NCBI GenBank assembly: GCA_964593365.1
Contig: CAZQGQ010000001.1
Coordinates: forward strand, 50,153-114,152
DNA: 64,000 nucleotides
Origin: an uncultured Candidatus Saccharibacteria bacterium
GTDB lineage: Bacteria; Patescibacteriota; Minisyncoccia; Phycocordibacterales; Phycocordibacteraceae
Direction of reading: 5' to 3'
Shown here: in pieces, positions 1-64,000 of the stretch
Layout: every line of letters starts with the position of its first letter
How positions within the stretch are numbered: position 1 is the first letter of the stretch
Program-made: the position numbers and the translations under genes
Notes under the pieces: generated by a model
Seen by the model: only the letters and a program-made list of their open reading frames with translations
What the model was told of the DNA's origin: nothing
Databases searched by the model: none

Positions 1-3000
1 TTCAAGCTCGTTGTCTCCGTCGCTCGTTGAGACGTAGTTCCAGCCTGACTGCGCGAGCTCGCCTGCGGTGTACGCGCCGTACGGTACGTCGGTGAACGTG
101 ACGCAGCCGTTTTGGCCTGTGACACCTGCGTATCCTTCAGAGAGGCTTACGGCAAGTGTTCCACTGTTGTCTGCATACCAGCTTTCGTTTGCGGTCGTTC
201 CCGATCCGTCGAAGACGCGGAAGTTAGCCGTGCCATCCGCTGCTTGCGTGAATGACTGGGCGTACGCATGAGCTGGTGAGTACGGGCTCCAATCACTATT
301 AGGATCGAACGCCTCGTTGATCTGCAGTTCGAGGATATCGGTCTGGTAGGTCGTGTAACCGTCCATCCAGGTCGTCCATCCGTCGGTCGTCGAGTACTCG
401 GCGTCTACGATGTTTGCTCCCCACTGGTTGGTCCAGGTGCCAAGCGCTGAAGCGATGTAGGACATCCCTCCTTCAAGCGAGTTGACGGTGTCTATTCCAG
501 CGACGTTAGTCGAAGGAACCACAAGGTCCTCGATGTGAGTGCCTGCAAGCGTGAGCGTCCAGCCTGAGAGTGGCTCCTCGTTCTCGTTCACCTTACACAT
601 GGTGACTGTTGAGAATTGTGCCGGCGGCATGACGCACTCGTTTTCATTGACCGTGAGCTTGTAGAGAAGACCCGCTGGGTTGGTTTCCGGCGTGTTCTCC
701 GTTTCATGGTCCATGTTCGTCACCTCGAAGGTAATCGTGTTGGTTCCGTTTATAAGGACGGAAGCCGGAACAGCACAGTCGGTGGTGTCTCCGTAGTTGA
801 ATTCCCCATCGTCGTCACAGACCGTCTGGTTGTTCACTTTGACGACGTAGCTGTTGTCAGCGGCGAGCTCGAGCGTTGAATCAAGCGGCGTGCCGATGAT
901 CTCGAAGGTGCGGGTGAAGGTTTCGGTCGTTCCGTCTGCAGCGTCCTCGTTTGAGGTTCCTGCATCCTTCCAGATCCAGAGCGCATCTACTGCGTCTACC
1001 CAAGAAGTGTGGAGGAATTCTCCGACGATTGAAGCAGGACCGTCCTCATCTTCAGTGAGGAGTTCTCCCTCTTCGCTGTCGCTTGAGAGAAGAATGTTCG
1101 ATGCGCTGACGTCGCAGGCACCACCCTCATCAATCGGTGCGTTAAATGCCACACAGTAGTAGGTCTCGTCTTCTGTTCCATCAATCCATACCCAGTTGTC
1201 GTAATGAAGGACGTCAGTCGAGCAGTAGAACTCAGCAGATACTGGCTGATCGGTAACCTGTCCCGTGAACGGGATGTAGCCTTCCTTCAATACTTCGCGG
1301 ACGCGGATGTTTGCGTCTACGGGAACTTCGGTAGAAACCGTTCCTGTTTCATCAGTGGTGAAGGTTGCCCACGGAGCTTCAAGCGGCGTGGAACCGTTAT
1401 CCTCTGGATCCCCTGTTGCGTCTGTTGCCCACTGGAAATCCCAGTTAGGTGCAAGGTAGCAGCTCTCGTTTTCCTCGAGGAAGTCAGCTGCGGTGTCGGC
1501 GGTGATTTCAGATACGACGCCTCCTGCTCCCCAGTTTGGAAGCATTTCTTCTGTGGGGCAGACGATCTTCGTTGCAACAAGCGTTGCGGTTTCTGGAGGC
1601 GCTTCGCATGACAAGCTTGCGTTGTCGACGAAGGTTCCAAAGGAGTCATTCGTTGATCCTGCATCGCGGAAGGTGATTTCCGTTGCGTAGGAGTCTGCAA
1701 TAAAGCTGTAGGTGTGCGCAGTCCACTCGGTCTGTGCGCCGGTAGCAGCCAAGGGGCCTACCGTGCCAATGACGTCATCGTTTGCGAGCACCTCTACCTT
1801 GTTCTCCCCCGCTGCTGTTCCTGGGCGTGGTGAGAAGTCGAAGGTGAGCGTGTATGACTCGCCAGGAACGGTTGGAACGGTCTGTGAGATAGCGATCTGG
1901 CTTGCTTCACCAGATTGTCCACTCGTAGGTCCGCCCCAGTCAGTATCAAGTTCGGTCCACTGGTCTCCGGTTGCTCCGTTAAGCGTTGAAGCGGTCCAGC
2001 CGTTTAGGCCAGACTCCTGCACTTCAAGATTCGCAACGTCAGGACGTCCGAGAGCCGGTACGCCAAGCCACTGCGCAATCCAATCGATGGTGCCGGACTG
2101 GAAGATGTCCCACTGTGCGCCTGCGGTGACGTCTACGTTTTCGAAGTCGCCGTTAGCAAGGAGTTCTTCGCCGGTTTCGCAAACGGCAGTTCCTTCACAG
2201 CTGTCGACATGGAGCGAGACCACAACGTCGTTGTAGTCTTCGTCTCCTGCGGCAAATACGAGGTCTTCGAATGCGATGGCGTACTCGTTGTCGGCGATGT
2301 TGTATGAGAGCGCATGCGCTTCCCCACCGAAGTTCATCGAGTCGTCCGTTGCGAAGTAGGTGTATACCGATCCGTCCCAGTCAGCGATAGCGAAGACGAT
2401 GTCGTTAACCACTGCTGTTGAGAACGATGCTGAGTTTCCAACTGAAAGTTCGGGAACAGCGGCATACGGAGCTCCGACGGTTCCTTCGCGGAAGACCGGC
2501 GTGAAGCTTCCACCGTTAAGGTAGTAACCAAACACGTGAGTATGTGCGGAGTTGGAATCCTGGCTGAGGTTTTCGACAGTGAAGTCGACAGAGTTTCCCG
2601 TGCCGCTCCATGACTGGAAGTTTTCCTGTTCGGTCGCTGCATCAGGAGCGTTAGCTCCGTACTCACCATCAAGGAGTTCCTGAAGCGTCTCTTCTGCTTC
2701 TGGAGTTACGCCGATAACAACTGTTTCGTCAGATGCCTCTGGAACGATACAGGTGTTTACGGGGTCAGTGTCTACCACTGGCGGCTCGCCGCAGTTGCTA
2801 CCGTCTACCGTGAGGCGGAAAATAAGGCCTGCTGGGTTGTTTTGCGGGTTGGCGTCTCCTCCTTTGTTGAAGACGGTAATCTCAAGCGTGTTGGTTCCTG
2901 CAATAAGACCAGTAACCGGGATGGTGGTGGTTGGGTTGAAGGTATTCCCTGGGTTAGCAAGTTCGTTAGTTCCCTGCTGAACGGTGTTTACCTTAACCAA

Positions 3001-3360
3001 GTATCCGTTATCAGATGCGAGCGTGAGTGTTGCAGATGCGGGCAATTCTTGAAGAGAGAACGTTTTTGTGAAAACTTGCGTTTCATCGACTGACGAATCG
3101 ACGACCGGGTTGTCGCCCCAGATCCAAGCAGCAGCTGGCTCAAGATCATGGTTCCAGTTCGGATGGACGAAGGTGAGTTCGTCAGCTGGCTGGCCGTCCT
3201 CTAGTGTTGTGTCGTCACTTACGATGACGCACTGCTCAGGCGCTTCTTGGGCCTGCACTGGGGTCACGTTGGTGAAGTATCCTCCTACGAGCGAAATCGC
3301 AAGTAATAGAGCAACACTGCGCCTTGCTGTAGCGCGTGACCAGAAAGAAATAATATTCAT
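1..3360 (-). CDS. Large secreted surface protein (partial; C-terminus lies beyond the window start). It has a signal peptide, internally repeated domains and a DUF4114-like DYNDVV motif.
   Basis: Reverse-complement translation from the ATG at 3360 gives MNIISFWSRATARRSVALLLAISLVGGYFTNVTPVQAQEA, a signal peptide. I checked the frame at 2760, 2280, 120 and 60 and it stays open with sensible protein, e.g. AIAFEDLVFAAGDEDYNDVV. Repeated motifs NPAGLIFRLTVDGSNC and NPAGLLYKLTVNENEC occur. Plus-strand ORFs in the track (68..3622) are shadow ORFs. Confidence 0.7.
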   Translation of the reverse strand, partial: MNIISFWSRATARRSVALLLAISLVGGYFTNVTPVQAQEAPEQCVIVSDDTTLEDGQPADELTFVHPNWNHDLEPAAAWIWGDNPVVDSSVDETQVFTKTFSLQELPASATLTLASDNGYLVKVNTVQQGTNELANPGNTFNPTTTIPVTGLIAGTNTLEITVFNKGGDANPQNNPAGLIFRLTVDGSNCGEPPVVDTDPVNTCIVPEASDETVVIGVTPEAEETLQELLDGEYGANAPDAATEQENFQSWSGTGNSVDFTVENLSQDSNSAHTHVFGYYLNGGSFTPVFREGTVGAPYAAVPELSVGNSASFSTAVVNDIVFAIADWDGSVYTYFATDDSMNFGGEAHALSYNIADNEYAIAFEDLVFAAGDEDYNDVVVSLHVDSCEGTAVCETGEELLANGDFENVDVTAGAQWDIFQSGTIDWIAQWLGVPALGRPDVANLEVQESGLNGWTASTLNGATGDQWTELDTDWGGPTSGQSGEASQIAISQTVPTVPGESYTLTFDFSPRPGTAAGENKVEVLANDDVIGTVGPLAATGAQTEWTAHTYSFIADSYATEITFRDAGSTNDSFGTFVDNASLSCEAPPETATLVATKIVCPTEEMLPNWGAGGVVSEITADTAADFLEENESCYLAPNWDFQWATDATGDPEDNGSTPLEAPWATFTTDETGTVSTEVPVDANIRVREVLKEGYIPFTGQVTDQPVSAEFYCSTDVLHYDNWVWIDGTEDETYYCVAFNAPIDEGGACDVSASNILLSSDSEEGELLTEDEDGPASIVGEFLHTSWVDAVDALWIWKDAGTSNEDAADGTTETFTRTFEIIGTPLDSTLELAADNSYVVKVNNQTVCDDDGEFNYGDTTDCAVPASVLINGTNTITFEVTNMDHETENTPETNPAGLLYKLTVNENECVMPPAQFSTVTMCKVNENEEPLSGWTLTLAGTHIEDLVVPSTNVAGIDTVNSLEGGMSYIASALGTWTNQWGANIVDAEYSTTDGWTTWMDGYTTYQTDILELQINEAFDPNSDWSPYSPAHAYAQSFTQAADGTANFRVFDGSGTTANESWYADNSGTLAVSLSEGYAGVTGQNGCVTFTDVPYGAYTAGELAQSGWNYVSTSDGDNELE

Positions 3361-3652
3361 GTTTAAGAGGAATTACCGCAGTGCTGTTACGCGCTGCTTT
3401 GTGCACATTTTATTAAAGAGACTTCCACGCCGCATTTTGCCCGCGCGTAGAGCTTATGGAGAAAAAAGGAGGTGCCCCGACGAAGGCTTAGGAACCTATG
3501 GTCGGAGATCGTTCTCTCTTCCGCACAAGGTACGAGCTTATGAGTACTCTATCCCTACCAGGAGGTATGTCAATAGAAGGACACATTCTTCGTCTTCAGG
3601 CAATACTCATGTTGCACACTGATAGAATGCTCACAATGAAGGTACATTTCGC

Positions 3653-4444
3653 ATGAAGATAGTTTCGTGGAACGTAAACGGCATCCGGGCAGTGCACCGA
3701 AAGGAGCTGTTCTTGCCCTTTATGAAACAGGTGAAGCCTGATGTTCTCTGCCTCCAGGAAACCAAGGCTCAGCAGCATCAGTCTGAAATCGACCTCCCAG
3801 GCTACGAGGAATACTGGTGCTCGGCAGATAAGAAGGGATATAGCGGAACGGCCATTTTCACCAAGACCGTCCCAAATAACGTTATTTTTGGCCTTCCTAC
3901 GGACATAGCCGATAAATACGGGCTCTCGAGGGACGGGTACGGAGACCCTAATAAGGAGGGCCGGGTCATCGCTGCTGACCTTGAACAGTTCTACGTAGTC
4001 TCCGTCTATACCCCTAACGCTAAGGACGATCTCTCTCGTCTTCCCCTTCGGCACAAGCAATGGGACCCTGCTTTTCTTGAGTACATGAAACGCCTCGAGG
4101 AAGAAAAACCGGTTATCTTCTGCGGGGATTTGAACGTCGCCCATACCCCAGATGACCTTGCCCGCCCCAAGCAAAACGTGGGAGTTAAAGGCTTTACTAA
4201 CGAAGAGCGGGAAGGAATACAGGGCATGATAGAGGCTGGATTTGTTGATACCTTCCGCATCTTTACTCAAGGTAACGGCCACTATAGTTGGTGGAGTCAT
4301 TTTGCACAGGCGCGAGAACGAAACGTTGGCTGGCGTATTGATTACATTTTCGTATCCGAAAAACTAGCATCAAAGGTTAAGAAAGCTGAGATACATCCAG
4401 ACATATTCGGCTCTGACCACTGCCCTGTCTCCATAACCTTATAA
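3653..4444 (+). CDS. xth: Exodeoxyribonuclease III / AP endonuclease
   Basis: 263 aa. MKIVSWNVNGIRA ... CLQETK ... SDHCPV motifs, typical of the ExoIII/EEP family. Confidence 0.9.
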   Translation: MKIVSWNVNGIRAVHRKELFLPFMKQVKPDVLCLQETKAQQHQSEIDLPGYEEYWCSADKKGYSGTAIFTKTVPNNVIFGLPTDIADKYGLSRDGYGDPNKEGRVIAADLEQFYVVSVYTPNAKDDLSRLPLRHKQWDPAFLEYMKRLEEEKPVIFCGDLNVAHTPDDLARPKQNVGVKGFTNEEREGIQGMIEAGFVDTFRIFTQGNGHYSWWSHFAQARERNVGWRIDYIFVSEKLASKVKKAEIHPDIFGSDHCPVSITL

Positions 4445-4835
4445 AGGACATATAGGACATTATCCACAGACAGCGTAGGTTGTTTGTCCTTTATAACGTA
4501 TGATAGATCCTAGACCCGCGGCGGCAGAACTCTTAGGAGCTGTCCGTGGTTACGGCACAGTTCTTTGAGAGCTCTTTCATCATCGCGTCTAACGCTAAGC
4601 TTTTCCCTTCAACGTAACCGGGGCGTATCCCCTGAAATATTCTGGAAGCGGAAATTGCATGCGAGACGGCGCAGAAAACAATAAAAGCCGCCAAGCTGCC
4701 CACTCCTGGAAACTACCCAATCATTTGCCCGCTCACTATTTGGTTTCCAACTAAGCAAGGCGGCTTTTTTATACCTGAAATAGACGAAAAACCTATATTA
4801 TACAACGTATAAATGGACGTTTCACACGAAACCCC

Positions 4836-6299
4836 CTAGCAAACGTGGTGCTTTTCAAGAATCTTCTGTAATTCTGCCTCCTCTGCGTCTTCTCGCTTCT
4901 TCTTGCCTGACTCCCCTAGAGTCTTAAGTTCTCCTTCCGGAAGGGTAAGCAGTGCCTGAGTTCTTTCGTCTAGGTATTTCTCGGTATTCTTCTTCGGGTC
5001 TTCAAGGACCTCTTCAAGGAGGGCGTTTAGTACGAAGCCTATGCTTGGACCTGGTTTCACGTGAAAGACCTCCATAAGCCTGGTGCCGTCAGTCTTAAGC
5101 ATGCTGACTGATATCGGGTCCCTAAGCGCTTCCTCAACCATTGCCTTGTACTTGCGGAAACGGAAAGGCTGCTCTTTAGGACGCCCCGTCCCTATACGGT
5201 CGCAAATGCGGAGGTTCAATAGATCCCATATATTCTCTTCTCCTACGTTTCGTATGATCCTTCGAACAGCAGACAAAGTTATCTGATCCGGGTCAGAGAA
5301 GAACATATGCCAGCGGACAAGCTTTACTACCTTATCTATCGTTTCACGTGAAAACCTCAGGTCTTTAAGGGCTTTTTCGGCTACACGGGCTCCGACGACC
5401 TCATGGCCATGGAACGTCCAGTCCTTCTTCTCTTCAGACCAGCGTCTGGTTTCAGGTTTAGAGACGTCGTGGAACAGGGCAGCGAGGCGTATATCAAAAT
5501 CCCATTCCTTATCGGCTGCGTGCTGCATGGAACGCATAAGATGTCCGAATACGTCATAGCTATGTGCCTGGTTCTGATCTATCCCGATGCCTCGCGTAAG
5601 GTCAGGGGCGATGTACTCAAGGATGCCTAGTTGCTGGGAAAGGGTAAGGGCCATCATCGGCTGTTCAGACTGGAGGATCCTGGAGAACTCATCCCGGATT
5701 CTTTCACGTGAAACGTGGGTCAAATTATGGCCTTTTTGCTGTATTGCAGCCGCTGTATCCGTATCTAGGGCAAAATTGAGCTCTGCGACCAAGCGGACAG
5801 CCCGCATGAGGCGAAGAGCATCTTCCTCGAACCTCTCCTCAGGGACACCGACGGTTCGAAGCACCCGAAGCTCAATGTCCTTTTGTCCTTTATAAGGATC
5901 TACGAGTTGTCCTTTAGAATCATCAAGGGCGATTGCGTTAATCGTAAAGTCACGGCGTGCCAGATCTTCTTCCAAACTCTCTCCAAAGGAAACGGCGTCA
6001 GGACGACGCTTGTCGGAATACCCGGTCTCAGTTCGATAGGGAGTTACCTCAACGATCGCGACGGTTGGGTCCTCTGACCCAGTCTTTACCCCGACAGTGC
6101 CGAAGTCATTTTCATAAAAAGAGTCAGGGAATACGCGCTGGATATCAGCTGGTTTTGCGTTAGTCGTGACGTCCCAGTCCTTTGGTTTCCTGCCAAGGAG
6201 GATATCTCGAACGCATCCGCCGACAAGATATGCCTCGAACCCTTCGCTTCGAAGACTCGCTGCAACTACGGTCACTTCTTGGGGAACGGAAAAGCTCAT
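4836..6299 (-). CDS. cca: CCA-adding tRNA nucleotidyltransferase (PolyA polymerase head plus HD domain)
   Basis: 487 aa. LVGGCVRDILLGRKPKDWDVTT nucleotidyltransferase motif, RDFTINA, and an HD domain (LFHDVSKP). Confidence 0.85.
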   Translation of the reverse strand: MSFSVPQEVTVVAASLRSEGFEAYLVGGCVRDILLGRKPKDWDVTTNAKPADIQRVFPDSFYENDFGTVGVKTGSEDPTVAIVEVTPYRTETGYSDKRRPDAVSFGESLEEDLARRDFTINAIALDDSKGQLVDPYKGQKDIELRVLRTVGVPEERFEEDALRLMRAVRLVAELNFALDTDTAAAIQQKGHNLTHVSRERIRDEFSRILQSEQPMMALTLSQQLGILEYIAPDLTRGIGIDQNQAHSYDVFGHLMRSMQHAADKEWDFDIRLAALFHDVSKPETRRWSEEKKDWTFHGHEVVGARVAEKALKDLRFSRETIDKVVKLVRWHMFFSDPDQITLSAVRRIIRNVGEENIWDLLNLRICDRIGTGRPKEQPFRFRKYKAMVEEALRDPISVSMLKTDGTRLMEVFHVKPGPSIGFVLNALLEEVLEDPKKNTEKYLDERTQALLTLPEGELKTLGESGKKKREDAEEAELQKILEKHHVC

Positions 6300-6358
6300 A
6301 GGTAAAATACTAGTATGCAGGTAGCCAATCTCCTAGGGTTCGCGTAGTATTTCAGTAC

Positions 6359-6431
6359 GCTCCTGTGGTGAAACGGATATCATTACTGTCTTCGGAACAG
6401 TCGTTCCAGGTTCGAGTCCTGGCGGGAGCAC
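6359..6431 (+). tRNA. tRNA-Arg (anticodon TCG)
   Basis: Manual cloverleaf fold. Acceptor GCTCCTG/CGGGAGC, D-arm with GG, anticodon stem ACTGT/ACAGT with loop CTTCGGA, T-arm CCAGG-TTCGAGT-CCTGG, discriminator A. No full CCA encoded. Confidence 0.8.
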
Positions 6432-6476
6432 AAGCGAATTGAAGAAACGAAAAGAGTGTGCGACCATAGAGTTCGC

Positions 6477-6550
6477 GCGGATATGGTTTAGTGGTAAAAC
6501 GGGTCCTTGCCAAGGACCAGTCGGGAGTTCGATTCTCCCTATCCGCACCA
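6477..6550 (+). tRNA. tRNA-Gly (anticodon GCC), 3' CCA encoded
   Basis: Acceptor GCGGATA/TATCCGC, anticodon stem GGTCC/GGACC with loop TTGCCAA, T-loop GTTCGATTC. Ends ACCA. Confidence 0.85.
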
Positions 6551-6556
6551 GTCAGG

Positions 6557-6584
6557 AAAGCGGCCCCATAAGGGCCGTTTTTCC
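6557..6584 (+). terminator. Rho-independent terminator after tRNA-Gly
   Basis: AAAGCGGCCC-cataa-GGGCCGTTTTTCC hairpin followed by a T-run. Confidence 0.6.
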
Positions 6585-6741
6585 GTTCATTAGGACCTGT
6601 GTATAAAGGTGTTGGCAGTGGGGATAAAAGACAAAAGTCACTCTCGGTCAATTTCCGTTAGTCCGAGAAATACCCATATAACAGGCCGTACTCTTCAAGG
6701 TCGGAGCACTCATTTGTTTTTCACGAAAAGACACTCTCAAT

Positions 6742-6815
6742 TGGTCGGGCCGCCGAGAATCGAACTCGGTCTCTCTGCTCCCAAAGCAGATGTACTACCG
6801 GTATACTACGGCCCG
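6742..6815 (-). tRNA. tRNA-Pro (anticodon TGG)
   Basis: Reverse complement CGGGCCG-TA-GTAT...TCTGC-TTTGGGA-GCAGA...CCGAG-TTCGATT-CTCGG-CGGCCCG-A-CCA. Full cloverleaf; CCA present. Confidence 0.8.
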
Positions 6816-6845
6816 CTTCAGGGCATCCTAGCACAAACTTTCGCT

Positions 6846-8054
6846 TTATTCCGCCTCTGCAATCGCTTCTTCGAGGATATCGAGAAGATCTGATGCGCGG
6901 CCGCGGAAGTTCGCGACGAGTGTTGGTGTGTTTCCCTTGAGATAGGCATCAAGGTCGCTGTTCATGTCAGCGCGGAAGCTGCGGCGCACATGATCCATGG
7001 TGAGTGCCTGCAGTTCGCGAAGGGAAAGATCCGGTTTCACGCTTCGGGTCGAGATAAGTCCGATAAGGCGTCGGTTCTCGTTTATGACAGCGCCTCCGGA
7101 GGATCCTTCCTGGGCTGCAGGGCCCGCCTTGACCGAGAAGATATCGGTGCGGTTCCCGCCGAAGGTATATACGTCGTTTACGGGGGCGAAGCTTATTGTC
7201 GGATAGAGGGATGAGCGTACCTGGGAGCTCGTCAGGAACTCAGCGGCATAGGAGCCAATGCCTACCTGGTCTCCTATCTCTATATCTGTCGCCGAGGAGG
7301 CAAGCGGGATATGGATGAAAGAAGAGGGAACAGAAGACCCTGTCAGGCTTCCGGTGACCGCCACGAAAGCAAAGTCATCCTGGCCGGTGCCGGTGGGACG
7401 AGTCGAAAGGAAAGTACCGGGGTTGTCCTTTATCCAGTCAGAGGAGATGTAGATAAGTTCGGCAGTGTAGGCATTTTTGGCTGGGCTTCCGGTCCGGATA
7501 TAGCAGTGGCCGGCATTCTCTTGCGGGTAGTCGGTCAGAAGGAAGCCTTGCGCGACGTGTGCGACGGTCATGATGATTCCTTTTGAGTCCACCACCACTC
7601 CAGAGCCCGAGCTTCCGCGAAGGCCTCCTCCTTGGACGCAGATGATATTTACGACCGCACCCTTAAGAAGAGCTTCAGTCGTGAGCTTTACATCAACGTT
7701 GGGGACAACCGGCGCTACGGGCGCTGTTGGCGTTACCGGCGCGACTATTTGCGGGGGAGTAGGAACCGGGAGCGGGGTGAAGGGAACCGTCGGGGTTGTC
7801 GTTGGAACCGGCTTAGGTGTTTGGGGAACTGCGGGAGTGACCGTTGCAGTTGAGCTTGCAGCTTCGGCAAGCTCATCGATCAGTATTTCAAACGGGGAGG
7901 GTCCTGGGTCTATCGCTGGAACCACTTCCGCCACTTCTACCGGCGGAATCTCGATCTCAGGAGGAGGTCCTGAGAACTGGTGGTACTGGGTAACCACGGT
8001 CGCCCAGAAGGTAAGGGCGCCCGCGGCTACGATTGAGACGATGTGCTGGAGCAT
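6846..8054 (-). CDS. Membrane-anchored trypsin-like serine protease with a Pro/Thr-rich linker
   Basis: 402 aa. N-terminal TM helix, a long PTPV-rich linker, catalytic-type motifs TVAHVA and AQEGSSGGAV (GxSGG). Confidence 0.7.
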   Translation of the reverse strand: MLQHIVSIVAAGALTFWATVVTQYHQFSGPPPEIEIPPVEVAEVVPAIDPGPSPFEILIDELAEAASSTATVTPAVPQTPKPVPTTTPTVPFTPLPVPTPPQIVAPVTPTAPVAPVVPNVDVKLTTEALLKGAVVNIICVQGGGLRGSSGSGVVVDSKGIIMTVAHVAQGFLLTDYPQENAGHCYIRTGSPAKNAYTAELIYISSDWIKDNPGTFLSTRPTGTGQDDFAFVAVTGSLTGSSVPSSFIHIPLASSATDIEIGDQVGIGSYAAEFLTSSQVRSSLYPTISFAPVNDVYTFGGNRTDIFSVKAGPAAQEGSSGGAVINENRRLIGLISTRSVKPDLSLRELQALTMDHVRRSFRADMNSDLDAYLKGNTPTLVANFRGRASDLLDILEEAIAEAE

Positions 8055-8113
8055 TATTGGTATGCTACGCCAAAGCAGGCAAAAATACAGTGGTATGGTA
8101 TTCTCGCCCTATT

Positions 8114-8184
8114 GCGGGATTAGTTTAATGGTAGAACATCAGTTTTCCAAACTGAGAGCAGGAGTTCGATTCTCCTATCCCGCA
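8114..8184 (+). tRNA. tRNA-Gly (anticodon TCC)
   Basis: Acceptor GCGGGAT/ATCCCGC, anticodon stem TCAGT/ACTGA with loop TTTCCAA, T-arm AGGAG-TTCGATT-CTCCT, discriminator A. CCA not fully encoded (ACCC). Confidence 0.8.
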
Positions 8185-8267
8185 CCCACTAGTGCTAGTT
8201 CAAGAGACTGAGGTGCTTTGTAAGTAACCGGCTTCTCTGAGTTTATGAACGAAGCTATACTTGCTTC

Positions 8268-9122
8268 ATGATCGAACCCTTTCCACAGACTCCGCTGGGG
8301 AGCCCTTCTGAAGGCGTAAAAACTCCGGACTATTGGAAGGAGAATCACCAGTTTGTATATCCTAAAGGACTTTTCGATACGCAGTTCAGGTTTGCAAAAA
8401 TCATGGCAGAACGCGAAGGCGTTTCTGTTATTGAAGCTGTGGAGACATACGCTCCTCTGCTTAATAAAGCGATTCACACGGAAGGGGAAGACAACACACT
8501 TATACCTGGTCTTACAGATGAGAATCTTACTGAGGTAGGATATGCAGAAGTATTGAAGCGCCGCGAAAGCTACGACAAGAAGGGTCTTAAGTATCATGAC
8601 GAGAAAGAAGCTCGTTTCGGTTGTTCTTACTATCGCTACGACGATGCGACAAAAACCATCGCACTGCACTTCTTTAATGCTGAAGCTGAAGAAGAGTTCG
8701 AAGATGGTAAGGATGTATCAAAAGGACCCTTGAGCAAGGAGAGACTCGATCGTCGCAAGGCAGAACTTACAGACATGTTCCGTGACATTAAGGCTAAATA
8801 TCCAGATGCCAAATACGTGAGCGGTAGATCCAATCTCTATAATCTGGAAGCGTATCGACGCCTCTACCCACCTACGTATGAAGTAGGGAACATCGATTAC
8901 AATCCTGAGTTATGGAAAGGCCAAACAGACGTATGGGGTCAATTTCTTGGCGGGCATGACAAAGCTCCAGGTGAATACGGGTTTAAACAAGAACTTGCGG
9001 ATGACTTCTTAGAAAAAGCGAAACAAGTTCCGTTAGATAAGCTTGTTGATGCAACTTCCATGCCGCCACGTACTGCTCACGGCATCATACAGGATTTCTA
9101 CGACTTCTACGGAATTAAATAG
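8268..9122 (+). CDS. Hypothetical protein (284 aa)
   Basis: Long ORF with balanced composition and no domain I can name. Confidence 0.45.
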   Translation: MIEPFPQTPLGSPSEGVKTPDYWKENHQFVYPKGLFDTQFRFAKIMAEREGVSVIEAVETYAPLLNKAIHTEGEDNTLIPGLTDENLTEVGYAEVLKRRESYDKKGLKYHDEKEARFGCSYYRYDDATKTIALHFFNAEAEEEFEDGKDVSKGPLSKERLDRRKAELTDMFRDIKAKYPDAKYVSGRSNLYNLEAYRRLYPPTYEVGNIDYNPELWKGQTDVWGQFLGGHDKAPGEYGFKQELADDFLEKAKQVPLDKLVDATSMPPRTAHGIIQDFYDFYGIK

Positions 9123-9186
9123 CTAGACCGACAAAGTATCCTTCATGTGCCTCGCTCTACCTAGTTCGAGACTGAGGTGGGGCACA

Positions 9187-9927
9187 CTAATGAACTTCGA
9201 AACTCGTAGGATTGAATTGAGGAGTATCGTGACCTACATGTACCAACAGAAGCACATTCTCTACCCTTTTGAAAAATTGAATGGCATGCATATTTCGAAG
9301 CGGACTACAAAGCTGATACGCAGCTTCTGGATCTTGCTCATAAAATGCTTCAGTAGGATAAACGGCAAATAATGTTTCACCAGGAATCTGAATTCCTACT
9401 ACACCACCATCTTCCGCAATATAGTCTTTTACTTTGCAGTTAGCTCTTGCTAGGGGATGAGGAAGCGCGCTCACCAAAGAAGCAATAAACTTTTTGGTGT
9501 CTTGTCCTTCCTCTAAGATCCAGTAATCCACAATAGGTCTTCCCTCTATATCGTTACCGCTCACGTCATCCAATGCGTACTCTCCTCCAGTAATCGGGAC
9601 AATTTGCGAACCGGTGTTTCGGAAACTCAACGCATACGAATCGCAGTGCGTATACTCAAATGTAATTGTTTGAGCGTATGGAGAAAAAGGTGCCAACTCT
9701 ACGGAAGCCGTACGAATGTCACATCCGTCATCTGCGGGCCAGCCCCGTTCCATCCTGGCTCTCCAGGTATCTGTTGAAATGGCTAGTTCTTGCTCCAGCG
9801 CCTGATCATCGATGTGAGTCTCTGTTCTAGTCCCGCTTACATACGAGACGTAGAAAGCGCCTAGTAGCACTACTACTGCCAAAATGGTTCCTATAACGGC
9901 TACTGGATCTTTGAGCAAGGATTTCAT
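9187..9927 (-). CDS. Hypothetical membrane-anchored or secreted protein
   Basis: 246 aa. N-terminal hydrophobic helix VAVIGTILAVVVLLGAFYV. No recognisable domain. Confidence 0.45.
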   Translation of the reverse strand: MKSLLKDPVAVIGTILAVVVLLGAFYVSYVSGTRTETHIDDQALEQELAISTDTWRARMERGWPADDGCDIRTASVELAPFSPYAQTITFEYTHCDSYALSFRNTGSQIVPITGGEYALDDVSGNDIEGRPIVDYWILEEGQDTKKFIASLVSALPHPLARANCKVKDYIAEDGGVVGIQIPGETLFAVYPTEAFYEQDPEAAYQLCSPLRNMHAIQFFKRVENVLLLVHVGHDTPQFNPTSFEVH

Positions 9928-9956
9928 GAGCTAAGTATATAGCTTATATCCGGCTG

Positions 9957-10652
9957 CTACAGACCAATAGTTTTGAGAAATGTCTTCAGTTCCGCTCCTT
10001 CGATCTTTCGGAACGCACCTGAAGAAAGGGAATCAAGGGCGATATTCAAAACACGCACACGTTCAAGCGTGTCCACCTCGTTATGCATGGCAGACACCAT
10101 GCGGCGGATCTGATGCTTCTTACCTTCGGTGAGCGTAATACGAAACGTCTTGCCTCCAAGGATTTTTACGGTACATGGCTTGGTGCGGTAGCCTTCGATA
10201 TCAACGCCTGCCTCCATGTATTCCTTGAAACTGCTGCGAAGTGGCTGCTTGGTACGCACTACGTACTCCTTCTCGTGCTCGTGAACAGGATTGAGCATGC
10301 GGTCAGTGACGCGGCCGTCATTGGTAAGGAGCATGAGCCCGCTTGAGTCTTTATCTAGTCTCCCGATAGGGAAGGTCCCGCGTAGTTCAGGAACCTCTAT
10401 CGTGATGCCGTTGATATCGTCTTCTCCGTCTTGGGCTGAGTGCGTCATGATCCCCCGGGGCTTGTGGTACGCATAGTAGGAGTACGCTTTCTGCTTGTGT
10501 GAGGCTCGGACTTCGACCAGGTCACGCTCCTCTACTTTGTCGCCAAGGAGCGCTTTGCGTCCGTTAATAGTTATTTTGCCTTCCTGTATAAGAGTGTCTG
10601 CGCCACGGCGGGTCGCAAGACCTTTCTGGGCAAGATACTTATTAATACGCAT
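9957..10652 (-). CDS. Pseudouridine synthase, RsuA/RluB family (S4 domain plus PseudoU_synth_2)
   Basis: MRINKYLAQKGLATRRGADTLIQEGKITINGR is an S4 domain; GRLDKDSSGLMLLTNDG is the catalytic Asp motif. The track ORF extends to 10769, but I prefer the internal ATG at 10652 (MRINKYL), which matches the family N-terminus. Confidence 0.75.
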   Translation of the reverse strand: MRINKYLAQKGLATRRGADTLIQEGKITINGRKALLGDKVEERDLVEVRASHKQKAYSYYAYHKPRGIMTHSAQDGEDDINGITIEVPELRGTFPIGRLDKDSSGLMLLTNDGRVTDRMLNPVHEHEKEYVVRTKQPLRSSFKEYMEAGVDIEGYRTKPCTVKILGGKTFRITLTEGKKHQIRRMVSAMHNEVDTLERVRVLNIALDSLSSGAFRKIEGAELKTFLKTIGL

Positions 10653-10715
10653 AGGGAATGCCGGCGGTTCCATGAATCGACTATAGCAGGAGTAACCTTC
10701 GGTATACTCGTAGCC

Positions 10716-11039
10716 ATGAATCTCATACCGCCTCAGGAGGTCGCGCAGGCAGCTGCAGAAGGGCTGCAATTACGTAGAAAGTGGCGACGGGGCGGAACGG
10801 TGGTGGGCCAATCAGTGGCCGCATTCCTTGTACGCCGAGAGCCGGTTCCGGCGTCGCTCATCCTGCGCATGTATTCGTACTTCGCACGACATGAGGTTGA
10901 TAAGAAGGGAAAATACTTCTTTGATCCTTCCAGGCCCTCAAACGGGTATATCGCCTGGCAGCTGTGGGGTGGGGACGCGGGCCGAGCATGGGCCACTGAG
11001 TGCAGAGAAGGTATGAGATCTGAAAAGAAGAAGCCCTAG
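10716..11039 (+). CDS. Hypothetical small protein (107 aa)
   Basis: Complete ORF GYIAWQLWGGDAGRAW.... A minus-strand ORF overlaps it on the opposite strand, so its coding status is uncertain. Confidence 0.3.
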   Translation: MNLIPPQEVAQAAAEGLQLRRKWRRGGTVVGQSVAAFLVRREPVPASLILRMYSYFARHEVDKKGKYFFDPSRPSNGYIAWQLWGGDAGRAWATECREGMRSEKKKP

Positions 11040-11081
11040 AAGCTAATATCACTCAAGCATTTCTGCTAGAATGGCTCGTAT

Positions 11082-11606
11082 ATGAAACAACTTGATCCAA
11101 AAGCCGTCTGGCTCTTTTTCCTTGGTTCGTTCTTCCAGTTCGCGTACACGATAATTCTAATCGCGTTCTTCTGGTTCATGTTCAACGCGGAGGATGAGAA
11201 CACGTGGTCAGCAGCACTCAGCAACATTGGTCTATACGTAGTAGGAATTCTTATTGTTGCCGCGGTCCTCGCCTTTGTATGGGCGAAGCTGACTTACCAC
11301 TTCTATCGCTACGAGATTACCGACGCGGGGTTCCGTAAGGAGTCAGGCGTCATCTGGAAGCGATATGTGACTATCCCGTACACGCGCATCCAGAACGTGG
11401 ATATCTACCGCGGCATCATCGCCCGCATTCTTGGTCTCTCTGACCTCCATATCCAGACCGCAGGAGCAAGCGCTTCTATGGGCCGGTATGGCGCAATGGG
11501 CGTAGGCTCTGAAGGGCGATTGATGGGACTTTCAAAAGCTGATGCAGAAGTGCTTCGCGATGAGCTCATCAACCGAGCGCGTGCCAATACCGGGCAGGGC
11601 GTATAG
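11082..11606 (+). CDS. Membrane protein with a bacterial PH domain (YdbS/YdbT-like, DUF304)
   Basis: 174 aa. Two N-terminal TM helices, then YRYEITDAGFRKESGVIWKRYVTIPYTRIQNVDIYRGIIARILGLSDLHIQTAG, typical of bPH_2. Confidence 0.6.
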   Translation: MKQLDPKAVWLFFLGSFFQFAYTIILIAFFWFMFNAEDENTWSAALSNIGLYVVGILIVAAVLAFVWAKLTYHFYRYEITDAGFRKESGVIWKRYVTIPYTRIQNVDIYRGIIARILGLSDLHIQTAGASASMGRYGAMGVGSEGRLMGLSKADAEVLRDELINRARANTGQGV

Positions 11607-11627
11607 CCGCTTAGACTTGAGCGTAAA

Positions 11628-11660
11628 TAAAATAACCACCTAAAGGGTGGTTATTTTGTA
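11628..11660. terminator. Bidirectional terminator between convergent genes
   Basis: AAATAACCACC-taaa-GGGTGGTTATTTTGT. Confidence 0.6.
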
Positions 11661-11675
11661 CCGAGGAAACCAGCG

Positions 11676-12095
11676 CTACGGGCGCAAATACTGCCTGGTT
11701 GCGATATAGGCAATAACAATTCCTAGAACCGCTAGAGCGTAGTCTTCCCAAAACAGCTCGTATCCCTGCCAGAAGTCTAGGACAAAGCCAAGAATCGTAA
11801 GGAGGACGAACCCGATCGTGGTGTAGAGAACCGCCTTCCTATAGTCGGTGATGAGGTAGCGCTTACTCGCATAGCGGGCCTGATGCATGATGCTGATCCA
11901 CATCACTACGAACGTCAGGATGTTCATAACGATGAGGCCGGTAGTCGTCATTGCCCATTGATCGATATAAAAGTCAGGGCTCACCATGCCCACGAGAAAG
12001 ACCAGGGCGATGATTATGATGGTCGTTAGAATGGATACTGAAACGGATACGAAGAAGGCGATCCACCAAAGCGATGCGGGTTTTTGTTCAGTCAT
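11676..12095 (-). CDS. Hypothetical integral membrane protein (3-4 TM helices)
   Basis: 139 aa, highly hydrophobic helices. Confidence 0.5.
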   Translation of the reverse strand: MTEQKPASLWWIAFFVSVSVSILTTIIIIALVFLVGMVSPDFYIDQWAMTTTGLIVMNILTFVVMWISIMHQARYASKRYLITDYRKAVLYTTIGFVLLTILGFVLDFWQGYELFWEDYALAVLGIVIAYIATRQYLRP

Positions 12096-12248
12096 GCAAT
12101 TGATTGTAATGCTTAGGACCTTTGCGCGGGAATCTGCTGGGGATAATTGATCGTTCGTGCCGTCTTCATCAATTCCGCATGATATTCTTGGTTATGTTAG
12201 AGGCACTGTGCGAAAGACCGTCTCAATAGCTAACCCAAAATATGAACT

Positions 12249-13664
12249 ATGCGTACTAACACTTTATACAGAAACGTAGCTGCCTTTGTAACGGCAGCCG
12301 CGCTTTCGCTCTCAGTATTTGCGATGATGCCGGCACTTCCGGCACGCGCCGCTGACTGCGGATTCACTCGCGACATGCAGGTAGGAACCTCAGGAGATGA
12401 TGTGAAGTGCCTTCAGATCTATCTGAACTCTACTGGTTTCTTGGTCGCAAGCACGGGAGTAGGATCTCCAGGACAGGAGACGACCCTCTTCGGAGGACTT
12501 ACCAAAGACGCAGTCATGCGTTGGCAGTCTGCAAACCAGGTAACGCCTGCAAGCGGCTACTTCGGAATGCTCTCGCGCGCAAAGTATGCGTCGATTGCTT
12601 CTGGCGGAACCACGCCTCCTCCGTCAACTCCATCAACAGATGAGACCCGGGCACGCATCGCTCTTCTTGAAGCGGTGTCTGCATACCAGGACGCAGTTGA
12701 TGAGGATGACAACGCAAGCGAGGATGTCGGCGACACCCTCTTGGATGCATTCGTAGCATTCCTTGACCGCGACTACTCAGAAGCGATCAGCCTTGCACAG
12801 GATGCTGAATCTGACGCGAAGGACATCACTGACAACTCAGATGATGACGACAACGATGATGACGACAACAATGGCGATGAACAGGATGCTGAAGACGCCA
12901 TCGAAGACGCTGAGAACGCCATCGAAGACGCTCAGGAGGACATCGACGACTCTACCCAGTCAAACGGCGACATCAGTGACGCTGAGGAGCTCCTCGAGGA
13001 TGCGGAAGCAGCCCTTGATGACGCTAACGAAGCCCTTGATGACGAAGAGTTTGATGAGGCAATCGAGCAGGCCGAAGAAGCACAGGACCTTGCTGAAGAG
13101 GCAAGCGACATTGCAAACGGCAACGAGGACGATGATGACGACAGCTCTGACGAGGAAGACGCCCAGGATGCAATCGACAATGCTGACGAAGCTATTGACG
13201 ATGCGCAGCAGGCGATCGACGACTCAGATGAATCTATCGGCACCAAGGAAGAAGCTCAGGACCTTGTTGACGAAGCAGAAGACAAGCTCGACGTCGCTCA
13301 GGAAGAGTTTGACGACGAGAAGTACGATTCCGCAATGGACCGCGCTGACGAAGCTCTCGAGCTCGCAGAAGAAGCGCAGGATATTGCAGAAGGAGGAAGT
13401 GGCAGTAACGATGACGCCGACGAGGGCGACGCAGAAGACGCTCTCGACGATGCTGAGAACGCCATCGATGATGCATGGGAAGCAGTCGACGACTCTGATG
13501 CGTCAAACGACGACATCGAGGAAGCCGAGGACCTTCTCGAGGAAGCAGAAGATGTTCTCGCCGAGGCAGAAGATGCCTACGACGACGAGAACTATGATGA
13601 CGCAGTTGAGCTAGCCGAGGAAGCTGAAGACCTTGCCGACGAGGCAATGAACTTGGTCGACTAA
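12249..13664 (+). CDS. Secreted peptidoglycan-binding-domain protein with a long poly-acidic (Asp/Glu) repeat region
   Basis: Signal peptide MRTNTLYRNVAAFVTAAALSLSVFAMMPALPARA. PG_binding_1-like segment DMQVGTSGDDVKCLQIYLNSTGF...TLFGGLTKDAVMRWQ. Then about 300 aa that are over 40% D/E, with roughly three ~70 aa repeats (EEFDDE.YD.A...AEEAQDLAEEA.DIA.G..DDDD). Confidence 0.7.
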   Translation: MRTNTLYRNVAAFVTAAALSLSVFAMMPALPARAADCGFTRDMQVGTSGDDVKCLQIYLNSTGFLVASTGVGSPGQETTLFGGLTKDAVMRWQSANQVTPASGYFGMLSRAKYASIASGGTTPPPSTPSTDETRARIALLEAVSAYQDAVDEDDNASEDVGDTLLDAFVAFLDRDYSEAISLAQDAESDAKDITDNSDDDDNDDDDNNGDEQDAEDAIEDAENAIEDAQEDIDDSTQSNGDISDAEELLEDAEAALDDANEALDDEEFDEAIEQAEEAQDLAEEASDIANGNEDDDDDSSDEEDAQDAIDNADEAIDDAQQAIDDSDESIGTKEEAQDLVDEAEDKLDVAQEEFDDEKYDSAMDRADEALELAEEAQDIAEGGSGSNDDADEGDAEDALDDAENAIDDAWEAVDDSDASNDDIEEAEDLLEEAEDVLAEAEDAYDDENYDDAVELAEEAEDLADEAMNLVD

Positions 13665-13685
13665 GCAGACCGCTCATACGTGCAA

Positions 13686-13718
13686 AGAAAGCCGCCCTTC
13701 ACGGGGCGGCTTTCTTCA
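13686..13718 (+). terminator. Rho-independent terminator
   Basis: GAAAGCCGCCC-ttcac-GGGGCGGCTTTCTTC. Confidence 0.6.
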
Positions 13719-13752
13719 TGCAGAGAACTTTCTCAAAAGGTACTATGGAGGG

Positions 13753-14898
13753 ATGGAACCGCTCGCAGCACGCCTACGCCCCAAGACTATCGCAGAGGTA
13801 GTAGGGCAAGAACACCTGGTCGCTGAAGGGAAGCCGCTTCGCGTTGCTATCGAGAAGAAGCACCGCTTCTCGTTTCTTCTGTGGGGCCCTCCGGGAACCG
13901 GGAAGACGACGATCGCCCGCATCTACGCCAAAGCCCTTGACGCGGAGCTGTATGAGCTTTCAGCGGTGTCTGCAGGCAAGGACGACATCCGCCGGATCGT
14001 CGACGGAGGCGCTTCTTCCGGAAAGCTTCCGTTCGGGAAGCCGAAGGTGCTCTTTCTTGATGAAATCCACCGCTTCAACAAAAGCCAACAGGATTTCCTC
14101 CTTCCGTTTGTTGAAAGCGGAGAGCTGACCTTGATCGGGGCGACGACCGAGAATCCTTCCTTCGAAGTTATTCCCGCGCTCCTTTCTCGTTGCCGCGTGT
14201 TCGTGCTCGAGCCCTTGTCTGAAGAGGCTTTGAAGAAGATCGTGAAGCGCTCGAAGCTCAAGGTAGGCAAAGAAGCGTTCGATTGGCTCTTGGGCTACGC
14301 AAACGGAGACGCTAGACGTGCGCTTACTATGCTCGAAGGAGCAGAGTCCTTGTATGGGGAAGTGACGCCAGCCACCTTAGCGAGCGCGCTTGAGTCCCCG
14401 CATCTTCGCTACGACAAGAAGGGAGACGAGCACTACGACACCATAAGCGCGTTCATTAAGAGCATGCGGGCTTCGCAGCCTGATGCGGCCGTCTATTATC
14501 TTGCGCGCATGGTGGAGGCAGGAGAGGATCCTCTCTTCATCGCCCGACGAATGGTCATCTTCGCTTCAGAGGACATTGGTCTTGCTCAGCCGACGGCGCT
14601 TGTCGTTGCTAATGCCGTGTTTCGCGCCTGCGAGACGATCGGCTACCCTGAGTGCGCCATCAACCTCGCGCACGGAGTTGCCTACCTTGCTAACTGCAAG
14701 AAAGAAAAGAGCGCGTACGAAGCGCTTCGCGAAGCGCAAGCAGACATAGCGAAATTCGGGAATCTTCCGGTTCCTATGAACATCCGTAACGCTCCAACCA
14801 AGCTCATGAAAGAGCTCGGGCACGGCAAAGGCTACAAGCGCTATGACACGGAGAGCTATATGCCCGAGAAGCTGAAGAACAAGAAGTATTTCAAATAA
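13753..14898 (+). CDS. rarA: Replication-associated recombination protein A (AAA+ ATPase, MgsA/RarA)
   Basis: 381 aa. [15 protein letters not shown], Walker [26 protein letters not shown]. Confidence 0.85.
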
Positions 14899-14901
14899 AG
14901 T

Positions 14902-14935
14902 AAAAGCCTCCCACAAGGGAGGCTTTCACGTACAG
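14902..14935. terminator. Bidirectional terminator between rarA and the convergent SBP gene
   Basis: AAAAGCCTCCC-acaa-GGGAGGCTTT. The reverse complement is followed by a T-rich tract on the SBP side. Confidence 0.55.
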
Positions 14936-14943
14936 CACACTAG

Positions 14944-16059
14944 TTAGTTTTTAATTGTGATTGGAAGGCCGTCGATCACTTGTTTCAGAACGTATGGCTT
15001 CGTGAATGCCCGCTTGCCGTCTGAGGTGAGTGTGCCGGAAGCGCCGGTATAGACCTCTATCTTTGCAAGATAGTCCTTAACGACTTCGGGATCTTCGGAA
15101 CCGGTCTCTTCCATTGCTTCTGCGATCATCATGATTGCGTCGTAGGCTGAGTCAGCACCAATCTCAACATCGCGGTTGTACGCTGCTTGGTACTTTGCTT
15201 CAAAGTCAGACGTGGGCGTGAGAGAGGTTGGGAAGATCATTCCGTTACAGCTGTCACCGCATTGCGTAATGATGCCCTTGTCGACGGTAATGTTGAAGAG
15301 TGGGAGCGTTGATCCGAACTCCTTAAGCTGGCGAGCAGTCACAACCGTAAGGCCAGTCCCGTCGGTCGTCATAACAACCGCGTCGACTGACTTGTCGATA
15401 AGCACCTTCTGGATCTCTGTACGTTCGTCAGAGGTTCCGAGAATTGGCTCGTAGATATGTGCGACCGTTCCTCCAAGCTGTTCGAAGCGCTTCTTGAACG
15501 CAGCTGTCTGGAGCGTCACCCATACGTCATTTGCTCCAAAGAGCGCAACCTTTCGATGTCCTCGCTCATACACGATGTCTGCGAGGTCAGCAGAAAGGAT
15601 CTCGTCATGCTGCCAGGTGTTGAAGAGGTACTCGCTGCTTTCGTTGAACGCAGGAGCGCCAAGAGAAGGAGAGATCACGACCACCTTAGCGGCCGCAGCA
15701 ACGGGAGCGACAGCAAGGCCGGTATTCGACCAGTTAAGGCCGACGATGAACTTGGCCCCGTCAGCAGTAGTGAGCTTCTTGAAGGCACTGATGGACTTCT
15801 GAGAGTCCCCCGCATCGTCCTCATAGATGCCGCGGAGCTGCTTTCCGTTAACTCCTCCGCGCGCGTTCACTTCTTTAATGGCAAGCTCCATGCCGTTTCG
15901 AGACGCTTCGCCCCAGGTGGCTCCTTCGCCTGAAAGGATCATGATGCCGCCAATGGGGATAGAGCCTTCATTAGAGGTGTTGCCTTTCGTTACTCCTACT
16001 CCAACAAGCACGATGAGCACCAGGAGAACAATGGCACCAAGGATAAATTTCTTGTTCAT
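14944..16059 (-). CDS. ABC transporter substrate-binding protein, PBP type 1 (LivJ/branched-chain amino acid family), membrane-anchored. Cassette 1 SBP.
   Basis: 371 aa. N-terminal TM anchor, then IPIGGIMILSGEGATWGE...GGVNGKQL...DD, the Peripla_BP_6 signature. Confidence 0.8.
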   Translation of the reverse strand: MNKKFILGAIVLLVLIVLVGVGVTKGNTSNEGSIPIGGIMILSGEGATWGEASRNGMELAIKEVNARGGVNGKQLRGIYEDDAGDSQKSISAFKKLTTADGAKFIVGLNWSNTGLAVAPVAAAAKVVVISPSLGAPAFNESSEYLFNTWQHDEILSADLADIVYERGHRKVALFGANDVWVTLQTAAFKKRFEQLGGTVAHIYEPILGTSDERTEIQKVLIDKSVDAVVMTTDGTGLTVVTARQLKEFGSTLPLFNITVDKGIITQCGDSCNGMIFPTSLTPTSDFEAKYQAAYNRDVEIGADSAYDAIMMIAEAMEETGSEDPEVVKDYLAKIEVYTGASGTLTSDGKRAFTKPYVLKQVIDGLPITIKN

Positions 16060-16143
16060 GGATAGTTGCTAGGTAAATAATTCTTATAAGTCATAACTTG
16101 ACTCTGGGGGGAATTATTGTGTAGTGCCTACCTATGGTCAATA

Positions 16144-16181
16144 TTTGTCGAACATATGTTGACAAAAGGTTGACAACATAT
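16144..16181. promoter_or_regulatory. Putative operator: inverted and direct repeats of TTGTCGA/TTGACAA around a CATATG core
   Basis: TTTGTCGAACATATGTTGACAAAAGGTTGACAACATAT sits between divergent SBP and regulator genes, 13 nt upstream of the regulator ATG. Confidence 0.4.
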
Positions 16182-16193
16182 AGACTTATACGT

Positions 16194-16958
16194 ATGAAAG
16201 ATTCCTTGCTTAGCTCTCTGGGTCTTTCTCCAAGCGAGATCCGGATCTACAACAGCATCATTAAAATAGGACCTTCAACGCCTCCTGTGTTTGGCAAAAG
16301 CGCAGGTATCAAACGAACAACGGCCTACAGTCTCGCGCGAGGGCTCGTTGAAAAAGGGCTTCTAAGCGAGGACGCAACGAAGCGCCCCCGACTCTTTAGC
16401 GTAGCGAGCCCTGCGGAGGTGCTTGCTCTTACACGCGCAGACAAAAAACGAGTTGCGGAACGCGAAGAGCTGTTGAAGGGCCTTGCAAAGGAACTTTCTA
16501 CGATCGCAGCGAGTCCTTCGTATGAGGTACCGACGGTCCGTTTTATTGAGGAGACAAAGATTATGGATTTCCTACGCCAACAGGCATTCGTATGGGACAA
16601 GAATATTCTCGAAAGCAAAGAAACGACGTGGTGGGGATTCCAAGACCACACCTTTGTGGAGCACTACGGGGAGTGGATCAGTTGGTATTGGGACAAGTGG
16701 CAAGAAGGAATAGACCTTAAGCTGTTAAGCAACCGGGCTCCTGTCGAAGTTAAGTTTGGTCCTAAGTACGCGTCTCGCAGGCATATAAAATTCTGGGGGG
16801 AAGCAGTGAACTTTCTTTCAACCACCTGGGCTATCGGGGATTACGTGGTGATGATCAATACCCGTACACGCCCGTTTTATCTCGTGGAGATACACTCAAA
16901 GCTTTTGGCGCACGACCAGCGCGAAGTCTTCCGAAACCTCTGGCCTCTGGTCCCATAA
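16194..16958 (+). CDS. Transcriptional regulator with N-terminal winged HTH (TrmB/MarR-like). Cassette 1 regulator.
   Basis: I prefer the ATG at 16194 (MKDSLLSSLGLSPSEIRIYNSIIKIG...TTAYSLARGLVEKGLL), which aligns with the N-termini of the seven paralogs. The track ORF starts at 16134. Confidence 0.7.
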   Translation: MKDSLLSSLGLSPSEIRIYNSIIKIGPSTPPVFGKSAGIKRTTAYSLARGLVEKGLLSEDATKRPRLFSVASPAEVLALTRADKKRVAEREELLKGLAKELSTIAASPSYEVPTVRFIEETKIMDFLRQQAFVWDKNILESKETTWWGFQDHTFVEHYGEWISWYWDKWQEGIDLKLLSNRAPVEVKFGPKYASRRHIKFWGEAVNFLSTTWAIGDYVVMINTRTRPFYLVEIHSKLLAHDQREVFRNLWPLVP

Positions 16959-16962
16959 AGAA

Positions 16963-16989
16963 AAAACCGCCCCGTAGGGCGGCTTTTCC
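16963..16989. terminator. Bidirectional terminator
   Basis: AAAACCGCCC-cgta-GGGCGGCTTTTCC. Confidence 0.6.
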
Positions 16990-17004
16990 TGAACGTAGCG
17001 TTCT

Positions 17005-17277
17005 TTACTTAACTGCGTCCTTGAGTGCCTTTGCTGCGCGGAACTTAGGTGTGCGAGTTGCAGCAATGCGGATGGTCTCTCCAGTGCGAGGGTTTCGTCC
17101 AGTTCGAGCTGGGCGAGCCTTTGCAACGAAGATCCCAAGACCTGCGACTGAAACCTCATCGCCTGACTTCAAGCCGGTGATGATCGAGTCAATAAAGGTC
17201 TCAACAGCGCGTTCTGCGTCCGCCTTCGTGCTGCCGAGAACATCCTGAACTTTGGATACGATGTCTGCTTTGTTCAT
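17005..17277 (-). CDS. hup: DNA-binding protein HU
   Basis: 90 aa. MNKADIVSKV...GLGIFVAKARPARTGRNPRTGETIRIAATRTPKFRAAKALKDAV. Confidence 0.9.
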   Translation of the reverse strand: MNKADIVSKVQDVLGSTKADAERAVETFIDSIITGLKSGDEVSVAGLGIFVAKARPARTGRNPRTGETIRIAATRTPKFRAAKALKDAVK

Positions 17278-17405
17278 GGTGTGTAGTTAGTTGATAATCC
17301 CTCGGCCAAGATACGAACGGCAGGGGATACCTAAAAAGTATAGGAAATGCGCCATTTTGTGCAATAGGGGTTGCCTTTTGCTCTGTATATCTCCTAATCC
17401 ACGCT

Positions 17406-18935
17406 CTAGCGAGCAAACTCAACGACGCGGTTCTCCCGAATGACGTTCACTTTGATCTCGCCCGGATATTTGAGCTCTTCCTGCACGCGCTTTGCGATAT
17501 CTCGCGCCATCTTGTGCATTGCGAGGTCTGAGACCTTGCCCGGATTCACGAAGATGCGGATCTCGCGTCCTGCGGAGATGGCATATACCTTCTCTACGCC
17601 AGGGAAGCCGCTAGCAATGCGCTCAAGGTCCCCAAGGCGCTCGAGGTAACGCTCGACGGTGTCCCGACGCGCTCCAGGGCGCCCTGCAGAAATTGCGTCT
17701 GCCACCTGTACGATGACGGATTCAGGAGTTTCATACGGATGCTCCTCGTGATGCGACTGCATCGCCTGGATGATGCGCTTATCGACGCCGAACTTCTCCA
17801 GCACGCGGCGGCCGATCTCGACGTGGGTGCCCTGCACCTCGTGATCGATCGCTTTTCCGATGTCATGCAAGAGCGCTCCTGCGCGAGCCACGGCAGCGTC
17901 TGCGCCAAGCTCGTCTGCGAGCATGCCAGCAAGATGCGCCATCTCGATTGAATGCTGGAGCACGTTCTGGCCATAGCTTGTGCGGAAGTGGAGGCGTCCA
18001 AGCAGGGAGATGAGGCGCGGATCAAGGCCCACTAGCCCGATCTCATAGGCTGCCTGCTCTCCGCGCTTCTTCACCGTCTCGTCTACTTCCTTCTTCGCTT
18101 TCTCGACTGCCTCTTCGATCTTTGCTGGCTGGATTCTTCCGTCCTGGATCAATCGCTCAAGCGCGATCTTCGCGATGTGGCGGCGAAGCGGATCAAAGGA
18201 AGAGAGCGTGATCTTCTCAGGCGCGTCATCGATGATGACATCGACCCCGGTCGCGCGCTCAAACGCCTTGATATTACGGCCTTCCTTGCCGATCACCTTA
18301 CCTTTGATCTCTTCCGAAGGAATGCTTATCGAAAGCGACATCACTTCCGCGTTCACAGCGTTTCCAAGGCGATGAATCACCGTTGTAAGCATTGTGCGCG
18401 CTTTTTCCTGCAGGCGTTCTTCGCCATGTGCCTCAAGTTTCTGAAGGCGCGTAAGGATAGCTTCCTCGGTCGCCTCCTCTACTTCTTTCATCAGGCGCTT
18501 CTTGGCCTCGTCCTCTGAAAGGTGCGAGATGCGAGCAAGTTCAGCACGGCGTTCTTTCAAAACGTTCTCAGCATCCTTTTTCAAATTCTGCGCTTCGTTC
18601 TCCCGGGTGCGCACGCGCTCTCCTTCTTCTGCGAGGTTTCGTTCGCGGTCATCAAGAAACTCCTCGCGTTTAGCAAGGCGGTCTTCCGTCTTCTCAAGGC
18701 GCTCTTCGCGCTCGCCAAGCGGGGCAAGGCGGTCTTCTTCAACCGTTTCTGCGCGCGCCTCTGCCTCCTTCACGATCATGTCGGCCTTTTCACGAGCCTC
18801 AAGCAACTTCTGCTTCACTTCCAAATCCAAAGACCCCCGCTGGGAAAGGGAGATGAGCCAGCGAAGTACGTAGCCAAGGGCGATGCCGGCAAGGCCGGAC
18901 ACCGCGAGCAGTATCAATACGAGTTTTATAGACAT
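17406..18935 (-). CDS. rny: Ribonuclease Y
   Basis: 509 aa. N-terminal TM helix, coiled coil, KH domain (KGKVIGKEGRNIKAFE), HD domain (LLHDIGKA). Confidence 0.9.
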   Translation of the reverse strand: MSIKLVLILLAVSGLAGIALGYVLRWLISLSQRGSLDLEVKQKLLEAREKADMIVKEAEARAETVEEDRLAPLGEREERLEKTEDRLAKREEFLDDRERNLAEEGERVRTRENEAQNLKKDAENVLKERRAELARISHLSEDEAKKRLMKEVEEATEEAILTRLQKLEAHGEERLQEKARTMLTTVIHRLGNAVNAEVMSLSISIPSEEIKGKVIGKEGRNIKAFERATGVDVIIDDAPEKITLSSFDPLRRHIAKIALERLIQDGRIQPAKIEEAVEKAKKEVDETVKKRGEQAAYEIGLVGLDPRLISLLGRLHFRTSYGQNVLQHSIEMAHLAGMLADELGADAAVARAGALLHDIGKAIDHEVQGTHVEIGRRVLEKFGVDKRIIQAMQSHHEEHPYETPESVIVQVADAISAGRPGARRDTVERYLERLGDLERIASGFPGVEKVYAISAGREIRIFVNPGKVSDLAMHKMARDIAKRVQEELKYPGEIKVNVIRENRVVEFAR

Positions 18936-19153
18936 AACCTGGATACCCTACTTACACGCGCACGTTTTTAAAACTAACGAAAATCTATTGAATATCAGCG
19001 GAAATGCAGCCGTAAGGACAAGAATCGGTGCTGATTGCGTGAGTATAGCATATTGACGTTTTCTACTCTTCGTAGTCTCGTATTTCCTGCCGGCACGGCG
19101 TAACGCAAACGGACTCCACTCAAGGAGTCCGTGTCGCTTCTTTGGCTGCTTTC

Positions 19154-19759
19154 TTACTTTGCTTTGTAAACGGTATCGATGACTCCGTACTTCTTCGCTT
19201 CGTCTGCGGTCATGAAGTAATCGCGCTCGACATCCTTCTCGATCTTTGCAAGCGGCTGGCCGGTTGATTTCGCGAGGATTTTATTGAGGCGCTCTCTGGT
19301 AGCGATGATGTGCTTTGCCGTGATCTCGATATCAGTTGCCTGGCCCTGAGCACCGCCCCATGGCTGGTGGATCATCACTTCGGAGTTAGGAAGCGCATAG
19401 CGCTTGCCTTTCTCTCCTGCAGCAAGGATGACTGCTGCGGCTGACGCTGCCATACCGACACACACCGTCGAGACATCAGGTTTGATGTGGTTCATCGCAT
19501 CCAGAATCGCGAGTCCTGCGGTCACTGATCCTCCCGGGGAGTTCACATAGAGAGAAATATCCTTCTTAGGATCTTCCGCTTCAAGGAAGAGAAGCTGCGC
19601 GATGATGAGGTTAGCAACATCGTCATCAATTCCTCCGCCAAGGAAGACGATGCGCTCGCGAAGGAGGCGGGAGTAGATATCGTATGCGCGCTCGCCAAAC
19701 TGCGACTTCTCAATAACCATCGGGATAAGCATCGAGGAACGGGGGTATTTCATTTCCAT
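19154..19759 (-). CDS. clpP: ATP-dependent Clp protease proteolytic subunit
   Basis: 201 aa. [29 protein letters not shown]...[11 protein letters not shown]...MIHQP, the S14 catalytic triad context. Confidence 0.9.
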
Positions 19760-19845
19760 AGTCTAGTCATCGTATCAAAAAAGGGGAGAGGAGTAAAAGA
19801 AGCGAGGCGGCGAGGACATGAAAGTCCATCGCCGCCTCACGCCGT

Positions 19846-20157
19846 CTAGGCTTCGTCAGGTCCTCGTTTCTCGGACCGGCCCTGGTTGTAGAAGAACGCG
19901 AGCGCCTCCTCAACCAATTCGCCGATGCCATGGTCGCCGCCGTTTATGTTGAGCGCCTCGATGAGCTTTATGAGCGATTCAATCTCATCTTCATCCATGG
20001 TCTCGATAAGTTTCGAGGCCGGGATGATATCGATGAAGTCGATTTCCTCGTCTGCAAGCTCCGCCGCGAGGCGTTTCTTCGAGTGCCCAGGGTAAAACGA
20101 GACCCGGGTGGCCTTTCCGTCTTTGCCGAGAATGACCATCTGTCCTGAACGTGCCAT
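19846..20157 (-). CDS. Hypothetical acidic protein (103 aa from the internal ATG)
   Basis: I prefer the start at MARSGQMVILGKDGKATRV. The upstream extension of the track ORF (to 20253) is low-complexity and probably not coding. Confidence 0.4.
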   Translation of the reverse strand: MARSGQMVILGKDGKATRVSFYPGHSKKRLAAELADEEIDFIDIIPASKLIETMDEDEIESLIKLIEALNINGGDHGIGELVEEALAFFYNQGRSEKRGPDEA

Positions 20158-20269
20158 GTGTTTGGCTCCTGTGGTTGCCTGTGGCGTGTTGAGACTAAGG
20201 TAGAAGACACGAAGGGTCAAGCAAAACGCCCGCAACGTGTGCGGGCGTTTCATCTATGTATTGTCGCTG

Positions 20270-20467
20270 CTATTCTTGCGTATCAAGTATCTCTTGCTCT
20301 TCTGAAGTGAGATCTCCGTTTTGCGAAATGCGCTCCCCCCATACGTAGAAGGCTCCTACGACAATCAGGATGAGGATGAGCAAAATACCAAGCACGCCGC
20401 CCATCGATGTCTTTGCTTTTGGTGCAGGTGCTGGTGCCTGACTTTCGCTCGGTGTGGTTGGTTCCAT
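20270..20467 (-). CDS. Small single-pass membrane protein
   Basis: 65 aa. Pro/Ala-rich N-terminus, then the TM segment GVLGILLILILIVVGAFYVWG. Confidence 0.4.
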   Translation of the reverse strand: MEPTTPSESQAPAPAPKAKTSMGGVLGILLILILIVVGAFYVWGERISQNGDLTSEEQEILDTQE

Positions 20468-20551
20468 GATCCCTATAGATTACTAGATAAGCGCCGTGTC
20501 TGTCACGCTCCGAGCATCCTTTCACGTCTTAGATGAAGGGCGTATGAGCGT

Positions 20552-21106
20552 CTATGAGCTCTTGTCCGTGGAAGCGAGGTACTTCAAGAGTACTAGCGCG
20601 CTGCGTTCTTCCTGGATAGAGCCGTCGAGACACATCTTCTCTACCGTCGCTCGGTCAAAGGCTTCCACACTTATATCCTCCCCCTCCCCAAGTTCTTGAG
20701 CGGTCTCTTCAAACGCGTCTACTACAAAGTAAAACAAATCCCAGACCACGGTGGTGCCGCAGACCGACCTATGGAAGAACGAAAGCTCTTTCGCATCGAT
20801 GCCAATCTCTTCACGCGCCTCTCGTTTCCCAGCCTCTTTCGCTTCTGCTTGTACATCGAGTCCTCCGGCAAGCGCAGTGGTGTATTCAGTCAGAGTGTCA
20901 AAGACTTTGCCTCCGGGCAGTCGGTAGTCATAGCCGCCTACTTCGTGTCGCTCTTCTTTGGAAAGAAGAATAGTGTCTCCCTTCGGGATAATGAGACGCA
21001 CGCCAGGGCTCCGGCGCGCGCACTCAAATACCATCTGCTTGCCAGCTTGAGTGACGTCGAACTCTACAATCTCAAGTATCTTTCCCTGGTACTTGATCCG
21101 ATCCAT
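20552..21106 (-). CDS. NUDIX hydrolase
   Basis: Nudix box GGKVFDTLTEYTTALAGGLDVQAEAKEAGKREAREEIGI (GX5EX7REUXEEXGU). Confidence 0.7.
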   Translation of the reverse strand: MDRIKYQGKILEIVEFDVTQAGKQMVFECARRSPGVRLIIPKGDTILLSKEERHEVGGYDYRLPGGKVFDTLTEYTTALAGGLDVQAEAKEAGKREAREEIGIDAKELSFFHRSVCGTTVVWDLFYFVVDAFEETAQELGEGEDISVEAFDRATVEKMCLDGSIQEERSALVLLKYLASTDKSS

Positions 21107-21111
21107 GCCGC

Positions 21112-21642
21112 TTATGCGCCTGCCTGCTTCTCGTCGTAGAGCGTTCGTGCGCGATCGAATGCTTCCTGTGCTTCCTTCTTTCCTTTGAATGCTTGGATCA
21201 CGACTTCGTTTCCTTTTCCTTTCAGGTGCTTGTACGTCTCGAAGAAATGCTGGATCTCTTTCAAGGTGTGCTTGTTGATGTCGCTAATATCCTGCACATC
21301 ATCCCAACGCTTGTCGTTCACCGGGACACCGATGATCTTGAAATCATTCTCTCCCGTGTCGATCATTTCCATGAGCGCGACAGGACGCACTTTGACGAGG
21401 ATACCGGGAAGGATAGGGAAGGTCGCAAGCACCAAGACATCGATCGCGTCTCCATCATCCCAATGGGTCTGCGGCACGAAGCCGTACTCGCATGGGTATG
21501 CGGCAGCTGAGTAGTTGGCGCGATCAAGCGCGATCAATCCGGTCTCCTTATCGATTTCGTACTTGTTTGATGAGCCCTTCGGGACTTCGACGATGACGTT
21601 GATCTCATCGCGCGTACCGGGAGCAATGTCGTAGAGTTTCAT
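21112..21642 (-). CDS. ppa: Inorganic pyrophosphatase
   Basis: 176 aa. EVPKGSSNKYEIDKETG...DGDAIDVLV...DTGENDFKIIGV. Confidence 0.9.
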   Translation of the reverse strand: MKLYDIAPGTRDEINVIVEVPKGSSNKYEIDKETGLIALDRANYSAAAYPCEYGFVPQTHWDDGDAIDVLVLATFPILPGILVKVRPVALMEMIDTGENDFKIIGVPVNDKRWDDVQDISDINKHTLKEIQHFFETYKHLKGKGNEVVIQAFKGKKEAQEAFDRARTLYDEKQAGA

Positions 21643-21657
21643 GCTGGTGTAAGGATA

Positions 21658-22992
21658 CTATGCCTCGTCGCGTGATTCTTTGGAATCAACAACTGGCTCG
21701 TTCTCGTCAGTGCGCGTCGTCTCCTCTTCTGCAGAGAGAGTCGTCGGTGCTTCTTTCACCTCCTCCACGATCTCAGACGGAGTCTCAGTTGGAGCAACTC
21801 CTGCCTCAGGGGCAGCGCTGTCTCCTGCGGTCTCGTCTGGGGCTCCGGTTGCGGCAGCTTCCGTCTTCTCGCCTCCTAGGGACATGATGTCGATGTTCCA
21901 GCCGGTAAGCTTTGCGGCAAGGCGGACGTTCTGTCCTCCGCGGCCAATCGCCAATGACTGCTGATCTTCAGAGACGGTCACCGTTGCACGGCGCTCTGCC
22001 TCATCAAGCACGACGTCGATCACCGTTGCAGGCGAAAGGGATTCTTTAACAAAGGCGCTCTGGTCTTCAGACCACTCGATGATGTCGATGCGCTCTCCGC
22101 CGATCTCGCTCATGACGGTCGAGACGCGTACGCCGCGCTGGCCGACAAGGGAACCGACTGGATCTACATGCGGCTCAAGGGAAGCGATCGCGATCTTCGT
22201 GCGGCTTCCAGGCTCTCGCGCGATGTTCTTGACTTCAAGCGCTCCTGAAGCAAGTTCAGGTGCTTCCATCTCAAACAATTTCACGACGAACTTCGGGTTT
22301 GCGCGTGAGAGGCGAAGATAGACGCCACGGAATCCTTCATCCACTGCGCCTAGGTATGCGCGGATGCGCTCTCCTGGTCGGAAGCGCTCTCCAGGAATCT
22401 GTTCCTCGTAAGGAATCACGCCTGTTGCGCGTCCAAGGTCAACGTAGAGCGATCCTCGCTCTGCGCGCTGGACGATACCGGAGACGATCTCTCCGCGCTT
22501 GGTACCGAATTCATCCAAAATAGAAAGCTTTTCCGCCTCGCGGATCTTCTGGATAACGACCTGCTTCGCGGTCTGTGCTGCAATGCGGCCGAAATCATCC
22601 TGCGGCTCAAGCGGGAAGACGAGTTCGCTTCCAAGCTCTGCGTCTCGCTTGATGCGGCGCGCGTCCTCAAGGAGGATGTGCTTCTCAGCGTCATAGCGGG
22701 GGAGTTCTCCCTCAGGAGTTTCCTCTTCGCGGTGCGGGTGAGCAGACTCTTCAATTTCCTCGTCCTCAACAAAGCGCACCATGGTCTCGTCGACGACGGT
22801 CTTTACCTGCTCGAAGGAAATGGTGCCGGTGCCCATATCAAGCTTGGCGCGAACGACCTGCCCGCGCTTGCCGTACTCTTTCTTGTACGCGGTTGCCATC
22901 GCCGCCTCAATGGCGTCGATCATGGTCTCTTTGGTAATGCCTCGTTCTTCGAACTCGCCGAGAACTGATTGGATTGTTTTAAGGTCTAGCAT
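21658..22992 (-). CDS. nusA: Transcription termination/antitermination factor NusA (S1 and KH domains, acidic C-terminal tail)
   Basis: I prefer the ATG at 22992 (MLDLKTIQSVLGEFEERGITKETMIDAIEAAM). The track ORF extends to 23139 with an implausible leader. Confidence 0.85.
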   Translation of the reverse strand: MLDLKTIQSVLGEFEERGITKETMIDAIEAAMATAYKKEYGKRGQVVRAKLDMGTGTISFEQVKTVVDETMVRFVEDEEIEESAHPHREEETPEGELPRYDAEKHILLEDARRIKRDAELGSELVFPLEPQDDFGRIAAQTAKQVVIQKIREAEKLSILDEFGTKRGEIVSGIVQRAERGSLYVDLGRATGVIPYEEQIPGERFRPGERIRAYLGAVDEGFRGVYLRLSRANPKFVVKLFEMEAPELASGALEVKNIAREPGSRTKIAIASLEPHVDPVGSLVGQRGVRVSTVMSEIGGERIDIIEWSEDQSAFVKESLSPATVIDVVLDEAERRATVTVSEDQQSLAIGRGGQNVRLAAKLTGWNIDIMSLGGEKTEAAATGAPDETAGDSAAPEAGVAPTETPSEIVEEVKEAPTTLSAEEETTRTDENEPVVDSKESRDEA

Positions 22993-23158
22993 ATGGAATA
23001 TGTATGTCTCGCTAAAAAGAAATGCCCGCGGGGGCGGACATCTCGGGTAGGGAAAGCTTACTATATAAGGACGAAGTGTCAATGAAGATGGCCTAGATAC
23101 AAGCAGAGCGCAGCCTAAGCCACGCTCTACCCGTTCCATTTCTTTTCGTTTCTTTGGC

Positions 23159-23437
23159 TTACGCCGTGAGGATGGCCCCGCCCATGCAAACCAGGGCGAT
23201 TAGCGCGACGCCCATGGCGGTGACCCAGCCCCACGATTTCATAATCGTGAAGACAGCCACCAGGACGAAGGCGAGGACGCCGAGCAGAACTGCGATGCGG
23301 TACTCGAACCCCGACTCACCCAAAGGCGAGTTGTTGAGGTACTGGCCGAAAAGTGCGACCAGGAGCACCGCGCCACCTGCAAGGACGAGGGAGCCAAATA
23401 CTTTGAAAATACGCGGAACAGGGATGGGGTTAGCCAT
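23159..23437 (-). CDS. Small hydrophobic membrane protein (92 aa)
   Basis: MANPIPVPRIFKVFGSLVLAGGAVLLVALF..., three TM helices. The upstream part of the track ORF (to 23803) is unlikely to be coding. Confidence 0.45.
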   Translation of the reverse strand: MANPIPVPRIFKVFGSLVLAGGAVLLVALFGQYLNNSPLGESGFEYRIAVLLGVLAFVLVAVFTIMKSWGWVTAMGVALIALVCMGGAILTA

Positions 23438-23569
23438 CGTTTCGGGCCTCCTTTCAGGTCCCTTATGCAGCACCATGCGACAACAAGTAGCCGATGTCAA
23501 ATGACTCACTGCTTGCGAATCTCGTACTGGCGGTGTTGTATGAAGAAACGGCCTTGGAGGGGGCCAACC

Positions 23570-23722
23570 ATGAATAGACTCCTCACTGCTCTGCTGCTGT
23601 GCGCGAGCTTGCTCGCTTGCAGTGGCCCAGCTCAAGAAGCGGAAGCAGCACCTGAACCGGCTCAAGTCCAAGACGACGCCCAACCAAAGGGGCCGCGATA
23701 CGGGCACGATTCGGACCTGTAA
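23570..23722 (+). CDS. Putative small lipoprotein (50 aa)
   Basis: MNRLLTALLLCASLLACSGPAQ, a lipobox LLAC-S. Confidence 0.3.
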   Translation: MNRLLTALLLCASLLACSGPAQEAEAAPEPAQVQDDAQPKGPRYGHDSDL

Positions 23723-23844
23723 GTCAGGAAGCTGTGACTGAAAATAGAGCGAAGTGTCCCCGGCTGTAGCGATACACCCGGGGCGCTTTTCTTTTCCACG
23801 CATAGAGCACTATTTATGCATGAGCACGCTATACTTTAGCGAGC

Positions 23845-25596
23845 ATGCAGGTCTCTGAGAAAGAATTGAAGGAATTTATCCTCGACTCGGGGCTCGTCTC
23901 CCGCAAGGATGTCGAGGCCGCAACGGAGGAGGGCGAGAAGCGCAAACAATCGGTGGGCGATATCTTGGTTTCTAACGGATCTCTCACTTCCGACGCACTC
24001 CGCCGCATCAAGGCGTACGTGCTCGGGATCCCGTTCGTGAACCTCAAAGACAAGAAGGTGCCGCTTGATGTGCTCGTACTGATTCCTGAGCCGATCGCGC
24101 GCACGCACAACATCATCGCGTTTCGCAAAGATGAGGGATCGCTCGAGGTCGCGATGCTTGATACGGAAGACCTTCCTGCAATCGACTCGGTCGCGAAGAA
24201 AACGCGTCTCAAGATTCTGCCGCGCCTTACAGACGAAGACTCGATCAAGAACGCGCTCCTGCAATATCAAAAATCACTCAAGGAAGAGTTCGGCGACTTA
24301 ATCGCAACGGAAGCGGGGAAGATTAGTCTCGTGAAAGAAGGTGCGCCAGGAGACGACGCTTCGCACGACGAGCTTAAGAAGATGGCGGAGGACCTGCCGA
24401 TCGTGCGCATCGTCGACACTCTTTTGAAGCACGCGATTACCCAAGGCGCGTCTGATATTCATGTGGAGCCGATGGAGCATGAGACCTTGGTGCGCTACCG
24501 CATCGACGGCATCTTGCACGACGCGATGACCCTTCCCAAGCTCGCGGCTCCTGGGCTTACTGCTCGCATCAAGGTGCTTGCGAACCTGAAGCTTGATGAG
24601 AAGCGCCTTCCTCAGGACGGCCGCTTCAAGATGGAAACGGAAACCGACAAAGTGTCGTTTCGCGTTTCGCTTCTTCCAACCTACTTTGGCGAGAAGATCG
24701 TCATGCGCTTGCTCCGAGAAACAGGAGAAGGCTTCACGCTCGAAGCACTTGGCTTCCATGGCGACGGGCTCGAACATCTGCATAAGGCGACGAAGGCAAC
24801 GACAGGCATCATCCTCATCTCAGGCCCTACGGGTTCCGGAAAGACGACGACCCTCTATACGATTCTCGATATTTTGAATACGCCTGACGTGAACATCTCG
24901 ACGATCGAAGATCCGATCGAATACCAGATGAAGCGCGTCAACCAAACGCAGGTGAATCCTGTGATCGGCTTCACTTTTGCAAACGGCCTTCGCTCGTTAG
25001 TTCGCCAGGACCCGGACATCATCATGGTGGGAGAGATTCGCGACGGAGAAACAGCCTCGCTTGCTATCAACGCGGCGCTTACTGGCCACCTCGTGCTCTC
25101 GACCATTCACACCAACTCAGCTTCAGGCGCCATTCCTCGCCTTATCGACATGGGCGTCGAGCCGTTCCTTCTCGTTTCCACGCTTCGCGTCATCGTAGGA
25201 CAGCGCCTGGTGCGACGTCTCTCAGACAATAAAGAGGAGTACACACTCACCAAGGCCGCCAAGGAAAAGATTGCAGGCGAAGACCATTTTGATGCAGCGC
25301 TCAAAGCGCTTATCGACGAGAAGCTCGTTAAGTCAGGCGGGAAGATCGAATCAGTGCCGTTCCATCATCCGAAAGTGGAAGGGGATGAGGACGGATACAA
25401 GAGCCGTATCGGCATCCATGAAGTGCTCCCGGTTTCCTCAGCGATCAAGGAAACTATTATTAAGGGAGGAACCGCAGACGCTATCGAAGCGCAGGCACGA
25501 AAGGAAGGCATGCTCACCATGCTCGAGGACGGAATCTATAAGAGCGCCAAGGGAGTCACCTCGCTTGAAGAAGTGCTCCGTGCCGTTTCAGAGTAG
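23845..25596 (+). CDS. pilB: Type IV pilus assembly / type II secretion ATPase (GspE/PilB family)
   Basis: 583 aa. N-terminal T2SSE_N domains, Walker A ISGPTGSGKTTTLY, VGEIRD, tetracysteine-free PilB-like C-terminus. Confidence 0.85.
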   Translation: MQVSEKELKEFILDSGLVSRKDVEAATEEGEKRKQSVGDILVSNGSLTSDALRRIKAYVLGIPFVNLKDKKVPLDVLVLIPEPIARTHNIIAFRKDEGSLEVAMLDTEDLPAIDSVAKKTRLKILPRLTDEDSIKNALLQYQKSLKEEFGDLIATEAGKISLVKEGAPGDDASHDELKKMAEDLPIVRIVDTLLKHAITQGASDIHVEPMEHETLVRYRIDGILHDAMTLPKLAAPGLTARIKVLANLKLDEKRLPQDGRFKMETETDKVSFRVSLLPTYFGEKIVMRLLRETGEGFTLEALGFHGDGLEHLHKATKATTGIILISGPTGSGKTTTLYTILDILNTPDVNISTIEDPIEYQMKRVNQTQVNPVIGFTFANGLRSLVRQDPDIIMVGEIRDGETASLAINAALTGHLVLSTIHTNSASGAIPRLIDMGVEPFLLVSTLRVIVGQRLVRRLSDNKEEYTLTKAAKEKIAGEDHFDAALKALIDEKLVKSGGKIESVPFHHPKVEGDEDGYKSRIGIHEVLPVSSAIKETIIKGGTADAIEAQARKEGMLTMLEDGIYKSAKGVTSLEEVLRAVSE

Positions 25597-25664
25597 CATT
25601 GACTTTTCTGTGATTTAGCTTATTATTTATTCGCCGCACCGACGCGGTGTTTTAGGGGGCTGTC

Positions 25665-25928
25665 ATGGCTTTCCGTTCATTGATTCTCGTCACTCTCGCC
25701 GCTATTAGTCTTGCTGCATGTGGTCAAGGTCAGGCTGAAGAGCCTGATCCGCTGGTTGCTGGGACGTATCGGTTCGAAGAAGAGACTTCGCCGGCGGTCG
25801 TGAAGTGGAACAACGGTGTTCTCTTCGCGACCTGCCCGGCGGGCTTTCACTTCGAACCGATGTCGTCTTGGCGCGGACAGCAACGCATGGAATGCAAGGT
25901 GAACCCGGCGCCGAGTGACGGCGAATAA
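25665..25928 (+). CDS. Small lipoprotein
   Basis: MAFRSLILVTLAAISLAACGQG, a lipobox. Confidence 0.45.
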   Translation: MAFRSLILVTLAAISLAACGQGQAEEPDPLVAGTYRFEEETSPAVVKWNNGVLFATCPAGFHFEPMSSWRGQQRMECKVNPAPSDGE

Positions 25929-25943
25929 TCGTCGGCAGGGCCT

Positions 25944-27224
25944 GTGCGCGAATCGACTTCGGTCGAGGAGCGTGCAGGCCTTCGCTATTTGCATGCTAAG
26001 ATTTTGTTAGTGAAATTCCGCGTCACACTCAAGAAAGAAGACGGCAGCGATGAGAAGCGCGTCGTTGAGGCGGCGTCTCGTTTTGCGGTCTATGCCGATA
26101 TGGAAAAGGAAGGAGCAACAGTGCTTGCTCTTGAGGAGGGAGGCAAGGGACTTGCGATGCCCGCTTTTCTTTCAGTGAACATCACAAGTGGCATCAAGAC
26201 CGAGGACAAGATCACGTTCACTAAGAACCTTGCAGCCATGCTTACGGCAGGCCTCACTCTTTCTCGTGCGCTTTCCGTCATCGAGCGGCAGTCCTCCAAG
26301 AAGGGGCTCAAGAAGATCGTCATCGACCTTGAGAGCGAAGTGCGCAAGGGAACCGCGTTCCATGAGGCGCTTGCACGGCACCGGGGCGTCTTCTCGAATA
26401 TTTTCATAGCGATGACCAAGTCCGGAGAAGAATCCGGCACGCTCGCTGATTCGCTTAAAGTGGTCGCCAAGCAGATGGAGCGGGCACACACGCTCTCCAA
26501 GAAGATACGCAGCGCGATGATCTATCCGTCGATCATCATGTTCGCGATCGTCATCATCGGTATTCTCATGATGATCTACGTGGTCCCGACGCTCTCGGCG
26601 ACCTTCAAGGCGCTTGGCGTTGAGCTCCCGGCCGCAACTCGGGCGATTATTGGGACCTCGGACTTCATGGCAAACAACGTGATATTCGTCTTTGGTATCT
26701 TGATTGCGGTGACCGCAGTTCTCTTCTTTTTCCTTCGATCGAAAATTGGCGCAAACCTTGTCTTGATGGCGGCGCTTCGCATGCCCGTTATCGGGAACTT
26801 GGTTCGAGAAACCATGAGCGCGCGCGTCGCTCGTGCTCTTTCCTCGCTCCTCTCATCAGGCGTTGAGATGCTCTCCGCGATTGCCATTGCCGAGGAAGTG
26901 GTTGGAGACAATCCTTTTGGAAAGGTGGTTCGAGAAGCTGGCGTGCGCGTCAAGAAGGGAGAGCCGCTCTCTGCTCCCTTTATGGAAAAGACAAAACTGT
27001 ATCCGGTTCTCGTTGGCGACATGATTGCCGTTGGAGAAGAGACCGGGCGCGTCGCGGAGATGCTTTCGCAGGTTGCCGAATACTATGAAAACGATGTGGA
27101 AGAGGGAACCAAAGACCTCTCGACCATCATCGAACCTATTTTGATGCTCGTTATCGGTGGGGCCGTAGGCGTATTTGCTGTTTCGATGATCTCTCCGATC
27201 TACTCGCTCTCCTCCCACATCTAA
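25944..27224 (+). CDS. pilC: Type IV pilus assembly inner-membrane platform protein (GspF/PilC, two T2SSF domains)
   Basis: Duplicated T2SSF motifs (TFTKNLAAMLTAGLTLSRAL; RVARALSSLLSSGVEMLSAI). The true start is possibly the internal TTG/GTG near 26005-26011 (KFRVTLKKEDGSDEKRVVEA). Confidence 0.8.
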   Translation: MRESTSVEERAGLRYLHAKILLVKFRVTLKKEDGSDEKRVVEAASRFAVYADMEKEGATVLALEEGGKGLAMPAFLSVNITSGIKTEDKITFTKNLAAMLTAGLTLSRALSVIERQSSKKGLKKIVIDLESEVRKGTAFHEALARHRGVFSNIFIAMTKSGEESGTLADSLKVVAKQMERAHTLSKKIRSAMIYPSIIMFAIVIIGILMMIYVVPTLSATFKALGVELPAATRAIIGTSDFMANNVIFVFGILIAVTAVLFFFLRSKIGANLVLMAALRMPVIGNLVRETMSARVARALSSLLSSGVEMLSAIAIAEEVVGDNPFGKVVREAGVRVKKGEPLSAPFMEKTKLYPVLVGDMIAVGEETGRVAEMLSQVAEYYENDVEEGTKDLSTIIEPILMLVIGGAVGVFAVSMISPIYSLSSHI

Positions 27225-27260
27225 GCAGGTACGCAGGTGCGTGGCTGGTAGAATGGTTGC

Positions 27261-28730
27261 ATGCGTTCCTTGCGAGGAGTCTCACTAGTCGATGTTGTCG
27301 TTGGCTCGGCGCTCGTCCTTATTATTTTCGTCGGTCTCTTTGGTATATTGCGCGCGTCTCTTGAGATCGCGGGACTCGTGCGCGCGAAAGCTGCAGCAAC
27401 CGCAATCGCAAGCTCGCAGCTTGAGTACGTGCGATCCCTTTCCTACGCTTCAGTCGGGACCGTGGGTGGTATCCCGGCCGGCATCATCCCGCAGGTGACG
27501 AGCGTCCAGCAGGCAGGAACCGATTTCGTACTTCGTACCTTTGTTTCCTATGTCGACAGCCCCAAAGATGGAAGCGGGGCAGCCGACGTGAACCACATCA
27601 CCACCGACTATAAGGCGGTCAGAATAAACGTTTCCTACTATCTAAACGGATTCTCGCGAGAAGTCACTTTGCTTTCAACCGCGTCGCCTCCTGGCATCGA
27701 GACGACGACCGGGGGAGGAACCCTGCAGATCCGCACGGTCGATGCGCTTGGCGTTGCGGTCCCTGGCGCAACCGTTCGCATACAAAACTCGTCGACCACG
27801 CCCGCGATCGATCTCTCGGCGTTCTCCAATATCGACGGCACGGTTTTGCTTGGCGGAGCGCCAACCTCAACCCAATACCGCATCTTGGTCTCGAAGGACG
27901 GATATTCTTCCGCGCAGACGTATCTGAGAGATACGACAAACCAGAACCCGACGCCAGGGTATCTGACTGTCGCAGCCTCCCAGACGACGACAGGAACATT
28001 TGCCATTGATCGCCTCGCAACCTTACTTGTGCGCACCTTCGCTCCTATCGTTCCGGGAGCATTCACCGATTCCTTTGCAGATGCCACAAAGATTGATTCG
28101 CTCCAAAGCGTAACGGTTTCTGGAAGCCAGCTTGCGCTAACGCAGTCGGGCGAGCCGGCAGCGTACGCCCTTAACGGAAGCGCGCTCTCAACAACGGCTG
28201 CTCCCGCTTATCTTGCGACCTGGGTGAATGCAAGCTCAACACGCTCGACGCCAGCTGGCACCACGGCGAGGATCCACGTGGCAGATGGCAACGGAAATCT
28301 CCTTCCGGATGCGGTGCTCGCAGGCAATAGCACGGGTTTCACTGGCGTTATCAATCTTTCAGCAATTTCGACAACGACCTATCCTGCACTCTCCTTGCAG
28401 GCATCGCTTTCGACCACTAACCCGCTTGCGACCCCTGCGGTTTTGGATTGGGGTCTTGGTTACACCTATGGTCCTACTCCACTTCCGAACGTTTCATTCA
28501 CGCTTACCGGAGGGAAGACCATAGGCTCGACGGGAACGGGCGCTCCTATATATAAGACAGTGGTCGCAACCACAACCGACGAGACAGGAGTACGTGAGCT
28601 CTCGCTTGAATGGGATTCCTACCAGCTTCTCGTGCCAGGCCGCACGATACAGACGGCGACTCCAGAAGCGCCTTATGAGCTCCTGCCAGCCTCTGAAGTA
28701 GATGCATCCATTATCTTCACTACGCCATGA
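27261..28730 (+). CDS. Large pilin-like / pseudopilin protein with a class III-like signal peptide and a carboxypeptidase-regulatory-like beta domain
   Basis: N-terminus MRSLRG|VSLVDVVVGSALVLIIF resembles a prepilin leader but has D, not E, at +5. The rest is a Thr/Ser-rich beta-rich region. Confidence 0.5.
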   Translation: MRSLRGVSLVDVVVGSALVLIIFVGLFGILRASLEIAGLVRAKAAATAIASSQLEYVRSLSYASVGTVGGIPAGIIPQVTSVQQAGTDFVLRTFVSYVDSPKDGSGAADVNHITTDYKAVRINVSYYLNGFSREVTLLSTASPPGIETTTGGGTLQIRTVDALGVAVPGATVRIQNSSTTPAIDLSAFSNIDGTVLLGGAPTSTQYRILVSKDGYSSAQTYLRDTTNQNPTPGYLTVAASQTTTGTFAIDRLATLLVRTFAPIVPGAFTDSFADATKIDSLQSVTVSGSQLALTQSGEPAAYALNGSALSTTAAPAYLATWVNASSTRSTPAGTTARIHVADGNGNLLPDAVLAGNSTGFTGVINLSAISTTTYPALSLQASLSTTNPLATPAVLDWGLGYTYGPTPLPNVSFTLTGGKTIGSTGTGAPIYKTVVATTTDETGVRELSLEWDSYQLLVPGRTIQTATPEAPYELLPASEVDASIIFTTP

Positions 28731-29311
28731 GGGGCTTCACCTTAGTCGAGAGCATGGTCGTGGTAGCGCTGACGGCGCTCGTCACCGGAGCGCTCCTCTC
28801 TGCGATCCAGGTCTTTTACCGCGGGAACGCATACGTGTTCGAGTCAGCGGTCTCTGTCGATAGCGCTCGGCGCGGCCTCACGACAGCGCTCCAGAACCTC
28901 CGGGAAGCGTCCTATTCAGATGACGGAGCGTATCCGATTACCGCAGCGGCAACCTCGACCGTTACGTTCTATTCTGACGTTGACTCAGACGGCGGCATGG
29001 AGCGCGTACGCATCTTCATCCAGGACAATGTGCTCTACCGCGTGGTGACAAACTCGGCCGGCAATCCTCCGTCCTACGCGGGGCAAGCAGGAGCGACGAC
29101 TACGATTGTCGCTAACGTGCGTAACGGCACCACGACTCCCTTGTTCCGGTACTTCAACTCATCGGGCGTAGCGCTTGCGACGACTTCCCCTGACATTTCT
29201 CAGGTATCATCAGTAACAGCGACGCTTATGATCGACCTGAACCCCAACCGGGCGCCTAACGTCCTCACGCTCACCGGAAGCGCGACGCTTCGTAACCTTC
29301 GCGACAACTAA
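28727..29311 (+). CDS. Type IV pilin / pseudopilin (prepilin-type N-terminal cleavage/methylation domain)
   Basis: MRG|FTLVESMVVVALTALV, the canonical G-FTLVE motif. Confidence 0.7.
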   Translation: MRGFTLVESMVVVALTALVTGALLSAIQVFYRGNAYVFESAVSVDSARRGLTTALQNLREASYSDDGAYPITAAATSTVTFYSDVDSDGGMERVRIFIQDNVLYRVVTNSAGNPPSYAGQAGATTTIVANVRNGTTTPLFRYFNSSGVALATTSPDISQVSSVTATLMIDLNPNRAPNVLTLTGSATLRNLRDN

Positions 29312-29312
29312 T

Positions 29313-30743
29313 ATGAAACGTCTCCCACCGCGCGGCTACCTCATGATCCTGGCACTCGTGTTTGGCGCAGTGTTCATGACCGTGTTTGGCGGCCTCTCGC
29401 TCTTCGTTCTCTCTGAGAACAGGCTCCAGACGCAGACTGAGGAATCGACCGAAGCGTTCTCGCTCGCAGAAGCCGGCTTAGAGTACTACCGCTGGTTCTT
29501 GTCTCACTACCCTAATGACATGCGAAACGGAACAGGGCAGCCCGGTCCGTATGTGGTCTCGTACTCTGATCCGCAAGCAGGGCTCGCAGGGACCGCGACG
29601 CTCACGATCAATGGCAACCTTGCCTGCGGGCAGCTCACTTCAGTTGATATACAGTCGACGGGGACTCCGGCAGACGCGCCAGGCGTTACACGCACGCTTC
29701 GCGCGCGCTACGCTCGGCCATCAGTTGGCACATACTCCTACATCTTGAATGACTCGGTATGGGCTGGAGCTGACCGCGTGATCTTAGGTCCGTATCACTC
29801 AAACGGGGGTGTGCGCATGGACGGCACTGCAAACTCTTCAGTGACAAGTTCTCTTTCCTCTTGGAACTGCAATAGCGATTACGGCTGCTCTCCTACTCAG
29901 GCGAATGCGCACGGCGTCGTTGGGAACGGGCCAAATCAAGATTTGTGGGACTATCCGGTTCCGCAGGTGAACTTCGGCGGCATCAGTGCTGACTTTGGCA
30001 CGCTAAAGACGCTCGCTAATGCAAGCGGAATCTATTTGCCGCGCTTCAGTTCAGGAACGAATACCACTAACGAGCAGTACTGGCGCGGGTATCGGCTCGT
30101 GTTTAACGCAAACGGGACCGTAACTATTTATCGCGTTGATGATCTGACCAGCCAGACGGTAACGCCCATTAATACACAGTCTGGCACTGTCGACTGGGCG
30201 CTCATCGCTGACGATGACTCGTACCAGACACGCACTATTTCTGCGACCTGTGGCCTTATCTTCGTCGAAGACAACGTATGGGTGGAGGGCACGATTCCCT
30301 CGAAGGTGACTCTGGTTGCGGCTAACATCGTGAACGCAAACATTGCGCCTAACGCCTATCTTTCAAACAACATCCGTTATGGGGCGACCGATGGTACGGA
30401 CGGCTTCACGCTCATCGCAGAAAACAACATCCTCATCGTCCCTAACTCCCCGACCAACATGACGTTGAACGGCATCTTCATCGCGCAGGGCGGAGCGTTT
30501 GGCAGAAACTATTACGGCATGCCAGGCACGTATGAGCCCAAAGGAACGCTCACGATCCTCGGGACGACCGTTTCAAACAGACGCACGGGAACTAAGTGGT
30601 GCTTGAATTCCCCGACCTGTACCTCAAATGCAGGCTATCAGTCGCGCATCGATTCCTATGACCGACGTATCGCAAGTGATCCGCCGCCGTTTACGCCGGT
30701 AGTTTCAACCGATTACCAGTTCGTGGATTGGAAGGAGGAATAG
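29313..30743 (+). CDS. PilX-like minor pilin / pilus-associated protein
   Basis: N-terminus MKRLPPRGYLMILALVFGAVFMTVFGGLSLFVLSENRLQ resembles a PilX_N domain. 476 aa, Thr/Asn/Gly-rich. Confidence 0.5.
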   Translation: MKRLPPRGYLMILALVFGAVFMTVFGGLSLFVLSENRLQTQTEESTEAFSLAEAGLEYYRWFLSHYPNDMRNGTGQPGPYVVSYSDPQAGLAGTATLTINGNLACGQLTSVDIQSTGTPADAPGVTRTLRARYARPSVGTYSYILNDSVWAGADRVILGPYHSNGGVRMDGTANSSVTSSLSSWNCNSDYGCSPTQANAHGVVGNGPNQDLWDYPVPQVNFGGISADFGTLKTLANASGIYLPRFSSGTNTTNEQYWRGYRLVFNANGTVTIYRVDDLTSQTVTPINTQSGTVDWALIADDDSYQTRTISATCGLIFVEDNVWVEGTIPSKVTLVAANIVNANIAPNAYLSNNIRYGATDGTDGFTLIAENNILIVPNSPTNMTLNGIFIAQGGAFGRNYYGMPGTYEPKGTLTILGTTVSNRRTGTKWCLNSPTCTSNAGYQSRIDSYDRRIASDPPPFTPVVSTDYQFVDWKEE

Positions 30744-30748
30744 CAACT

Positions 30749-31276
30749 TTATGAAGCAGCCGTTTTTTGTGTCGGTAGAACAAAGATTGCATATACACAA
30801 ACCAACGCAGAGAGGATTTGTAATCCTGCGAATATGTATTGATCGTGGAAGAAAGAAGCGTAAGAGGTTGCGACGTGTGCAATGGTAAATAGTAGCCAAC
30901 CGTACGTCTTGTGCGTTGTGCTAAGCAAGTAGCCACCCCAAATAAAAGAAAGGGACGAAATTGCTTCGATGAACGTGAGATATCCAGTAAAGAAGAAGTA
31001 GCAGAGCAAAACTGTGAGTGCGCTCATTACAAGATTGATATGTAGCATTCTTTCTTTCGATGGATTCACGTGGCGAACATAGCCATAGAGCATAACGATG
31101 AAGAAGCCTAATTCAGCAATGGCCAAGATCTTCAGGTCAATTGCCCAAAAGTAAAAACCACTAAGCAACCCAATTGCCATTCCAGATGCCCATCCAGATT
31201 TTTTCCCAAGGAACAAGAGAACCTTGTTTACTACGCTTAAGAGTCCTAGGAATATGGATACGGCGAGCAATATCAT
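30749..31276 (-). CDS. Integral membrane protein (6 TM helices; possibly a PnuC-like transporter)
   Basis: 175 aa, entirely hydrophobic helices. The family assignment is tentative. Confidence 0.45.
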   Translation of the reverse strand: MILLAVSIFLGLLSVVNKVLLFLGKKSGWASGMAIGLLSGFYFWAIDLKILAIAELGFFIVMLYGYVRHVNPSKERMLHINLVMSALTVLLCYFFFTGYLTFIEAISSLSFIWGGYLLSTTHKTYGWLLFTIAHVATSYASFFHDQYIFAGLQILSALVCVYAIFVLPTQKTAAS

Positions 31277-31294
31277 ATACGCAATCTTACAACA

Positions 31295-32113
31295 CTATGG
31301 ATAGGTTAGTTTTCCCTCTCCTTTGTTTTCCGGAAGTGTACTGTCGATATAACGGAAGAGAGCCTTAATTGTCTCTGCGATTTTCTTGTCAGTTACAATC
31401 ATCGCCCACGGATGGTCTTCAGCGAACGAAATAATAAGAGCTTTATCGTCGTAAGCTGCGAGCTCGATATCAAAATCGAATTCTTTTGGCAAGAATTTAG
31501 TTACACGCAATTGCTGGTCATCAAATTTAGTCATCTCGCGTGACTTAGGACTATCAACTGCAAGTGCGAGCCATTTTATCCCTGCGGCAGGGCGTTTCTT
31601 TAAAATGTAATCAATCCAGTCCATCCCCATGAGGTTGTAGATTGCGTGGATACCAGTGAAACCATAAACAACTTTTTCTTTGTTGTCGTGTACCAGATCT
31701 TCGTACGCTTGTTTGATACCCTCAGCACCGTCAAAGAATTCAAAGTGAGGTCGATAACGTTCTTCTGTATTCCGGAGACGAGCAATCTCAGGTACTACTT
31801 CTGAGACGCGCTTGATGTTTCGGAGAAGTCGTTCTTGCGCACGTTCAAGATAGTCAACCAAAAGGTGTGGTTGTATAGATTGAAAAAGGAGCACTCCGCG
31901 TTCTTCGGAAGAAGTCACGAGACCTTTCTCAATAAGTGACTTTAAGATTCCGTAAAGCGTTGTGCGGTTGAAGTGAGTACGTTTTGCGATGTCGGTTGCA
32001 CGGAGGCCGGAACTTTGTCTTAAAAGAAACACAAAAACTTTAATCTCAGTATCGGAAAGCCCGCTATCCTTCAGGGTCTCAACAAGTGTCTGATCAATTT
32101 TCTCTCGAGTCAT
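31295..32113 (-). CDS. TrmB/MarR-like wHTH transcriptional regulator. Cassette 2 regulator.
   Basis: N-terminus LKDSGLSDTEIKVFVFLLRQSSGLRATDIAKRTHFNRTTLYGILKSLIEKGLV. C-terminal domain with the FFDGAEGIKQAYEDLV motif shared with paralogs. Confidence 0.7.
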   Translation of the reverse strand: MTREKIDQTLVETLKDSGLSDTEIKVFVFLLRQSSGLRATDIAKRTHFNRTTLYGILKSLIEKGLVTSSEERGVLLFQSIQPHLLVDYLERAQERLLRNIKRVSEVVPEIARLRNTEERYRPHFEFFDGAEGIKQAYEDLVHDNKEKVVYGFTGIHAIYNLMGMDWIDYILKKRPAAGIKWLALAVDSPKSREMTKFDDQQLRVTKFLPKEFDFDIELAAYDDKALIISFAEDHPWAMIVTDKKIAETIKALFRYIDSTLPENKGEGKLTYP

Positions 32114-32120
32114 AATAACT

Positions 32121-32143
32121 GTTGTCGGAATTTATCAACAATA
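32121..32143. promoter_or_regulatory. Putative operator half-sites (TTGTCGGAA ... ATCAACAA), with a second TTTTGTCGGATAAT at 32207-32220
   Basis: Repeated TTGTCGGA in the divergent intergenic region. TATAAT at about 32201-32206 lies just upstream of the SBP start. Confidence 0.35.
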
Positions 32144-32220
32144 ATACCCTTCTGCTTGACAAAGAACAAGTAGGGAACATACTTTCGTCCAAGTGCGCAT
32201 TTATAATTTTGTCGGATAAT

Positions 32221-33348
32221 ATGAACAAAAATTGGCTGATCTCGGCAGTTGTACTTGTTGTTGTGATTATCGGCGGTTGGCTTCTGTTAAAAGAAGGTAA
32301 CCAGGGCACATCAGAAACGGGCCCAATTAAGATTGGTGTTTCGGTTCCGCTTACGGGCGAAGCGGCGAGTTATGGAGAGGCTGGACGTGCTGGTCTGATG
32401 TTGGCTTTAAAAGAAATAAATGATGCTGGCGGTATTGATGGGCGTTCCGTTGAACTAATTATTGAAGACGATAAATGTAGTTCTGCGAGCGTTAGTGCAT
32501 ATCAGAAACTTATCAACGTAGACAAGGTGGTCGCCATTATTGGGCCAGTGTGTTCTCCGGCTGCAGGACCAGCTAACCCTATCGCACGTGAGGCAGGGGT
32601 TCCAAGTATTATGATTGGCGCTTCGGCTCCGGGTCTTGCTGGAGGGGACGACTCTGTTTTCAGCGGATATGCGTCAGACGCTCTTCAGGGACAGTTCGTT
32701 GCAGAGTACGTATACAACACTCTCGAGAAAAGAAACGTTGCTGTCATGTATGAAAACAACGACTGGGGCAAGGGCATCCAGGAAGTCTTCACTAAGCGCT
32801 TCAAGGAACTCGGTGGCACCATCGTGTTTATCGAAGGGGCAGCTCAAGGTTCAAAGGACGTTAAGTCTATTCTCGCGAAAGTTAAAGCAGCCAATCCAGA
32901 CATGATCTACATGCCTGCGTTCCCTGCACTTGCTACGATCGCTATGAAGCAGATGAAAGAGCTTGAAATTACCGCCCCTGTGATCGGTGGTGATGCCTTT
33001 GAATCTGAAGAATTCTTGACTTCGGGTTTTGCTGACGGTGTCATGTATATCACTGGCGCCGTGGGTAACCCGGATGACTTCCAGGCAAAGGTTAAGGCGG
33101 TATCAGGAGACGACGCGATTATAAACATCGTCACCCCTCTTGGTTACGATGCGCTTAAAATACTCGCGAAGGTTATCGACGAGCGCGGAAGTACAAAGCC
33201 AGAAAGCATAATTGCAGGCCTAAAAGCACTCAGCTACACGGAAGGAATTTCATTTCCAATGATTAGCTTTGATGCTAATGGCGATCTTAGGGAAGCAGCA
33301 TACGATGTGAAAATCGTTCGTGGGACTGAATCCGAAATCGTTAAATAA
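32221..33348 (+). CDS. PBP1/LivJ-family ABC substrate-binding protein, membrane-anchored. Cassette 2 SBP.
   Basis: I prefer the ATG at 32221 (MNKNWLISAVVLVVVIIGGWLLL...IKIGVSVPLTGEAASYGEAG...GGIDGRSVELIIEDDKC). The track ORF starts at 32122. Confidence 0.8.
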   Translation: MNKNWLISAVVLVVVIIGGWLLLKEGNQGTSETGPIKIGVSVPLTGEAASYGEAGRAGLMLALKEINDAGGIDGRSVELIIEDDKCSSASVSAYQKLINVDKVVAIIGPVCSPAAGPANPIAREAGVPSIMIGASAPGLAGGDDSVFSGYASDALQGQFVAEYVYNTLEKRNVAVMYENNDWGKGIQEVFTKRFKELGGTIVFIEGAAQGSKDVKSILAKVKAANPDMIYMPAFPALATIAMKQMKELEITAPVIGGDAFESEEFLTSGFADGVMYITGAVGNPDDFQAKVKAVSGDDAIINIVTPLGYDALKILAKVIDERGSTKPESIIAGLKALSYTEGISFPMISFDANGDLREAAYDVKIVRGTESEIVK

Positions 33349-33361
33349 AAGGAGAAATAGC

Positions 33362-33397
33362 AAAACCGGCCGCTACTGTGCGGCCGGTTTTGCTTTG
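33362..33397. terminator. Bidirectional terminator between SBP2 and regulator 3
   Basis: AAAACCGGCCGC-actgt-GCGGCCGGTTTTGCTTTG. Confidence 0.65.
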
Positions 33398-34206
33398 TAG
33401 TTTTCGGTCCCAAGTTCTTGGGCTCCCTTCCATGCAAGATCAAAGATGATTCGCATCATACGATGCAAGGACTTGTCTTCGATGATAAACCCCGAAGGGT
33501 GGCGAGGATTAAGATTTGTAATAAGCATCTTGCTGTCGCCATAGATAATAATCTCTCCCTCAAGCGGAAAATCTTTTGGCGGGAGATAACGTACTTTAGG
33601 TTTAAAACGTGAAGGAACATCCGAATGCACATCTTCAACAACTACCCGCGATTCTTCCGTTGCGGGAAGTATCCCACGAACCGTTATTCCTATCTCAACC
33701 TTACGTTTGCGAAATTTCCGATAGTATTTCTCATCAAGAAATTCGAGAATGTTTGCTGAGTTAGCGATACTAAGTAATTCGTAAGGCTTATCACCTGCGA
33801 CTAAATCGTCGTAAACCGATAGTACCCCCTCTGCTCCTTCAAAATATAGCAACCGCGGTTTATTAGTGTGGTCGGCAAAGTATCCTTGGAGTTCAGGTAA
33901 CAGACTCTGTACTTGCTCCACCGCATCATTTGCGTTTGCCGCATTTCGCTCTGCAAGACGGAGAAGTTTTTTAGGGTTATCAATCTGATAATAAATCTTC
34001 TTTCCGCGTTCAATCTCGTTTACGAGCCCTTTTACACTTAGGTCTGTAAGGATCTTGTAGACCGTACTTCGATTAACACGTGTCTCAGTAGCTATATCAG
34101 AGGGATATGCCCCTCCCATCTCTAGAAGGTAGGAATAAATTATTGACGCTTTCTGTGAAAGCCCGGTTTCCTGGAGGTTGGCTACAATCCGTTTAGCAAG
34201 TTCCAT
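33373..34206 (-). CDS. TrmB/MarR-like wHTH regulator. Cassette 3 regulator.
   Basis: LQETGLSQKASIIYSYLLEMGGAYPSDIATETRVNRSTVYKILTDLSVKGLV; YFEGAEGVLSVYDDLV. Confidence 0.7.
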   Translation of the reverse strand: MELAKRIVANLQETGLSQKASIIYSYLLEMGGAYPSDIATETRVNRSTVYKILTDLSVKGLVNEIERGKKIYYQIDNPKKLLRLAERNAANANDAVEQVQSLLPELQGYFADHTNKPRLLYFEGAEGVLSVYDDLVAGDKPYELLSIANSANILEFLDEKYYRKFRKRKVEIGITVRGILPATEESRVVVEDVHSDVPSRFKPKVRYLPPKDFPLEGEIIIYGDSKMLITNLNPRHPSGFIIEDKSLHRMMRIIFDLAWKGAQELGTENYKAKPAAQ

Positions 34207-34324
34207 AACGTTTAGAGAAGTGTATCATTATTTGTCACTTCATACGAACAAAATTAATATCAAGCTTAAAAGAGAGCCTACATTAAGCATATTTGTGTTA
34301 TTTGAAGGTAGCAAACGCGTACAC

Positions 34325-34347
34325 CATTTGACACATATGTGTAAATG
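34325..34347. promoter_or_regulatory. Imperfect palindrome CATTTGACACATATGTGTAAATG immediately upstream of the SBP3 start codon (putative operator)
   Basis: Symmetric about CATATG and 8 nt upstream of the ATG at 34356. A second TTTGTCAC...GAACAAA element lies at 34229-34254. Confidence 0.4.
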
Positions 34348-34355
34348 TCCGGTAT

Positions 34356-35456
34356 ATGAAAACAAACACACTGCTTGTTATAGGGGTCTTGATTGTCGTG
34401 GTTGTGGGCGGCTGGTTCGTTCTTAACGAAAAGGATGGATCAGAACAATCTGAAACCGTTAAAATCGGCCTTATTCTTCCTCTAACCGGGGATCTTGCTC
34501 ACTTCGGAGAGGCGGGACAACGGGCTGCCTCTCTCGCTATTGAGGAAATCAATGCAAACACAGGATTCAGCTATAACTATGAACTTGTAATCGAAGATGA
34601 CTCATTCGATGCAAGAAAAACAGCAAGTGCACTCAATAAGCTAATCAGTGTTGATAGAGTAGATGCGGTTGTCAGTGTTGGTTCCGGCCCAGGCAACGTG
34701 GTAGCCCCCATTGTTGAGAAGAATAAAATCCCCCATATTGGTCTTGCGTCTGATCCTGTTGTTTCGGATGGGGAATACAACTTCATCCATTGGACTCGAC
34801 CTCAAGAAGAAGTAGACACCATGCTTACTGAACTTAAGGAGCGTGGTCTAACCCAGGTTGCAGTTATGGGTGTCAATCACCAAGGCTTTCAAGCGATAAC
34901 AGATGACTTCAAGGCAAAGGCGTCTAAAGCTGGAATTACGATAGTAAGCGATCAACTCTTTAACACGGGTGAGACTGACTTTAAAACAGTCATCGTAAAC
35001 TCACAGCGCACCAACCCAGACGTCTATCTTCTTGGAGCGTTTAGTCCTGAAGTCGAAATCCTCGCAAAGCAAATGAAAGAGCTTGGCATAACCAAACCAC
35101 TAACCTCAATTGAATCGTTTGGACTTAGTGCAACACCAGAAGTGTTTGAAGGGCACTGGTTTATTGATTCCGCCGTTGTCACTGGGGGATTCAGCGATAA
35201 GTATCGTGCAAAATACAATGCCGCCGTCGGTCCTACTGCTGCCAACATCTATGACGCGCTTAATCTAATAGTGCTCGCTACGGAGGAAGCAGGTAAAGAT
35301 AATCGCCCAACCGGGACTGACATTGCTGTTGCTCTTGGAAAAGTAAAAGGATATTCAGGCGCATTTGGTCCTCTTTCTGTTAGTCCAGAGGGACAGTTCA
35401 TCTCACAGCCTTCAGTAAAGATAATTAGCAACGGGAAACCGACGGAGGTTGAGTAA
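34356..35456 (+). CDS. PBP1/LivJ-family substrate-binding protein, membrane-anchored. Cassette 3 SBP.
   Basis: MKTNTLLVIGVLIVVVVGGWFVL...VKIGLILPLTGDLAHFGEAG. Confidence 0.8.
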   Translation: MKTNTLLVIGVLIVVVVGGWFVLNEKDGSEQSETVKIGLILPLTGDLAHFGEAGQRAASLAIEEINANTGFSYNYELVIEDDSFDARKTASALNKLISVDRVDAVVSVGSGPGNVVAPIVEKNKIPHIGLASDPVVSDGEYNFIHWTRPQEEVDTMLTELKERGLTQVAVMGVNHQGFQAITDDFKAKASKAGITIVSDQLFNTGETDFKTVIVNSQRTNPDVYLLGAFSPEVEILAKQMKELGITKPLTSIESFGLSATPEVFEGHWFIDSAVVTGGFSDKYRAKYNAAVGPTAANIYDALNLIVLATEEAGKDNRPTGTDIAVALGKVKGYSGAFGPLSVSPEGQFISQPSVKIISNGKPTEVE

Positions 35457-35468
35457 AAGTGAATTCCG

Positions 35469-35503
35469 AAACCGCCCGCATATGCGGGCGGTTTTCTTAT
35501 TTA
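35469..35503. terminator. Bidirectional terminator
   Basis: AAACCGCCCGC-atat-GCGGGCGGTTTTCTTATTT. Confidence 0.65.
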
Positions 35504-36255
35504 GAGACACTCTTTTTTTCCGAAGGAAGTGTTTCCCAAATCACCTTGAACCATGTTCGGAAACTGTCAGCGATGTTTTGGTTCACAATGACCGTATAGG
35601 TTGCAGATTCATCTATTACGCCCGGTTCGATATTGGAGAAGATAATAATGCGGTCTTTGAGAATCTCAACGGCAGAGTTAGTTGATCGAGAAGATGGGAA
35701 GAACTTATTGTCAGACATATCGAGTACGGAGGGAACTGCGGCTCTGGCCTCGTGGTCGAAGATGGCGTAGAAAGTTATGTTCTTCCGTCGAACTTCTTTT
35801 ACAAATTGATCATAGAAGGACGCAATTCGTTTATCTCCCCATGCGCCCTTGGCTCCAAGGGTGTGGACGTCTTCACCTGCGCGCAAAATCTCGCGCATGT
35901 AATTCTTCCAACCTTCAAGTCCGCGATACACATATGTCGCATCTGTTTTGTTTATCACACGGTACTTTGCCTCAAGGTCAGGCATGATCTTCTCAAGAGC
36001 AGTCTCCTTCTCTTTGATGAGCTCCATCAGTTTCTTGGGATCAACCGCCTGGTAACGGTTCTCACCCGTCTGAAGTATTTCAAAAACCACACCCTTCTCT
36101 ATAAGGCGATTCAGAGAGTCATAAACGTTTCTGCGGTTTACCCCTGAATGGACCGCAATCTTACTTACCGACATCTCTCCTTCAGAGAGAAGGGATTCGT
36201 AGATTCGTGCCTCGTTTTTGGAGAAGTTGAGCTGGGTGAGAACGTCAGTAAACAT
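35497..36255 (-). CDS. TrmB/MarR-like wHTH regulator. Cassette 4 regulator.
   Basis: I prefer the ATG at 36255 (MFTDVLTQLNFSKNEARIYESLLSEGEMSVSKIAVHSGVNRRNVYDSLNRLIEKGVV). It aligns with the paralog at 45272. YVYRGLEGWKNYMREIL motif. Confidence 0.7.
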   Translation of the reverse strand: MFTDVLTQLNFSKNEARIYESLLSEGEMSVSKIAVHSGVNRRNVYDSLNRLIEKGVVFEILQTGENRYQAVDPKKLMELIKEKETALEKIMPDLEAKYRVINKTDATYVYRGLEGWKNYMREILRAGEDVHTLGAKGAWGDKRIASFYDQFVKEVRRKNITFYAIFDHEARAAVPSVLDMSDNKFFPSSRSTNSAVEILKDRIIIFSNIEPGVIDESATYTVIVNQNIADSFRTWFKVIWETLPSEKKSVSK

Positions 36256-36356
36256 TGAGGTGTAGATTATCACCATATGGCCATATATGCCACTCATGAG
36301 TAATAACTTACGCTTCCCCGGCATTGGCAGTTACTAAACCCCTGCCAGTAAAACGT

Positions 36357-37436
36357 ATGAAAACAAAGGTTATTTTCGGTTTGCTGGCGATTGTGGCAGT
36401 CGCCCTGCTTATCGGCACGTCAGACAAGGAAGCTGATTCTGAGTCAGAAATCAAGATTGGAGTGGTAACTCCTCTCACCGGAGGGGCTGCCTATTGGGGA
36501 GAATCTTCTCTCGTTGGAATCAGGCTCGCAGAGCAGGAACTCCAAGAGAAAGGGATTCCGGTCCGGGTGATTGTTGAAGATGGGGAGCTTGATCCGAAGC
36601 TTGCCCTAAGCGGTGCACAGAAGCTCGTGAATATAGATGGCATTGATGCCATGTATACCGAGTTCAATCCGGCCGTCATCGCAGTAAGCTCGTTCCTTCA
36701 AGATAAAGATCTTATCCAGATCTGCAACGCGACTCCGGTTTCCCCACTTGCTCTAAGCGAAAACTTCTTCAAAACGTACTTAGATTACGAAGAAAGCTGC
36801 GAGCAAGTGGCGAACGTCCTGCAAGGTCGTGGCCACACGAAAGTTGGGGTTCTGAAAATGAACCTCGAACACGGAGACCTGTGCTTGAAAGGAATACGAA
36901 ACGTGTTTGGCGATAACGTTGTGGTCGAAAACTACAACACTGGAATAGTTGACTTCCGGACCCCTCTTGCAAAGCTTGAAGCCTCCGGAGTCCAGGTCAT
37001 CTTCCACGCTGCGTTTCAGGCCGAGACGTTGGCATCGCTACGAAATATGCGCGAGCTTGGGATGTCGCAGCCGTTCGTCGGCCTTGCTGAGACCATGACT
37101 CCTGGTGTCGCTGAGGAGTTCGAAGACGTGCTAGAGGGGGCTGTAGTCTTTGGGCTTCCGACAGTGTCTCCTGACCTACTTGCAAGACTGAATACGGTTG
37201 CGGTCGATGAGAAGCTTGTAGACCAAAATGCGGCTGCTCTCGCGTATCTTCATATCACGCAACTTGGCGAGGCTCTTAGCGAGTGTAAAAAAGAGACAGC
37301 CTGTGTACGAGAGAAGTTGAAACAGTCCCCCGCGAATGCAGGCGTAGGATTCCAGGGTTTTACGGATCGCATTGCCGGGTTCGATACGCTCATCCAGGAA
37401 TGGAAAGATGGGCAATTTGTCCCCGTTTCTGAATAG
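36357..37436 (+). CDS. PBP1/LivJ-family substrate-binding protein. Cassette 4 SBP.
   Basis: I prefer the ATG at 36357 (MKTKVIFGLLAIVAVALLIG...IKIGVVTPLTGGAAYWGE). Confidence 0.8.
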   Translation: MKTKVIFGLLAIVAVALLIGTSDKEADSESEIKIGVVTPLTGGAAYWGESSLVGIRLAEQELQEKGIPVRVIVEDGELDPKLALSGAQKLVNIDGIDAMYTEFNPAVIAVSSFLQDKDLIQICNATPVSPLALSENFFKTYLDYEESCEQVANVLQGRGHTKVGVLKMNLEHGDLCLKGIRNVFGDNVVVENYNTGIVDFRTPLAKLEASGVQVIFHAAFQAETLASLRNMRELGMSQPFVGLAETMTPGVAEEFEDVLEGAVVFGLPTVSPDLLARLNTVAVDEKLVDQNAAALAYLHITQLGEALSECKKETACVREKLKQSPANAGVGFQGFTDRIAGFDTLIQEWKDGQFVPVSE

Positions 37437-37452
37437 GTCGCTACCAACGTTT

Positions 37453-37484
37453 ACCGCCCGTCTATACGGGCGGTTTTCGTTTAT
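37453..37484 (+). terminator. Rho-independent terminator between SBP4 and livH
   Basis: ACCGCCCGT-ctata-CGGGCGGTTTTCGTTTAT. Confidence 0.6.
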
Positions 37485-37496
37485 ACTAGGGAAAAC

Positions 37497-38372
37497 ATGG
37501 ACATCGTCCCGCAGCTTATCGTCAACAGCCTCATCGCAGGCTCTCTCTACGCGCTTGTCGCGATGAGCTTCAATCTCATCTTCGGCGCGACCAAGTTCTT
37601 CAATCTCTCGCACGGCGTCTTGGCCGCTGTAGGCGGATATACCGCCTTCTTCCTTGGAACGACGCTTGGAGCTCCGGTTTCAGTTGCGGTAGCTGGGGCA
37701 GTGATTGCTGCTGCGGCAATCGGATATGGATTCGAGTTCTTTATCTTCCGCCCGCTTCGAAAACGAAAGGCATCAAACCTCGTTCTCCTCGTTGCTTCCT
37801 TAGGAGCCTTTACCGCAGTTGAGGCCATTATTGCCATTCTCTTCACGAGCCAATTCCGAACGCTTTCCTCGCTTACCGGAACGCCAGGCGTCGTCCACCT
37901 TGGAACAGGCGTGATGACGTATGTGCAGGTAGTCATCCTTGCTTCAGCCGTAGCAATCCTAATTCTTCTCTGGCTCGTGCTCACGCGTACTTCCTTTGGA
38001 AAGGCGGTACGAGCCGTCTCTGATGATGAAGAGGTCGCAAAGATTGTTGGAATTAATACGAACAAGATCATCGGCATCGTTTTTATCGTAGGATCTGCGA
38101 TCGCAGGACTTGCTGGCGTATTCGCTGGCATGGATACGGGCATCGAGCCTCGCATGGGCTTCGTACTTCTATTGAAGGGAGTTATCGCTGCAATTGTTGG
38201 CGGCATTGGAAGCGTGTATGGCGGATTCCTGGGAGCCTTCCTTCTTGGCTTTGCCGAGAACTTCGGTATTTGGTACATCAGCGGAGAGTGGAAGGACGCG
38301 ATCGCTTTTGCGATTCTGATCATCTTCTTGCTTGTACGCCCGCAAGGAATCTTGGGTAAGAAGAAAACATAA
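37497..38372 (+). CDS. livH: Branched-chain amino acid ABC transporter permease (LivH-type)
   Basis: 291 aa, 8 TM. BPD_transp_2 pattern. Ends ...LVRPQGILGKKKT. Confidence 0.85.
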   Translation: MDIVPQLIVNSLIAGSLYALVAMSFNLIFGATKFFNLSHGVLAAVGGYTAFFLGTTLGAPVSVAVAGAVIAAAAIGYGFEFFIFRPLRKRKASNLVLLVASLGAFTAVEAIIAILFTSQFRTLSSLTGTPGVVHLGTGVMTYVQVVILASAVAILILLWLVLTRTSFGKAVRAVSDDEEVAKIVGINTNKIIGIVFIVGSAIAGLAGVFAGMDTGIEPRMGFVLLLKGVIAAIVGGIGSVYGGFLGAFLLGFAENFGIWYISGEWKDAIAFAILIIFLLVRPQGILGKKKT

Positions 38373-38375
38373 TTT

Positions 38376-39242
38376 ATGGAATATCTTATTCACCTGGCGA
38401 TCCTGTTCTCGATCTTCGCAATATTGGCTGTATCTCTCCAGCTTCTTGTCGGATACACCGGCCTTCTCTCCGTTGCCCATGCCGCTTTCTACGGTATCGG
38501 GGCATACGTAGTTGCGCTCACTCTTTCCAATACCGGGTTTGGATTTTTCCCAGCGCTTCTCATGGGAATACTCATAAGCGCGGCAGCGGCCTTCTTGATT
38601 GGTCTGGTGCTCTCGAAGTTCCGTGATGATTACTACGCGCTTGGCTCCCTAGGCTTCAACGTCATCGTATTCTCGATATTCCTTAACTGGCAGGAGGTAA
38701 CACGGGGTCCGCTAGGTATCCCGGGAATCGATCGGCCACAGCTCTTTGGTTTTGTTTTTTCAGAGAACATCGCCTTCCTTATTCTTGCTCTCGTATTTCT
38801 CCTCATTATTTATGGGATCGGGAAATTCATAACGGAGTCTTCTTTCGGGCGCGCGCTCCAGGCGATACGCGAGGACGAACAGGCGCTTTCAGTATTCGGG
38901 TACCGCACCTCATGGTTCAAGCTTGCGATCTTTGTCGTGAGCGCCGCGATGGCGTCAGTTGCAGGCGGACTCTTCGCTTCCTATATAACGTTCATTGATC
39001 CAAGCTCGTTCACGATCGTTGAGTCGATCTTCATGCTCTCCCTTATTATCCTTGGCGGACTCGGTACGCTTCGTGGAGCTATCCTTGGCGCTCTCGTGCT
39101 CATCCTCCTTCCGGAAGCGCTTCGCTTCGTTGGCTTTACGCCAGACATCGCAGCCCAGATGCGCCAAGTGATCTACGGCCTCATGCTCGTCCTTCTTATG
39201 CTGTATCGGCCGCAGGGACTGGTTGGTAAGTACAAGCTTTAG
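38376..39242 (+). CDS. livM: Branched-chain amino acid ABC transporter permease (LivM-type)
   Basis: 288 aa. GLLSVAHAAFYGIGAY...LGGLGTLRGAILGALVL. Confidence 0.85.
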   Translation: MEYLIHLAILFSIFAILAVSLQLLVGYTGLLSVAHAAFYGIGAYVVALTLSNTGFGFFPALLMGILISAAAAFLIGLVLSKFRDDYYALGSLGFNVIVFSIFLNWQEVTRGPLGIPGIDRPQLFGFVFSENIAFLILALVFLLIIYGIGKFITESSFGRALQAIREDEQALSVFGYRTSWFKLAIFVVSAAMASVAGGLFASYITFIDPSSFTIVESIFMLSLIILGGLGTLRGAILGALVLILLPEALRFVGFTPDIAAQMRQVIYGLMLVLLMLYRPQGLVGKYKL

Positions 39243-40105
39243 TTTGTCACTAGTGTTTTGATCTCTTTTCGTATAGCCTCAGCGCGCTTAACATTGCGAG
39301 TTATCGTAAGTGTTGTTTTGCCTGTTTGATTCACAATGCTTTGCATTTCTCTGGCATTAAACTCAGTAAGGTTCTTTACCCCCTCGAACATTGCCTTTAT
39401 ATCTTGGAAAATAAAGTTAGGCACTTTAGTTTCGAAGACAAAGTCTCCAATAACGGTTACGTGGAAGTTATCGCTCGGAGCGCCGTAACCTGAAAGCTTG
39501 CTGTAGAGTTTGAAGTGAAAATTGGAGGCGTTATGAAGCTGGGGTACCAGGCGATTGAGAAGGGTGTGTGAGCCGCTCGCCATATACCAGTCGATATTCA
39601 TGGGCTCAAACCCATGCGCAAGCTCAACTGAACCGTCAGAGCGAAGCACTTGAATCCAAGAATAGTAATTCTTGCTATATGCATTCTTGTCCTTGTGGTC
39701 GTTGTCTCGATAATAGTATGAGATTGTCAGGAGTGCGTGGTCCCAGAACGTATCCATCTCTGTCACACGATCAAATACATAGGCTTTGGTTTCGCCCTCC
39801 TCAAGAATGATAGTTGCCTTGGTGATTTCGTTTGAAAGATGCGTTTGCTTTACTCGATCCGTGAATTTTATGAGGTTCTGTACCCAGGCACTGTAAAGAG
39901 AAAGCGTGCCGTTGTTTTTAACTATCACGCGGTCTGCAAGAAGCTGGCGCAGGATCTTATAGAACCCTTGAAGAGTCATGCCAGAAGGGTATTTGCTGAG
40001 AAAGAACTCAAAAGCCTCCTTGCTTGTTATGCCCGGTTTACGGGACAAAATATCAAGCACTATCCCTTCAGGGGAGGGTTTTTGTTCGTAGGGGTTAGGA
40101 ATCAT
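39239..40105 (-). CDS. Divergent putative regulator occupying the regulator slot of cassette 5 (weak wHTH-like N-terminus, no clear TrmB motif)
   Basis: 288 aa. LDILSRKPGITSKEAFEFFLSKYPSGMTLQGFYKILRQLLADRVIV could be a winged helix. The C-terminal domain is unlike the other seven regulators. Confidence 0.4.
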   Translation of the reverse strand: MIPNPYEQKPSPEGIVLDILSRKPGITSKEAFEFFLSKYPSGMTLQGFYKILRQLLADRVIVKNNGTLSLYSAWVQNLIKFTDRVKQTHLSNEITKATIILEEGETKAYVFDRVTEMDTFWDHALLTISYYYRDNDHKDKNAYSKNYYSWIQVLRSDGSVELAHGFEPMNIDWYMASGSHTLLNRLVPQLHNASNFHFKLYSKLSGYGAPSDNFHVTVIGDFVFETKVPNFIFQDIKAMFEGVKNLTEFNAREMQSIVNQTGKTTLTITRNVKRAEAIRKEIKTLVTN

Positions 40106-40206
40106 AGGGAGTAAACGTTTCGTTTAGAATAGTATAATAGTTGATTAACTGTTTACTTTTGTCAACTACATCGTAGAGTGCTGCCGTACCAAATAACGGC
40201 ACACAT

Positions 40207-41301
40207 ATGCAAAACGTACGACAGTTAGTAACTCTGGTTGCGGCAGTTCTGGTTGTTCTTGGTGGTGCGTATGTGCTTTCCCAAGGCTCTTCAAGCTCTA
40301 GTGATACCGTGAAGATTGGGTTCATTGGTCCACTTACCGGATCGATGGCGAGCATTGGTGAATCAAGTCTTGCGGGCGCCATGCTCGCCGTAAAGGAGAT
40401 AAATGATAAAGGAGGTCTTCTTGGGAAAGAGGTTGAGCTTATCGTTGAAGACGACAAATGCTCTGCTGACGGAGCAACGGCGATTAGTAAACTTATTAAC
40501 GTAGATAAAGTAGTCGCTATCTCCGGCCCTGATTGTGGAGCCTCAGGCTCTGCGGCGCTTCCTATAGCAGAAGAAAAGCAAACTCCGGTTGTCATTCGTT
40601 GGGCATCCGCTCCTCCTCTTGCGAAGATAGGAGAGTATATTTTCCGTATCTATCCTTCAGATGCGTTTCAGGGGAGGTTTGTCGCTGATTACATCTTCAA
40701 CGAGCGAAAGGAACGGAAAGTAGCTGTTCTCTACGTCAAAAACGTATGGGGTCAGGGCATTACCGAAGTGTTTGTCGAACGGTTTAAAGAGCTTGGGGGC
40801 GAAGTAGTGTTTGAGGAAGGGGTGCTTGAAGACACTCGGGATCTTAAGACTCAGTTGAACTTGATACAGAATTCAGGCGCAGACATTCTCTTTGCGCCGC
40901 TCTACGCACCAAACGGGGTTATCGCACTTCGACAGATGAAGGAGCTTGGGTTCAAGATCCCCGTTGTCGGAGGAGACGTATTTGAAAGTGCTGAAGTTCA
41001 GGAGGCTCCTGGCGCAACTGGCGTTCTATTCTCAGCTGCGATCATCACAAACCCAGGAGACTTCCAAGCGCGTGTAGCGAAAGAGGTAGGGCGCGACGGG
41101 AGTCGAGTGACTGCGCCACTGGGGTACGACTCGGTCATGGTTATCGCTCAGGCAATTGAGCGCGCTGGCTCTCTGGATCGAGAAGGGATTCGAGATGCCC
41201 TTCAAGAAACGTCATACGCAGGAGTTGCGTTCCCCATGATTGAATTCGATCAAGACGGAGACCTGCTTGAGGCACGGTACGAAATTAAAAAGATCCACTA
41301 A
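40207..41301 (+). CDS. PBP1/LivJ-family substrate-binding protein. Cassette 5 SBP.
   Basis: MQNVRQLVTLVAAVLVVLGGAYVL...VKIGFIGPLTGSMASIGESS...GGLLGKEVELIVEDDKC. Confidence 0.8.
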   Translation: MQNVRQLVTLVAAVLVVLGGAYVLSQGSSSSSDTVKIGFIGPLTGSMASIGESSLAGAMLAVKEINDKGGLLGKEVELIVEDDKCSADGATAISKLINVDKVVAISGPDCGASGSAALPIAEEKQTPVVIRWASAPPLAKIGEYIFRIYPSDAFQGRFVADYIFNERKERKVAVLYVKNVWGQGITEVFVERFKELGGEVVFEEGVLEDTRDLKTQLNLIQNSGADILFAPLYAPNGVIALRQMKELGFKIPVVGGDVFESAEVQEAPGATGVLFSAAIITNPGDFQARVAKEVGRDGSRVTAPLGYDSVMVIAQAIERAGSLDREGIRDALQETSYAGVAFPMIEFDQDGDLLEARYEIKKIH

Positions 41302-41305
41302 AAGA

Positions 41306-42082
41306 TTAATCTTTCACGATTAATGTTGATACATCCCACACTAACTCAAACTGGGACCGTAGAAAGTCCGCAAAGTCCTTACTTCGAACTACGAACCCGT
41401 ATGCTTCGCGTTTGGAGGAAATAAAGGCTGCGGTGTGGCCAGAGAGCCAATACCCCATACTAAGCGTCTTCATGTTCTTGGGGGCCATACGGACTTCCCG
41501 CATCGACTCATTACCAACTTTCGGATTGAACTGTCGGTTTAAATTATCTAAATCGTCAGTGTACGACCATATACCCCGTACATATATTTTATTCTTTATT
41601 CGCTTCTCAACGATGTCGACCATATTCTCTGCGCCAAGAAGATTAACCACGTCTTCGATGGACCACATAGCGATACTATCGGTGTCGCCGGAATAAACAA
41701 TCTGATTCAGTGCTTGCTTTACACCTTCCTTTCCCGAATAGAACTTGAATTTGGGATCAACGGATTCGAACTGCTGCATCAAGGCAGGGATTTCAAGCGC
41801 GACCCGATCTCGCTCTTCTGCCAAGTGTTCAATCTTGTCATTAAGAAGGCGGGTGAGTTGCTTAGGATCGTCTACCTGATAAAGGTTCTTTGTTCCTTCA
41901 AATCGTTCGACAACCAGTCCCCGGTTTATTAACGCCTTGAGATAGTCGTAGGTGGATTGTCTATTTATCTCTAAACGTTCCGCAATTTGTTTGGCCGATG
42001 AAGGCCCATATTCCAGTAGGGAGGCGAACACCTGATGACTTGCCTCAGAAAGGCCTAGTTCCTCAAATGTCTGTTTAAGCAT
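41306..42082 (-). CDS. TrmB/MarR-like wHTH regulator. Cassette 6 regulator.
   Basis: FEELGLSEASHQVFASLLEYGPSSAKQIAERLEINRQSTYDYLKALINRGLV; FYSGKEGVKQALNQIV. Confidence 0.7.
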   Translation of the reverse strand: MLKQTFEELGLSEASHQVFASLLEYGPSSAKQIAERLEINRQSTYDYLKALINRGLVVERFEGTKNLYQVDDPKQLTRLLNDKIEHLAEERDRVALEIPALMQQFESVDPKFKFYSGKEGVKQALNQIVYSGDTDSIAMWSIEDVVNLLGAENMVDIVEKRIKNKIYVRGIWSYTDDLDNLNRQFNPKVGNESMREVRMAPKNMKTLSMGYWLSGHTAAFISSKREAYGFVVRSKDFADFLRSQFELVWDVSTLIVKD

Positions 42083-42101
42083 GTAGATACTATATGCCTC
42101 A

Positions 42102-42124
42102 GTTGTCGAGTTGTCGACGACACA
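42102..42124. promoter_or_regulatory. Putative operator: tandem GTTGTCGA GTTGTCGACGACA (contains a GTCGAC palindrome)
   Basis: Lies in the 80 bp divergent intergenic region between regulator 6 and SBP6. Confidence 0.4.
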
Positions 42125-42161
42125 TTTACATCAGGACGTATTTGGAATAAAGTCAAGGGCA

Positions 42162-43298
42162 ATGAAAAACATATTCTGGATTGGAGCGGCAGCTGTCCTC
42201 CTTGGGATCATTACTATCTTTAGCATTTCAGGCCCTAAGCCTGCTTCCGGAGAACCGATAAAAATTGGAATCTCAACCATGCTGAGCGGAGACTACGCTG
42301 CACTGGGGGACAATATTGTAAAAACAGCAGAATTGGCTGTTGCTGAAGTTAACGTCAAAGGAGGTATTAATGGAAGGCCACTGGAGCTTGTAGTTCAGGA
42401 TGCAGGCCTTGATAGTAAGACCGGTCTTGCGGCAGCACAAAAACTTATTAACGTTGACGGCGTTAAATATATTATTGGCGGTACATCCAGTAACGGTACG
42501 CTTGCTGCAGCTCCATTGGCAAATGAGCACAAGGTTATTTATATGACCCCCGTTACAGGCGGAGCAAATGTGGACTCTGCTGGCGAATATATCTTCCGCG
42601 TTGCAAATGGTGACCTCCTTGCTGGTAAGCAGCTTGCAGAAGCAGCAGTGAAGCTCGGGTACAAGAACGTTGCAGTTGTAGCTGAAGTTACTGAATACAC
42701 TCTCGACATCAAGAAGAGTTTCGAAGAAGCGATTAAAGACCAAGGAGCAGTAGTTGTTGCATCTGAGGAGTTTCAGCCAGGGACGACCGACTTCAGAACT
42801 ATTATTGCGAAAGTGAAAACGCAAAACCCTGAAGCCATTCTTATCGTCTCTCAAACGGGAGTGGGCGGGGCAAACTTCGTAAAACAATCTCGAGAAGCGG
42901 GTATAGAAGCACCCCTCTTCTCAGACTTTAACTTTGTAGCAAATACGAGCGCCAAAGAAATAGTTGGATCGTTTGAGGGAATTTATTTTGCTGACCCTGC
43001 GTATGGAGCAGACGCAGGAGAAACAAAAGCGTTCTTTGAGAGATACGAAATAGCATATGGTTCTCAACCCTTTATTCCTTTTCACTCAGCATCTACATAT
43101 GACTCGGTCATGATGGTTGCTGACGCCCTTAAGGCTGTGGGAGATGACAGCATAAAAGTGCACGACTGGCTTCTGGGTGAAGTACAGAACCGCAAAGGAC
43201 TTATGGGGACATTCTCTATTGATCAGCAAGGAAACTCAGATTTAGGCTTTGTTATTAAGGTTATACGAGATGGGAAACCGGAGGTGGTTTTCAATTAA
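42162..43298 (+). CDS. PBP1/LivJ-family substrate-binding protein. Cassette 6 SBP.
   Basis: I prefer the ATG at 42162 (MKNIFWIGAAAVLLGIITIF...IKIGISTMLSGDYAALGD). Confidence 0.8.
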   Translation: MKNIFWIGAAAVLLGIITIFSISGPKPASGEPIKIGISTMLSGDYAALGDNIVKTAELAVAEVNVKGGINGRPLELVVQDAGLDSKTGLAAAQKLINVDGVKYIIGGTSSNGTLAAAPLANEHKVIYMTPVTGGANVDSAGEYIFRVANGDLLAGKQLAEAAVKLGYKNVAVVAEVTEYTLDIKKSFEEAIKDQGAVVVASEEFQPGTTDFRTIIAKVKTQNPEAILIVSQTGVGGANFVKQSREAGIEAPLFSDFNFVANTSAKEIVGSFEGIYFADPAYGADAGETKAFFERYEIAYGSQPFIPFHSASTYDSVMMVADALKAVGDDSIKVHDWLLGEVQNRKGLMGTFSIDQQGNSDLGFVIKVIRDGKPEVVFN

Positions 43299-43317
43299 AA
43301 TACGCTACACTATTCGA

Positions 43318-44049
43318 GTGAACACACTCGAGACCAAAGACCTCGCAAAAGTATTCGGCGGCGTGAAAGCTGTTAACGGTCTTTCTGTCTCCATTCCAAA
43401 GGGAAAGATTACGGGTGTCATTGGTCCAAATGGATCAGGTAAAACGACGCTTACGAACGTTCTCACAGGAATCTATCCTATAGATGGAGGTGTCGTTGTT
43501 ATCGAAGGCAAGGAACGCTCAAAGATAAAATCGCATGAGGTGTTTTCACTTGGCCTCACGCGCACCTTCCAAAACGTACGGGTGTTTGAGCAGGTAAGCG
43601 TGCTTGATAACGTGCTTATCGCACTCACGCGTCGCAACATCCTAGGCTCTTTGTTTGAGCGCGCTAATGGAGAACACGCAAAGAAAGCACAAGAAGTACT
43701 TGAGCGTGTAGGGCTCTGGGATAAGCGAGAGGCAAACGCCTCAGAACTTTCATACGGACAAAGAAAGCTTCTTGAGATTGCTCGCGCGCTTGCAACTGGC
43801 ACAAACACTATTCTTTTTGACGAACCATACGCAGGACTGTTCCCTGAGATGGTGAAGCTTGTCTCAAGCATCATGCGAGATCTCCGAAGCGAAGGGAAAA
43901 CCATCGTGCTTATCGAACACGACATGGCGCTTATTCGGGAACTCTGCGACTACGTTATCGTCATGGATGCAGGAAAACTTCTCGCGCACGGAACCGCAGA
44001 AGAAGCGCTTTCCAATAAGGCAGTTATTGAGGCGTACTTGGGCGTGTAG
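43318..44049 (+). CDS. livG: ABC transporter ATP-binding protein (LivG-type)
   Basis: LETKDLAKVFGGVKAV...GPNGSGKTT...LSYGQRKLLEIARAL...ILFDEP...EAYLGV. The TTG-initiated track ORF (43249) overlaps the SBP by 50 nt out of frame. The GTG at 43318 is a more plausible start. Confidence 0.8.
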   Translation: MNTLETKDLAKVFGGVKAVNGLSVSIPKGKITGVIGPNGSGKTTLTNVLTGIYPIDGGVVVIEGKERSKIKSHEVFSLGLTRTFQNVRVFEQVSVLDNVLIALTRRNILGSLFERANGEHAKKAQEVLERVGLWDKREANASELSYGQRKLLEIARALATGTNTILFDEPYAGLFPEMVKLVSSIMRDLRSEGKTIVLIEHDMALIRELCDYVIVMDAGKLLAHGTAEEALSNKAVIEAYLGV

Positions 44050-44050
44050 G

Positions 44051-45160
44051 CTATCTGTCGATAGATACGAAGGCTCCGTTTCGGATTACCTTGAATGAGG
44101 TTGGTTTATAGGCTGTTCCGTCTGTCTCGATACTTATGGAGCCACTGACGCCATCATAGTTTTTTACTGAGTGAAAGAATTCAAGCATGCAGTCGGTTTC
44201 ATCTGCGCAGCGGTCATAGGCAGCCGACTCAAGCATGAGTCCGTCATAGGCGTTTCGAGCAAAGACGTCGGCTTCTTGGCCAAATCGTTCTTTGTAGCGA
44301 CGATTAAAGTCGAGCACATCCTCACTTGGAGGAAGCGGTTCGTCAGAAGAGATGTAAAACCCCTCTGCGGAAGCTCCTGCAATTTCAATGACACTAGGAT
44401 CCTCGTTCTGGGAGTTCCCTAGTATACGAGCCTCTATTCCAAGCTCGTCTGCTTGTTTTAGAAGATTGCCCAGAGGTTTCGCTAGTTGCACAACGAATAT
44501 GACATCTGGGTTCTTTTCCTTAATTTTTGTAAGCTCAGTCCGAAAGTCTGACGCGTCTATGAGCGTGACTTGTTCAAGCAGGACTTCACCGCCGCGCTCT
44601 TCGAATGCCGTCGAGAAGTGCTTGCGGTAGTCTTCGCCAAGCGGGGTGTTGTAGTAGAGGATTGCTGCTGTCTTTGCGCGCAGTGTATTTGCAGCAAACG
44701 TTCCAAGTTCAGTTGCTTTGAGTTTGATGGATGTGTTGGTCGAGACTACGTATGTATGACCAAGAACTGAATCCGGATTGGGAGCCAGGTTTACACCGAT
44801 TAGCTGATGCTTTTCTAGGAGATCAATGACTGGTACAAAGCCTGCTACGCAAAATGACCCGCCTAGTAGAGTGATGCGGTCACTTTCGATAAGTTTCGTA
44901 ATTGCAGAAAGGGCATCTTTAGGTTGGCACGCATCTTCGTAGATGACCTCGACTATAGAGCCCCGAGCAGCCAAGTCTTCTTTTGCAAGTTCAAAGCCAT
45001 TGCGTACTCGTTCTCCCAGCACGGCAAAGTTGCCTGACAGGGGAATCAAAACACCAACACGCAGCCCTTCCTTCTTTGGCCCTTGGGAAAGCTGAAAACC
45101 AAGGATCACGGCGGCAAGGATAATCACAACCGCACCGACTACCAGATGGCTCTTATTCAT
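44051..45160 (-). CDS. PBP1/LivJ-family substrate-binding protein. Cassette 7 SBP.
   Basis: MNKSHLVVGAVVIILAAVILG...LRVGVLIPLSGNFAVLGE. Confidence 0.8.
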   Translation of the reverse strand: MNKSHLVVGAVVIILAAVILGFQLSQGPKKEGLRVGVLIPLSGNFAVLGERVRNGFELAKEDLAARGSIVEVIYEDACQPKDALSAITKLIESDRITLLGGSFCVAGFVPVIDLLEKHQLIGVNLAPNPDSVLGHTYVVSTNTSIKLKATELGTFAANTLRAKTAAILYYNTPLGEDYRKHFSTAFEERGGEVLLEQVTLIDASDFRTELTKIKEKNPDVIFVVQLAKPLGNLLKQADELGIEARILGNSQNEDPSVIEIAGASAEGFYISSDEPLPPSEDVLDFNRRYKERFGQEADVFARNAYDGLMLESAAYDRCADETDCMLEFFHSVKNYDGVSGSISIETDGTAYKPTSFKVIRNGAFVSIDR

Positions 45161-45173
45161 GGTTTCTGCAAGT

Positions 45174-45187
45174 TATTGACAACGTGC
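45174..45187. promoter_or_regulatory. TTATTGACAACGTG motif (TTGACAAC half-site shared with other cassettes)
   Basis: Lies in the divergent intergenic region between SBP7 and regulator 7. Confidence 0.3.
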
Positions 45188-45271
45188 AGAGGTTAGGATG
45201 TATACTACGAGTGGCCAATATCACCGCGTGGTGGCACACACCACCAACATAAGAAACACCATATAAACTCT

Positions 45272-46018
45272 ATGTATAGTGAAATCCTCTCGAAACTAGA
45301 CTTATCGAAGAATGAGTCCAAGATTTATGAAACTCTCCTTGAGGAAGGAGAGTCATCGGTAGGATTCATTGCTACCAAATCGAAGATAAACAGGAGAAAC
45401 GTATACGACTCCATGAATCGTCTTGTAGAAAAAGGGCTCGTCTTTGAAATATTCCAGAAGAACGAGAATCAATATAAAGCTGTGGGTCCGCACAAGCTTC
45501 TAGACCTCCTCAAGGAAAAAGAATCGGCGCTCATGTCGATCATGCCGAATTTAGAAAAGCTCTACAATGGTGTTGCGCACGAAGAAGATGTTTACTTATA
45601 CAAAGGTATTGAGGGTTGGAAGAATTTTATGCGCGATATTCTTCGGATTAACGAGGATGTATATATCATTGGAGGGAAAGGGGCTTGGGCTGATCCCAAA
45701 CTTGATGGCTTTCGAGAGGACTTTCTTAAAGAGGCAAAGAAGCAGGGTATAGAGATACATGTCCTCTATGATCCCGAGATTCAAGAAAAGAATCATCCGA
45801 TTCTTTCGCTCCTCAACAGCACACACCGCTTTTTGCCGAAAGGACTGTCTTCAGCTGGAGCAGTGACGGTCTTCGGTAATCAAGTTGTTATGCAGTCGGC
45901 TATCAAGGTGGGGCAAATACAAGAAAACGTCACTTCAACCGTTCTTATCAATGAACCCATTGCCGAGATGTTTCGTATCTGGTTCAAGCTCATGTGGGAG
46001 GCTAGCGAGAAACCATAA
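45272..46018 (+). CDS. TrmB/MarR-like wHTH regulator. Cassette 7 regulator.
   Basis: MYSEILSKLDLSKNESKIYETLLEEGESSVGFIATKSKINRRNVYDSMNRLVEKGLV; YLYKGIEGWKNFMRDIL. Confidence 0.7.
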   Translation: MYSEILSKLDLSKNESKIYETLLEEGESSVGFIATKSKINRRNVYDSMNRLVEKGLVFEIFQKNENQYKAVGPHKLLDLLKEKESALMSIMPNLEKLYNGVAHEEDVYLYKGIEGWKNFMRDILRINEDVYIIGGKGAWADPKLDGFREDFLKEAKKQGIEIHVLYDPEIQEKNHPILSLLNSTHRFLPKGLSSAGAVTVFGNQVVMQSAIKVGQIQENVTSTVLINEPIAEMFRIWFKLMWEASEKP

Positions 46019-46030
46019 AAGGTTATTTCC

Positions 46031-46774
46031 TTGAGGTACAATATTTCTGTGTCTAAAGAAACTCTACTCAAACTCAACGATATTCACGTCCACTACGGAG
46101 GCGTGAAGGCACTTGATGGCGCGTCAGTCACTTTGGACGAAGGAGAGATTGTCGCGCTCATGGGACCAAATGGCGCAGGCAAATCAACGATCCTTAAAGC
46201 GCTCTTCGGTCTTGCTCCGATAAAAGCAGGGGCAGTGCTTTGGGAAGGACATGCATTCACTCCTGTTCCTCATGAAGTAGTAGACCGCGGCATAGCTTTT
46301 GTTCCTCAGGGACGCCGTGTGTTTGCCGATCTTACCGTCGAAGAGAACCTCGAGATCGGCGGATTCAAAGTAGGGAATGCTCGCTTAATCAAAGAACGAA
46401 TACAAGAACTTTACGAACTCTTCCCGGTGTTGAAGGAGAAGCGACATGCGAAATCAGGAACACTTTCTGGAGGACAGCAGCAGATGCTCGCTATCTCCCG
46501 CGGCCTTATGACCGATCCTAAAGTCCTTCTTCTCGATGAGCCTTCCCTCGGTCTTTCTCCGAAGTTCGTTACCGAGATCTTCGCGTTCGTGAAAGATATT
46601 AACGAAAAGCGGAAAACCTCGATCATGGTCGTCGAGCACAACATCAAATCTCTCCTTACTATCGCCACCCGTGGCTACATCCTCGATAAAGGGAAGGTAG
46701 TCGCTCACGGCTCTCCGCAGGAACTAGTATCCAAAGGTACGCTCGAAAAGGTCTTCACCGGGGCTGCGCTCTAA
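46031..46774 (+). CDS. livF: ABC transporter ATP-binding protein (LivF-type), TTG start
   Basis: LLKLNDIHVHYGGVKAL...GPNGAGKST...LSGGQQQMLAISRGL...LLLDEPSLGLSP. Confidence 0.8.
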   Translation: MRYNISVSKETLLKLNDIHVHYGGVKALDGASVTLDEGEIVALMGPNGAGKSTILKALFGLAPIKAGAVLWEGHAFTPVPHEVVDRGIAFVPQGRRVFADLTVEENLEIGGFKVGNARLIKERIQELYELFPVLKEKRHAKSGTLSGGQQQMLAISRGLMTDPKVLLLDEPSLGLSPKFVTEIFAFVKDINEKRKTSIMVVEHNIKSLLTIATRGYILDKGKVVAHGSPQELVSKGTLEKVFTGAAL

Positions 46775-46790
46775 GTGCTATCATTGGCAG

Positions 46791-47528
46791 ATGTTAATTG
46801 TCGCCAACTGGAAAGCGTACGTAGACTCTAAGGAAAAGGCGAAAAAGCTCTTTGCCGCTGCTAAGCGCCTTTCAACAGTGAAGCGCGTGAAGATCGTGCT
46901 CGCTCCTCCCACCCCGTATCTAGGACTCTTGGCGCTCAACAACCGCACTAAGATCATGTTTGCGGCTCAAGACGTATCAGAGGCAACTGCAGCAACAGTC
47001 ACGGGGGAAGTAACAGCTCCTATTTTGAAGAGCATGGGCGTTAAGTACGTCATCATCGGCCACTCAGAACGTCGACGACGAGGAGAGAGCGATGAGCTCA
47101 TTACCGAGAAAGTCCGTCGAGCTCTTGCTAACGGCATAACGCCTATCCTTTGTATCGGAGAGCGTGAGCGTGATCCGGACGCTCGCTATCTCGCATTCCT
47201 TCGAAACCAGATCGTTTCCGTATTCTCTGGCCTCTCTCCCAAAGAACGCCTTGGCATCATCATCGCGTACGAACCCATCTTCGCTATCGGAAAGACGGCA
47301 GCAGACGCGCTTAACTCAGCAGACGTTGCTGAGATGGTTCTTTATATACGCAAAGTGTTGAGCGAGCTTGGTATTAGCAAGACCGGCATAAAGATTTTGT
47401 ACGGAGCATCCGTTGAGCCGGAAAATATCCGAGGCCTTGCAGGCGGGAGCGGTGTCGACGGATTTCTGGTGGGACACGCAAGCGCAGATCCTGCGATGTT
47501 CTCTGCGTTCGTGAAGACTTTGACGTGA
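46791..47528 (+). CDS. tpiA: Triosephosphate isomerase
   Basis: ANWKAY..., IIGHSERRR, CIGERE (active-site Glu), AYEPIFAIGKT. Confidence 0.85.
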   Translation: MLIVANWKAYVDSKEKAKKLFAAAKRLSTVKRVKIVLAPPTPYLGLLALNNRTKIMFAAQDVSEATAATVTGEVTAPILKSMGVKYVIIGHSERRRRGESDELITEKVRRALANGITPILCIGERERDPDARYLAFLRNQIVSVFSGLSPKERLGIIIAYEPIFAIGKTAADALNSADVAEMVLYIRKVLSELGISKTGIKILYGASVEPENIRGLAGGSGVDGFLVGHASADPAMFSAFVKTLT

Positions 47529-48658
47529 GGACAATACAAGACATCAAGGTTCTAGAAAATGTTTCAGTGCTTGTCCGCACTTCCTTGAATGTGCCCGTCG
47601 AGAACGGAAAGGTCGAAAACACCTTTCGCCTCAAGGCCGCGCTTCCAACGATCGCCTACCTTCAGGAGCGCCACGCCCGCGTCATCTTGATAAGCCATAT
47701 AACCGGTAAGGGAACAGAGACTCTGGAGCCCATGTATAAGGCGATGCGCGAGTGGGTGCCTAACCTTTCTTTCTGTCCGGTTTCAACAGGTCCGCAGGCC
47801 CGCCAAGCAGTGCGCGACCTCATGCCAGGACACGTGCTCATGCTCGAGAATCTCCGCCGCAATGTAGGCGAAGAGAAGAATGATCCTGAACTAGCGAAAG
47901 AACTTTCAATGCTTGCGGACGTATTCGTACAAGATTCTTTCGATACCTGCCACCGAAAGCACGCGTCTATTGTCGGAGTTCCTGAACTTCTGCCGTCGTA
48001 TGCAGGCTTCACGGTTGAAGCTGAAGTATATGAGCTATCAAAAGCCTTAAAGCCGAAACATCCTGCGGTTGCCATCATCGGAGGCGCGAAGTTCTCTACC
48101 AAAGAGCCCGTTCTGAAAGTGCTCCTTAAAACCTATGACCGTGTGTTTGTGGGCGGAGCGCTGGCAAACGACTTCCTAAAAGCAAAAGGTTTTTCAGTTG
48201 GAGCGTCCCTGGTCTCAGACGAAGGACAGACCGGCATTCGTGAGCTTCTGAAAAACAAGCGACTCGTCACTCCTTCGGACGTTATTGTCGCTCCACCTAA
48301 TACAGACCGCAAGGAAGGACATGTTGTCTCGGTCTCTGATATTCCTGAGAACGAAGCAGTACTTGATGCAGGCCCACAGACCGCCGAAGAACTCGTACAA
48401 CTGGTAACCAAATCAAAGATGGTGCTCTGGAACGGCCCGCTTGGTCTCTTCGAGCACGGGTTTGTCGACTCTACCCGCACCCTTATCCGTGCGGTCGCAG
48501 CGTCTAAAACACACTCAATCATTGGTGGCGGAGATACGGTCGAAGCGATCGAAGAACTCGGTGTTCGCGCTGAATTCTCCTTTATTTCAACGGGAGGAGG
48601 CGCCATGCTTGATTACCTTGCGTACGGGACGCTTCCCGGACTCCAAGCACTTCGGTAG
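47525..48658 (+). CDS. pgk: Phosphoglycerate kinase
   Basis: 377 aa. VLVRTSLNVP, LENLRRNVGEEKND, FISTGGGAMLDYL. Overlaps the tpiA stop by 4 nt. Confidence 0.9.
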   Translation: MRTIQDIKVLENVSVLVRTSLNVPVENGKVENTFRLKAALPTIAYLQERHARVILISHITGKGTETLEPMYKAMREWVPNLSFCPVSTGPQARQAVRDLMPGHVLMLENLRRNVGEEKNDPELAKELSMLADVFVQDSFDTCHRKHASIVGVPELLPSYAGFTVEAEVYELSKALKPKHPAVAIIGGAKFSTKEPVLKVLLKTYDRVFVGGALANDFLKAKGFSVGASLVSDEGQTGIRELLKNKRLVTPSDVIVAPPNTDRKEGHVVSVSDIPENEAVLDAGPQTAEELVQLVTKSKMVLWNGPLGLFEHGFVDSTRTLIRAVAASKTHSIIGGGDTVEAIEELGVRAEFSFISTGGGAMLDYLAYGTLPGLQALR

Positions 48659-48667
48659 AATAGAGGA

Positions 48668-49129
48668 ATGAAAGGTGATTGTATCTTTTGCCAGATAGTC
48701 CAAGGCACCGCTCCTGCTCACACGATATGGGAAGACGACAAGCATCTGGCATTCCTATCCATATTTCCGAACACCGAAGGGTTTTCAGTGGTTATTCCGA
48801 AAGAGCATCAGGGAAGCTACTTCGCCGAAGTGGAGGAAGGGGTCACGTCCGACCTCATCAAGGCCGCCCGCAAGGTAGCAAAGAAGATAGATGCGGCATT
48901 CCCGGAAGTCGGACGCACCGCGCTCATCTTCGAAGGCTTTGGCGTTGACCATTTGCACGCGAAGCTCGTTCCTCTCCATGGCACCGCCTCCGACACCTGG
49001 AAACAGCATCGCTCATCGGTAGGGAAGTATTTCACCTCCTACGAAGGATACGTATCTTCCCATGACTTCGAGCGGGCAGACGATGAGGTGCTTGCGAAAA
49101 TTGCGAAAAAGATTCGAGGAGCAGCATAA
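48668..49129 (+). CDS. HIT-family protein (histidine triad-like)
   Basis: MKGDCIFCQIVQGTAPAHTIWEDDKHLAFLSIFPNTEGFSVVIPKEH. The triad region reads DHLHAKL, so the third His is replaced by Lys. Confidence 0.6.
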   Translation: MKGDCIFCQIVQGTAPAHTIWEDDKHLAFLSIFPNTEGFSVVIPKEHQGSYFAEVEEGVTSDLIKAARKVAKKIDAAFPEVGRTALIFEGFGVDHLHAKLVPLHGTASDTWKQHRSSVGKYFTSYEGYVSSHDFERADDEVLAKIAKKIRGAA

Positions 49130-49135
49130 GGAGCC

Positions 49136-50845
49136 ATGTTCTCGCTCCACGACCCCATTGATGCTGCTATTCGCGACGAGCTTCTCGAGCACGATGACCT
49201 TATCGCGGCGCTCCTTTCGCGCCGAGGAATCAAAACTAAGGAAGATGCCGATGCTTTCCTCTTTCCTTCATACGACGAGCACATAGGAGATCCGCTGCAG
49301 ATACTTAATATGCCAAAAGCAGCCGGAAGGATTGCAAAGGCGATAGAAACGGGAGAGCGAATTACCGTCTGGAGCGATTATGACTGCGACGGTATCCCGG
49401 GCGGAACCATACTCCACGACTTTCTGAAGAAAGCCGGAGCGAATTTCACTAACTACATCCCGCATCGCCATGAGGAAGGGTTCGGCGTGAACACGCTTGG
49501 CGTCGAGAAGCTCGCGAAAGAGGGAACGACCTTGATGATCACGGTTGATTGCGGGATTACTGACGTCGAGCCCATCAAACGTGCGCAAGAGTTAGGAATC
49601 GACGTCATCTTGACCGACCATCACCTCCCTGCGGAAGTGCTTCCGCCTGCATTCGCCGTCATCGACCCGAAGCAAGAGGGTGAGACGTATCCGTTTCGGG
49701 ATTTCTGCGGAGCAGGACTTGCCTGGAAGCTTGCGTGCGGGGTGCTCGCGCACGGATTTGTCGGACGAGAAAACATACAGATCGGCTGGGAGAAGTGGCT
49801 TTTGGATATGGCAGGGCTCGCGACTATTGCCGACATGGTCCCGCTTGTCGGAGAGAACCGCGTCATCGCAAAGTACGGGCTCCTCGTCATGCGCAAATCT
49901 CCGCGACTCGGACTCCAAGCCCTTTGCAAAGCTGCGCGCGTCAATCAGCGCTTTATTACTGAAGACGATGTCGGTTTCATGATCGCTCCGCGAGTGAATG
50001 CTGCAAGCCGCATGGGGAATCCACGTGATGCATTTGAGCTTTTCACGACAACAGACGAAGCTCGGGCAGACGCGCTTGCAAAAGAACTAGAGAAAGCCAA
50101 TCGTGCGCGGCGAGCACAGGCAGCAGCGATCACGCGTGCAGTGCATGAGCGCTTGGCAGAACGGAAACTCACGACGACAGAAATTCCAGACGTGATCGCG
50201 CTTGGGGATCCTGACTGGCGTCCAGGACTGTTGGGACTTGTAGCAAACACCATCTCTGAAGAATACGGACGCCCCGTCTTCTTGTGGGGACGAGAAGGAG
50301 GGAAGACGTTGAAGGGATCGTGCCGCGCAGGCCGTCCTGGTGTTTCGGTAGTTGAGATTATGGCCGGTACGCAGGATGTGTTTGAAGGACATGGTGGGCA
50401 CGGGCCAGCCGGCGGTTTCACCGTCAAAGACGACGCTGTTTTCTTTCTCGAAGAGCGACTATGTAAATCCTATGCGGCGCTTCCAAGTTCGGGAGAAGCT
50501 GCTGTGCTTGCGATGGCGGACGCGTCGCTATCCATGCAGGAAGCAACGGGAGAGCTTCTCGATAAGCTCTTGAAGCTCGCGCCCTTTGGCATGGGAAATC
50601 AAAAGCCGATCTTCGCCTTCCAGGGTGTCTCGCTTTCTAAAGTCACGTGGTTCGGGAAATCCGAAGAGCACCTGAAGCTCACCGTAGGTTCAGTCGAAGC
50701 CATTTCGTTCTACGCAAAGCGCCAGCTCGGGAAAGGATCAAGCGAGCTCGCACCAGGCAAAGAAGTGAGCATACTCGCAAGTCTTGAGCGGGATCAGTTC
50801 TCACGAGGACGCCCGGTGCGCCTCCGGCTCGTCGCTGTCCGCTAG
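49136..50845 (+). CDS. recJ: Single-stranded-DNA-specific exonuclease RecJ (DHH/DHHA1)
   Basis: VWSDYDCDGIPGGTIL, ILTDHHLP, GGGHGPAAGFTV. Confidence 0.85.
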   Translation: MFSLHDPIDAAIRDELLEHDDLIAALLSRRGIKTKEDADAFLFPSYDEHIGDPLQILNMPKAAGRIAKAIETGERITVWSDYDCDGIPGGTILHDFLKKAGANFTNYIPHRHEEGFGVNTLGVEKLAKEGTTLMITVDCGITDVEPIKRAQELGIDVILTDHHLPAEVLPPAFAVIDPKQEGETYPFRDFCGAGLAWKLACGVLAHGFVGRENIQIGWEKWLLDMAGLATIADMVPLVGENRVIAKYGLLVMRKSPRLGLQALCKAARVNQRFITEDDVGFMIAPRVNAASRMGNPRDAFELFTTTDEARADALAKELEKANRARRAQAAAITRAVHERLAERKLTTTEIPDVIALGDPDWRPGLLGLVANTISEEYGRPVFLWGREGGKTLKGSCRAGRPGVSVVEIMAGTQDVFEGHGGHGPAGGFTVKDDAVFFLEERLCKSYAALPSSGEAAVLAMADASLSMQEATGELLDKLLKLAPFGMGNQKPIFAFQGVSLSKVTWFGKSEEHLKLTVGSVEAISFYAKRQLGKGSSELAPGKEVSILASLERDQFSRGRPVRLRLVAVR

Positions 50846-50868
50846 AAGGACCGTGCTACATTCTATAA

Positions 50869-51291
50869 ATGCAATTTACGCTCTATGCGGACGGCGGTTC
50901 CAGAGGAAACCCAGGACCTTCAGGCGCTGGAGCCGTCGTATTTGATGCGATTGGAAAACGGGTAGCTGAAGTCTCCGACTATCTTGGCGAGACGACAAAT
51001 AATGTCGCCGAATACGAAGCAATCATCCGCGGCCTCAAAGCGTTGCTTGCGGCCTTCCCAGAAGGATATTTCAAGAGTGCTTCCGTTGAGGTGCGTATGG
51101 ATAGCAAGCTCGTTATCGAGCAGATGAAGGGTGCCTATAAGGTGAAGCATCCGAATCTGATACCTCGAAACTTCGAGGCGAAAAACCTCATCGCGCGCAA
51201 TTTCTCACAGATATCGTTCGTGCATGTGCCGCGAGAGAAGAATACGGATGCAGACGAGCTGGCGAACCTCGCGATGGATCGCAAGAAATAA
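50869..51291 (+). CDS. rnhA: Ribonuclease HI
   Basis: LYADGGSRGNPGPSGAG..NNVAEYEAI...HVPREKNTDADELAN. Confidence 0.85.
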   Translation: MQFTLYADGGSRGNPGPSGAGAVVFDAIGKRVAEVSDYLGETTNNVAEYEAIIRGLKALLAAFPEGYFKSASVEVRMDSKLVIEQMKGAYKVKHPNLIPRNFEAKNLIARNFSQISFVHVPREKNTDADELANLAMDRKK

Positions 51292-51294
51292 CCC

Positions 51295-52803
51295 ATGACG
51301 GACAAACTGCTCTTAGTCGGTGTTATCGGCTTTGCGCTCGGTGTTCTTATGGCCTCGTACTTGGGCAGCGTTAGTCTCGTATTTTTCTTTGCGTTTCTTG
51401 CGGTTGTGTTCTTCGGTCTCTGGCGTTTGCGAAAGCAGGCAGTACTTATTTTTGTATGTGTTTTGTTGCTTACCGCTTCCATCGGAGCGATGCGAATGCA
51501 ATTTGTGGCAGAAGCGCTTCCAGATGAGTTCGTCCCGCTGGTAGGGACTGAAGTAGAGATTGAGGGAGTCGTCGTAGCAGATCCTGACATTCGCGAGACC
51601 AGCCAGCGGATAACGGTTGAAGTAGAAAAGGATGGAGTACAAACGCGCGTACTTGCCGTAGCGCCATTGTATCCATCGGTTCGCTATGGCGAGCGAGTAG
51701 TAGCTCGCGGAGAGTTTACTTTGCCTGAAGCATTTGAAACGGATATGGGAAGACAATTCTCCTACGACAAATTCCTCGCTAAGGATTCCGTCTTTGCGGT
51801 TCTCCAAAATGCATCGCTTGAGGTGATCGCGCCGCGCGAGGGGTTCGTAGCACATGTCTTCGGTCCGTTAGCTGACTTTAAAAATATAGGCATTGAAATG
51901 CTGGGCCATGCTCTTCCCGAGCCGCACGCCTCTTTAGCATCCGGTCTTATTCTTGGCGGGAAGCAGGGATTGGGCGAAGACCTTCTCGACAGCTTTATCG
52001 TCTCAGGGCTCGTGCATATCGTCGTACTCTCCGGATACAACGTCATGATCGTCGCGGAGTTCGTGCTCCGCCTCTTGGGATTTTTGCCGAAGCGAACGGC
52101 TGCGTGGTTTGGCGTCGCGACTATCGCTGCGTTCGTTCTTGCAGCTGGAGCAGGTGCGGCGTCCGTCCGCGCAGGTCTTATGGCGGGCATTGCAGTCTTT
52201 GGGCGCGCAACGGGAAGAACGTATGACGCGTTTCGCGCGCTTCTCCTGGCGGGAGTCGTCATGGTGCTCGCAAGCCCGTATTCGCTTGCGTATGACCCTG
52301 GGTTCCAACTTTCGTTTATAGCGACCTTGGGCCTCATCTTCGGTGCGCCGATCGTGGAGCGCTGGCTCCATTTTGTGAAAAGTGCTTTCCTTCGGGAAAT
52401 CGCTTCAGCAACCATCGCTGCTCAGATAAGCGTGTTGCCGCTGCTTATCTATCAAAACGGGCTCTTCTCGCTCGTTGCGCTCCCCGTAAATCTTATCGTT
52501 CTTCCCATTGTCCCAATCGCGATGCTCGCGTCAGCGGTTGCTGGGCTTGGCGGCTTTATTGTGCCTGCGCTGGCAACGCTTATAGGATTGCCTGCGTATC
52601 TCCTCCTTTCCTACATCATCAGCATCGTTGAAATCTCCGCGGCTCTTCCGCTTGCTGCGCTCTCAATCCCTGCCTTCCCGTTTATCTTTACGATTCTCGC
52701 GTACGCAGGCCTTATATACCTGGTGTGGCGCTCCTATGACGCGTCAGCGAACCGTTTCTCAACCACTGCCCAGTTAACGTTATCGAGAAAAGCATCGACG
52801 TAG
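51295..52803 (+). CDS. comEC: DNA internalization competence protein ComEC/Rec2 (competence domain only)
   Basis: 502 aa, multi-TM. DUF4131-like N-terminus and Competence domain (SGLVHIVVLSGYNVMIV). Lacks a C-terminal MBL domain. Confidence 0.8.
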   Translation: MTDKLLLVGVIGFALGVLMASYLGSVSLVFFFAFLAVVFFGLWRLRKQAVLIFVCVLLLTASIGAMRMQFVAEALPDEFVPLVGTEVEIEGVVVADPDIRETSQRITVEVEKDGVQTRVLAVAPLYPSVRYGERVVARGEFTLPEAFETDMGRQFSYDKFLAKDSVFAVLQNASLEVIAPREGFVAHVFGPLADFKNIGIEMLGHALPEPHASLASGLILGGKQGLGEDLLDSFIVSGLVHIVVLSGYNVMIVAEFVLRLLGFLPKRTAAWFGVATIAAFVLAAGAGAASVRAGLMAGIAVFGRATGRTYDAFRALLLAGVVMVLASPYSLAYDPGFQLSFIATLGLIFGAPIVERWLHFVKSAFLREIASATIAAQISVLPLLIYQNGLFSLVALPVNLIVLPIVPIAMLASAVAGLGGFIVPALATLIGLPAYLLLSYIISIVEISAALPLAALSIPAFPFIFTILAYAGLIYLVWRSYDASANRFSTTAQLTLSRKAST

Positions 52804-53327
52804 TTTTTCTTTTCTGCAGGCACGTAGTCAACCATGTAGGCGTGCTCCCAAAGGTCGACTGCCATAAGGACAGGGAGGCCCGATAGCTGCCCGAGCTCAT
52901 GGTCTGCAACAAATACCGTCTGCAGCACGCTTCCTCGAGGATCCCAGTACACCACTACCCATCCAATGCCGCGCATTCCGGCTACTTCCTTTATATGCGC
53001 GATAAAGTCATCAAAGCTCCCGTATTTTTCTGCTGCGACCTTTCGGAGATTTCCCTCTGGGCTTGCAACTGAAGGACCTCCTTCAAGCTGCTCGAAGTAG
53101 TACTCGTGCATGCGCATGCCGTCGAACTCGAAGTTATAGCGGCGGCGAAGCTCGTTTATAACGAATGCGTTGTCTTCAGCTCCTTGTTCCTTGAGGGCTT
53201 TGATCTTCTCGCTTATGAGGTTCACGTGCTTCACGTAGCCCTGGTAGAGACCGAGGTGCACGTCGATCTGCTTTTGGGAGAGTCCTTTGAGTTCTGGAAG
53301 GGCGAACGTTTGGGCGGTGTAGGTCAT
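52734..53327 (-). CDS. sodA: Fe/Mn-family superoxide dismutase
   Basis: I prefer the ATG at 53327 (MTYTAQTFALPEL...). FDGMRMHEYYF, GIGWVVVYWD, DLWEHAYMVDY signature. The track ORF extends to 53540. The C-terminus overlaps comEC by 70 nt, convergent. Confidence 0.75.
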   Translation of the reverse strand: MTYTAQTFALPELKGLSQKQIDVHLGLYQGYVKHVNLISEKIKALKEQGAEDNAFVINELRRRYNFEFDGMRMHEYYFEQLEGGPSVASPEGNLRKVAAEKYGSFDDFIAHIKEVAGMRGIGWVVVYWDPRGSVLQTVFVADHELGQLSGLPVLMAVDLWEHAYMVDYVPAEKKNYVDAFLDNVNWAVVEKRFADAS

Positions 53328-53373
53328 ATACGTGAAGTATATACCTCGGCCTCGGTGATATGCTGGTGAAAAC

Positions 53374-54231
53374 GTGGCCATAGATCGCCGACAGCTCAAG
53401 TATGGTTTTCTCTTTGCCCTGGTAGGGATCAATGTCCTTATCTTCACTCTCGTGCTTTTGCGTCCGTCACACATACTTACTGTTTCGTTCCTTGATGTGG
53501 GGCAAGGCGACGCGATTTTAATCGAAAGCCCAACAGGCACTGACGTCTTGATCGATGGCGGGCGCGACCGTTCTGTCGTTCGAGAACTCCCGAAGCGCCT
53601 CGGACCGTTCGATCGAACAATCGACCTTGTCGTTGCAACGCATCCGGACGCCGATCATATAGGCGCTCTGCCAAGCGTGCTGGACCGCTATCAGGTGAGC
53701 TACGTTCTTGAGCCGGGCGTTTCAAGCGACACCTCGCCAACCAAAGCGTTTGCTGCATCCGTTTTAGAAGAAAAAGGCGTAACGACAATGCTCGCGCGGC
53801 GCGGTATGCGAATCAACCTTGGCGGAGGTGCTCATATGGATGTGTTGTTTCCAGATCGGAATGTATCCGGACTTGAAACCAACACCGGGTCGGTCATCGC
53901 TCGACTGGTGTATGGCGAAACGTCGTTCCTCCTTACTGGAGACGCGCCCTCTTCAATCGAGAACTGGCTAACGCTTCTCGACGGAGAGGAACTTAAGAGC
54001 AATATTCTAAAAGCGGGGCACCATGGATCCCGAACTTCGACGAGCGAAGCGTGGCTTTCTGCTGTTGATCCGTCAGTGGTCGTCATATCTGCCGGCAAAG
54101 ATAACTCATACGGGCATCCGCATGCAGAAGTGCTCGAAAACATCCAAGCATCGGGAGCGTCTATGGAAGCAACGCTTGGGGAAGGGACGGTGACCTTCGT
54201 GAGTGACGGGAAGAGCGTACGGAGAAAATAA
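53374..54231 (+). CDS. Metallo-beta-lactamase-fold protein resembling the ComEC C-terminal MBL domain
   Basis: N-terminal TM helix, then FLDVGQGDAILIESPTGTDVLIDGG...VATHPDADHIGAL...AGHHGSRTS. Confidence 0.75.
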   Translation: MAIDRRQLKYGFLFALVGINVLIFTLVLLRPSHILTVSFLDVGQGDAILIESPTGTDVLIDGGRDRSVVRELPKRLGPFDRTIDLVVATHPDADHIGALPSVLDRYQVSYVLEPGVSSDTSPTKAFAASVLEEKGVTTMLARRGMRINLGGGAHMDVLFPDRNVSGLETNTGSVIARLVYGETSFLLTGDAPSSIENWLTLLDGEELKSNILKAGHHGSRTSTSEAWLSAVDPSVVVISAGKDNSYGHPHAEVLENIQASGASMEATLGEGTVTFVSDGKSVRRK

Positions 54232-54264
54232 AAACCGCCCCGTGGATACGAGGCGGTTTTTATG
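54229..54264. terminator. Bidirectional terminator
   Basis: AAAAACCGCCCCGTGGATACGAGGCGGTTTTTAT. Confidence 0.6.
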
Positions 54265-54272
54265 GAAGCTTT

Positions 54273-54518
54273 CTATTTGAGTATTCCGGCCTTCTTGAGA
54301 GTCTTGAAAGCGCCGTTCTTCTTGATGTGGCGTAGTCCTGCGATAGAAATGTCCACAAGAACCATCTTATTGAGTTCAGGGACGAAGACGCGTCGCTTCT
54401 GGAGGTTTGCCTTGCGGCGGACCTTTCCTGTTGGGTTGAACTGGGTTGCGCGCGTGCGGTTAGAGTACCGACCGCCAATCTGCGTGCTTTTTCCAGTGAT
54501 CTCGCATTCGCGTGCCAT
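54273..54518 (-). CDS. rpmB: 50S ribosomal protein L28
   Basis: MARECEITGKSTQIGGRYSNRTRATQFNPTGKVRRKANLQKRRVFVPELNKMV... Confidence 0.8.
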   Translation of the reverse strand: MARECEITGKSTQIGGRYSNRTRATQFNPTGKVRRKANLQKRRVFVPELNKMVLVDISIAGLRHIKKNGAFKTLKKAGILK

Positions 54519-54563
54519 AGTTCCCGCATGCTAGCATAGAGGCTAGCGTTTAGGCAAACCTAT

Positions 54564-55193
54564 ATGGAATCGATGCTTTTCACGATAGTAGTCCTCATTC
54601 TCTCGATCATCGTGCACGAGGTGGCTCACGGCTATGCCGCTGAGGCTCTCGGAGATCCGACCGCAAAACTGGCGGGTCGCCTCACCTTGAACCCCGTTCC
54701 TCATATAGATCCGATCGGATCCATCCTCATCCCGGCCGTCATGGTCCTTACTAACGCCGGCATGCTCTTCGGATGGGCAAAGCCCGTTCCCTATAACCCG
54801 CATAACCTGCGAAATAAGCGTTGGGGAGAAGCGATCGTCGGTATCGCTGGCGTTGCGACAAACATCCTCATCGCCGTTGTCTTCGCCTTTCTCGCACGTC
54901 TTGCCTTTGGAGCAGGGGAGGAAACATTTGGCGGCGTGCTTGCGACGGTGTCCTTGGTGAACTTATTCCTCGGTCTTTTCAACCTGATTCCATTTCCGCC
55001 TCTTGATGGGTTCACGGTGCTTCGCGGCATACTCCCGTATCGTTACGCGATCTCGATGCGTCACCTTGAAGAGCGCATGTGGGGCGGGGGGATCTTCACG
55101 CTCGTCATCTTCCTCCTGGTGTTCAGCTACGTGCTTGCGACACCGTTCTACAAGTTCGTCCTGTGGGTGTTCGGATTCCTGATCGGAGCCTAA
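54564..55193 (+). CDS. Site-2 protease family (peptidase M50) membrane metalloprotease
   Basis: HEVAHG (HExxH) in TM1; NLIPFPPLDG motif. Confidence 0.8.
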   Translation: MESMLFTIVVLILSIIVHEVAHGYAAEALGDPTAKLAGRLTLNPVPHIDPIGSILIPAVMVLTNAGMLFGWAKPVPYNPHNLRNKRWGEAIVGIAGVATNILIAVVFAFLARLAFGAGEETFGGVLATVSLVNLFLGLFNLIPFPPLDGFTVLRGILPYRYAISMRHLEERMWGGGIFTLVIFLLVFSYVLATPFYKFVLWVFGFLIGA

Positions 55194-55260
55194 TCCACAC
55201 GCCTCATTTGGGGGCTCTATATATTGGTACACTTAAGGGGTTACCCCTTAACCTCTTTCT

Positions 55261-55650
55261 ATGGAACTTACTTTCTTGCTCGCTAAGGTGTTCGGCCTCT
55301 ATGCCTTGATTACCGGTGTCGCGATCATCATGAACCGCAGGCACATCATGCTCGCGGTCGCGGCTTTGGTTGAAGAGCGCTTCGCCCAGCTTCTCACCGG
55401 TATCGTCTCGCTTCTCTTCGGTCTCTTCCTTATTAACATCCATAACGACTGGTCCACGTTCTTTACCGGACTCGTCTCGCTCTTTGGATGGCTCGCGTTT
55501 CTAAAAGGACTGTTCTATCTCTTCGCTCCTGAAGCTACGCTTGGAAGACTGATCAAGAAATTGAACGCACGCAAGTGGTACATGATCGACGGAGGCATCG
55601 CCGTCATCGCCGGTCTTTACTTGGCAGGAACCGCGTACGGCTGGTTCTAG
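55261..55650 (+). CDS. Hypothetical membrane protein (4 TM)
   Basis: 129 aa, hydrophobic helices. Confidence 0.45.
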   Translation: MELTFLLAKVFGLYALITGVAIIMNRRHIMLAVAALVEERFAQLLTGIVSLLFGLFLINIHNDWSTFFTGLVSLFGWLAFLKGLFYLFAPEATLGRLIKKLNARKWYMIDGGIAVIAGLYLAGTAYGWF

Positions 55651-56121
55651 CTAGTCCTCTTGGGGAGGAGTTGGATCCACGATTCGTTTCTGACTTACTC
55701 GCGCCAGACTCCCAGAAGGTCCTCGTGGTTGAGGACCTTTTGGCGTTTCCTCGAGAAGCCGGAGTGCTTCTGCAATCCATTCGCGCTGAACCTTCGGCGC
55801 ATACGGTGGGCCTTTTCCTCGTATGTTGTTCGACCATTCCCTTACGGCTCGTTCTACTATCCGCTTTTGGCTCTCTGGCGGGTAGAGCCACTCAAGCCAC
55901 TTCTTCGTTCTCGTGAAAGGCTCTTCTTGCTCCAGATTCTTAGTAATTACATCAAGCCTTCCTCGTCCATATCTTCCTACAGGCACTTCTTCTCCCGTTA
56001 CGGTTGCGATAGCTTTTTCTAGGGCAATGCTCACTTGATGAAGTGTGCGCGTATCGTCATATGCTTCTGCCGCTTTAGATTGACGGGCGTCTTGTGTAGG
56101 TTGGCGTTCCCCGGGCATCAT
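55651..56121 (-). CDS. Hypothetical protein (strand assignment uncertain)
   Basis: A 156 aa minus-strand ORF and a 120 aa plus-strand ORF (55660..56022) cover the same DNA. The minus ORF has more protein-like composition. Confidence 0.3.
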   Translation of the reverse strand: MMPGERQPTQDARQSKAAEAYDDTRTLHQVSIALEKAIATVTGEEVPVGRYGRGRLDVITKNLEQEEPFTRTKKWLEWLYPPESQKRIVERAVREWSNNIRGKGPPYAPKVQREWIAEALRLLEETPKGPQPRGPSGSLARVSQKRIVDPTPPQED

Positions 56122-56153
56122 GCGACCTAGTATAACTTGGTATAGTTATAACT

Positions 56154-56798
56154 ATGAAAATAACCAAGTACGGCCACTCCTGCCTCCTGATCGAAGAGAA
56201 TGGGGTACGGATCATCACGGACCCAGGGATCTGGAATACTACTCCTGACGCTACCGGGGTGAGCGCGGTGCTCATCACGCACGAACATCCAGACCATAGC
56301 GATGTGGAACAAGTCAAAGCAATCCTTGGGCGAAACCCAGAGGCGCAAGTCATTACGCATAAAGGCCTCGGATCGAAACTAGAAGAAGCTGGAATCGCCT
56401 ACACGGAAATCAAAGCCGGCGAAACAATCGACGTGCAGGGAGTGTCAGTGGAGAGCTGCGGGACCGATCACGCCATCATTTACGGAGACGCGTCCCCGTG
56501 CCAGAACACCGGGTATCTGATCGCGGGAAAATTGTTTGCGCCGGGAGATGCGCTGCATGACGTTCCTCCGGGACAGATAGAGATCCTCGCGCTTCCGTGC
56601 GGAGGTCCGTGGATGCGCTTCTCAGACGCGATCGATTACGCGAAATCTCTGAAGCCAAGGGTCGTGTTCCCGATACATGACGCCATGTACATCGAGGAAT
56701 TCCGAGGCGGACTCGTTCCCCGAGTCATCGGAGGAAGCCTTGAATCAGCCGGAATCTCTTTTATTGATATGCCAGCCGGGGCAACTAAAGAATTCTAA
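56154..56798 (+). CDS. MBL-fold metallo-hydrolase
   Basis: MKITKYGHSCLLIEENGVRIITDPG...VLITHEHPDHSD. Confidence 0.75.
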   Translation: MKITKYGHSCLLIEENGVRIITDPGIWNTTPDATGVSAVLITHEHPDHSDVEQVKAILGRNPEAQVITHKGLGSKLEEAGIAYTEIKAGETIDVQGVSVESCGTDHAIIYGDASPCQNTGYLIAGKLFAPGDALHDVPPGQIEILALPCGGPWMRFSDAIDYAKSLKPRVVFPIHDAMYIEEFRGGLVPRVIGGSLESAGISFIDMPAGATKEF

Positions 56799-56800
56799 CT

Positions 56801-57184
56801 ATGCTACGAAACGTACTACTTCTATTTGTTACGACACTCATCCTGGGCGTCGCGATTGGCTACTTCTTTGGCTTTGGCAATGGTATTGAGAAAGGAGAGC
56901 CTACGTACATTTCTTCCTTTGAAGAATGCAAAGCAGCAGGATATCCAATAATGGAAAGCTATCCCGAGCAGTGCAACACGCCCGACGGAAAACACTTCGT
57001 GCAAGATGTAGAAGAAACTACACCAGAGGAAGAAACACCCGTGACTCCTGTTGTGCCAAGAAATCCTGGCGCCGTTAAACCTGAACCCGTCTTTTGCACC
57101 ATGGATGCAAAGATCTGCCCGGACGGAACCGGGGTAGGGCGTGTCGGTCCTAACTGCGAGTTTGCGCCGTGCCCTGGTGAATAG
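56801..57184 (+). CDS. Small membrane-anchored protein with a C-terminal Cys motif
   Basis: N-terminal TM helix, Glu/Pro/Thr-rich linker, CTMDAKICPDGTGVGRVGPNCEFAPC. Confidence 0.4.
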   Translation: MLRNVLLLFVTTLILGVAIGYFFGFGNGIEKGEPTYISSFEECKAAGYPIMESYPEQCNTPDGKHFVQDVEETTPEEETPVTPVVPRNPGAVKPEPVFCTMDAKICPDGTGVGRVGPNCEFAPCPGE

Positions 57185-57186
57185 GC

Positions 57187-57942
57187 TTAGCTCAGTTTCA
57201 GAAATTCAGCTTTCCCCCACACGTTCCAAAAGTATTCGCGGTACTGTTCCGCAAGAGTCTTGCTCTTTATGTGAACAACCAATGGATCCACGGCCGGCGT
57301 AACGATGTACACATGGTCTCCTGCAAGCCACGCGGTATGCGGAAGCTTGTACGCGTCATCAGCAACTTTGCATGAATACGGATTTTTTAAATAGGGGCCA
57401 ATGAATTCTATTGCTTTATCACGTTCGTTTTCAAAAAAAAGTATCTGCGTATCAATCCCCATCCGTTTGAGTTTACGCACTTCAGCAACGTGTGCTCCAA
57501 AGTTTGTTTTCATACTCTCAAACCATCCCTTACATTCTCCGCGAATAGAAATATACTCGCCCGCTTCGATAGCGCGAAGTCTAAAGTCAGCAATACCTTG
57601 CATGTAACTTTCATTGCCACTGAAGAGTTCAACTCGTTCCTTGTCGTCTTGTTCTCGACGTTGAATTTGTTCAACCAATTCAATTGCCAGAACCTCTTTT
57701 TGTTTTAAATCGCTCAAAAAACGTTGCGGATCTGAAATGCTGTAGAGGTTTTTCCCATTTCGTTTCAGTACAACGATAAGTTTCTTGCTCTCGAGGCTCT
57801 CAAGAGCGTTGTAGATAACTTGCCGGTGCTTTTTTGTTTTGTGGACGATAGGAGCCACAAAACAGGGCCCAACCTCAGTTATCGTTTCATATACCTCCGC
57901 TTCGATAGGGGAAAGCCCAAGCTGAATCAAGGTGTCAATCAT
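57187..57942 (-). CDS. TrmB/MarR-like wHTH regulator. Cassette 8 regulator.
   Basis: MIDTLIQLGLSPIEAEVYETI...KKHRQVIYNALESLESKKLI. Confidence 0.65.
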   Translation of the reverse strand: MIDTLIQLGLSPIEAEVYETITEVGPCFVAPIVHKTKKHRQVIYNALESLESKKLIVVLKRNGKNLYSISDPQRFLSDLKQKEVLAIELVEQIQRREQDDKERVELFSGNESYMQGIADFRLRAIEAGEYISIRGECKGWFESMKTNFGAHVAEVRKLKRMGIDTQILFFENERDKAIEFIGPYLKNPYSCKVADDAYKLPHTAWLAGDHVYIVTPAVDPLVVHIKSKTLAEQYREYFWNVWGKAEFLKLS

Positions 57943-57995
57943 GAGAGATGGTTTATAGGGCCTTATTGCTTACTTTTTCACTGAACTGTCAAGCT

Positions 57996-58013
57996 GTCAA
58001 TAGAACCTATAGA
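57996..58013. promoter_or_regulatory. Direct repeat CTGTCAAGCTGTCAAT (TGTCAA half-sites)
   Basis: Lies in the divergent intergenic region of cassette 8. Confidence 0.35.
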
Positions 58014-58046
58014 CACTTGATGATTTTTTCTTAAGAATGATGACCT

Positions 58047-59183
58047 ATGAACCACAAAGCCATAGCGGGGGCCGGGCTGATCGCTTTTGCAGCGCTTCTC
58101 ATCCTTGTGCTCGCACCACAATCCCAAGAAAAGGGAATTATTCAAATTGGCGTCATTGCACCTCTTACCGGGCCTGGAGCAAGCCTTGGGGAATGGATGA
58201 TTGACGGCGTCACGTTCGCACAAGAGGAGATTAATGCTAAAGGAGGCATAAACGGAAAGAGAGTAGAACTAGTGATTGAAGACGATAAGTGTAACGGCAA
58301 ATCTAGTGTCGATGCCTATAACAAGCTACGCACACAGAACATTGTTTATTTTATTGGCCCCCTTTGTGGCGCAGCCCGAGTACCAGTGCTTGAAGTTGCT
58401 GAAAGGGAGGAGACCGTTCTCATTACGACCGGGTTGGCACTGGATACTGCGCCAAAAACAAGTGCACACACATTCAATGTTCTCCCTTCTGCGTGGTCTG
58501 TTGCACAAAAAATTGTCGAATTTGCTGCAGCGGAAGGCTATACAGTCTTATCTGTTTTGTATTCGGATGACGAGTACGGTAAAGAAAATGACTTGGCGAT
58601 AAAACAGTATGCTGAGCAGCACAACCTTAAACTTATCTCCGTAGAGAAGCACGCTCGAGGTAGCGTTGACTTACGTACGCAGATACTCAAGTTCAAGAAC
58701 GATGAAAGCCAGGCTGTTGTTGCTGCTGCTTTTGGTCCCGAATACGCAGTGTTCCTAAAGCAGGCGAGCGAACTTGACCTCAACAAACCTATCTTTGCTG
58801 TATCCAGTATCCAAGTACCTGAAGCGGCAATAGCTAGTCAACAGACAGAAGAAAAAGTCTTCTATTCATATCCCTCAGTTTCCAATCTAGATTCCGTAGT
58901 TGCGTTTGCTGAAAAGTTTAGATTGGAAGATAAAGACGCTTCCTTATTCTTGCCCATGTATATCGGAGCTGGATACGATGCCCTGACACTTCTTGTCGGA
59001 GCATTAGATACATGTGGCATCAACGACCAGTCGTGTGTAAATGAGACTCTTGCTGCGACGGAAGGATATAAAGGTGCAAACGGCTTGGTGTCTTTTGATG
59101 TGGACGGCAACAACCTAGCAGAGTCATCTATGGAAGTAAGGACCTTATATAAAGGTGAGTTTGCACAGTATGTACCAGAGTAA
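58047..59183 (+). CDS. PBP1/LivJ-family substrate-binding protein. Cassette 8 SBP.
   Basis: MNHKAIAGAGLIAFAALLILVLA...IQIGVIAPLTGPGASLGE...GGINGKRVELVIEDDKC. Confidence 0.8.
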   Translation: MNHKAIAGAGLIAFAALLILVLAPQSQEKGIIQIGVIAPLTGPGASLGEWMIDGVTFAQEEINAKGGINGKRVELVIEDDKCNGKSSVDAYNKLRTQNIVYFIGPLCGAARVPVLEVAEREETVLITTGLALDTAPKTSAHTFNVLPSAWSVAQKIVEFAAAEGYTVLSVLYSDDEYGKENDLAIKQYAEQHNLKLISVEKHARGSVDLRTQILKFKNDESQAVVAAAFGPEYAVFLKQASELDLNKPIFAVSSIQVPEAAIASQQTEEKVFYSYPSVSNLDSVVAFAEKFRLEDKDASLFLPMYIGAGYDALTLLVGALDTCGINDQSCVNETLAATEGYKGANGLVSFDVDGNNLAESSMEVRTLYKGEFAQYVPE

Positions 59184-59243
59184 GTAACTGCCAGTGTTTT
59201 CGTTATTGTCTCAAATCAAGCGACTTCAGCTATAATTAGGGGA

Positions 59244-59963
59244 ATGGGTCTCTCCTTACTTCAGCTCGCCGAGATCGTCATCGTAGTAGCGCTTTTGGGC
59301 GTCGTGACGTATTGGTCAGCCAATACCTTTATGAAAGCCCGGGCGTCAAAGGCAATCATGGAAGACACGGTTCCGTTTAAGAACGAAACAGAGGATCATC
59401 GAGCGACCTTGCTTGTCATCGGGGATTCAACGGGAGTCGGAGTCGGAGCAGATAAGCCAGAAGACACGGTTCCCGCATTGCTTGCCCACTACCTTGGCGC
59501 AACGCATGTCGAGAACCTTTCGGTGACCGGTGCGGGCGTTGAAGATCTTCCGAAACAAATCGCACAAGCGAAACTCGCACGCTACGACACCATCCTTATA
59601 CAGGCAGGCGGCAATAACATACTCGCCTTCGATGATGTGCGTTGGGCCGGGCGCGTGCTCGGAGACGTACTTGCCGACCTTCCGAAAGCCGACAAGAGAA
59701 TCCTTATGTCTGCGGGAAATGCAGGAGGCGCGACCATCTTCCCGCCGCCCGTGCGCCCCTTCCATACCTGGGTCAACAAGCGCTATCACAAGGAATTCGA
59801 GCGCGTCGCTCACGCTTGGGGCGTAACCTATGTAAACCTGTACGAATCTCCCGAAACCGACCCGTTTCTTAAAAATCCCGGCTACTACCTCTCTGAAGAC
59901 GGGCTCCATCCTTCCTCCGAAGGGTACAAGCTCTGGTTCGAGAAAGTGAAGGAAGCGCTGTAG
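59244..59963 (+). CDS. SGNH/GDSL-family hydrolase, membrane-anchored
   Basis: N-terminal TM helix; [13 protein letters not shown] is the GDS block. Confidence 0.65.
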
Positions 59964-60039
59964 GTTGGCTCTGTTTGCATTCCGAAAGGGCCTCCTATAT
60001 AGTGTCTTCAATCCCGCTAGGGCGGGATTTTATCTACAA

Positions 60040-60450
60040 ATGGCAACCATCAACCAGCTTGCAAAGAAGCGCCGCAAGGACAAACCACGAAAATCAAAGG
60101 TCGTGGCACTTGGTCGTGGGTTCAACCATCTTGAAAACCGCCCTACGTTCTATCCAGCTCCGTTCAAGCGCGGTGTCTGCACAAAAGTGACCACGAAGAC
60201 CCCTCGCAAGCCGAACTCTGCTATCCGTAAGATCGCTCGCGTACGCCTTACTAACGGCATGGAAGTGACAGCCTACATCCCAGGAGAAGGGCACAACCTC
60301 CAGGAGCACTCCGTGGTCATGCTTCGCGGTGGCCGTGTGAAGGACATCGGTGTCCAGTACACCATCGTTCGTGGACGCCTTGATACCGCCGGCATCGAGA
60401 AGCGCCGCCGCGGACGATCCCGTTACGGAGCTAAGAAGCCAAAGGCATAA
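60040..60450 (+). CDS. rpsL: 30S ribosomal protein S12
   Basis: [27 protein letters not shown]...[35 protein letters not shown]. The upstream extension of the track ORF is spurious. Confidence 0.9.
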
Positions 60451-60462
60451 TTTTCATAGACC

Positions 60463-60927
60463 ATGCGACGCCCCATCAAGAACAAGCATCCTCGCGTTCC
60501 AGACGCTGAATACAAATCAGAAGCGATCACGCGCTTTATTAATACCGTCATGCTCTCGGGCAAGAAGGATACGGCTCGCCGTGTCGTCTACGCTGCGCTC
60601 AACAAGATAAAAGCAGATGGCGTTGATCCGCTTGAGACCTTTGAGACTGCAATCCGCAACGTGTCTCCGCTCATGGAAGTCCGCTCACGACGTGTCGGAG
60701 GCGCAAACTACCAGGTTCCTCGCGAAGTGCCCCAGCAGCGCCGCGTATCGCTTGCGTACCGCTGGCTCATCAACGCAGCACGCGCAAAGAAAGGAAAGCC
60801 GATGCACGAGAAGCTTGCCGCTGAGATTTTGATGGCTGCTAAGAACGAAGGAGAAGCAATCAAGAAGAAAGACGACATGCACCGCATGGCAGAAGCCAAC
60901 AAGGCGTTCGCCCACTTCGCCTGGTAA
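60463..60927 (+). CDS. rpsG: 30S ribosomal protein S7
   Basis: MRRPIKNKHPRVPDAEYKSEAITRFINTVMLSGKKDTARRVVYAAL... Confidence 0.9.
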   Translation: MRRPIKNKHPRVPDAEYKSEAITRFINTVMLSGKKDTARRVVYAALNKIKADGVDPLETFETAIRNVSPLMEVRSRRVGGANYQVPREVPQQRRVSLAYRWLINAARAKKGKPMHEKLAAEILMAAKNEGEAIKKKDDMHRMAEANKAFAHFAW

Positions 60928-60930
60928 AAC

Positions 60931-60957
60931 AAAAACCGCCTTCGGGCGGTTTTTAGT
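60931..60957 (+). terminator. Rho-independent terminator / attenuator after rpsG
   Basis: AAAAACCGCC-ttcg-GGCGGTTTTTAGTT. Confidence 0.6.
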
Positions 60958-61323
60958 TGTCATTCGCTGCTTCGTTCGGATCCTCGTCACTAATAAGAGG
61001 AGGAGCGAGCGAGAAGCCTTTTTGGGTAAGGATCGGCTCGAGGTCTCCCTCAGCCTCCCATTCCGTGCCGTTTTCGTCCCACGCAAGGGTAGACGCGGAA
61101 TCAATGCCGGTAAATATATCGAAGGTCAGCGGTATGCCTTTCGATTCCGATCCGTCCCGGACCCGTTTAAATGATAGACCCTGAAGAATCTCGGACGCCT
61201 TTGGTATGCCTTCTCCCATAGTCGCTTCAGGGTAGCACAACCGCTCCTGAAGTTGCTTTTTAGCTCCCGAATCAGTATCTTGTAGTTAACGCCTCGGCGC
61301 CTTTTTATTTACACATCTACTCT

Positions 61324-63471
61324 ATGAATCGCGATTATCCACTCGAGAAAGTCCGCAACTTCGGTATCGTCGCCCACGTTGACGCTGGGAAGACCACCAC
61401 GTCTGAACGCGTGCTTTTCTACACGGGCTCACAGCACAAGATCGGAGAAGTGCACGAAGGCGAGACTACGACCGACTGGATGGAACAGGAGCGCGAGCGC
61501 GGCATCACGATTACCGCAGCCGCTATTACCTGCTTCTGGACGCGAACGAATGAGCCGGATAAAAAGGACACCGCTAAGAAGTACCGCTTCAACGTTATCG
61601 ACACCCCGGGCCACATCGACTTCACTGCAGAAGTGAAGCGCTCTATGCGTGTCTTGGACGGCGCCATCGTCGTCTTTGACGGCGTTGCCGGCGTTGAGCC
61701 TCAGTCAGAAACCAACTGGCGTTACGCTGACGAAGCGAAGGTTCCGCGCGTCTGCTTCATCAACAAGCTCGATCGCACCGGCGCATCGTTCGAAGACTCA
61801 TATGCTTCGATCCTCGACCGACTCTCAAAGAAGGCGGTCCGCATGCAGATCCCGATTGGTGCTGAAGGAAACTTCGAAGGCGTCGTCGACCTCCTCACCA
61901 TGAAGGCATTTAGCTTCAGCGGCAGCATGGGAGAGATCGTAACCGAAGGAGAAATTCCTGCAGAACTTCTTGAAGAAGCTAAAAAGTTCCGCGCAGAATT
62001 GATCGAGCGCATCGTCGAGCATGATGAAGCACAGATGGCAGCTTTCTTCGAGGGCAATGAGCCATCAGTCGAGGAACTCAAGAAGACGCTCCGCAAGGCC
62101 GTCATCAATAACGAGATCTTCCCGGTCTACACGGGTTCAGCTCTTAAGAATAAGGGCGTGCAGCTCGTTCTCGACGCTGTCGTCGATTACCTCCCATCTC
62201 CAGTTGATTTGGCAGATGTAAAAGGTATCAACCCAAAGACAGGCGAGGAGATTACTCGAAAGGCAGACGACTCTGAGCCGTTTACCGCGCTTGCCTTCAA
62301 GCTCCAGACCGACCCATTCGTGGGAGCCCTTACCTTCTTCCGCGTGTACGCGGGAACCGTGTCCGCTGGTTCCTATATCTATAACGCAAACACGGGAACT
62401 AAGGAGCGTGTTGGTCGCATCGTGCGATTGCAGGCTGATAAGCGCGAAGAAGTGCAGCAGGTGTTTACCGGAGAAATCGCATCGTTTGTAGGTCTTAAGG
62501 ATACGAAGACGTCTCACACGCTCTGCGATGAGAACAATCCGATCATCCTCGAGCAGATCAAATTCCCAGAGCCAGTGGTGTCGCTTCGCATCGAGCCTGC
62601 AACGAAGGCCGACCAGGAGAAGATGGGTATCGCGCTTAAGAAATTGTCTGACGAAGATCCAACCTTCAAGATCTCTTCTGACGAGGAGACTGCCGAGACC
62701 ATCATCTCAGGCATGGGCGAGCTTCACCTCGAGATTCTCGTTGACCGCATGAAGCGCGAGTTTAGCGTCACTGCTAACGTCGGACGCCCCCAGGTGGCCT
62801 ACCGCGAGACGATCATGGGTTCTGCTGACGCTGAAGGAAAGTACATCAAGCAGACGGGAGGTAAGGGTCAGTACGGCCACGTGAAGATCAAGATGAAGCA
62901 CCTTGAGCCGCTTGATCCTGAGGCGAAGATCCCAAAGAACGTCACGCGTGAGGACCATTTCGAGTTCATCAACAACATCAAAGGAGGCGCGATTCCGGGA
63001 GAATTCATCAACCCGATCGAGAAGGGTATTCGCGAGGCAATGACCCGCGGCACGCTCGCCGGCTATCCGATGGTGGATGTCTCCGTTGACCTCTATGACG
63101 GTTCCTTCCACGATGTGGACTCCTCAGAAATCGCCTTCAAGATCGCAGCGTCCATGGCCTTCCAGGAAGCAGCTCTGAAGGCAAAGCCGGTTATCCTTGA
63201 GCCGATCATGAGCGTCGAAGTAGTCGTTCCTGAGCAGTTCATGGGTGACATCACAGGCTCTCTCTCCGCAAAGCGCGGAGCGATCGAAGGTATGGAGGAT
63301 CGCGGCATGAACAAGGCTATTCACGCCAAGGTGCCGCTCTCAGAAATGTTCGGGTTTACCACAACCCTTCGCTCTATGACTGAAGGACGCGGAAGCATGA
63401 CCATGGAATTCGACCACTATGAAGTGGTTCCAACCAACGTTGCGCAGGAAATCATCGCAGCGCGAAAATAA
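61324..63471 (+). CDS. fusA: Elongation factor G
   Basis: 715 aa. NFGIVAHVDAGKTTTSERVL, DTPGHIDF, and downstream domains. Confidence 0.95.
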   Translation: MNRDYPLEKVRNFGIVAHVDAGKTTTSERVLFYTGSQHKIGEVHEGETTTDWMEQERERGITITAAAITCFWTRTNEPDKKDTAKKYRFNVIDTPGHIDFTAEVKRSMRVLDGAIVVFDGVAGVEPQSETNWRYADEAKVPRVCFINKLDRTGASFEDSYASILDRLSKKAVRMQIPIGAEGNFEGVVDLLTMKAFSFSGSMGEIVTEGEIPAELLEEAKKFRAELIERIVEHDEAQMAAFFEGNEPSVEELKKTLRKAVINNEIFPVYTGSALKNKGVQLVLDAVVDYLPSPVDLADVKGINPKTGEEITRKADDSEPFTALAFKLQTDPFVGALTFFRVYAGTVSAGSYIYNANTGTKERVGRIVRLQADKREEVQQVFTGEIASFVGLKDTKTSHTLCDENNPIILEQIKFPEPVVSLRIEPATKADQEKMGIALKKLSDEDPTFKISSDEETAETIISGMGELHLEILVDRMKREFSVTANVGRPQVAYRETIMGSADAEGKYIKQTGGKGQYGHVKIKMKHLEPLDPEAKIPKNVTREDHFEFINNIKGGAIPGEFINPIEKGIREAMTRGTLAGYPMVDVSVDLYDGSFHDVDSSEIAFKIAASMAFQEAALKAKPVILEPIMSVEVVVPEQFMGDITGSLSAKRGAIEGMEDRGMNKAIHAKVPLSEMFGFTTTLRSMTEGRGSMTMEFDHYEVVPTNVAQEIIAARK

Positions 63472-63489
63472 GAAAGAAGGTTGAAATTG

Positions 63490-63524
63490 AAAACACCCCG
63501 TCCTTTCCGTTCGGGGTGTTTTCG
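63490..63524 (+). terminator. Rho-independent terminator after fusA
   Basis: AAAACACCCCG-tcctttccgtt-CGGGGTGTTTTCG. Confidence 0.6.
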
Positions 63525-63840
63525 CATTTGCAGAGCAGCTTAGTTCGGAGTCACCCATGGGCGGCTCTCACGTCGTAGTCCTTGATGAACAGCGGTAAAA
63601 ACGCCATAGCACCAAAGACGAGGAACATGAAAGCGGTACCGATGAATGGTCCGATCGTTTGGATCACCTGGTCCATGACCAAGGTCCTTCTTCTGCAGAA
63701 GCGAGGTTGTGCTTCCATTTTTTACTATACCCTACGAGAAAGAAGCGAATGATGAATGGGGTCCAGTTATACCCACCTCCCAGGCTACGGACCCCCTTGC
63801 CAAATAGGCATAGTATGTGTGATAATCCACATTACCACTA

Positions 63841-64000
63841 TGGCTAGAGCTACTCTCGGGGGTATTTTTGAATCGAGCGCAAAGATTGCGGAGAAAAAGG
63901 CCCGTCTTGAAGCTGAAACGCCTGCAGCAGAAACCCCTGAAGCTATACGCGCAGCGGGAAGGAACTATCGTCGCTTTGAAGTCATGGCACGGCGCCCAGG
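63841..64000 (+). CDS. Partial ORF (5' end only), hypothetical. Not EF-Tu-like.
   Basis: MARATLGGIFESSAKIAEKKARLEAETPAAE... runs off the window end. Confidence 0.25.

Follow-up and report, generated by a model that had tools for sequence, protein, structure and literature searches.

The region 31295-46774 is probably a modular uptake locus of CPR/Patescibacteria, in which membrane-tethered LivJ-type binding proteins (SBPs), one LivHMGF translocator and paired TrmBL2-like regulators, each repressing through its own operator, are combined. It lies within the 64-kb window that we analysed, itself part of a 647-kb contig.

Gene organisation of the locus

Six divergent regulator/SBP pairs are interleaved here with one livH-livM-livG-livF set, so that the gene map and the family searches bear out the six cassettes around Liv genes described in an earlier sequence-only reading. 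R1 (31295-32113, minus strand, 272 aa; PF01978 E=1.8e-12) faces S1, an anchored LivJ-type SBP (32221-33348, plus, ATG at 32221; PF13458 E=2.4e-55), and R2 (33373-34206, minus, 277 aa; PF01978 E=2.2e-12) faces S2 (34356-35456, plus; PF13458 E=3.1e-45). R3 (35497-36255, minus; PF01978 E=6.9e-17) is paired with the most diverged SBP, S3 (36357-37436, plus; PF13458 E=1.6e-31); its long ORF extends to 36324, but alignment with homologues sets the true start probably at the Met of MFTDVL at 36255. livH (37497-38372, plus; PF02653 E=1.7e-41) and livM (38376-39242, plus; PF02653 E=3.7e-46) follow. X4 (39239-40105, minus, 288 aa) is divergent from S4, an S1 paralogue (40207-41301, plus; PF13458 E=3e-62), and R5 (41306-42082, minus, 258 aa; PF01978 E=4.5e-15) from S5 (42162-43298, plus; PF13458 E=1.5e-59), which runs straight into the gene for the ATPase LivG (43270/43318-44049, plus). 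The last pair consists of S6 (44051-45160, minus; PF13458 E=6.2e-45) and the TrmB-family regulator R6 (45272-46018, plus, 248 aa), with the ATPase gene livF (46031/46049-46774, plus; ABC_tran E=6.5e-33) 12-30 nt further on.

Two additional TrmB/SBP pairs lie outside this region, S7/R7 (14944-16059, minus, PF13458 E=6.9e-53; 16134-16958, plus, PF01978 E=7.1e-8) and R8/S8 (57187-57942, minus, PF01978 E=2.4e-8; 58047-59183, plus, PF13458 E=1.4e-46), so that 8/8 Peripla_BP_6 genes in the 64 kb have a divergent winged-helix partner. A PnuC-like membrane protein of 175 aa (30749-31276, minus), encoded 18 nt downstream of R1, is a candidate member of the locus; its weak match to PF04973 (NMN_transporter; E=1.2e-4; 22.5 bits, below the cutoff of 27.3) spans profile positions 4-171 of 175. 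The suspected CPR origin holds, homologues carrying the names Pacebacteria, Campbellbacteria or Patescibacteria.

Binding proteins and translocator

All six SBPs match PF13458 (Peripla_BP_6, LivJ type; E 1e-31 to 3e-62), and the SBPs match LivK (1usg) and LivJ (1z15) with E down to 2e-26; the best PDB matches of S4 are 3td9, 4gnr, LivK and LivJ. LivH and LivM match PF02653, LivG and LivF match ABC_tran, and LivG also matches BCA_ABC_TP_C. A single Liv translocator accompanied by several diverged SBPs, as first proposed, is thus what the 64-kb window of the contig contains. The six SBPs share only 23-47% pairwise identity, in keeping with the claim that they are clearly diverged and not recent duplicates, and because of this low identity the array is not an assembly artefact. 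Its origin from collapsed or chimeric paralogues, which we hold to be next to impossible, is refuted by the low identity of the paralogues (22-47%) and by recovery of the same gene order in independent assemblies from several samples; comparable arrays in other genomes also speak against it.

Pocket positions vary between the SBP paralogues. At the positions taken to bind the alpha-amino and carboxylate groups, LivJ/LivK-type residues are absent from S3, S5, S6, S7 and S8. This would suit an explanation in which most SBPs act at the surface as sensors of, or adhesins for, host-derived molecules, with just one or two supplying LivHMGF, as would the ratio of eight SBPs to one permease set in the window and the distance of two pairs from the transporter. 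We nevertheless regard such a role as unlikely: S5 lies directly upstream of livG and S3 of livHM, SBP pairs are again interleaved with liv genes in Campbellbacteria CP011215 and in GCA_040384245 (L094), and no kinase- or MCP-like signalling partner adjoins any pair in the ORF lists and the window region inspected.

Family and fold of the regulators

R1, R2, R3, R5 and R6 match PF01978 (TrmB) above the gathering score (E 2e-12 to 7e-17). X4 has zero family matches in Pfam and NCBIfam searches and no profile similarity to the other regulators (hhalign probability 2.6%), but its predicted structure has the same winged-helix and PLD-like fold. Five of the six supposed TrmB-like regulators are therefore confirmed by HMM, and the sixth, X4, shares the fold in a predicted structure only. 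Pairwise identity among the regulators is 22-47% in an all-vs-all comparison. They have 248-288 aa, with a winged helix-turn-helix (wHTH), a helix and a PLD-like domain, like TrmBL2; the sequence of R6 aligns with residues 8-164 of TrmB (3qph), and R3, R5 and R6 retain the Tyr-Asp pair that contacts DNA in TrmB (PMC4158304).

The idea of a one-component TrmB-type sensor does not survive in its original form. The regulators are too short to hold the sugar-binding subdomain of TrmB, an HMM search found zero PF11495 matches among them, and with this TrmBL2-like build ligand sensing is something that we infer. The recurrent blocks that had been placed at the C-terminus exist (FFDGAEG.., YFEGAEG.., YRGLEGWKN.., YSGKEG.., YKGIEGWKN..), but at residues ~105-125, where the second domain begins. 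Residues of the PLD-like domain differ between regulator types, the G-x-E-G turn excepted, so that they give no evidence of a ligand pocket shared by all. In the R3/R6 subfamily, the second-domain residues Y110, G112, E114, G115, W116, K117, N118, K136, G137, W139, D167 and N227 are invariant, which suggests a conserved functional site.

The missing sugar-binding subdomain and the fact that TrmBL2 is the closest structural relative of the same build count against our preferred explanation. TrmBL2 is a chromatin protein, abundant and for the most part non-specific, which binds both coding and intergenic DNA (PMC4158304). The wHTH-PLD proteins could be autoregulated and ligand-blind, acting like TrmBL2 as silencers of nearby genes or as repressors that keep a set point, with the SBPs expressed at a fixed level or under other control, for example by growth state. 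Their TrmBL2 length and domain build, without sugar-binding subdomain or PF11495 match, and the lack of pocket residues common to the regulator types fit such silencers, which we consider possible, if doubtful. Unlike a general chromatin protein, the regulators are found in strict 1:1 pairs inherited with a specific SBP type and are associated with sequence-specific palindromes, and the many invariant second-domain residues of the R3/R6 subfamily likewise speak against ligand blindness.

Pair inheritance in other genomes

In other CPR genomes, regulator and SBP are passed on as matched pairs, as judged by sequence comparison: regulator type predicts SBP type (Mantel r=0.64; 0/5000 permutations as high). 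R6/S6-type pairs occur in four loci (L011, L013, L014, L017), R2/S2-type pairs in three (L011, L016, L094), and R1 orthologues adjoin S1-type SBPs in three (L011, L021, L094), while S3-type SBPs are paired with R3/R6-type regulators in six other loci. In one locus (L094), orthologues of R5 (76%) and S5 (75%) again form a divergent pair. Co-duplication of regulators and SBPs, which had been envisaged, leaves no signal in the window, since R3 and R6 are 47% identical but S3 and S6 only ~27%, and S1 and S4 share 47% identity with R1 and X4 unrelated. The regulator family is not restricted to SBP partners: homologous regulators are found opposite an SSF symporter in 26 loci, and opposite an NMT1-type ABC importer as well.

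Similar arrays around one livHMGF are present in CP011215 (L021/L007), L011 and GCA_040384245. Whether such arrays are an already described operon type can thus be answered in part: they exist in public CPR genomes, but a paper describing them was not found in the literature. The whole array is missing from a close relative, and its site is indel-prone.

Conserved intergenic elements

An operator-like palindrome of R1 type, O1 (TGTTGTCGGAATTTATCAACA; 32120-32140, plus), adjoins the R1 start codon; it has a single match in the window, where chance would give 0, and is kept in the R1-type loci L011 and L021. A second copy, O2 (TTTTGTCGGATAATATGAACAAAA; 32207-32230, plus), overlaps the S1 start codon and is identical to O1 by eye at 16/21 positions, with a similar element near the SBP start in L011. 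The R2-type element (TTTGTCACTTCATACGAACAAAAT; 34230-34254, plus) is shared by the window, L011 and L016. The palindrome TAAACG-TTT-CGTTTA (40112-40126) adjoins the X4 start, and TAAAC-N5/6-GTTTA with an upstream GTAAACA is kept in the window, L093 and L091. The palindrome TGTCG-N9-CGACA (42104-42122) sits over the back-to-back -35 boxes of R5 and S5; like the candidate operators of R7 and R8, this candidate R5 operator is based on a single sequence.

The R3/R6-type operator-like element, GAGTGG-N-ATCACC-N4-GGTGAT-N4-ATCACC (~40 nt), occurs in 67/84 CPR loci. Its pattern has exactly two matches in the window against 0.22 expected, one upstream of R3 (GAGTGGCATATATGGCCATATGGTGATAATCTACACCTCA; 36256-36295, minus) and one 49 nt from the S6 start, at R6 (GAGTGGCCAATATCACCGCGTGGTGGCACACACCACCAAC; 45209-45248, plus); the median distance to the divergent gene start is 35-60 nt. 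The orientation is constant in 69/71 instances, directly after a -10-like box, and the element is therefore probably transcribed. This placement, together with arms able to form alternative 6-bp hairpins, would befit a structured 5'-UTR RNA, riboswitch-like or an attenuator, in place of a protein operator. An RNA is very unlikely, for covariation was not found (81-83% of cells paired, against 81-83% in shuffles), double changes do not exceed shuffles, a search of Rfam gave no match at the gathering score, and no terminator-like T-run follows. Arm pairing at the shuffled expectation points to conserved half-sites 10 bp apart, alternating as in dimer operators, and not to RNA stems. The R1, R2, R3/R6 and X4 types each have their own conserved palindrome, which lies downstream of the regulator gene's -10 box and ahead of its start codon, in the shared promoter region.

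Transcription units

Three hairpins of the kind said to separate the cassettes were found, but only in the first three cassettes: a bidirectional terminator between S1 and R2 (33359-33394; 15-bp stem, T-runs on both strands), a terminator after S2 (35468-35495, plus; 12-bp stem) and a hairpin that lies between S3 and livH (37453-37474, plus; 9-bp stem and T-run). The latter two are 82% identical (repeat D4), and the one after S3 leaves about 20-22 nt before the livH ATG for a promoter. At the convergent junctions S4/R5, livM/X4 and livG/S6, genes overlap or are separated by at most 4 nt, and no strong hairpin is predicted.

The genes of S5-livG and R6-livF are adjacent on the same strand without a terminator, and S5 and livG overlap in JGI gene calls; livG, livF and livHM are wired into the cassettes. 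Regulator and SBP form functionally linked units, as judged by the prediction of SBP type by regulator type and by the conserved palindromes in the shared intergenic regions. The notion that every cassette is regulated on its own is only partly right, given S5-livG and R6-livF, livHM after the S3 hairpin and the PnuC-like gene behind R1. Promoters are predicted for S1 (32156-32183, plus; TTGACA-16-CATACT, 10/12 match) and, from a consensus scan, for R5 (42117-42089, minus) and S5 (42125-42153, plus); among SBPs only S1 and S5 were placed, and the scan gave fewer promoter-like sites than shuffled sequence.

Proposed mechanism

Based on the modular uptake locus that we favour, we propose that one LivHMGF-type (HAAT) translocator would serve membrane-tethered LivJ-family SBPs with different pockets, six of them or more and eight in the window. 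Each SBP gene faces the gene of a presumably sequence-specific winged-helix regulator composed of a wHTH, a dimerisation helix and a non-catalytic PLD-like domain. The regulator dimer may bind its own palindromic operator between the -10 box and the regulator start codon, within a divergent promoter region of 80-150 bp, and for R1 the second copy of the palindrome covers the SBP start codon. Since the operator is placed in the shared promoter region, binding would repress both divergent genes, regulator and SBP, together. With transporter parts downstream of some cassettes (S5 to livG, R6 to livF and S3, past a hairpin, to livHM), pump supply could be tied to cassette activity. Lastly, if archaeal TrmB is a guide, the repressor would come off the DNA when the imported solute, or a product of it, acts on the PLD-like domain.

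Comparison with known systems

A close parallel in organisation is TrmB of the trehalose/maltose ABC operon of Thermococcus litoralis and Pyrococcus furiosus, likewise a PF01978 winged-helix regulator inside an SBP-dependent ABC cluster, and likened to the present regulators by the R6 alignment and the Tyr-Asp recognition pair. TrmB binds a palindrome at the SBP-gene promoter and has the transported substrate as inducer (PMC4158304). In contrast, the locus described here is CPR bacterial and not archaeal, has a HAAT/LivJ-type and not a sugar transporter, contains operators other than TACTN3AGTA, encodes a regulator for every SBP and not a single one for the operon, and its regulators have neither the C-terminal sugar-binding subdomain nor a PF11495 match. 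Thermococcales TrmBL2 (PDB 5bpd) is similar in domain build and length, but the CPR regulators differ from this chromatin protein in their conserved palindromes, specific to each type, and in their constant gene partner.

In E. coli, LivJ and LivK, more than one LivJ-type SBP, work on one LivHMGF translocator of the same component families (HAAT), under global Lrp; here there are six to eight SBPs instead of two, tethered N-terminally instead of periplasmic, each with a dedicated divergent regulator. Borrelia burgdorferi, a reduced-genome auxotroph, has separately promoted SBP paralogues, OppA1-5, that feed a single permease, OppBCDF. That system shares with the present one the several SBP paralogues on one permease, but belongs to the peptide (Opp) ABC family and is not known to have a dedicated regulator gene beside each SBP. 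The CPR locus is thus a variation on the TrmB/ABC-transporter theme.

Organization of the regulator/SBP array

ORF listing and HMM scans confirm six head-to-head gene pairs at 31295-46774 (R1/S1, R2/S2, R3/S3, X4/S4, R5/S5 and S6/R6), in each of which a regulator gene, R or X4, faces the gene of a LivJ-type solute-binding protein (SBP, S). livH-livM (37497-39242), livG (ending at 44049) and livF (ending at 46774) are interleaved with the pairs, so that the arrangement around livHMGF proposed in the sequence-only reading is upheld. Two further divergent TrmB/Peripla_BP_6 pairs were detected with purpose-built HMMs and then confirmed with Pfam: R7/S7 at 14944-16958, 14 kb upstream of the array, and R8/S8 at 57187-59183, 10 kb downstream, both distant from any liv permease gene. 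Each of the eight Peripla_BP_6 genes of the 64-kb window thus has a divergent TrmB-type partner. The claim of a single translocator stands for this window, which holds one permease/ATPase set; the arrays of two other genomes (L021 and L094) likewise have one each.

The cassettes are less self-contained than had been thought. S5 runs into livG, livF follows R6 by 12-30 nt, and R1 is succeeded after 18 nt by a co-oriented gene for a 175-aa polytopic membrane protein (30749-31276, minus strand), which may be co-transcribed with it. This protein has a sub-threshold, full-length match to PF04973 NMN_transporter (PnuC), and its gene is absent at the corresponding position in another array locus, L011. 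The three hairpins said to separate the cassettes do exist, but only among the first three: one, bidirectional, between S1 and R2 (33359-33394), one after S2 (35468-35495) and one between S3 and livH (37453-37474). The last leaves only about 22 nt for a livH promoter, so livHM is probably transcribed by read-through from S3. The hairpins 3' of S2 and S3 are one element in 82% identical copies (ACCGCCCG..CGGGCGGTTTTC; 35471-35503 and 37453-37485).

The GC content of the array is 45-51%, versus 52-57% in its flanks; a four-tRNA cluster (Rfam RF00005) lies at 6359-8184. Invertible or recombining cassettes were considered and rejected: the cassettes are not bordered by long repeats, direct or inverted, and what repeats there are consist of paralogous coding stretches and the pair of similar terminator hairpins. 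Because the paralogues are just 22-47% identical and the region is recovered again in independent assemblies, the idea that the array was created by misassembly has a probability close to nil, and the SBPs are indeed diverged genes rather than recent duplicates. The earlier assignment to a CPR-like organism is reasonable, since homologues carry the names Pacebacteria, Campbellbacteria, Nomurabacteria and Patescibacteria.

Solute-binding proteins and transporter

All six array SBPs match Peripla_BP_6 (E 1e-31 to 3e-62), in agreement with their description as LivJ-type. The predicted N-terminal anchor is also borne out: every one begins with a hydrophobic segment that lacks a lipobox Cys and leads into a Ser/Glu/Gly-rich linker. 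Together with two BPD_transp_2 permeases and two ATPases, one bearing a BCA_ABC_TP_C tail, they make up the parts of a HAAT importer; that the SBPs instead act as sensors or adhesins rather than as transport receptors is improbable in our judgement. The nearest relatives of all the SBPs are amino-acid-binding HAAT proteins (3td9, 4gnr, LivK, LivJ). Their scores against the NCBIfam LivJ subfamily model (49-144 bits versus a cutoff of 477) place them, on sequence, as family members and not LivJ equivalogs. Aligned to LivK at positions 79, 100-102, 202 and 226, which we take to be the contacts to the alpha-amino-acid ligand, S1 and S4 keep a LivJ-like set and S2 a partial one; the set is not kept in S3, S5, S6, S7 and S8, where several of these positions differ. 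The SBPs are therefore likely to bind ligands that differ from one another.

Family and fold of the regulators

The earlier description of all regulators as TrmB-like holds by sequence for R1, R2, R3, R5 and R6, which match PF01978 at E 2e-12 to 7e-17 (47-61 bits versus a cutoff of 25.6); R7 and R8 score 32.6 and 34.1 bits against the same cutoff. It holds for X4 by fold only. This protein finds no Pfam or NCBIfam match in sequence-family scans, and the attempt to treat it as a divergent TrmB by sequence failed, with an hhalign probability of 2.6%. Its AlphaFold model (pLDDT 84.7) comprises a winged helix, a long helix and a PLD-like alpha/beta domain, a build identical in kind to that of the R6 model (pLDDT 87.4), and X4 is tied to the other regulators by this modelled fold alone. 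The x-G-x-E-G block shared by the regulators, previously called C-terminal, is actually the first strand and helix of the second domain.

TrmB proper, the sugar-sensing TrmB/TrmBL1 type, is defined here by PF11495 with its sugar-binding subdomain in a protein of about 340 aa. The array regulators measure 248-288 aa and give no PF11495 match at E<=0.01; their models stop after the PLD-like domain, with no room for a sugar-binding subdomain. Against the NCBIfam TrmB/TrmBL1 equivalog models they score 20-37 bits versus cutoffs of 500-650. Structural modelling supports the winged helix, joined to a PLD-like domain and not to a sugar-binding one, and the whole has the TrmBL2-like architecture: wHTH, long helix and PLD-like domain in about 260 aa. 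The regulators could accordingly be ligand-blind, TrmBL2-like set-point repressors, which we hold to be unlikely; were it so, the finding would shrink to an unusual but ordinary paralogue array.

R6 was aligned to residues 8-164 of TrmB 3qph. In Pfu TrmB, Y50/D51 is the Tyr-Asp pair of the recognition helix that contacts DNA (PMC4158304). R3, R5 and R6 carry this pair, R1 has Y-G and R2 has Y-K; within the R3/R6 subfamily, Y45 and D46 are invariant. The subfamily is large, with 454 clusters of full-length relatives (50% identity, E<=1e-30), and its PLD-like domain contains many invariant residues. Catalysis by PLD/HKD phosphodiesterases depends on an HxK(x)4D motif. Among the invariant columns of 18 R3/R6-type sequences there is no His, so an active PLD nuclease is ruled out. 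Proteins of 500-1061 aa with 3-7 tandem full-length R3/R6-type modules also occur (P0229, P0234, P0241, P0246, P0269 and others).

Candidate operators

Upstream of R3/R6-type genes we found the consensus GAGTGGCAAATATCACCAYATGGTGATAnnTATCACCACA, in which half-sites GTGGCA / ATCACC / GGTGAT / ATCACC alternate with 10-bp spacing. Of 84 loci, 67 have it, and 69 of its 71 instances share the regulator's strand; it directly follows a -10-like box, its commonest distance to the ATG being about 55 nt. A short form of one unit occurs in 13 loci. The copies near R6 (45209-45248, plus strand) and near R3 (36256-36295, minus strand) are the sole matches to the pattern in 64 kb, versus 0.22 expected.

An element so placed could also act in the transcript. 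Two hairpin models were tried, and both pairing and double changes equalled those of shuffled controls; no Rfam family matches the element. Since covariation does not exceed that of shuffles and no Rfam family fits, an RNA element is very improbable, and we read the sequence as a candidate protein operator for a dimer of dimers. The divergent gene starts a median of 35-60 nt away, so both promoters must overlap the operator. The half-site TATCACCGC of the R6 element (45220-45235) resembles what we take to be the consensus half-site of the phage lambda operator, probably by coincidence.

The R1, R2 and X4 types have candidate palindromes of their own at the same relative position. The R1-type, TGTTGTCG..CAACA, is conserved between the window and the loci L011 and L021, and the S1 start codon is covered by another copy that matches it at 16 of 21 positions. 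The R2-type, TTTGTCAC..ACGAACAAA, is kept in the window, L011 and L016, and the X4-type, TAAAC-N5-GTTTA, in the window, L093 and L091. For R5, a single sequence gives TGTCG-N9-CGACA across back-to-back -35 boxes. Besides the cognate sites, the window has no further R3/R6-type or R1-type operator.

Pairing across genomes

We compared 80 genome loci with R3/R6-type relatives and the contexts of X4 and R5 relatives. In these fetched loci the type of the facing SBP is predictable from the type of the regulator (Mantel r = 0.64; 0 of 5000 permutations as high), and matched pairs recur: R6/S6 in 4 loci, R3-type/S3 in 6, R2/S2 in 3, R1/S1 in 3 and R5/S5 in 1 (76% and 75% identity). The synteny expected for the regulator-SBP pair is therefore found, while co-duplication of partners inside the window is rejected (window-only Mantel r = -0.28). 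The closest regulators there, R3 and R6, and the closest SBPs, S1 and S4, are each 47% identical and belong to different cassettes; S3 and S6 rank among the least similar SBPs, and R1 and X4 are unrelated.

Similar arrays built around one livHMGF exist elsewhere: in CP011215 (L021/L007), a complete Campbellbacteria genome, in L011 and in GCA_040384245 (L094), the last with seven SBPs. The L011 array has a 91% identical R6 orthologue and is without the R3/S3, X4/S4 and R5/S5 cassettes. Locus L093 (GCA_001458795.1) is collinear with window 17376-30467 and 46842-50160 and is without the entire 16-kb array between a pilin-like gene and tpiA; its X4 orthologue (68%) sits between the T2SSE and T2SSF pilus genes. 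Judged from these sequences, array content turns over quickly.

The regulators are not dedicated to SBPs: the fetched loci contain 120 family members, of which 22 lie opposite an SBP and 26 opposite an SSF-type symporter. Further partners are small secreted or Cys-rich proteins and, for an R5 relative, an NMT1-type ABC operon. Uptake genes are the common theme. The 26 symporter-facing regulators are R3/R6-type and divergent from a sodium:solute symporter family protein (PF00474) of about 480-550 aa, with the same GAGTGG...CACC element in between (L018, L023, L025, L028, L029, L031, L039 and others). This suggests that one regulator subfamily and its candidate operator serve different uptake genes across CPR lineages. 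The R5 homologue (63%; L095, 7256-8029) is divergent from an NMT1 (PF09084) SBP with ABC_tran and BPD_transp_1 importer genes; pairing of R5-type regulators thus extends to another ABC family. An 8-kb stretch of a Paceibacterota contig (JAQTSY010000002.1; L009/L012) has three TrmB-family genes; the neighbour of each is not an SBP but a secreted protein of about 290 aa whose match is weak and Gcw_chp-like.

Discussion

We propose a mechanism in which each regulator would act from the shared operator region to repress both itself and the SBP gene that it faces. Several SBPs would feed one LivHMGF, parts of the pump would be co-transcribed with cassettes, and an imported solute would release the repressor through the PLD-like domain. 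As a whole we consider this scheme probable; its weakest step is release by the imported solute, which is modelled by analogy on TrmB and the trehalose/maltose transporter (PMC4158304).

A broader reading, which taken as a whole we offer only tentatively, would make an expanded, lineage-wide TrmBL2-like family the main one-component switches of nutrient uptake in CPR/Patescibacteria. The family may include the 454 R3/R6-type clusters and members unrecognisable by sequence, such as X4, and it may control LivJ-type SBPs and, besides them, SSF symporters and other ABC importers. The PLD-like domain, catalytically dead, may be a small-molecule sensor that has so far gone unrecognised, and several CPR lineages may share the GAGTGG/ATCACC-GGTGAT array as a conserved operator.

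Most CPR bacteria cannot be cultured by themselves, and for that reason, to our knowledge, almost no work exists on how they control their genes or acquire nutrients. At this locus, regulators come together with their predicted operators and target genes in matched sets that lend themselves to tests with purified proteins or heterologous hosts. Ligand screening of the eight diverged SBPs should show which compounds the organism takes from its surroundings or host, and the R3/R6-type element would permit regulon prediction straight from metagenomes. That sixteen genes (eight SBPs and eight regulators) fall within 64 kb of a 647-kb contig speaks for a lifestyle centred on selective uptake.

Literature searches found no paper on TrmB in Patescibacteria, CPR or Parcubacteria, broader ones returned nothing relevant, and nothing was found on CPR cassette arrays, TrmBL2-like bacterial regulators, X4 or the R3/R6-type operator. 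Four features thus appear undescribed: the array of one-regulator-per-SBP cassettes in CPR bacteria, the TrmBL2-like build in bacterial regulators that we read as sequence-specific, the fold-only member X4 as modelled, and the R3/R6-type candidate operator common to several CPR lineages. The component families of the array are all known. The TrmB family takes its founding example from a TrmB regulator encoded within an SBP-dependent ABC cluster, several SBPs per Liv translocator are familiar, and TrmBL2, like the array regulators, has no sugar-binding subdomain.

Follow-up and report, generated by a model that had tools for sequence, protein, structure and literature searches.

Translocator genes of a LIV/HAAT-type ABC importer interleaved with binding-protein/regulator cassettes in a Patescibacteria genome

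Described systems and the present locus

In E. coli, livJ and livKHMGF make up the LIV-I/LS system (TC 3.A.1.4), with four contiguous translocator genes co-transcribed behind livK and with livJ as a separate unit that has its own terminator. At malE-malFG and hisJ-hisQMP, an intercistronic hairpin follows the gene for the substrate-binding protein (SBP), and expression of the genes beyond it depends on read-through or mRNA processing. The locus described here encodes one LIV/HAAT-type ABC importer in the genome of an ultra-small bacterium of the Patescibacteria (Paceibacteria-like). It shares with E. coli liv the LivK-type SBP, the LivH/LivM permeases and the LivG/LivF ATPases, as well as the presence of more than one SBP per translocator (one SBP gene, livJ, standing apart in E. 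coli). However, its translocator genes form three units, with SBP and regulator genes of either strand between them, and the window—the whole 64,000-nt stretch of DNA that was analyzed—contains eight SBP genes, with putative TrmB-type regulation. As in malE-malFG and hisJ-hisQMP, a stable stem-loop separates an SBP gene (highly expressed in those systems) from genes for membrane components, but here a conserved -10-like TATACT comes right after the hairpin, at leaderless spacing.

The five genes natA-natE of the N-I neutral amino-acid transporter of Anabaena sp. PCC 7120 are 'spread in the genome' (PMC4500139), and it is therefore established that translocator subunits can be encoded in separate transcription units. 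N-I is likewise a TC 3.A.1.4 transporter, but its genes occupy distant loci and serve a single SBP, whereas the present genes keep a conserved order in one locus with many SBP cassettes. The trehalose/maltose (TM) cluster of Thermococcus litoralis and Pyrococcus furiosus reads malE malF malG treT trmB malK (PMC4158304); trmB immediately precedes the ATPase gene malK on the same strand, as the regulator at 45272 precedes livF here, and a further likeness is that the TrmB operator is palindromic and lies at the promoter of the SBP gene. However, the TM transporter is archaeal, takes up sugars, represents another ABC family and works with a single SBP and a single regulator. Moreover, Thermococcus TrmB carries a C-terminal sugar-binding domain, whereas the TrmB-like proteins of this locus (~250 aa) gave no Pfam match to the PF11495 effector domain and have a TrmBL2-like predicted fold, which makes their response to ligand uncertain. 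Finally, mycobacteria show leaderless transcription in which the -10 element stands close before the ATG or GTG (PMC3898074, PMC4633059); the likeness is that TANNNT lies 6-9 nt before gene starts here, with both ATG and GTG in use. A literature search found no paper describing leaderless transcription for Patescibacteria.

Gene arrangement in the window and in related species

The single LivH/M/G/F set of the window is encoded in three units, livH-livM (37497-39242), livG and livF (Table 1), each beside a different cassette, and Pfam identities and coordinates agree on this point with the sequence-only reading. Two opposite-strand genes (39239-40105 and 41306-42082) occupy the livM/livG interval and a third (44051-45160) the livG/livF interval, so the physical split is forced by geometry. 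Twenty-one contigs with this exact LivM were consulted, and the gene order was the same, as far as the contigs reach, at the six places shown, which come from several samples; the layout does not stem from misassembly.

Table 1. Features of the importer locus, in window coordinates
Feature	Position	Strand	Evidence or remark
TrmB-family regulator, cassette A	31295..32113	-	PF01978, E 1.8e-12; orthologues 65-78% identical in L008, L011, L025
Promoter-like TTGACA-16-CATACT, cassette A SBP	32156-32183	+	Promoter scan
SBP (LivK-like), cassette A	32221..33348	+	Peripla_BP_6, E 2e-55
Two-way terminator-like hairpin	33359..33394	both	15-bp stem, 10 G-C pairs; between convergent SBP and regulator genes
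TrmB-family regulator, cassette B	33373..34206	-	PF01978, E 2.2e-12
SBP, cassette B	34356..35456	+	Peripla_BP_6, E 3e-45
Terminator-like hairpin 3' of cassette B SBP	35468..35495	+	82% identical to livH hairpin; repeat family D9
TrmB-family regulator, cassette C	35497..36276	-	PF01978, E 7e-17; source gene call, 259 aa
SBP, cassette C (SBP4)	36357..37436	+	Peripla_BP_6, E 1.6e-31; source gene call
Intrinsic-terminator-like hairpin with T-rich tail	37453..37484	+	Before livH; stem 37453-37474, 9 bp, 7 G-C, 4-nt loop
TATACT, candidate -10 of livHM promoter	37482..37487	+	9 nt upstream of livH ATG
livH (permease)	37497..38372	+	BPD_transp_2, E 1.7e-41 (Pfam)
livM (permease)	38376..39242	+	BPD_transp_2, E 3.7e-46 (Pfam); 80 relatives, 64-82% identity
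ORF288, predicted TrmB-like fold	39239..40105	-	Converges on livM, 4-nt overlap
SBP	40207..41301	+	Peripla_BP_6, E 3e-62; 47% identity to SBP at 32221
TrmB-family regulator, cassette E	41306..42082	-	PF01978, E 4.5e-15; orthologues 76% (L017) and 68% (L025) identical
Candidate operator palindrome GTTGTCGA-N4-TCGACGAC, cassette E	42102-42121	+	Conserved in L025
Candidate promoter TTTACA-17-TAAAGT, cassette E	42125-42153	+	-10 ends 8 nt before ATG 42162
SBP, cassette E (SBP6)	42162..43298	+	Peripla_BP_6, E 1.5e-59
TACACT, -10-like hexamer of livG	43306..43311	+	6 nt upstream of GTG 43318
livG (ATPase)	43318..44049	+	ABC_tran and BCA_ABC_TP_C (Pfam); N-terminus aligned with relatives
SBP, cassette F	44051..45160	-	Peripla_BP_6, E 6e-45; converges on livG, 1-nt gap
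Promoter-like TTGACA-19-TATACT, cassette F regulator	45176..45206	+	Beside palindrome 45165-45190; segment conserved in L008
TrmB-family regulator, cassette F (regulator 7)	45272..46018	+	PF01978, E 9.5e-16
TACAAT, -10-like hexamer of livF	46037..46042	+	6 nt upstream of GTG 46049
livF (ATPase)	46049..46774	+	ABC_tran, E 6.5e-33 (Pfam); N-terminus alignment with relatives, source gene call
tpiA, pgk, HIT-family gene, recJ	46791..50845	+	Co-directional with livF; gaps 16, -4, 9, 6 nt

The starts of the two ATPase genes needed adjustment. livG had been placed at or inside the stop of the preceding SBP gene (43296-43298); homology supports GTG 43318 (MNTLETKDL..., as in relatives), 19 nt past that stop, whereas 43298 is the last nucleotide of the stop and no start codon. 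The source's own gene call starts livG at an alternative ATG, 43270, and the gene would then share 29 nt with the SBP gene. The 12-nt spacing claimed for livF behind the regulator stop (46016-46018) holds for TTG 46031, where the longest ORF opens, but homology and the source gene call favor GTG 46049, 30 nt past the stop. Both junctions are too short for a promoter-sized gap, and a terminator scan found no terminator in either spacer, which leaves livG and livF open to read-through transcription. The order livF-tpiA-pgk-recJ recurs in L007, L008 and L011 (L-numbers denote loci of the comparison set, about 80 related Patescibacteria species).

Between 31295 and 46018, Pfam identified six Peripla_BP_6 (LivK-like) SBP genes and five PF01978 TrmB regulators, and five of the six SBP genes have a TrmB-family regulator gene transcribed divergently from them. 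Two further SBP/regulator cassettes lie elsewhere in the window, and the numbering used earlier (SBP4, SBP6, regulator 7) fits once an extra cassette at 14944-16958 is counted. The longest ORF of the cassette C regulator reaches 36324. The model of the regulator at 45272 (pLDDT 92), with TrmBL2 5bpd (E 1e-13) and TrmB 3qph as best PDB matches, predicts a TrmB/TrmBL2 fold. ORF288 matched no Pfam family, nor did a profile comparison link it to the TrmB-like regulators; the best PDB match of its model (pLDDT 85) was TrmB 3qph (E 7e-6). Homologues of ORF288 occur in other genomic contexts.

Sigma-70-like promoter matches sit in the divergent intergenic regions of the cassettes, and these candidate promoters and operator palindromes vary from cassette to cassette, in line with the differing regulation proposed by the earlier reading. 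For the 31295 and 41306 cassettes, conservation of the candidate operators extends to several orthologues: the cassette A alignment retains TGTTG-N11-CAACA and TTGACA elements, and the cassette E segment TAAAGTCAAG...ATG is kept in L017 and L025. The intergenic region of the 45272 cassette is ~80% identical in its single orthologue, L008, where the regulator is 91% identical and the SBP, in the same position, 85%.

We found that the splitting of translocator genes by cassettes is normal for the clade. Among 45 relatives' loci with all four genes, 11 are contiguous and 32 have SBP genes between translocator genes, while opposite-strand genes intervene in 19 of the 45 species-level loci. The order H-M-G-F is kept, with SBP/regulator insertions at 37 of 63 M/G junctions, 20 of 49 G/F junctions and 8 of 71 H/M junctions. 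Interleaving with every gene on one strand is seen in 14 related loci; L043, for example, reads S S S H M S S S G S S S S F, and most of its gaps measure 0-25 nt. The SBP-regulator-livF arrangement also occurs in L008, and regulator-SBP-livG in L025. The assertion that this organization has no parallel was thus wrong, both for these 32 interleaved loci and in light of the Anabaena nat genes (PMC4500139) and the Thermococcus TM cluster (PMC4158304).

Hairpins and -10-like hexamers

The terminator-like hairpin previously reported between SBP4 and livH-livM was confirmed, with the T-rich tail TTTTCGTTTA running from the stem to 37484; the 60-nt SBP-livH spacer has a folding energy of -23.9 kcal/mol (z = -3.5 vs shuffles). 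Hairpins occur at 26 of 39 SBP>livH junctions of relatives and, in a gap-matched comparison, at 20/24 such junctions vs 11/57 others (p 9e-8). The stems differ among species and are not homologous, while the structure is conserved. On this comparison, the hairpin upstream of livH is a conserved part of the design and no obstacle.

The hairpin is followed by TATACT. In the five closest relatives this hexamer is invariant, 8-10 nt before the ATG, despite differing stems and a differing SBP gene in front of livH. Across 67 loci, an exact TATACT lies within 36 nt upstream of livH in 23 (shuffle mean 1.4; reverse strand 3) and TATANT lies upstream of livH in 40 (shuffle mean 7.9; reverse strand 4). 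With starts assigned by homology, which could bias hexamer-to-start distances, and against a background that takes no account of AT-richness in intergenic DNA, TANNNT stands 6-8 nt upstream of livH in 31/67 loci (p 2e-11), of livG in 15/45 genes not abutting livM (p 2e-5) and of livF in 10/34 genes not abutting livG (p 0.002). Genes abutting the preceding translocator gene gave 0/40 for livM and 1/17 for livF, but 5/17 for livG. Individual cases include TACAGT-6-GTG at livG of L025 and, 6 nt before livF, TAGAAT (L007), TAAAAT (L008), TACAAT (L025) and TATAAT (L048).

The same spacing recurs across the window. Coding sequence makes up 91% of it, yet 10 of its 17 TATACT sites fall between genes. 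Six sites stand 6-9 nt ahead of the start of a long ORF (P about 1e-12, on the same background), and of 23 genes at and near the locus, 9 have TANNNT at that distance upstream (P about 6e-8). In the 80 loci, ORF-opening ATG/GTG codons after TATACT peak at 6-9 nt (30, 17, 10 and 17 vs ~3-5 elsewhere). This spacing, enriched in clade and window, suggests leaderless transcription. The internal promoters anticipated before livH, livG and livF thus have candidates in the -10-like hexamers, but a consensus promoter scan returned no -35/-10 site just before any of the three, and no convincing -35 element was found upstream of them. The livH hexamer, at 9 nt, falls at the margin of the 6-8 nt peak. 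Several relatives carry GAGG 12 nt ahead of the start of livF, a sequence that could instead serve for ribosome binding on a polycistronic RNA.

Transcription of the translocator units

On balance, we lean slightly towards compact promoters of the translocator units' own, which would free them from sole dependence on the neighbors' regulated promoters. The hairpin, the TATACT and the hexamers at enriched spacing make such promoters probable; we infer promoter activity and leaderless initiation of the livH, livG and livF units from motif position only. The claim that translocator expression depends on three regulated promoters loses its necessity here, as the hexamers at 9, 6 and 6 nt suggest leaderless-type promoters.

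A less probable account, to which we give perhaps half as much credence, denies the translocator genes promoters of their own: livHM would be fed by hairpin read-through from the SBP promoter at ~36300, livG from the SBP promoter at ~42150 and livF from the regulator promoter at ~45200, so that three different TrmB-type regulators gate translocator assembly. The terminator-free 19- and 30-nt junctions speak for it, as do equally tight junctions in relatives (median gaps: SBP>livG, 9 nt; SBP>livF, 10.5 nt), the persistence of the orthologous arrangements in L025 and L008, the empty consensus scan and the trmB-malK precedent of Thermococcus. However, hexamers at leaderless spacing precede all three units and are enriched clade-wide, and the conserved hairpin with its invariant TATACT resembles a terminator-plus-promoter module. 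Moreover—as a matter of logic, not data—gating an importer of eight SBPs by the inducers of three cassettes would render the other cassettes useless. Since two thirds of the relatives' split livG/livF genes carry no TANNNT at 6-8 nt, read-through from the upstream gene must nonetheless matter in many genomes.

A single long plus-strand transcript, crossing the whole array into tpiA-pgk with the hairpins as processing or stability elements, is improbable. The scan detected no strong plus-strand terminator past 37474 through livF and beyond, the convergent gene pairs (-4, 4 and 1 nt) leave no room for terminators, and the 14 one-strand interleaved loci, such as L043, fit it. Against it, such an RNA would be antisense to three minus-strand genes (two regulator-type, one SBP), three strong plus-strand hairpin-plus-T-run sites precede livH (33359, 35468 and 37453), each divergent intergenic region has promoter-like sites and conserved palindromes, and the leaderless-type signals point to many short transcription units. 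Equally doubtful is that TANNNT 6-9 nt before starts is a translation-initiation or compositional signal of the clade, uninformative on transcription units: the hexamer does occur inside tight co-directional strings (TATCAT 6 nt upstream of the tpiA ATG; 6 nt before the HIT gene) and mostly without a -35 partner, but it is strand-specific, fits the -10 consensus (TATACT, TATAAT) beyond mere AT-richness, is missing before livM and pgk, which overlap the preceding gene, and keeps the usual distance from -10 to transcription start, established for sigma-70 promoters and mycobacterial leaderless genes.

Under the favored reading of compact promoters for the translocator units, the intrinsic-terminator-like hairpin would insulate livHM from the SBP gene before it, and transcription of livHM would probably restart at TATACT to give a leaderless or nearly leaderless mRNA. 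livG and livF may take read-through from the SBP or regulator gene upstream, while their hexamers 6 nt before GTG could provide regulator-independent basal expression, possibly supplemented by the neighboring cassettes. One translocator, its genes always ordered livH-livM ... livG ... livF and interleaved with six diverged LivK-like SBP genes, would then be the common, constant part of the system, presumably shared by all SBPs, and the cassettes, presumably repressed by the TrmB-like proteins, its regulated and exchangeable parts.

Translocator genes and their separation

Two permease genes, two ABC ATPase genes and cluster-B LivJ/LivK-like substrate-binding protein (SBP) genes were recognized by their Pfam matches (see the table below), placing the system in the LIV/HAAT type (TC 3.A.1.4). 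The window comes from a 647-kb Patescibacteria contig (JGI 3300015360, Ga0163144_10000007). An HMM scan of all ORFs in the window returned no second translocator set. Four genes separate livM from livG and two separate livG from livF; three of the six are encoded on the opposite strand. The adjacent, co-directional arrangement with nothing between of a textbook contiguous livKHMGF-type operon is not found here. Since both intervals contain opposite-strand genes, the physical division of the translocator into three units—livHM, livG and livF—is real, as the sequence-only reading had held. The same layout was observed, up to each contig's ends, in the six places listed, from several samples, among 21 contigs with an identical LivM.

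Coordinates of the features discussed (window positions)
Feature	Position	Strand	Assignment or basis
tRNA cluster	6359-8188		Arg-TCG, Gly-GCC, Pro-TGG, Gly-TCC
Distal cassette, SBP gene	14944-16059	-	HMM scan
Distal cassette, regulator gene	16134-16958	+	HMM scan
Small membrane protein gene	30749-31276	-	PF04973, sub-threshold
D9 hairpin copy	35471-35503		after an SBP gene
D9 hairpin copy	37453-37485		after the next SBP gene
G+C-rich stem-loop before livH	37453-37474		terminator-like
TATACT before livH	37482-37487		-10-like hexamer
livH	37497-38372		LivH/LivM-type permease; PF02653 BPD_transp_2, E 1.7e-41
livM	38376-39242		LivH/LivM-type permease; PF02653 BPD_transp_2, E 3.7e-46
ORF288	39239-40105	-	predicted TrmB-like fold
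SBP stop before livG	43296-43298
livG	43318-44049		ABC ATPase; PF00005 and branched-chain-type C-terminal motif PF12399
Regulator stop before livF	46016-46018
livF	46049-46774		ABC ATPase; PF00005
Downstream housekeeping genes	46774-50845		tpiA, pgk, HIT-family gene, recJ
Distal cassette, regulator gene	57187-57942	-	HMM scan
Distal cassette, SBP gene	58047-59183	+	HMM scan

The start codons of livG and livF are corrected in our annotation. Alignment with the N-termini of LivG from relatives points to a GTG (protein MNTLETKDL), with ATG 43270 as an alternative start; the junction with the SBP gene upstream is tight, as had been described, but livG begins 19 nt downstream of the SBP stop codon rather than at or inside it. 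Likewise, the start of livF reported 12 nt past the regulator stop holds for TTG 46031, while homology and the source gene call both prefer the GTG at 46049. At the other end of livG, positions 44040-44049 read ...GGCGTGTAG. Relatives whose livG and livF are contiguous have ...GGCGTATGA there, the livF ATG overlapping the livG stop; the 3' end of livG may be a vestige of an ancestral livG-livF overlap. Upstream of livF, similarity to the 3' end of livG is confined to TTGAGG...TAC, too weak to support a duplication. Downstream of livF, tpiA, pgk, the HIT-family gene and recJ follow on the same strand at 16, -4, 9 and 6 nt, so that this ATPase gene heads a housekeeping string, and the order livF-tpiA-pgk-recJ is retained in three loci from related species (L007, L008 and L011).

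Layout of the locus in related species

The locus was compared with 80 species-level loci, all from Patescibacteria-type genomes and with LivM proteins 64-82% identical, in which ORFs were classified by searches seeded with the window proteins. Across these loci the translocator genes retain the order H-M-G-F on a single strand. Among the 45 showing all four translocator genes, contiguity was observed in 11, at least one SBP gene between translocator genes in 32 and opposite-strand genes at such positions in 19; in 14, SBP genes are interleaved with everything on one strand. Insertions occur at 37 of 63 livM-livG junctions, 20 of 49 livG-livF junctions and 8 of 71 livH-livM junctions. Close relatives share the flanks (pilin-like genes upstream, tpiA-pgk-recJ downstream) but differ in cassette content: L011 has contiguous HMGF, L007 carries a cassette before livF, in L008, livF is preceded just as in the window by the orthologous SBP-regulator cassette (identities of 85% and 91%), and L017 and L025 hold an orthologous regulator-SBP cassette after livM. 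This frequency, together with the cassettes shared among relatives, indicates that the split is the norm of the clade and has remained stable as species diverged.

The earlier statement that the organization has no parallel is therefore contradicted by the 32 SBP-interleaved loci, and parallels to a split layout also exist in the literature. The five genes of the Anabaena N-I transporter, a member of the same TC family, are "spread in the genome" (PMC4500139), and the TM cluster of Thermococcus/Pyrococcus has the order malE malF malG treT trmB malK (PMC4158304). Our literature search for interleaved SBP arrays in Patescibacteria/CPR gave generic mentions only, an absence that is no proof of novelty.

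Binding proteins and their regulators

The array (31.3-46.8 kb) contains six SBP genes, all matching PF13458 (Peripla_BP_6), whose products are 26-47% identical to each other. For the SBPs at 32221, 36357, 42162 and 44051, the nearest solved structures are of the LivJ/LivK type and represent Leu/Ile/Val- and amino-acid-binding proteins (e.g., 4gnr, 1usg, 1z15, 4nqr and 3td9); at such mutual identities these structures back an amino-acid-type ligand only, and a more specific assignment was rejected. With the two distal cassettes (see the table), the window holds eight SBP genes for a single translocator, and the existence of these cassettes accounts for the numbering used in the sequence-only reading. 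From this ratio of one translocator set to eight SBP genes, we infer that the translocator is common to all of the SBPs.

Five TrmB-family regulator genes lie in the array, each divergent from an SBP gene, and their products match the PF01978 winged helix with 47-62 bits (cut-off, 25.6 bits). The effector-binding domain of TrmB with its sugar-binding C-terminal subdomain, PF11495, was unmatched at E <= 0.01 in the array regulators. The model of the 248-aa regulator at 45272 (pLDDT 92) shows a predicted fold of winged helix, coiled coil and PLD-like subdomain; its best match is TrmBL2 (5bpd, E 1e-13), and it also aligns with TrmB (3qph, 2f5t) over the N-terminal, PLD-like part. As this protein lacks PF11495, ligand sensing by it is putative. 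ORF288 was considered as a further cassette regulator because its predicted fold is TrmB-like, and was set aside: it has neither a Pfam match nor profile-profile similarity to the other regulators, and its homologues occur in other genomic contexts, not adjoining SBP genes. The ORF288 family comprises only ~40 proteins in a large database, and a 68%-identical homologue in the related locus L089 lies within a type IV pilus gene cluster.

Each divergent cassette intergenic region contains a distinct palindrome, a candidate operator; those of the cassettes at 31295, 41306 and 45272 lie at 32120-32143, 42102-42121 and 45165-45190, respectively. In the cassette at 31295, TGTTG-N11-CAACA and TTGACA are conserved in aligned orthologous cassettes of at least two relatives; in that at 41306, GTTGTCGA-N4-TCGACGAC is conserved in L025, and the -10 element TAAAGT, located 8 nt upstream of the ATG, is conserved in both L017 and L025; and in that at 45272, most of the intergenic region, including TATACT, is ~80% identical in the sole orthologue, L008. 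A consensus scan also placed sigma-70-like promoter matches in the divergent intergenic regions; their total is no higher than in shuffled sequence (13 against 19.5), and only this placement, not the overall count, is informative.

Duplication of cassettes as regulator-plus-SBP units is contradicted by disagreeing identity matrices: identity is 48% between the regulators at 35497 and 45272 and just 28% between their SBPs, and the SBPs at 32221 and 40207 share 47% identity, with unrelated neighbouring genes. Sequence comparison suggests that a conserved regulator can exchange its SBP partner; orthologues of the regulator at 31295 in L008, L011 and L025 are 65-78% identical, and the adjoining SBPs reach at most 40-54% identity to any window SBP.

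The G+C content is 0.45-0.51 over the cassette array (30001-46000) and 0.49 over the distal 57-59 kb cassette (56001-60000), against 0.52-0.575 over most of the remaining window, and nucleotide identity to relatives gave no clear sign of recent transfer. Recent lateral transfer of cassette F (at 45272) was considered in view of its amino-acid identity to L008 of 85-91%, against 61% for tpiA and pgk. At the nucleotide level, the identity of 79-81% against 68-74% is only modestly higher, so that vertical inheritance with stronger constraint suffices. Mobile-element boundaries were rejected after a repeat search over 30500-47000: the borders of the cassettes carry no terminal or target-site-like repeats, and the only repeats detected were the terminator-like element D9 and coding paralogy. 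At the Rfam gathering score, nothing was detected in the array, the only hits being the four tRNAs at 6.3-8.2 kb. A small membrane protein gene separates the first cassette from the pilin-like genes; its PF04973 (nicotinamide mononucleotide transporter family) score is 22.5 bits, below the cut-off of 27.3.

Hairpin, candidate promoters and regulation

The strong terminator reported before livH is borne out as a terminator-like structure: on the transcribed strand, the stem-loop is followed by a TTTTCGTTTA T-run, and the spacer folds at -23.9 kcal/mol (z -3.5 against shuffles). Among relatives, such hairpins are found at 26 of 39 SBP>livH junctions, compared with 3/32 for SBP>livG, 3/18 for SBP>livF and 6/91 for SBP>SBP; with gaps matched to 40-130 nt, the figures are 20/24 for SBP>livH and 11/57 for other junctions (Fisher p 9e-8). 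Stem sequences differ among species, so it is the structure itself that is conserved. Within the window, a single element, D9, supplies the terminator-like hairpins that follow two successive SBP genes, its two copies being 82% identical over 33 nt.

Hexamers of the -10 type (TANNNT, about 6-9 nt upstream) precede every translocator unit: TATACT 9 nt before livH, TACACT 6 nt before livG and TACAAT 6 nt before livF, the latter two distances being exactly 6 nt to the homology-supported GTG. The SBP-livH spacers of the five closest relatives are 56-62 nt long and contain a strong hairpin of varying sequence, followed in every case by TATACT 8-10 nt upstream of the ATG, despite non-orthologous upstream SBP genes. 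Across 67 other loci, the 36 nt upstream of livH contain TATANT in 40 (shuffle mean 7.9, maximum 19; reverse strand 4) and exact TATACT in 23 (shuffle mean 1.4, maximum 5; reverse strand 3), and the distance to the livH start peaks at 6-8 nt. At this distance, TANNNT occurs in relatives before 31/67 livH genes (p 2e-11), 15/45 livG genes not abutting livM (p 2e-5) and 10/34 livF genes not abutting livG (p 0.002); the counts are 0/40 for livM abutting livH and 1/17 for livF abutting livG.

The motif extends beyond the translocator. Although 91% of the window is coding, 10 of its 17 TATACT sites are intergenic, and six lie 6-9 nt before a long-ORF start; of the 23 genes around the locus, 9 have TANNNT 6-9 nt upstream, tpiA and the HIT gene among them, and over the 80 loci the ATG or GTG codons that open an ORF are most frequent 6-9 nt past TATACT or TATAAT. 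Start-proximal hexamers occur window-wide (e.g., at 8256, 9934, 10703, 23830, 37482 and 56129) and in loci L007-L086, far above chance. Judged by the established -10-to-start spacing, the hexamer-to-start geometry of 6-9 nt is that of leaderless transcription. This suggests that leaderless transcription may be widespread in this Patescibacteria lineage; for the phylum, our literature search found no description of it or of a 6-9-nt promoter spacing.

All statements on transcription of the liv locus are ones we infer from the DNA. The three-unit split stands; it does not oblige the translocator to rely for its assembly on three differently regulated promoters, as had been proposed, since -10-like hexamers precede every unit. 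Better supported is a picture in which the SBP cassettes would be individually controlled, each translocator unit would carry its own compact -10 promoter—a terminator-plus-promoter module in the case of livHM—and livG and livF would also receive read-through from the upstream gene. More broadly, the Paceibacteria-like liv locus may be a modular SBP cassette array, a tentative reading to which we give somewhat less than even weight: the translocator junctions would be sites of gain, loss and exchange of SBP genes, alone or together with TrmB-like regulators, and a minimal leaderless -10 promoter would maintain the expression of each translocator gene thereby cut off from its operon, with livH also insulated by a terminator.

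Patescibacteria have tiny genomes with few biosynthetic pathways and scavenge their building blocks. Some 20 kb of the 64-kb window is given to eight binding proteins and their regulators around a single translocator, and dozens of species show this interleaving. For annotation, the result carries a warning that adjacency can mislead on operons or on "missing" ABC subunits in these genomes. The hairpin-plus-TATACT module and the 6-9-nt -10 spacing offer testable predictions on transcription in Patescibacteria. If the modular array is true, it would be a previously undescribed route by which a genome of ~0.65 Mb diversifies uptake specificity around one constant transporter; and should each cassette have its own regulation and minimal promoters drive the translocator constitutively, a reduced genome would gain a wide, tunable substrate range cheaply.

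Follow-up and report, generated by a model that had tools for sequence, protein, structure and literature searches.

Within the 64-kb window (the whole stretch of DNA that was analysed), genes for solute-binding proteins (SBPs) are accompanied by TrmB-like regulators in a recurring arrangement, and in the fifth cassette the regulator position is held by a 288-aa protein without recognisable resemblance to the others. The locus raises the question of whether this protein is a TrmB paralog diverged beyond recognition, a recruited regulator of a different fold, or a member of another family, and of what it would control. The genes concerned are as follows:

39239–40105, minus strand, gene for the 288-aa protein, a real and conserved ORF
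40207–41301, plus strand, SBP5, a Peripla_BP_6 (LivK-type) solute-binding protein (Pfam E 3e-62)
31295–32113, 33373–34206, 35497–36324, 41306–42082 and 45272–46018, five TrmB-like cassette regulators (PF01978), each in the same arrangement to an SBP

The 288-aa gene and SBP5 are divergent and separated by a spacer of 101 bp, and the ORF map and the Pfam matches bear out the original prediction that the gene is placed and oriented like the cassette regulators relative to their SBPs. The last 4 bp of the gene, at its stop codon, overlap the end of the permease gene at 38376–39242, and SBP5 and its paralog in cassette 1 (32122–33348) share 46% identity. The five cassette regulators match PF01978 at 1e-12 to 1e-17 and find one another by BLASTP at 1e-8 to 1e-87, whereas the 288-aa protein gave a best BLASTP E of 2.1 against them and nothing at E<=1 in Pfam, PF01978 included, or in NCBIfam, and it has no pairwise similarity to the cassette regulators. 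Searches with PADLOC, PHROGs and Rfam likewise returned nothing, and the protein is the sole match to the HMM of its own family in the six-frame translation of the window. The Tyr/Asn-rich character attributed to its C-terminal domain is only marginal, with 5.3% Y and 7.4% N against 2.7–5.1% and 2.3–5.7%, respectively, in the paralogs.

Predicted fold and remote homology

The AlphaFold (AF2) model of the 288-aa protein (pLDDT 85.4) comprises a winged helix, a long helix and an alpha/beta PLD-like domain, encoded as follows:

39896–40072, minus strand, N-terminal winged helix-turn-helix (wHTH), residues 12–70 (AF2 model, pLDDT about 90)
39809–39892, minus strand, long helix after the wing, residues 72–99 (H72–90 and H92–99 in the model)
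39242–39805, minus strand, C-terminal alpha/beta domain, PLD-like, residues 101–288 (Foldseek)

The stretch first read as weakly wHTH-like forms a genuine winged helix in the model, built from H12–22, H28–38, H45–57 and a wing formed by E61–64 and E67–70. The recognition helix, residues 45–57 (TLQGFYKILRQLL), carries a nearly invariant Tyr49, present in 93% of 92 diverse family members, which hhalign aligns with the invariant Tyr of the paralogs and which resembles Tyr50 of P. furiosus TrmB, a recognition-helix residue required for DNA binding (PMC4158304). The long helix has its equivalent in H75–104 of the modelled cassette paralog and is presumed to be a dimerisation helix by analogy with TrmB alpha5, an amphipathic coiled-coil dimerisation helix (PMC4158304); its residues 85–95 are of low confidence (pLDDT below 50) in the AF2 monomer model.

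The structure prediction proposed at the outset revealed a TrmB-like architecture by both AF2 and Foldseek, the top Foldseek match being full-length Pyrococcus TrmB (3qph, E 2.5e-6, 290 columns), followed by NucT (6ehi, E 8.5e-6, TM 0.62–0.65 normalised on target), Zucchini, PLD, PPK and SauUSI. The modelled cassette paralog matched TrmBL2 (top), TrmB 3qph, 2f5t and Nuc 1byr, and the order of secondary-structure elements is the same in both proteins up to the beta-hairpin, beyond which the C-domain of the 288-aa protein ends in extra helices that the paralog does not have. The three-part order of wHTH, long helix and PLD-like alpha/beta domain is shared with TrmB, TrmBL1 and Tgr of Pyrococcus/Thermococcus and with the cassette regulators (about 250–277 aa), which are also of similar length. 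Unlike that of TrmB (338 aa), the chain terminates with the PLD-like domain, at residue 288, and the second C-terminal subdomain, a sugar-binding beta-barrel, is absent, as it is from the cassette paralogs and from TrmBL2 (for TrmBL2, PMC4158304). The PLD-like domain is presumed to act as a small-molecule sensor.

At the sequence level, the narrow profile A1 of 33 close homologs gave nothing significant against the paralog profiles A2 and A3, and only the broader family profile A5 gave a match to a paralog profile, which was full-length and co-linear (hhalign Prob 85%, E 6.5e-6, 238 columns, against about 0.6 for controls with reversed profiles). The N-domain alone reached 1e-5, while the C-domain alone matched weakly, at 1.2e-3 against 0.13–0.58 in controls. 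Among PDB sequences, the family profiles picked up Fur DNA-binding domains (6dk4, E 4e-6, profile positions 12–66) and a chance desaturase match but not TrmB, whereas the paralog profile reached TrmB in the same kind of search at 1.5e-11; the cassette regulators thus show far stronger TrmB and TrmBL2 matches in sequence and in fold. PF01978 was matched weakly by only 2 of the 92 family members (best 0.0027), and PF01475 (Fur) weakly by 17 of them. The winged helix of the family is accordingly closest in sequence to that of Fur; the 288-aa protein nevertheless lacks the Fur dimerisation/metal-binding domain, its C-terminal part being PLD-like. The sequence link of the family to TrmB is weak, and with PF01978 silent at E<=1 the profile searches did not reveal an ordinary TrmB-family member.

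Distribution of the family and its promoter

The close relatives of the protein form 40 clusters, all of about 290 aa and all annotated 'hypothetical', and the family profile matches 1490 clusters at 50% identity over their full length (proteins of about 280 aa) in Paceibacteria, Moranbacteria, Peribacteria, Saccharibacteria and Gracilibacteria. Judged by these sequences, the 288-aa protein belongs to a separate, ancient and widespread unannotated family of Patescibacteria, a setting different from that of TrmB, which is archaeal. The pairing with this SBP was observed only in the genome of the window and in two close relatives (L010 and L012, 73–76% identity), where the divergent pair and its spacer of about 100 bp are kept while the arrays are otherwise shuffled into three different orders. 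Most family members have no SBP within 6–8 kb, and the gene often lies among housekeeping genes such as those for RNase Y, ClpP and NusA; a general link of the family to SBPs is lacking, in contrast to the cassette regulators, which travel with SBPs. In L001 (69% identity), the T2SSE...TIM-PGK backbone is as in the window, the array is absent, and the family gene lies between T2SSE and T2SSF. No conserved gene partner emerged, the neighbours differing between loci: the recurring nearby methyltransferases are not orthologous, nor are the small proteins of 107–117 aa, and the window contains no homolog of the 235–240 aa protein that is encoded divergently from the family gene in L001 and L013.

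The control region between the 288-aa gene and SBP5 contains the following elements:

40112–40126, no strand assigned, O2, perfect palindrome TAAACGTTTCGTTTA (TAAAC-N5-GTTTA), 7–21 nt upstream of the ATG of the 288-aa gene
40134–40142, minus strand, candidate -10, AACTAT at 17-nt spacing or TATTAT at 20 nt, read from sequence
40141–40155, minus strand, O1, imperfect copy TAAAC-AGTTA-ATCAA, inside the -35/-10 spacer
40160–40165, minus strand, -35 hexamer TTGACA of the 288-aa gene's promoter, core of TTTTGTCAAC (40157–40166)

That TTTTGTCAAC, the motif first noted in the shared promoter, is common to the cassettes was not borne out: with <=1 mismatch it occurs in the window only here and at 16158–16178, below chance expectation. 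Read on the other strand it is GTTGACAAAA, which is the sigma-70-type -35 TTGACA of the 288-aa gene's own promoter; the other cassette spacers contain only generic TTGACA-like hexamers. Orthologs keep the hexamer in front of the gene irrespective of what lies next to it, including in genomes without an SBP, and the order in ortholog promoters is TTGACA, an imperfect site, one perfect palindrome and the ATG. AT-rich relatives show TATAAT at 17-nt spacing; in the window the plus strand of the candidate -10 reads TATAAT (40133–40138), a possible -10 of SBP5. A consensus promoter scanner with a 9-of-12 threshold called no promoter in the spacer.

O2, the proposed main operator, is the sole perfect copy in the window, and 17 perfect TAAAC-N5-GTTTA palindromes were found in 252 kb of ortholog loci against 0.51 expected. 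One perfect palindrome is present in each of 17 of 18 loci, always at the promoter of the family gene, and the 18th is off by one base; these loci, with unrelated neighbours, range from 30 to 53% GC and from 24 to 76% in protein identity. In distant members the 6-N5-6 layout is retained and the half-sites are different: L028 has TTCAAC-N5-GTTGAA, and L025–L027 have TTATCA-N5-TGATAA. O1 lies 29 bp from O2, centre to centre; its left half-site GTAAAC is conserved and its right half is degenerate in the clade of the window, with GTAAACAnTTA kept in 13 of 15 aligned promoters, most of which read TAAAC-N5-GTCTA. At one mismatch, two more sites occur in the window, at 41527 (coding) and at 45264 (start of the 45272 gene), giving three sites including O2 against 1.1 expected, which is not clearly significant, and no regulon and no further perfect site are visible within the 64 kb.

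An RNA hairpin, or the site of another factor, could also account for a palindrome whose sequence changes while its complementarity is kept. The hairpin was judged less likely: weak stabilities of 0 to -4.8 kcal/mol are predicted, the subfamily shares one unchanging stem sequence, and O1, lying between -35 and -10, would be absent from the transcript. The putative operator resembles the TGM site of TrmBL1/Tgr, which has the same 6-N5-6 geometry and, where it represses, overlaps the start of transcription (PMC4158304); in both systems the inverted repeat lies just downstream of the promoter, implying autoregulation, and the half-site sequence differs.

Origin and proposed function

Of the two readings offered originally, each was partly upheld. 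That a regulator was recruited to the slot is right, because the 288-aa protein belongs to a separate, ancient family with its own promoter and operator that usually lies far from any SBP; that its fold is different is not, given the Foldseek and hhalign results. The TrmB-type fold implied by the other reading likewise stands, but not the decayed cassette copy. A regulator of truly unrelated fold is very unlikely, since the top fold match is TrmB over its full length, the C-domain falls in the same PLD-like class as that of the paralog and the co-linear hhalign match lies well above its controls, against which stands the silence of Pfam, NCBIfam, BLASTP and the narrow profile. For a recent TrmB-like paralog that diverged rapidly speak the shared slot, the similar length and the same overall architecture; the family of 1490 full-length-matching clusters, its spread over five lineages from Paceibacteria to Gracilibacteria, a promoter conserved independently of the cassettes and five cassette regulators still mutually recognisable by BLASTP make it highly improbable. 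The regulator came to the transporter gene from outside and does not descend from the cassette regulators; a place in a gene cassette thus says nothing about shared ancestry, the array having taken up a pre-existing regulator together with the promoter belonging to it.

In fold, the C-terminal domain also resembles PLD-superfamily nucleases (Nuc, NucT, Zucchini, together with PLD and SauUSI), from which the protein differs by its DNA-binding N-terminus and its long helix. As His, Glu and Asp residues are moreover conserved across the broad family, a nuclease or phosphodiesterase targeted to DNA by a winged helix, and not a regulator, might be envisaged. This is scarcely credible for the 288-aa protein, which lacks the HKD motif HxK(x)4D(x)6GSxN; the equivalent beta-hairpin NFHVTVIGDFVFETK (broad-family consensus Y.V.GDYI.E) is without Lys, and its His is not conserved, position 215 varying between H and W. 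The conserved H/E/D residues of the broad family are Y/S/N in the protein, the family-wide H and D being Y and N in all 33 members of the subfamily alignment as well, and the TrmB effector domain also matches PLD folds, yet is non-catalytic. The Y/S/N replacements suggest that ligand sensing may differ or be lost in the 288-aa protein. A TrmBL2-like chromatin or nucleoid protein coating DNA without sequence specificity would agree with the comparable length, the missing sugar-binding barrel, the single copy in the window and the frequent location among housekeeping genes; it is nonetheless very doubtful, as the strictly conserved palindrome at the gene's own promoter points to specific recognition and TrmBL2 is not among the top 50 fold matches, though it is the paralog's top match.

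The reading considered likely is that the 288-aa protein is a sequence-specific, dimeric and autoregulated transcription factor from a family that branches remotely within the TrmB structural superfamily, and that it probably co-regulates SBP5. Each dimer would recognise (T)TAAAC-N5-GTTTA(A), the 6-N5-6 palindrome, through its two winged helices, at O2 between the -10 region and the gene's own ATG and more weakly at O1 within the -35/-10 spacer, and operator occupancy would block RNA polymerase, so that the gene would repress itself; the long helix would probably mediate dimerisation and the non-catalytic PLD-like domain would probably sense a small molecule. SBP5 would probably be co-regulated because its promoter must overlap O1 and O2, the only space available. 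Control of SBP5 is a plausible prediction, and a possible, rather less probable alternative is that the protein is the autoregulated factor proposed but owes its adjacency to SBP5 to an accident of array insertion or shuffling, without any transporter control. The rarity of SBPs near other family members, the arrangement in L001 and a promoter and operators older than the SBP association agree with such an accident. Against it, SBP5 has no other divergent regulator, its promoter must sit in the 101-bp spacer, a good part of which is taken up by the -35 box, O1 and O2, and the pair outlasts three different array orders; the pairing, seen in three closely related genomes, could, however, persist simply because a spacer of 100 bp offers rearrangements little to strike.

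Patescibacteria (CPR) have small genomes with few recognisable regulators, and to our knowledge almost no regulation in them has been studied experimentally. No paper combining TrmB with Patescibacteria, CPR or Saccharibacteria turned up in a literature search. The wider interpretation, held with about as much belief as doubt, is that this is the first-described Patescibacteria-wide family of autoregulated factors for which neither Pfam nor NCBIfam has a model, and represents a deep-branching bacterial lineage of the TrmB superfamily, whose promoter-operator module (TTGACA, O1, -10, 6-N5-6 palindrome, ATG) has accompanied the gene through class-level lineages, changing along with the protein; where regulators are so few it could be a core regulator, which here would have captured an SBP gene via the shared control region. 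The importance of the family is moderate because it extends the TrmB-type architecture and adds no new class of system. A large family missed by annotation pipelines now has a confident fold assignment, its candidate operator TAAAC-N5-GTTTA is precise, testable and usable for regulon prediction across hundreds of uncultivated genomes, and the variants of protein and operator form a natural series for the evolution of specificity.

A regulator-like gene and its protein family

The genes that bear on the studied gene within the array are the following, the five TrmB-like paralogs being arranged like it:

39239-40105, minus strand, studied gene, ORF of 288 aa
40207-41301, plus strand, SBP5, Peripla_BP_6 solute-binding protein (SBP) gene, divergent from the studied gene across a 101-bp spacer
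31295-32113, TrmB-like PF01978 gene
33373-34206, TrmB-like PF01978 gene
35497-36324, TrmB-like PF01978 gene
41306-42082, TrmB-like PF01978 gene
45272-46018, TrmB-like PF01978 gene

As the original prediction stated, the studied gene takes a regulator-like position and orientation, divergent from SBP5, and its product is unrelated in sequence to the cassette regulators, with a best E of 2.1 in BLASTP against the five paralogs, which detect one another at 1e-8 to 1e-87. No match was found in Pfam and NCBIfam (E<=1) or in PADLOC, and the best PHROGs match was at chance level (E 0.28). The proposed Tyr/Asn-rich C-terminal domain was not borne out, the enrichment being marginal.

Forty clusters related to the studied protein (38-76% identity) were observed, all of about 290 aa, all 'hypothetical' and none with a Pfam domain. 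When the profile of 33 close homologs (A1) was run on 1.84 billion representative proteins, 1490 matched at E<=1e-3 and 587 at E<=1e-10, almost all of them 270-290 aa long and aligned over the full length. A further, word-indexed search with the family profile yielded no proteins other than unnamed or 'hypothetical' ones. Among the 92 diverse members of the broad-family profile (A5), no consistent Pfam family was detected, with weak FUR matches in 17 and weak TrmB matches in two. The record titles of the reference-genome loci (taxonomy for 14) name Paceibacteria/Paceibacterota, Moranbacteria, Peribacteria, Saccharibacteria and Gracilibacteria. The window holds one family copy, and the family HMM matched none of its TrmB paralogs even at E<=10.

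Fold and relationship to TrmB

The AlphaFold model of the studied protein, built from A1 (pLDDT 85.4), displays the following elements:

residues H12-22, H28-38, H45-57 and wing 61-70, winged helix
residues 72-99, long helix, weak in the middle
residues 101-288, alpha/beta domain

The top PDB match by Foldseek was full-length P. furiosus TrmB 3qph (E 2.5e-6, 290 columns), followed by the PLD-fold proteins NucT, Zucchini, PLD, PPK and SauUSI. The model of the cassette paralog 41306-42082 (pLDDT 87.2) matches TrmBL2, TrmB, the TrmB sugar-binding domain and Nuc, and has the same element order as the studied protein as far as the beta-hairpin; both proteins thus consist of a winged helix, a long helix and a PLD-like domain. 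Of the earlier proposal that a regulator with a different fold had been recruited, the recruitment stands, on genomic context and the gene's own promoter, whereas the different fold gives way to this TrmB-type architecture.

Comparisons of narrow profiles of the family and the paralogs found nothing. The hhalign comparison of A5 with the paralog profile (A3) aligned 238 columns (probability 85%, E 6.5e-6), spanning residues 9-288 of the studied protein and 11-258 of the paralog; a full-length rerun gave E 1.6e-5 and reversed profiles about 0.6, the N-domains alone gave 1.1e-5, and the C-domains alone gave 1.2e-3 against 0.13-0.58 in mismatched or column-shuffled controls, all these E values being for single comparisons. 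The near-invariant Tyr49 of the family aligns with the invariant Tyr of the paralogs and is the counterpart of TrmB Tyr50, which is required for DNA binding (PMC4158304). In direct sequence searches the paralog profile reached TrmB (1.5e-11) and TrmBL2 (3e-6), and the family profiles reached Fur DNA-binding domains only. The studied protein is therefore a remote relative within the TrmB structural superfamily; the ordinary TrmB-family membership that the original prediction had named as its counter-case was not what the profile searches returned, PF01978 giving no match at E<=1.

TrmB-family regulators are the closest known proteins, and the studied protein has their winged helix with Tyr, their PLD-like domain and, in the right position, their long helix, with a putative role in dimerisation; unlike them it does not match the PF01978 sequence profile, and unlike TrmB it has no sugar-binding barrel. 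A Fur protein was ruled out because the likeness is confined to the DNA-binding domain, and a PLD enzyme was ruled out as well, the HKD catalytic motif being absent, which makes any enzymatic role unlikely from the sequence. A search of the available literature for TrmB with Patescibacteria, CPR or Saccharibacteria found no linking paper. We rate the protein as a deep, so far unannotated branch of the TrmB-type architecture whose predicted autoregulatory module is remarkably conserved.

Three positions of the PLD-like domain are conserved in the broad family: 148 as His (92%), 159 as Glu (82%) and 184 as Asp (91%). In the studied protein they are Tyr, Ser and Asn (about 39554-39664 of the window, minus strand), and every one of the 33 sequences in the subfamily alignment carries Tyr/Phe at 148 and Asn at 184. 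The trio, altered in this branch, might be a site that binds a metal or a ligand.

Promoter and candidate operators

The elements upstream of the studied gene are the following:

40112-40126, O2, perfect TAAAC-N5-GTTTA palindrome before the ATG
40141-40155, minus strand, O1, imperfect second copy, 29 bp centre to centre from O2
40160-40165, minus strand, -35 box

The 80 nt upstream of 15 orthologs were aligned, and 13 have a common layout: TTGACA, 3 nt, GTAAACAnTTAGTCTA (an imperfect TAAAC-N5-GTCTA), a TATAAT-like box (17-nt spacing), 6-10 nt, TAAAC-N5-GTTTA, 2-44 nt and ATG. In the remaining two (L015, L017) the palindrome lies upstream of a two-gene operon with the family gene last. Across 18 loci (252 kb, GC 30-53%), 17 perfect palindromes were observed versus 0.51 expected from base composition, and palindrome-bearing loci have exactly one perfect copy each, always at the family gene's promoter. 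The palindrome of L012 is one base off perfect, and the layout is kept with other half-sites in L028 (TTCAAC-N5-GTTGAA), L025-L027 (TTATCA-N5-TGATAA) and L023 (ATAAAC-N5-GTTGAA); none was found at L024. The promoter motif formerly thought common to the cassettes, TTTTGTCAAC (40157-40166), is absent elsewhere in the array and represents the TTGACA -35 box in reverse complement.

A DNA operator is favoured over an RNA hairpin, because the stem is invariant within the subfamily while N5 varies, O1, placed between -35 and -10, would escape transcription, and the predicted hairpins have little stability (0 to -4.8 kcal/mol). The palindrome equals in geometry the TGM site of TrmBL1/Tgr (TATCAC-N5-GTGATA), which mediates repression when overlapping the transcription start (PMC4158304). 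In the proposed mechanism, a dimer of the studied protein would bind O2, and O1 more weakly, repressing its own transcription, and a ligand would tune binding through the PLD-like domain.

In the Peribacteria members (L025-L027, e.g. L026 5830-5880), the core of TTATCA-N5-TGATAA before the ATG resembles the archaeal TGM site. The sole further matches to the originally predicted motif are two adjacent (T)TGTTGTCAAC copies on the minus strand (16158-16178), just inside the start of ORF 16134-16958. Shortly before the SBP5 start codon comes an inverted repeat, TGCCGT-N8-ACGGCA (40182-40201), which L010 and L012 conserve only in part. It may serve as another operator or form a hairpin in the 5' UTR.

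Genomic context and proposed control of SBP5

The flanking genes of the window that are matched in the backbone of L001 are the following:

23845-25596, T2SSE
25944-27224, T2SSF
46791-47528, TIM
47525-48658, PGK

The locus L001 (69% identity; 5439-16876) has the same T2SSE...T2SSF...TIM-PGK backbone without the array, and there T2SSE and T2SSF flank the ortholog of the studied gene. In the window lineage, therefore, the array (about 15 kb) sits between the type IV pilus cluster, which comprises T2SSE, T2SSF and genes downstream of them (23845-30743), and TIM-PGK (46791-48658), and the studied gene ended up inside it. The gene is recruited to its slot and not descended from the cassettes, and the suggestion of a paralog diverged from the cassette regulators is abandoned on this context.

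The studied gene is divergent from an SBP5 ortholog within an SBP/TrmB array only in the window genome, L010 (76% identity) and L012 (73%), where the array order differs in all three and the pair with its spacer of about 100 bp is kept. No SBP was found within 3-8 kb at any of the other loci examined (L001, L007, L009, L013, L014-L023, L028-L031), where the neighbours are unrelated (RNase Y, ClpP, HU, sigma factor, RecA, pilus genes), and an accidental neighbourhood of the studied gene and SBP5 is a serious alternative. SBP5 is probably co-regulated with the studied gene, judging from the geometry and the three related genomes, because it has no other divergent regulator and the 101-bp spacer, largely taken up by the -35 box, O1 and O2, has to contain its promoter. 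Candidate SBP5 promoter elements read from the sequence are TATAAT (40133-40138, plus strand) or TTTACT-16-TAGAGT (40152-40179); neither reached the threshold of a promoter scanner on the spacer.

Of the six LivK-type SBP genes in the array (31295-46774), most stand opposite a divergent TrmB-like regulator. The array has only one permease gene pair (37497-39242) and two ABC ATPase genes (43249-44049 and 46031-46774), so that a single translocator appears to serve several binding proteins, each of which has a regulator of its own. The same parts occur in shuffled order in L010 and L012. SBP5 is 46% identical to the cassette 1 SBP (32122-33348), the other SBPs being much more distant, and looks like a duplicate parted from its TrmB-type regulator. 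A homologous protein of 235-240 aa without Pfam annotation, with no homolog in the window, takes the place of SBP5 divergent from the family gene in L001 (7233-7955) and L013 (7253-7960), whose contexts are otherwise unrelated.
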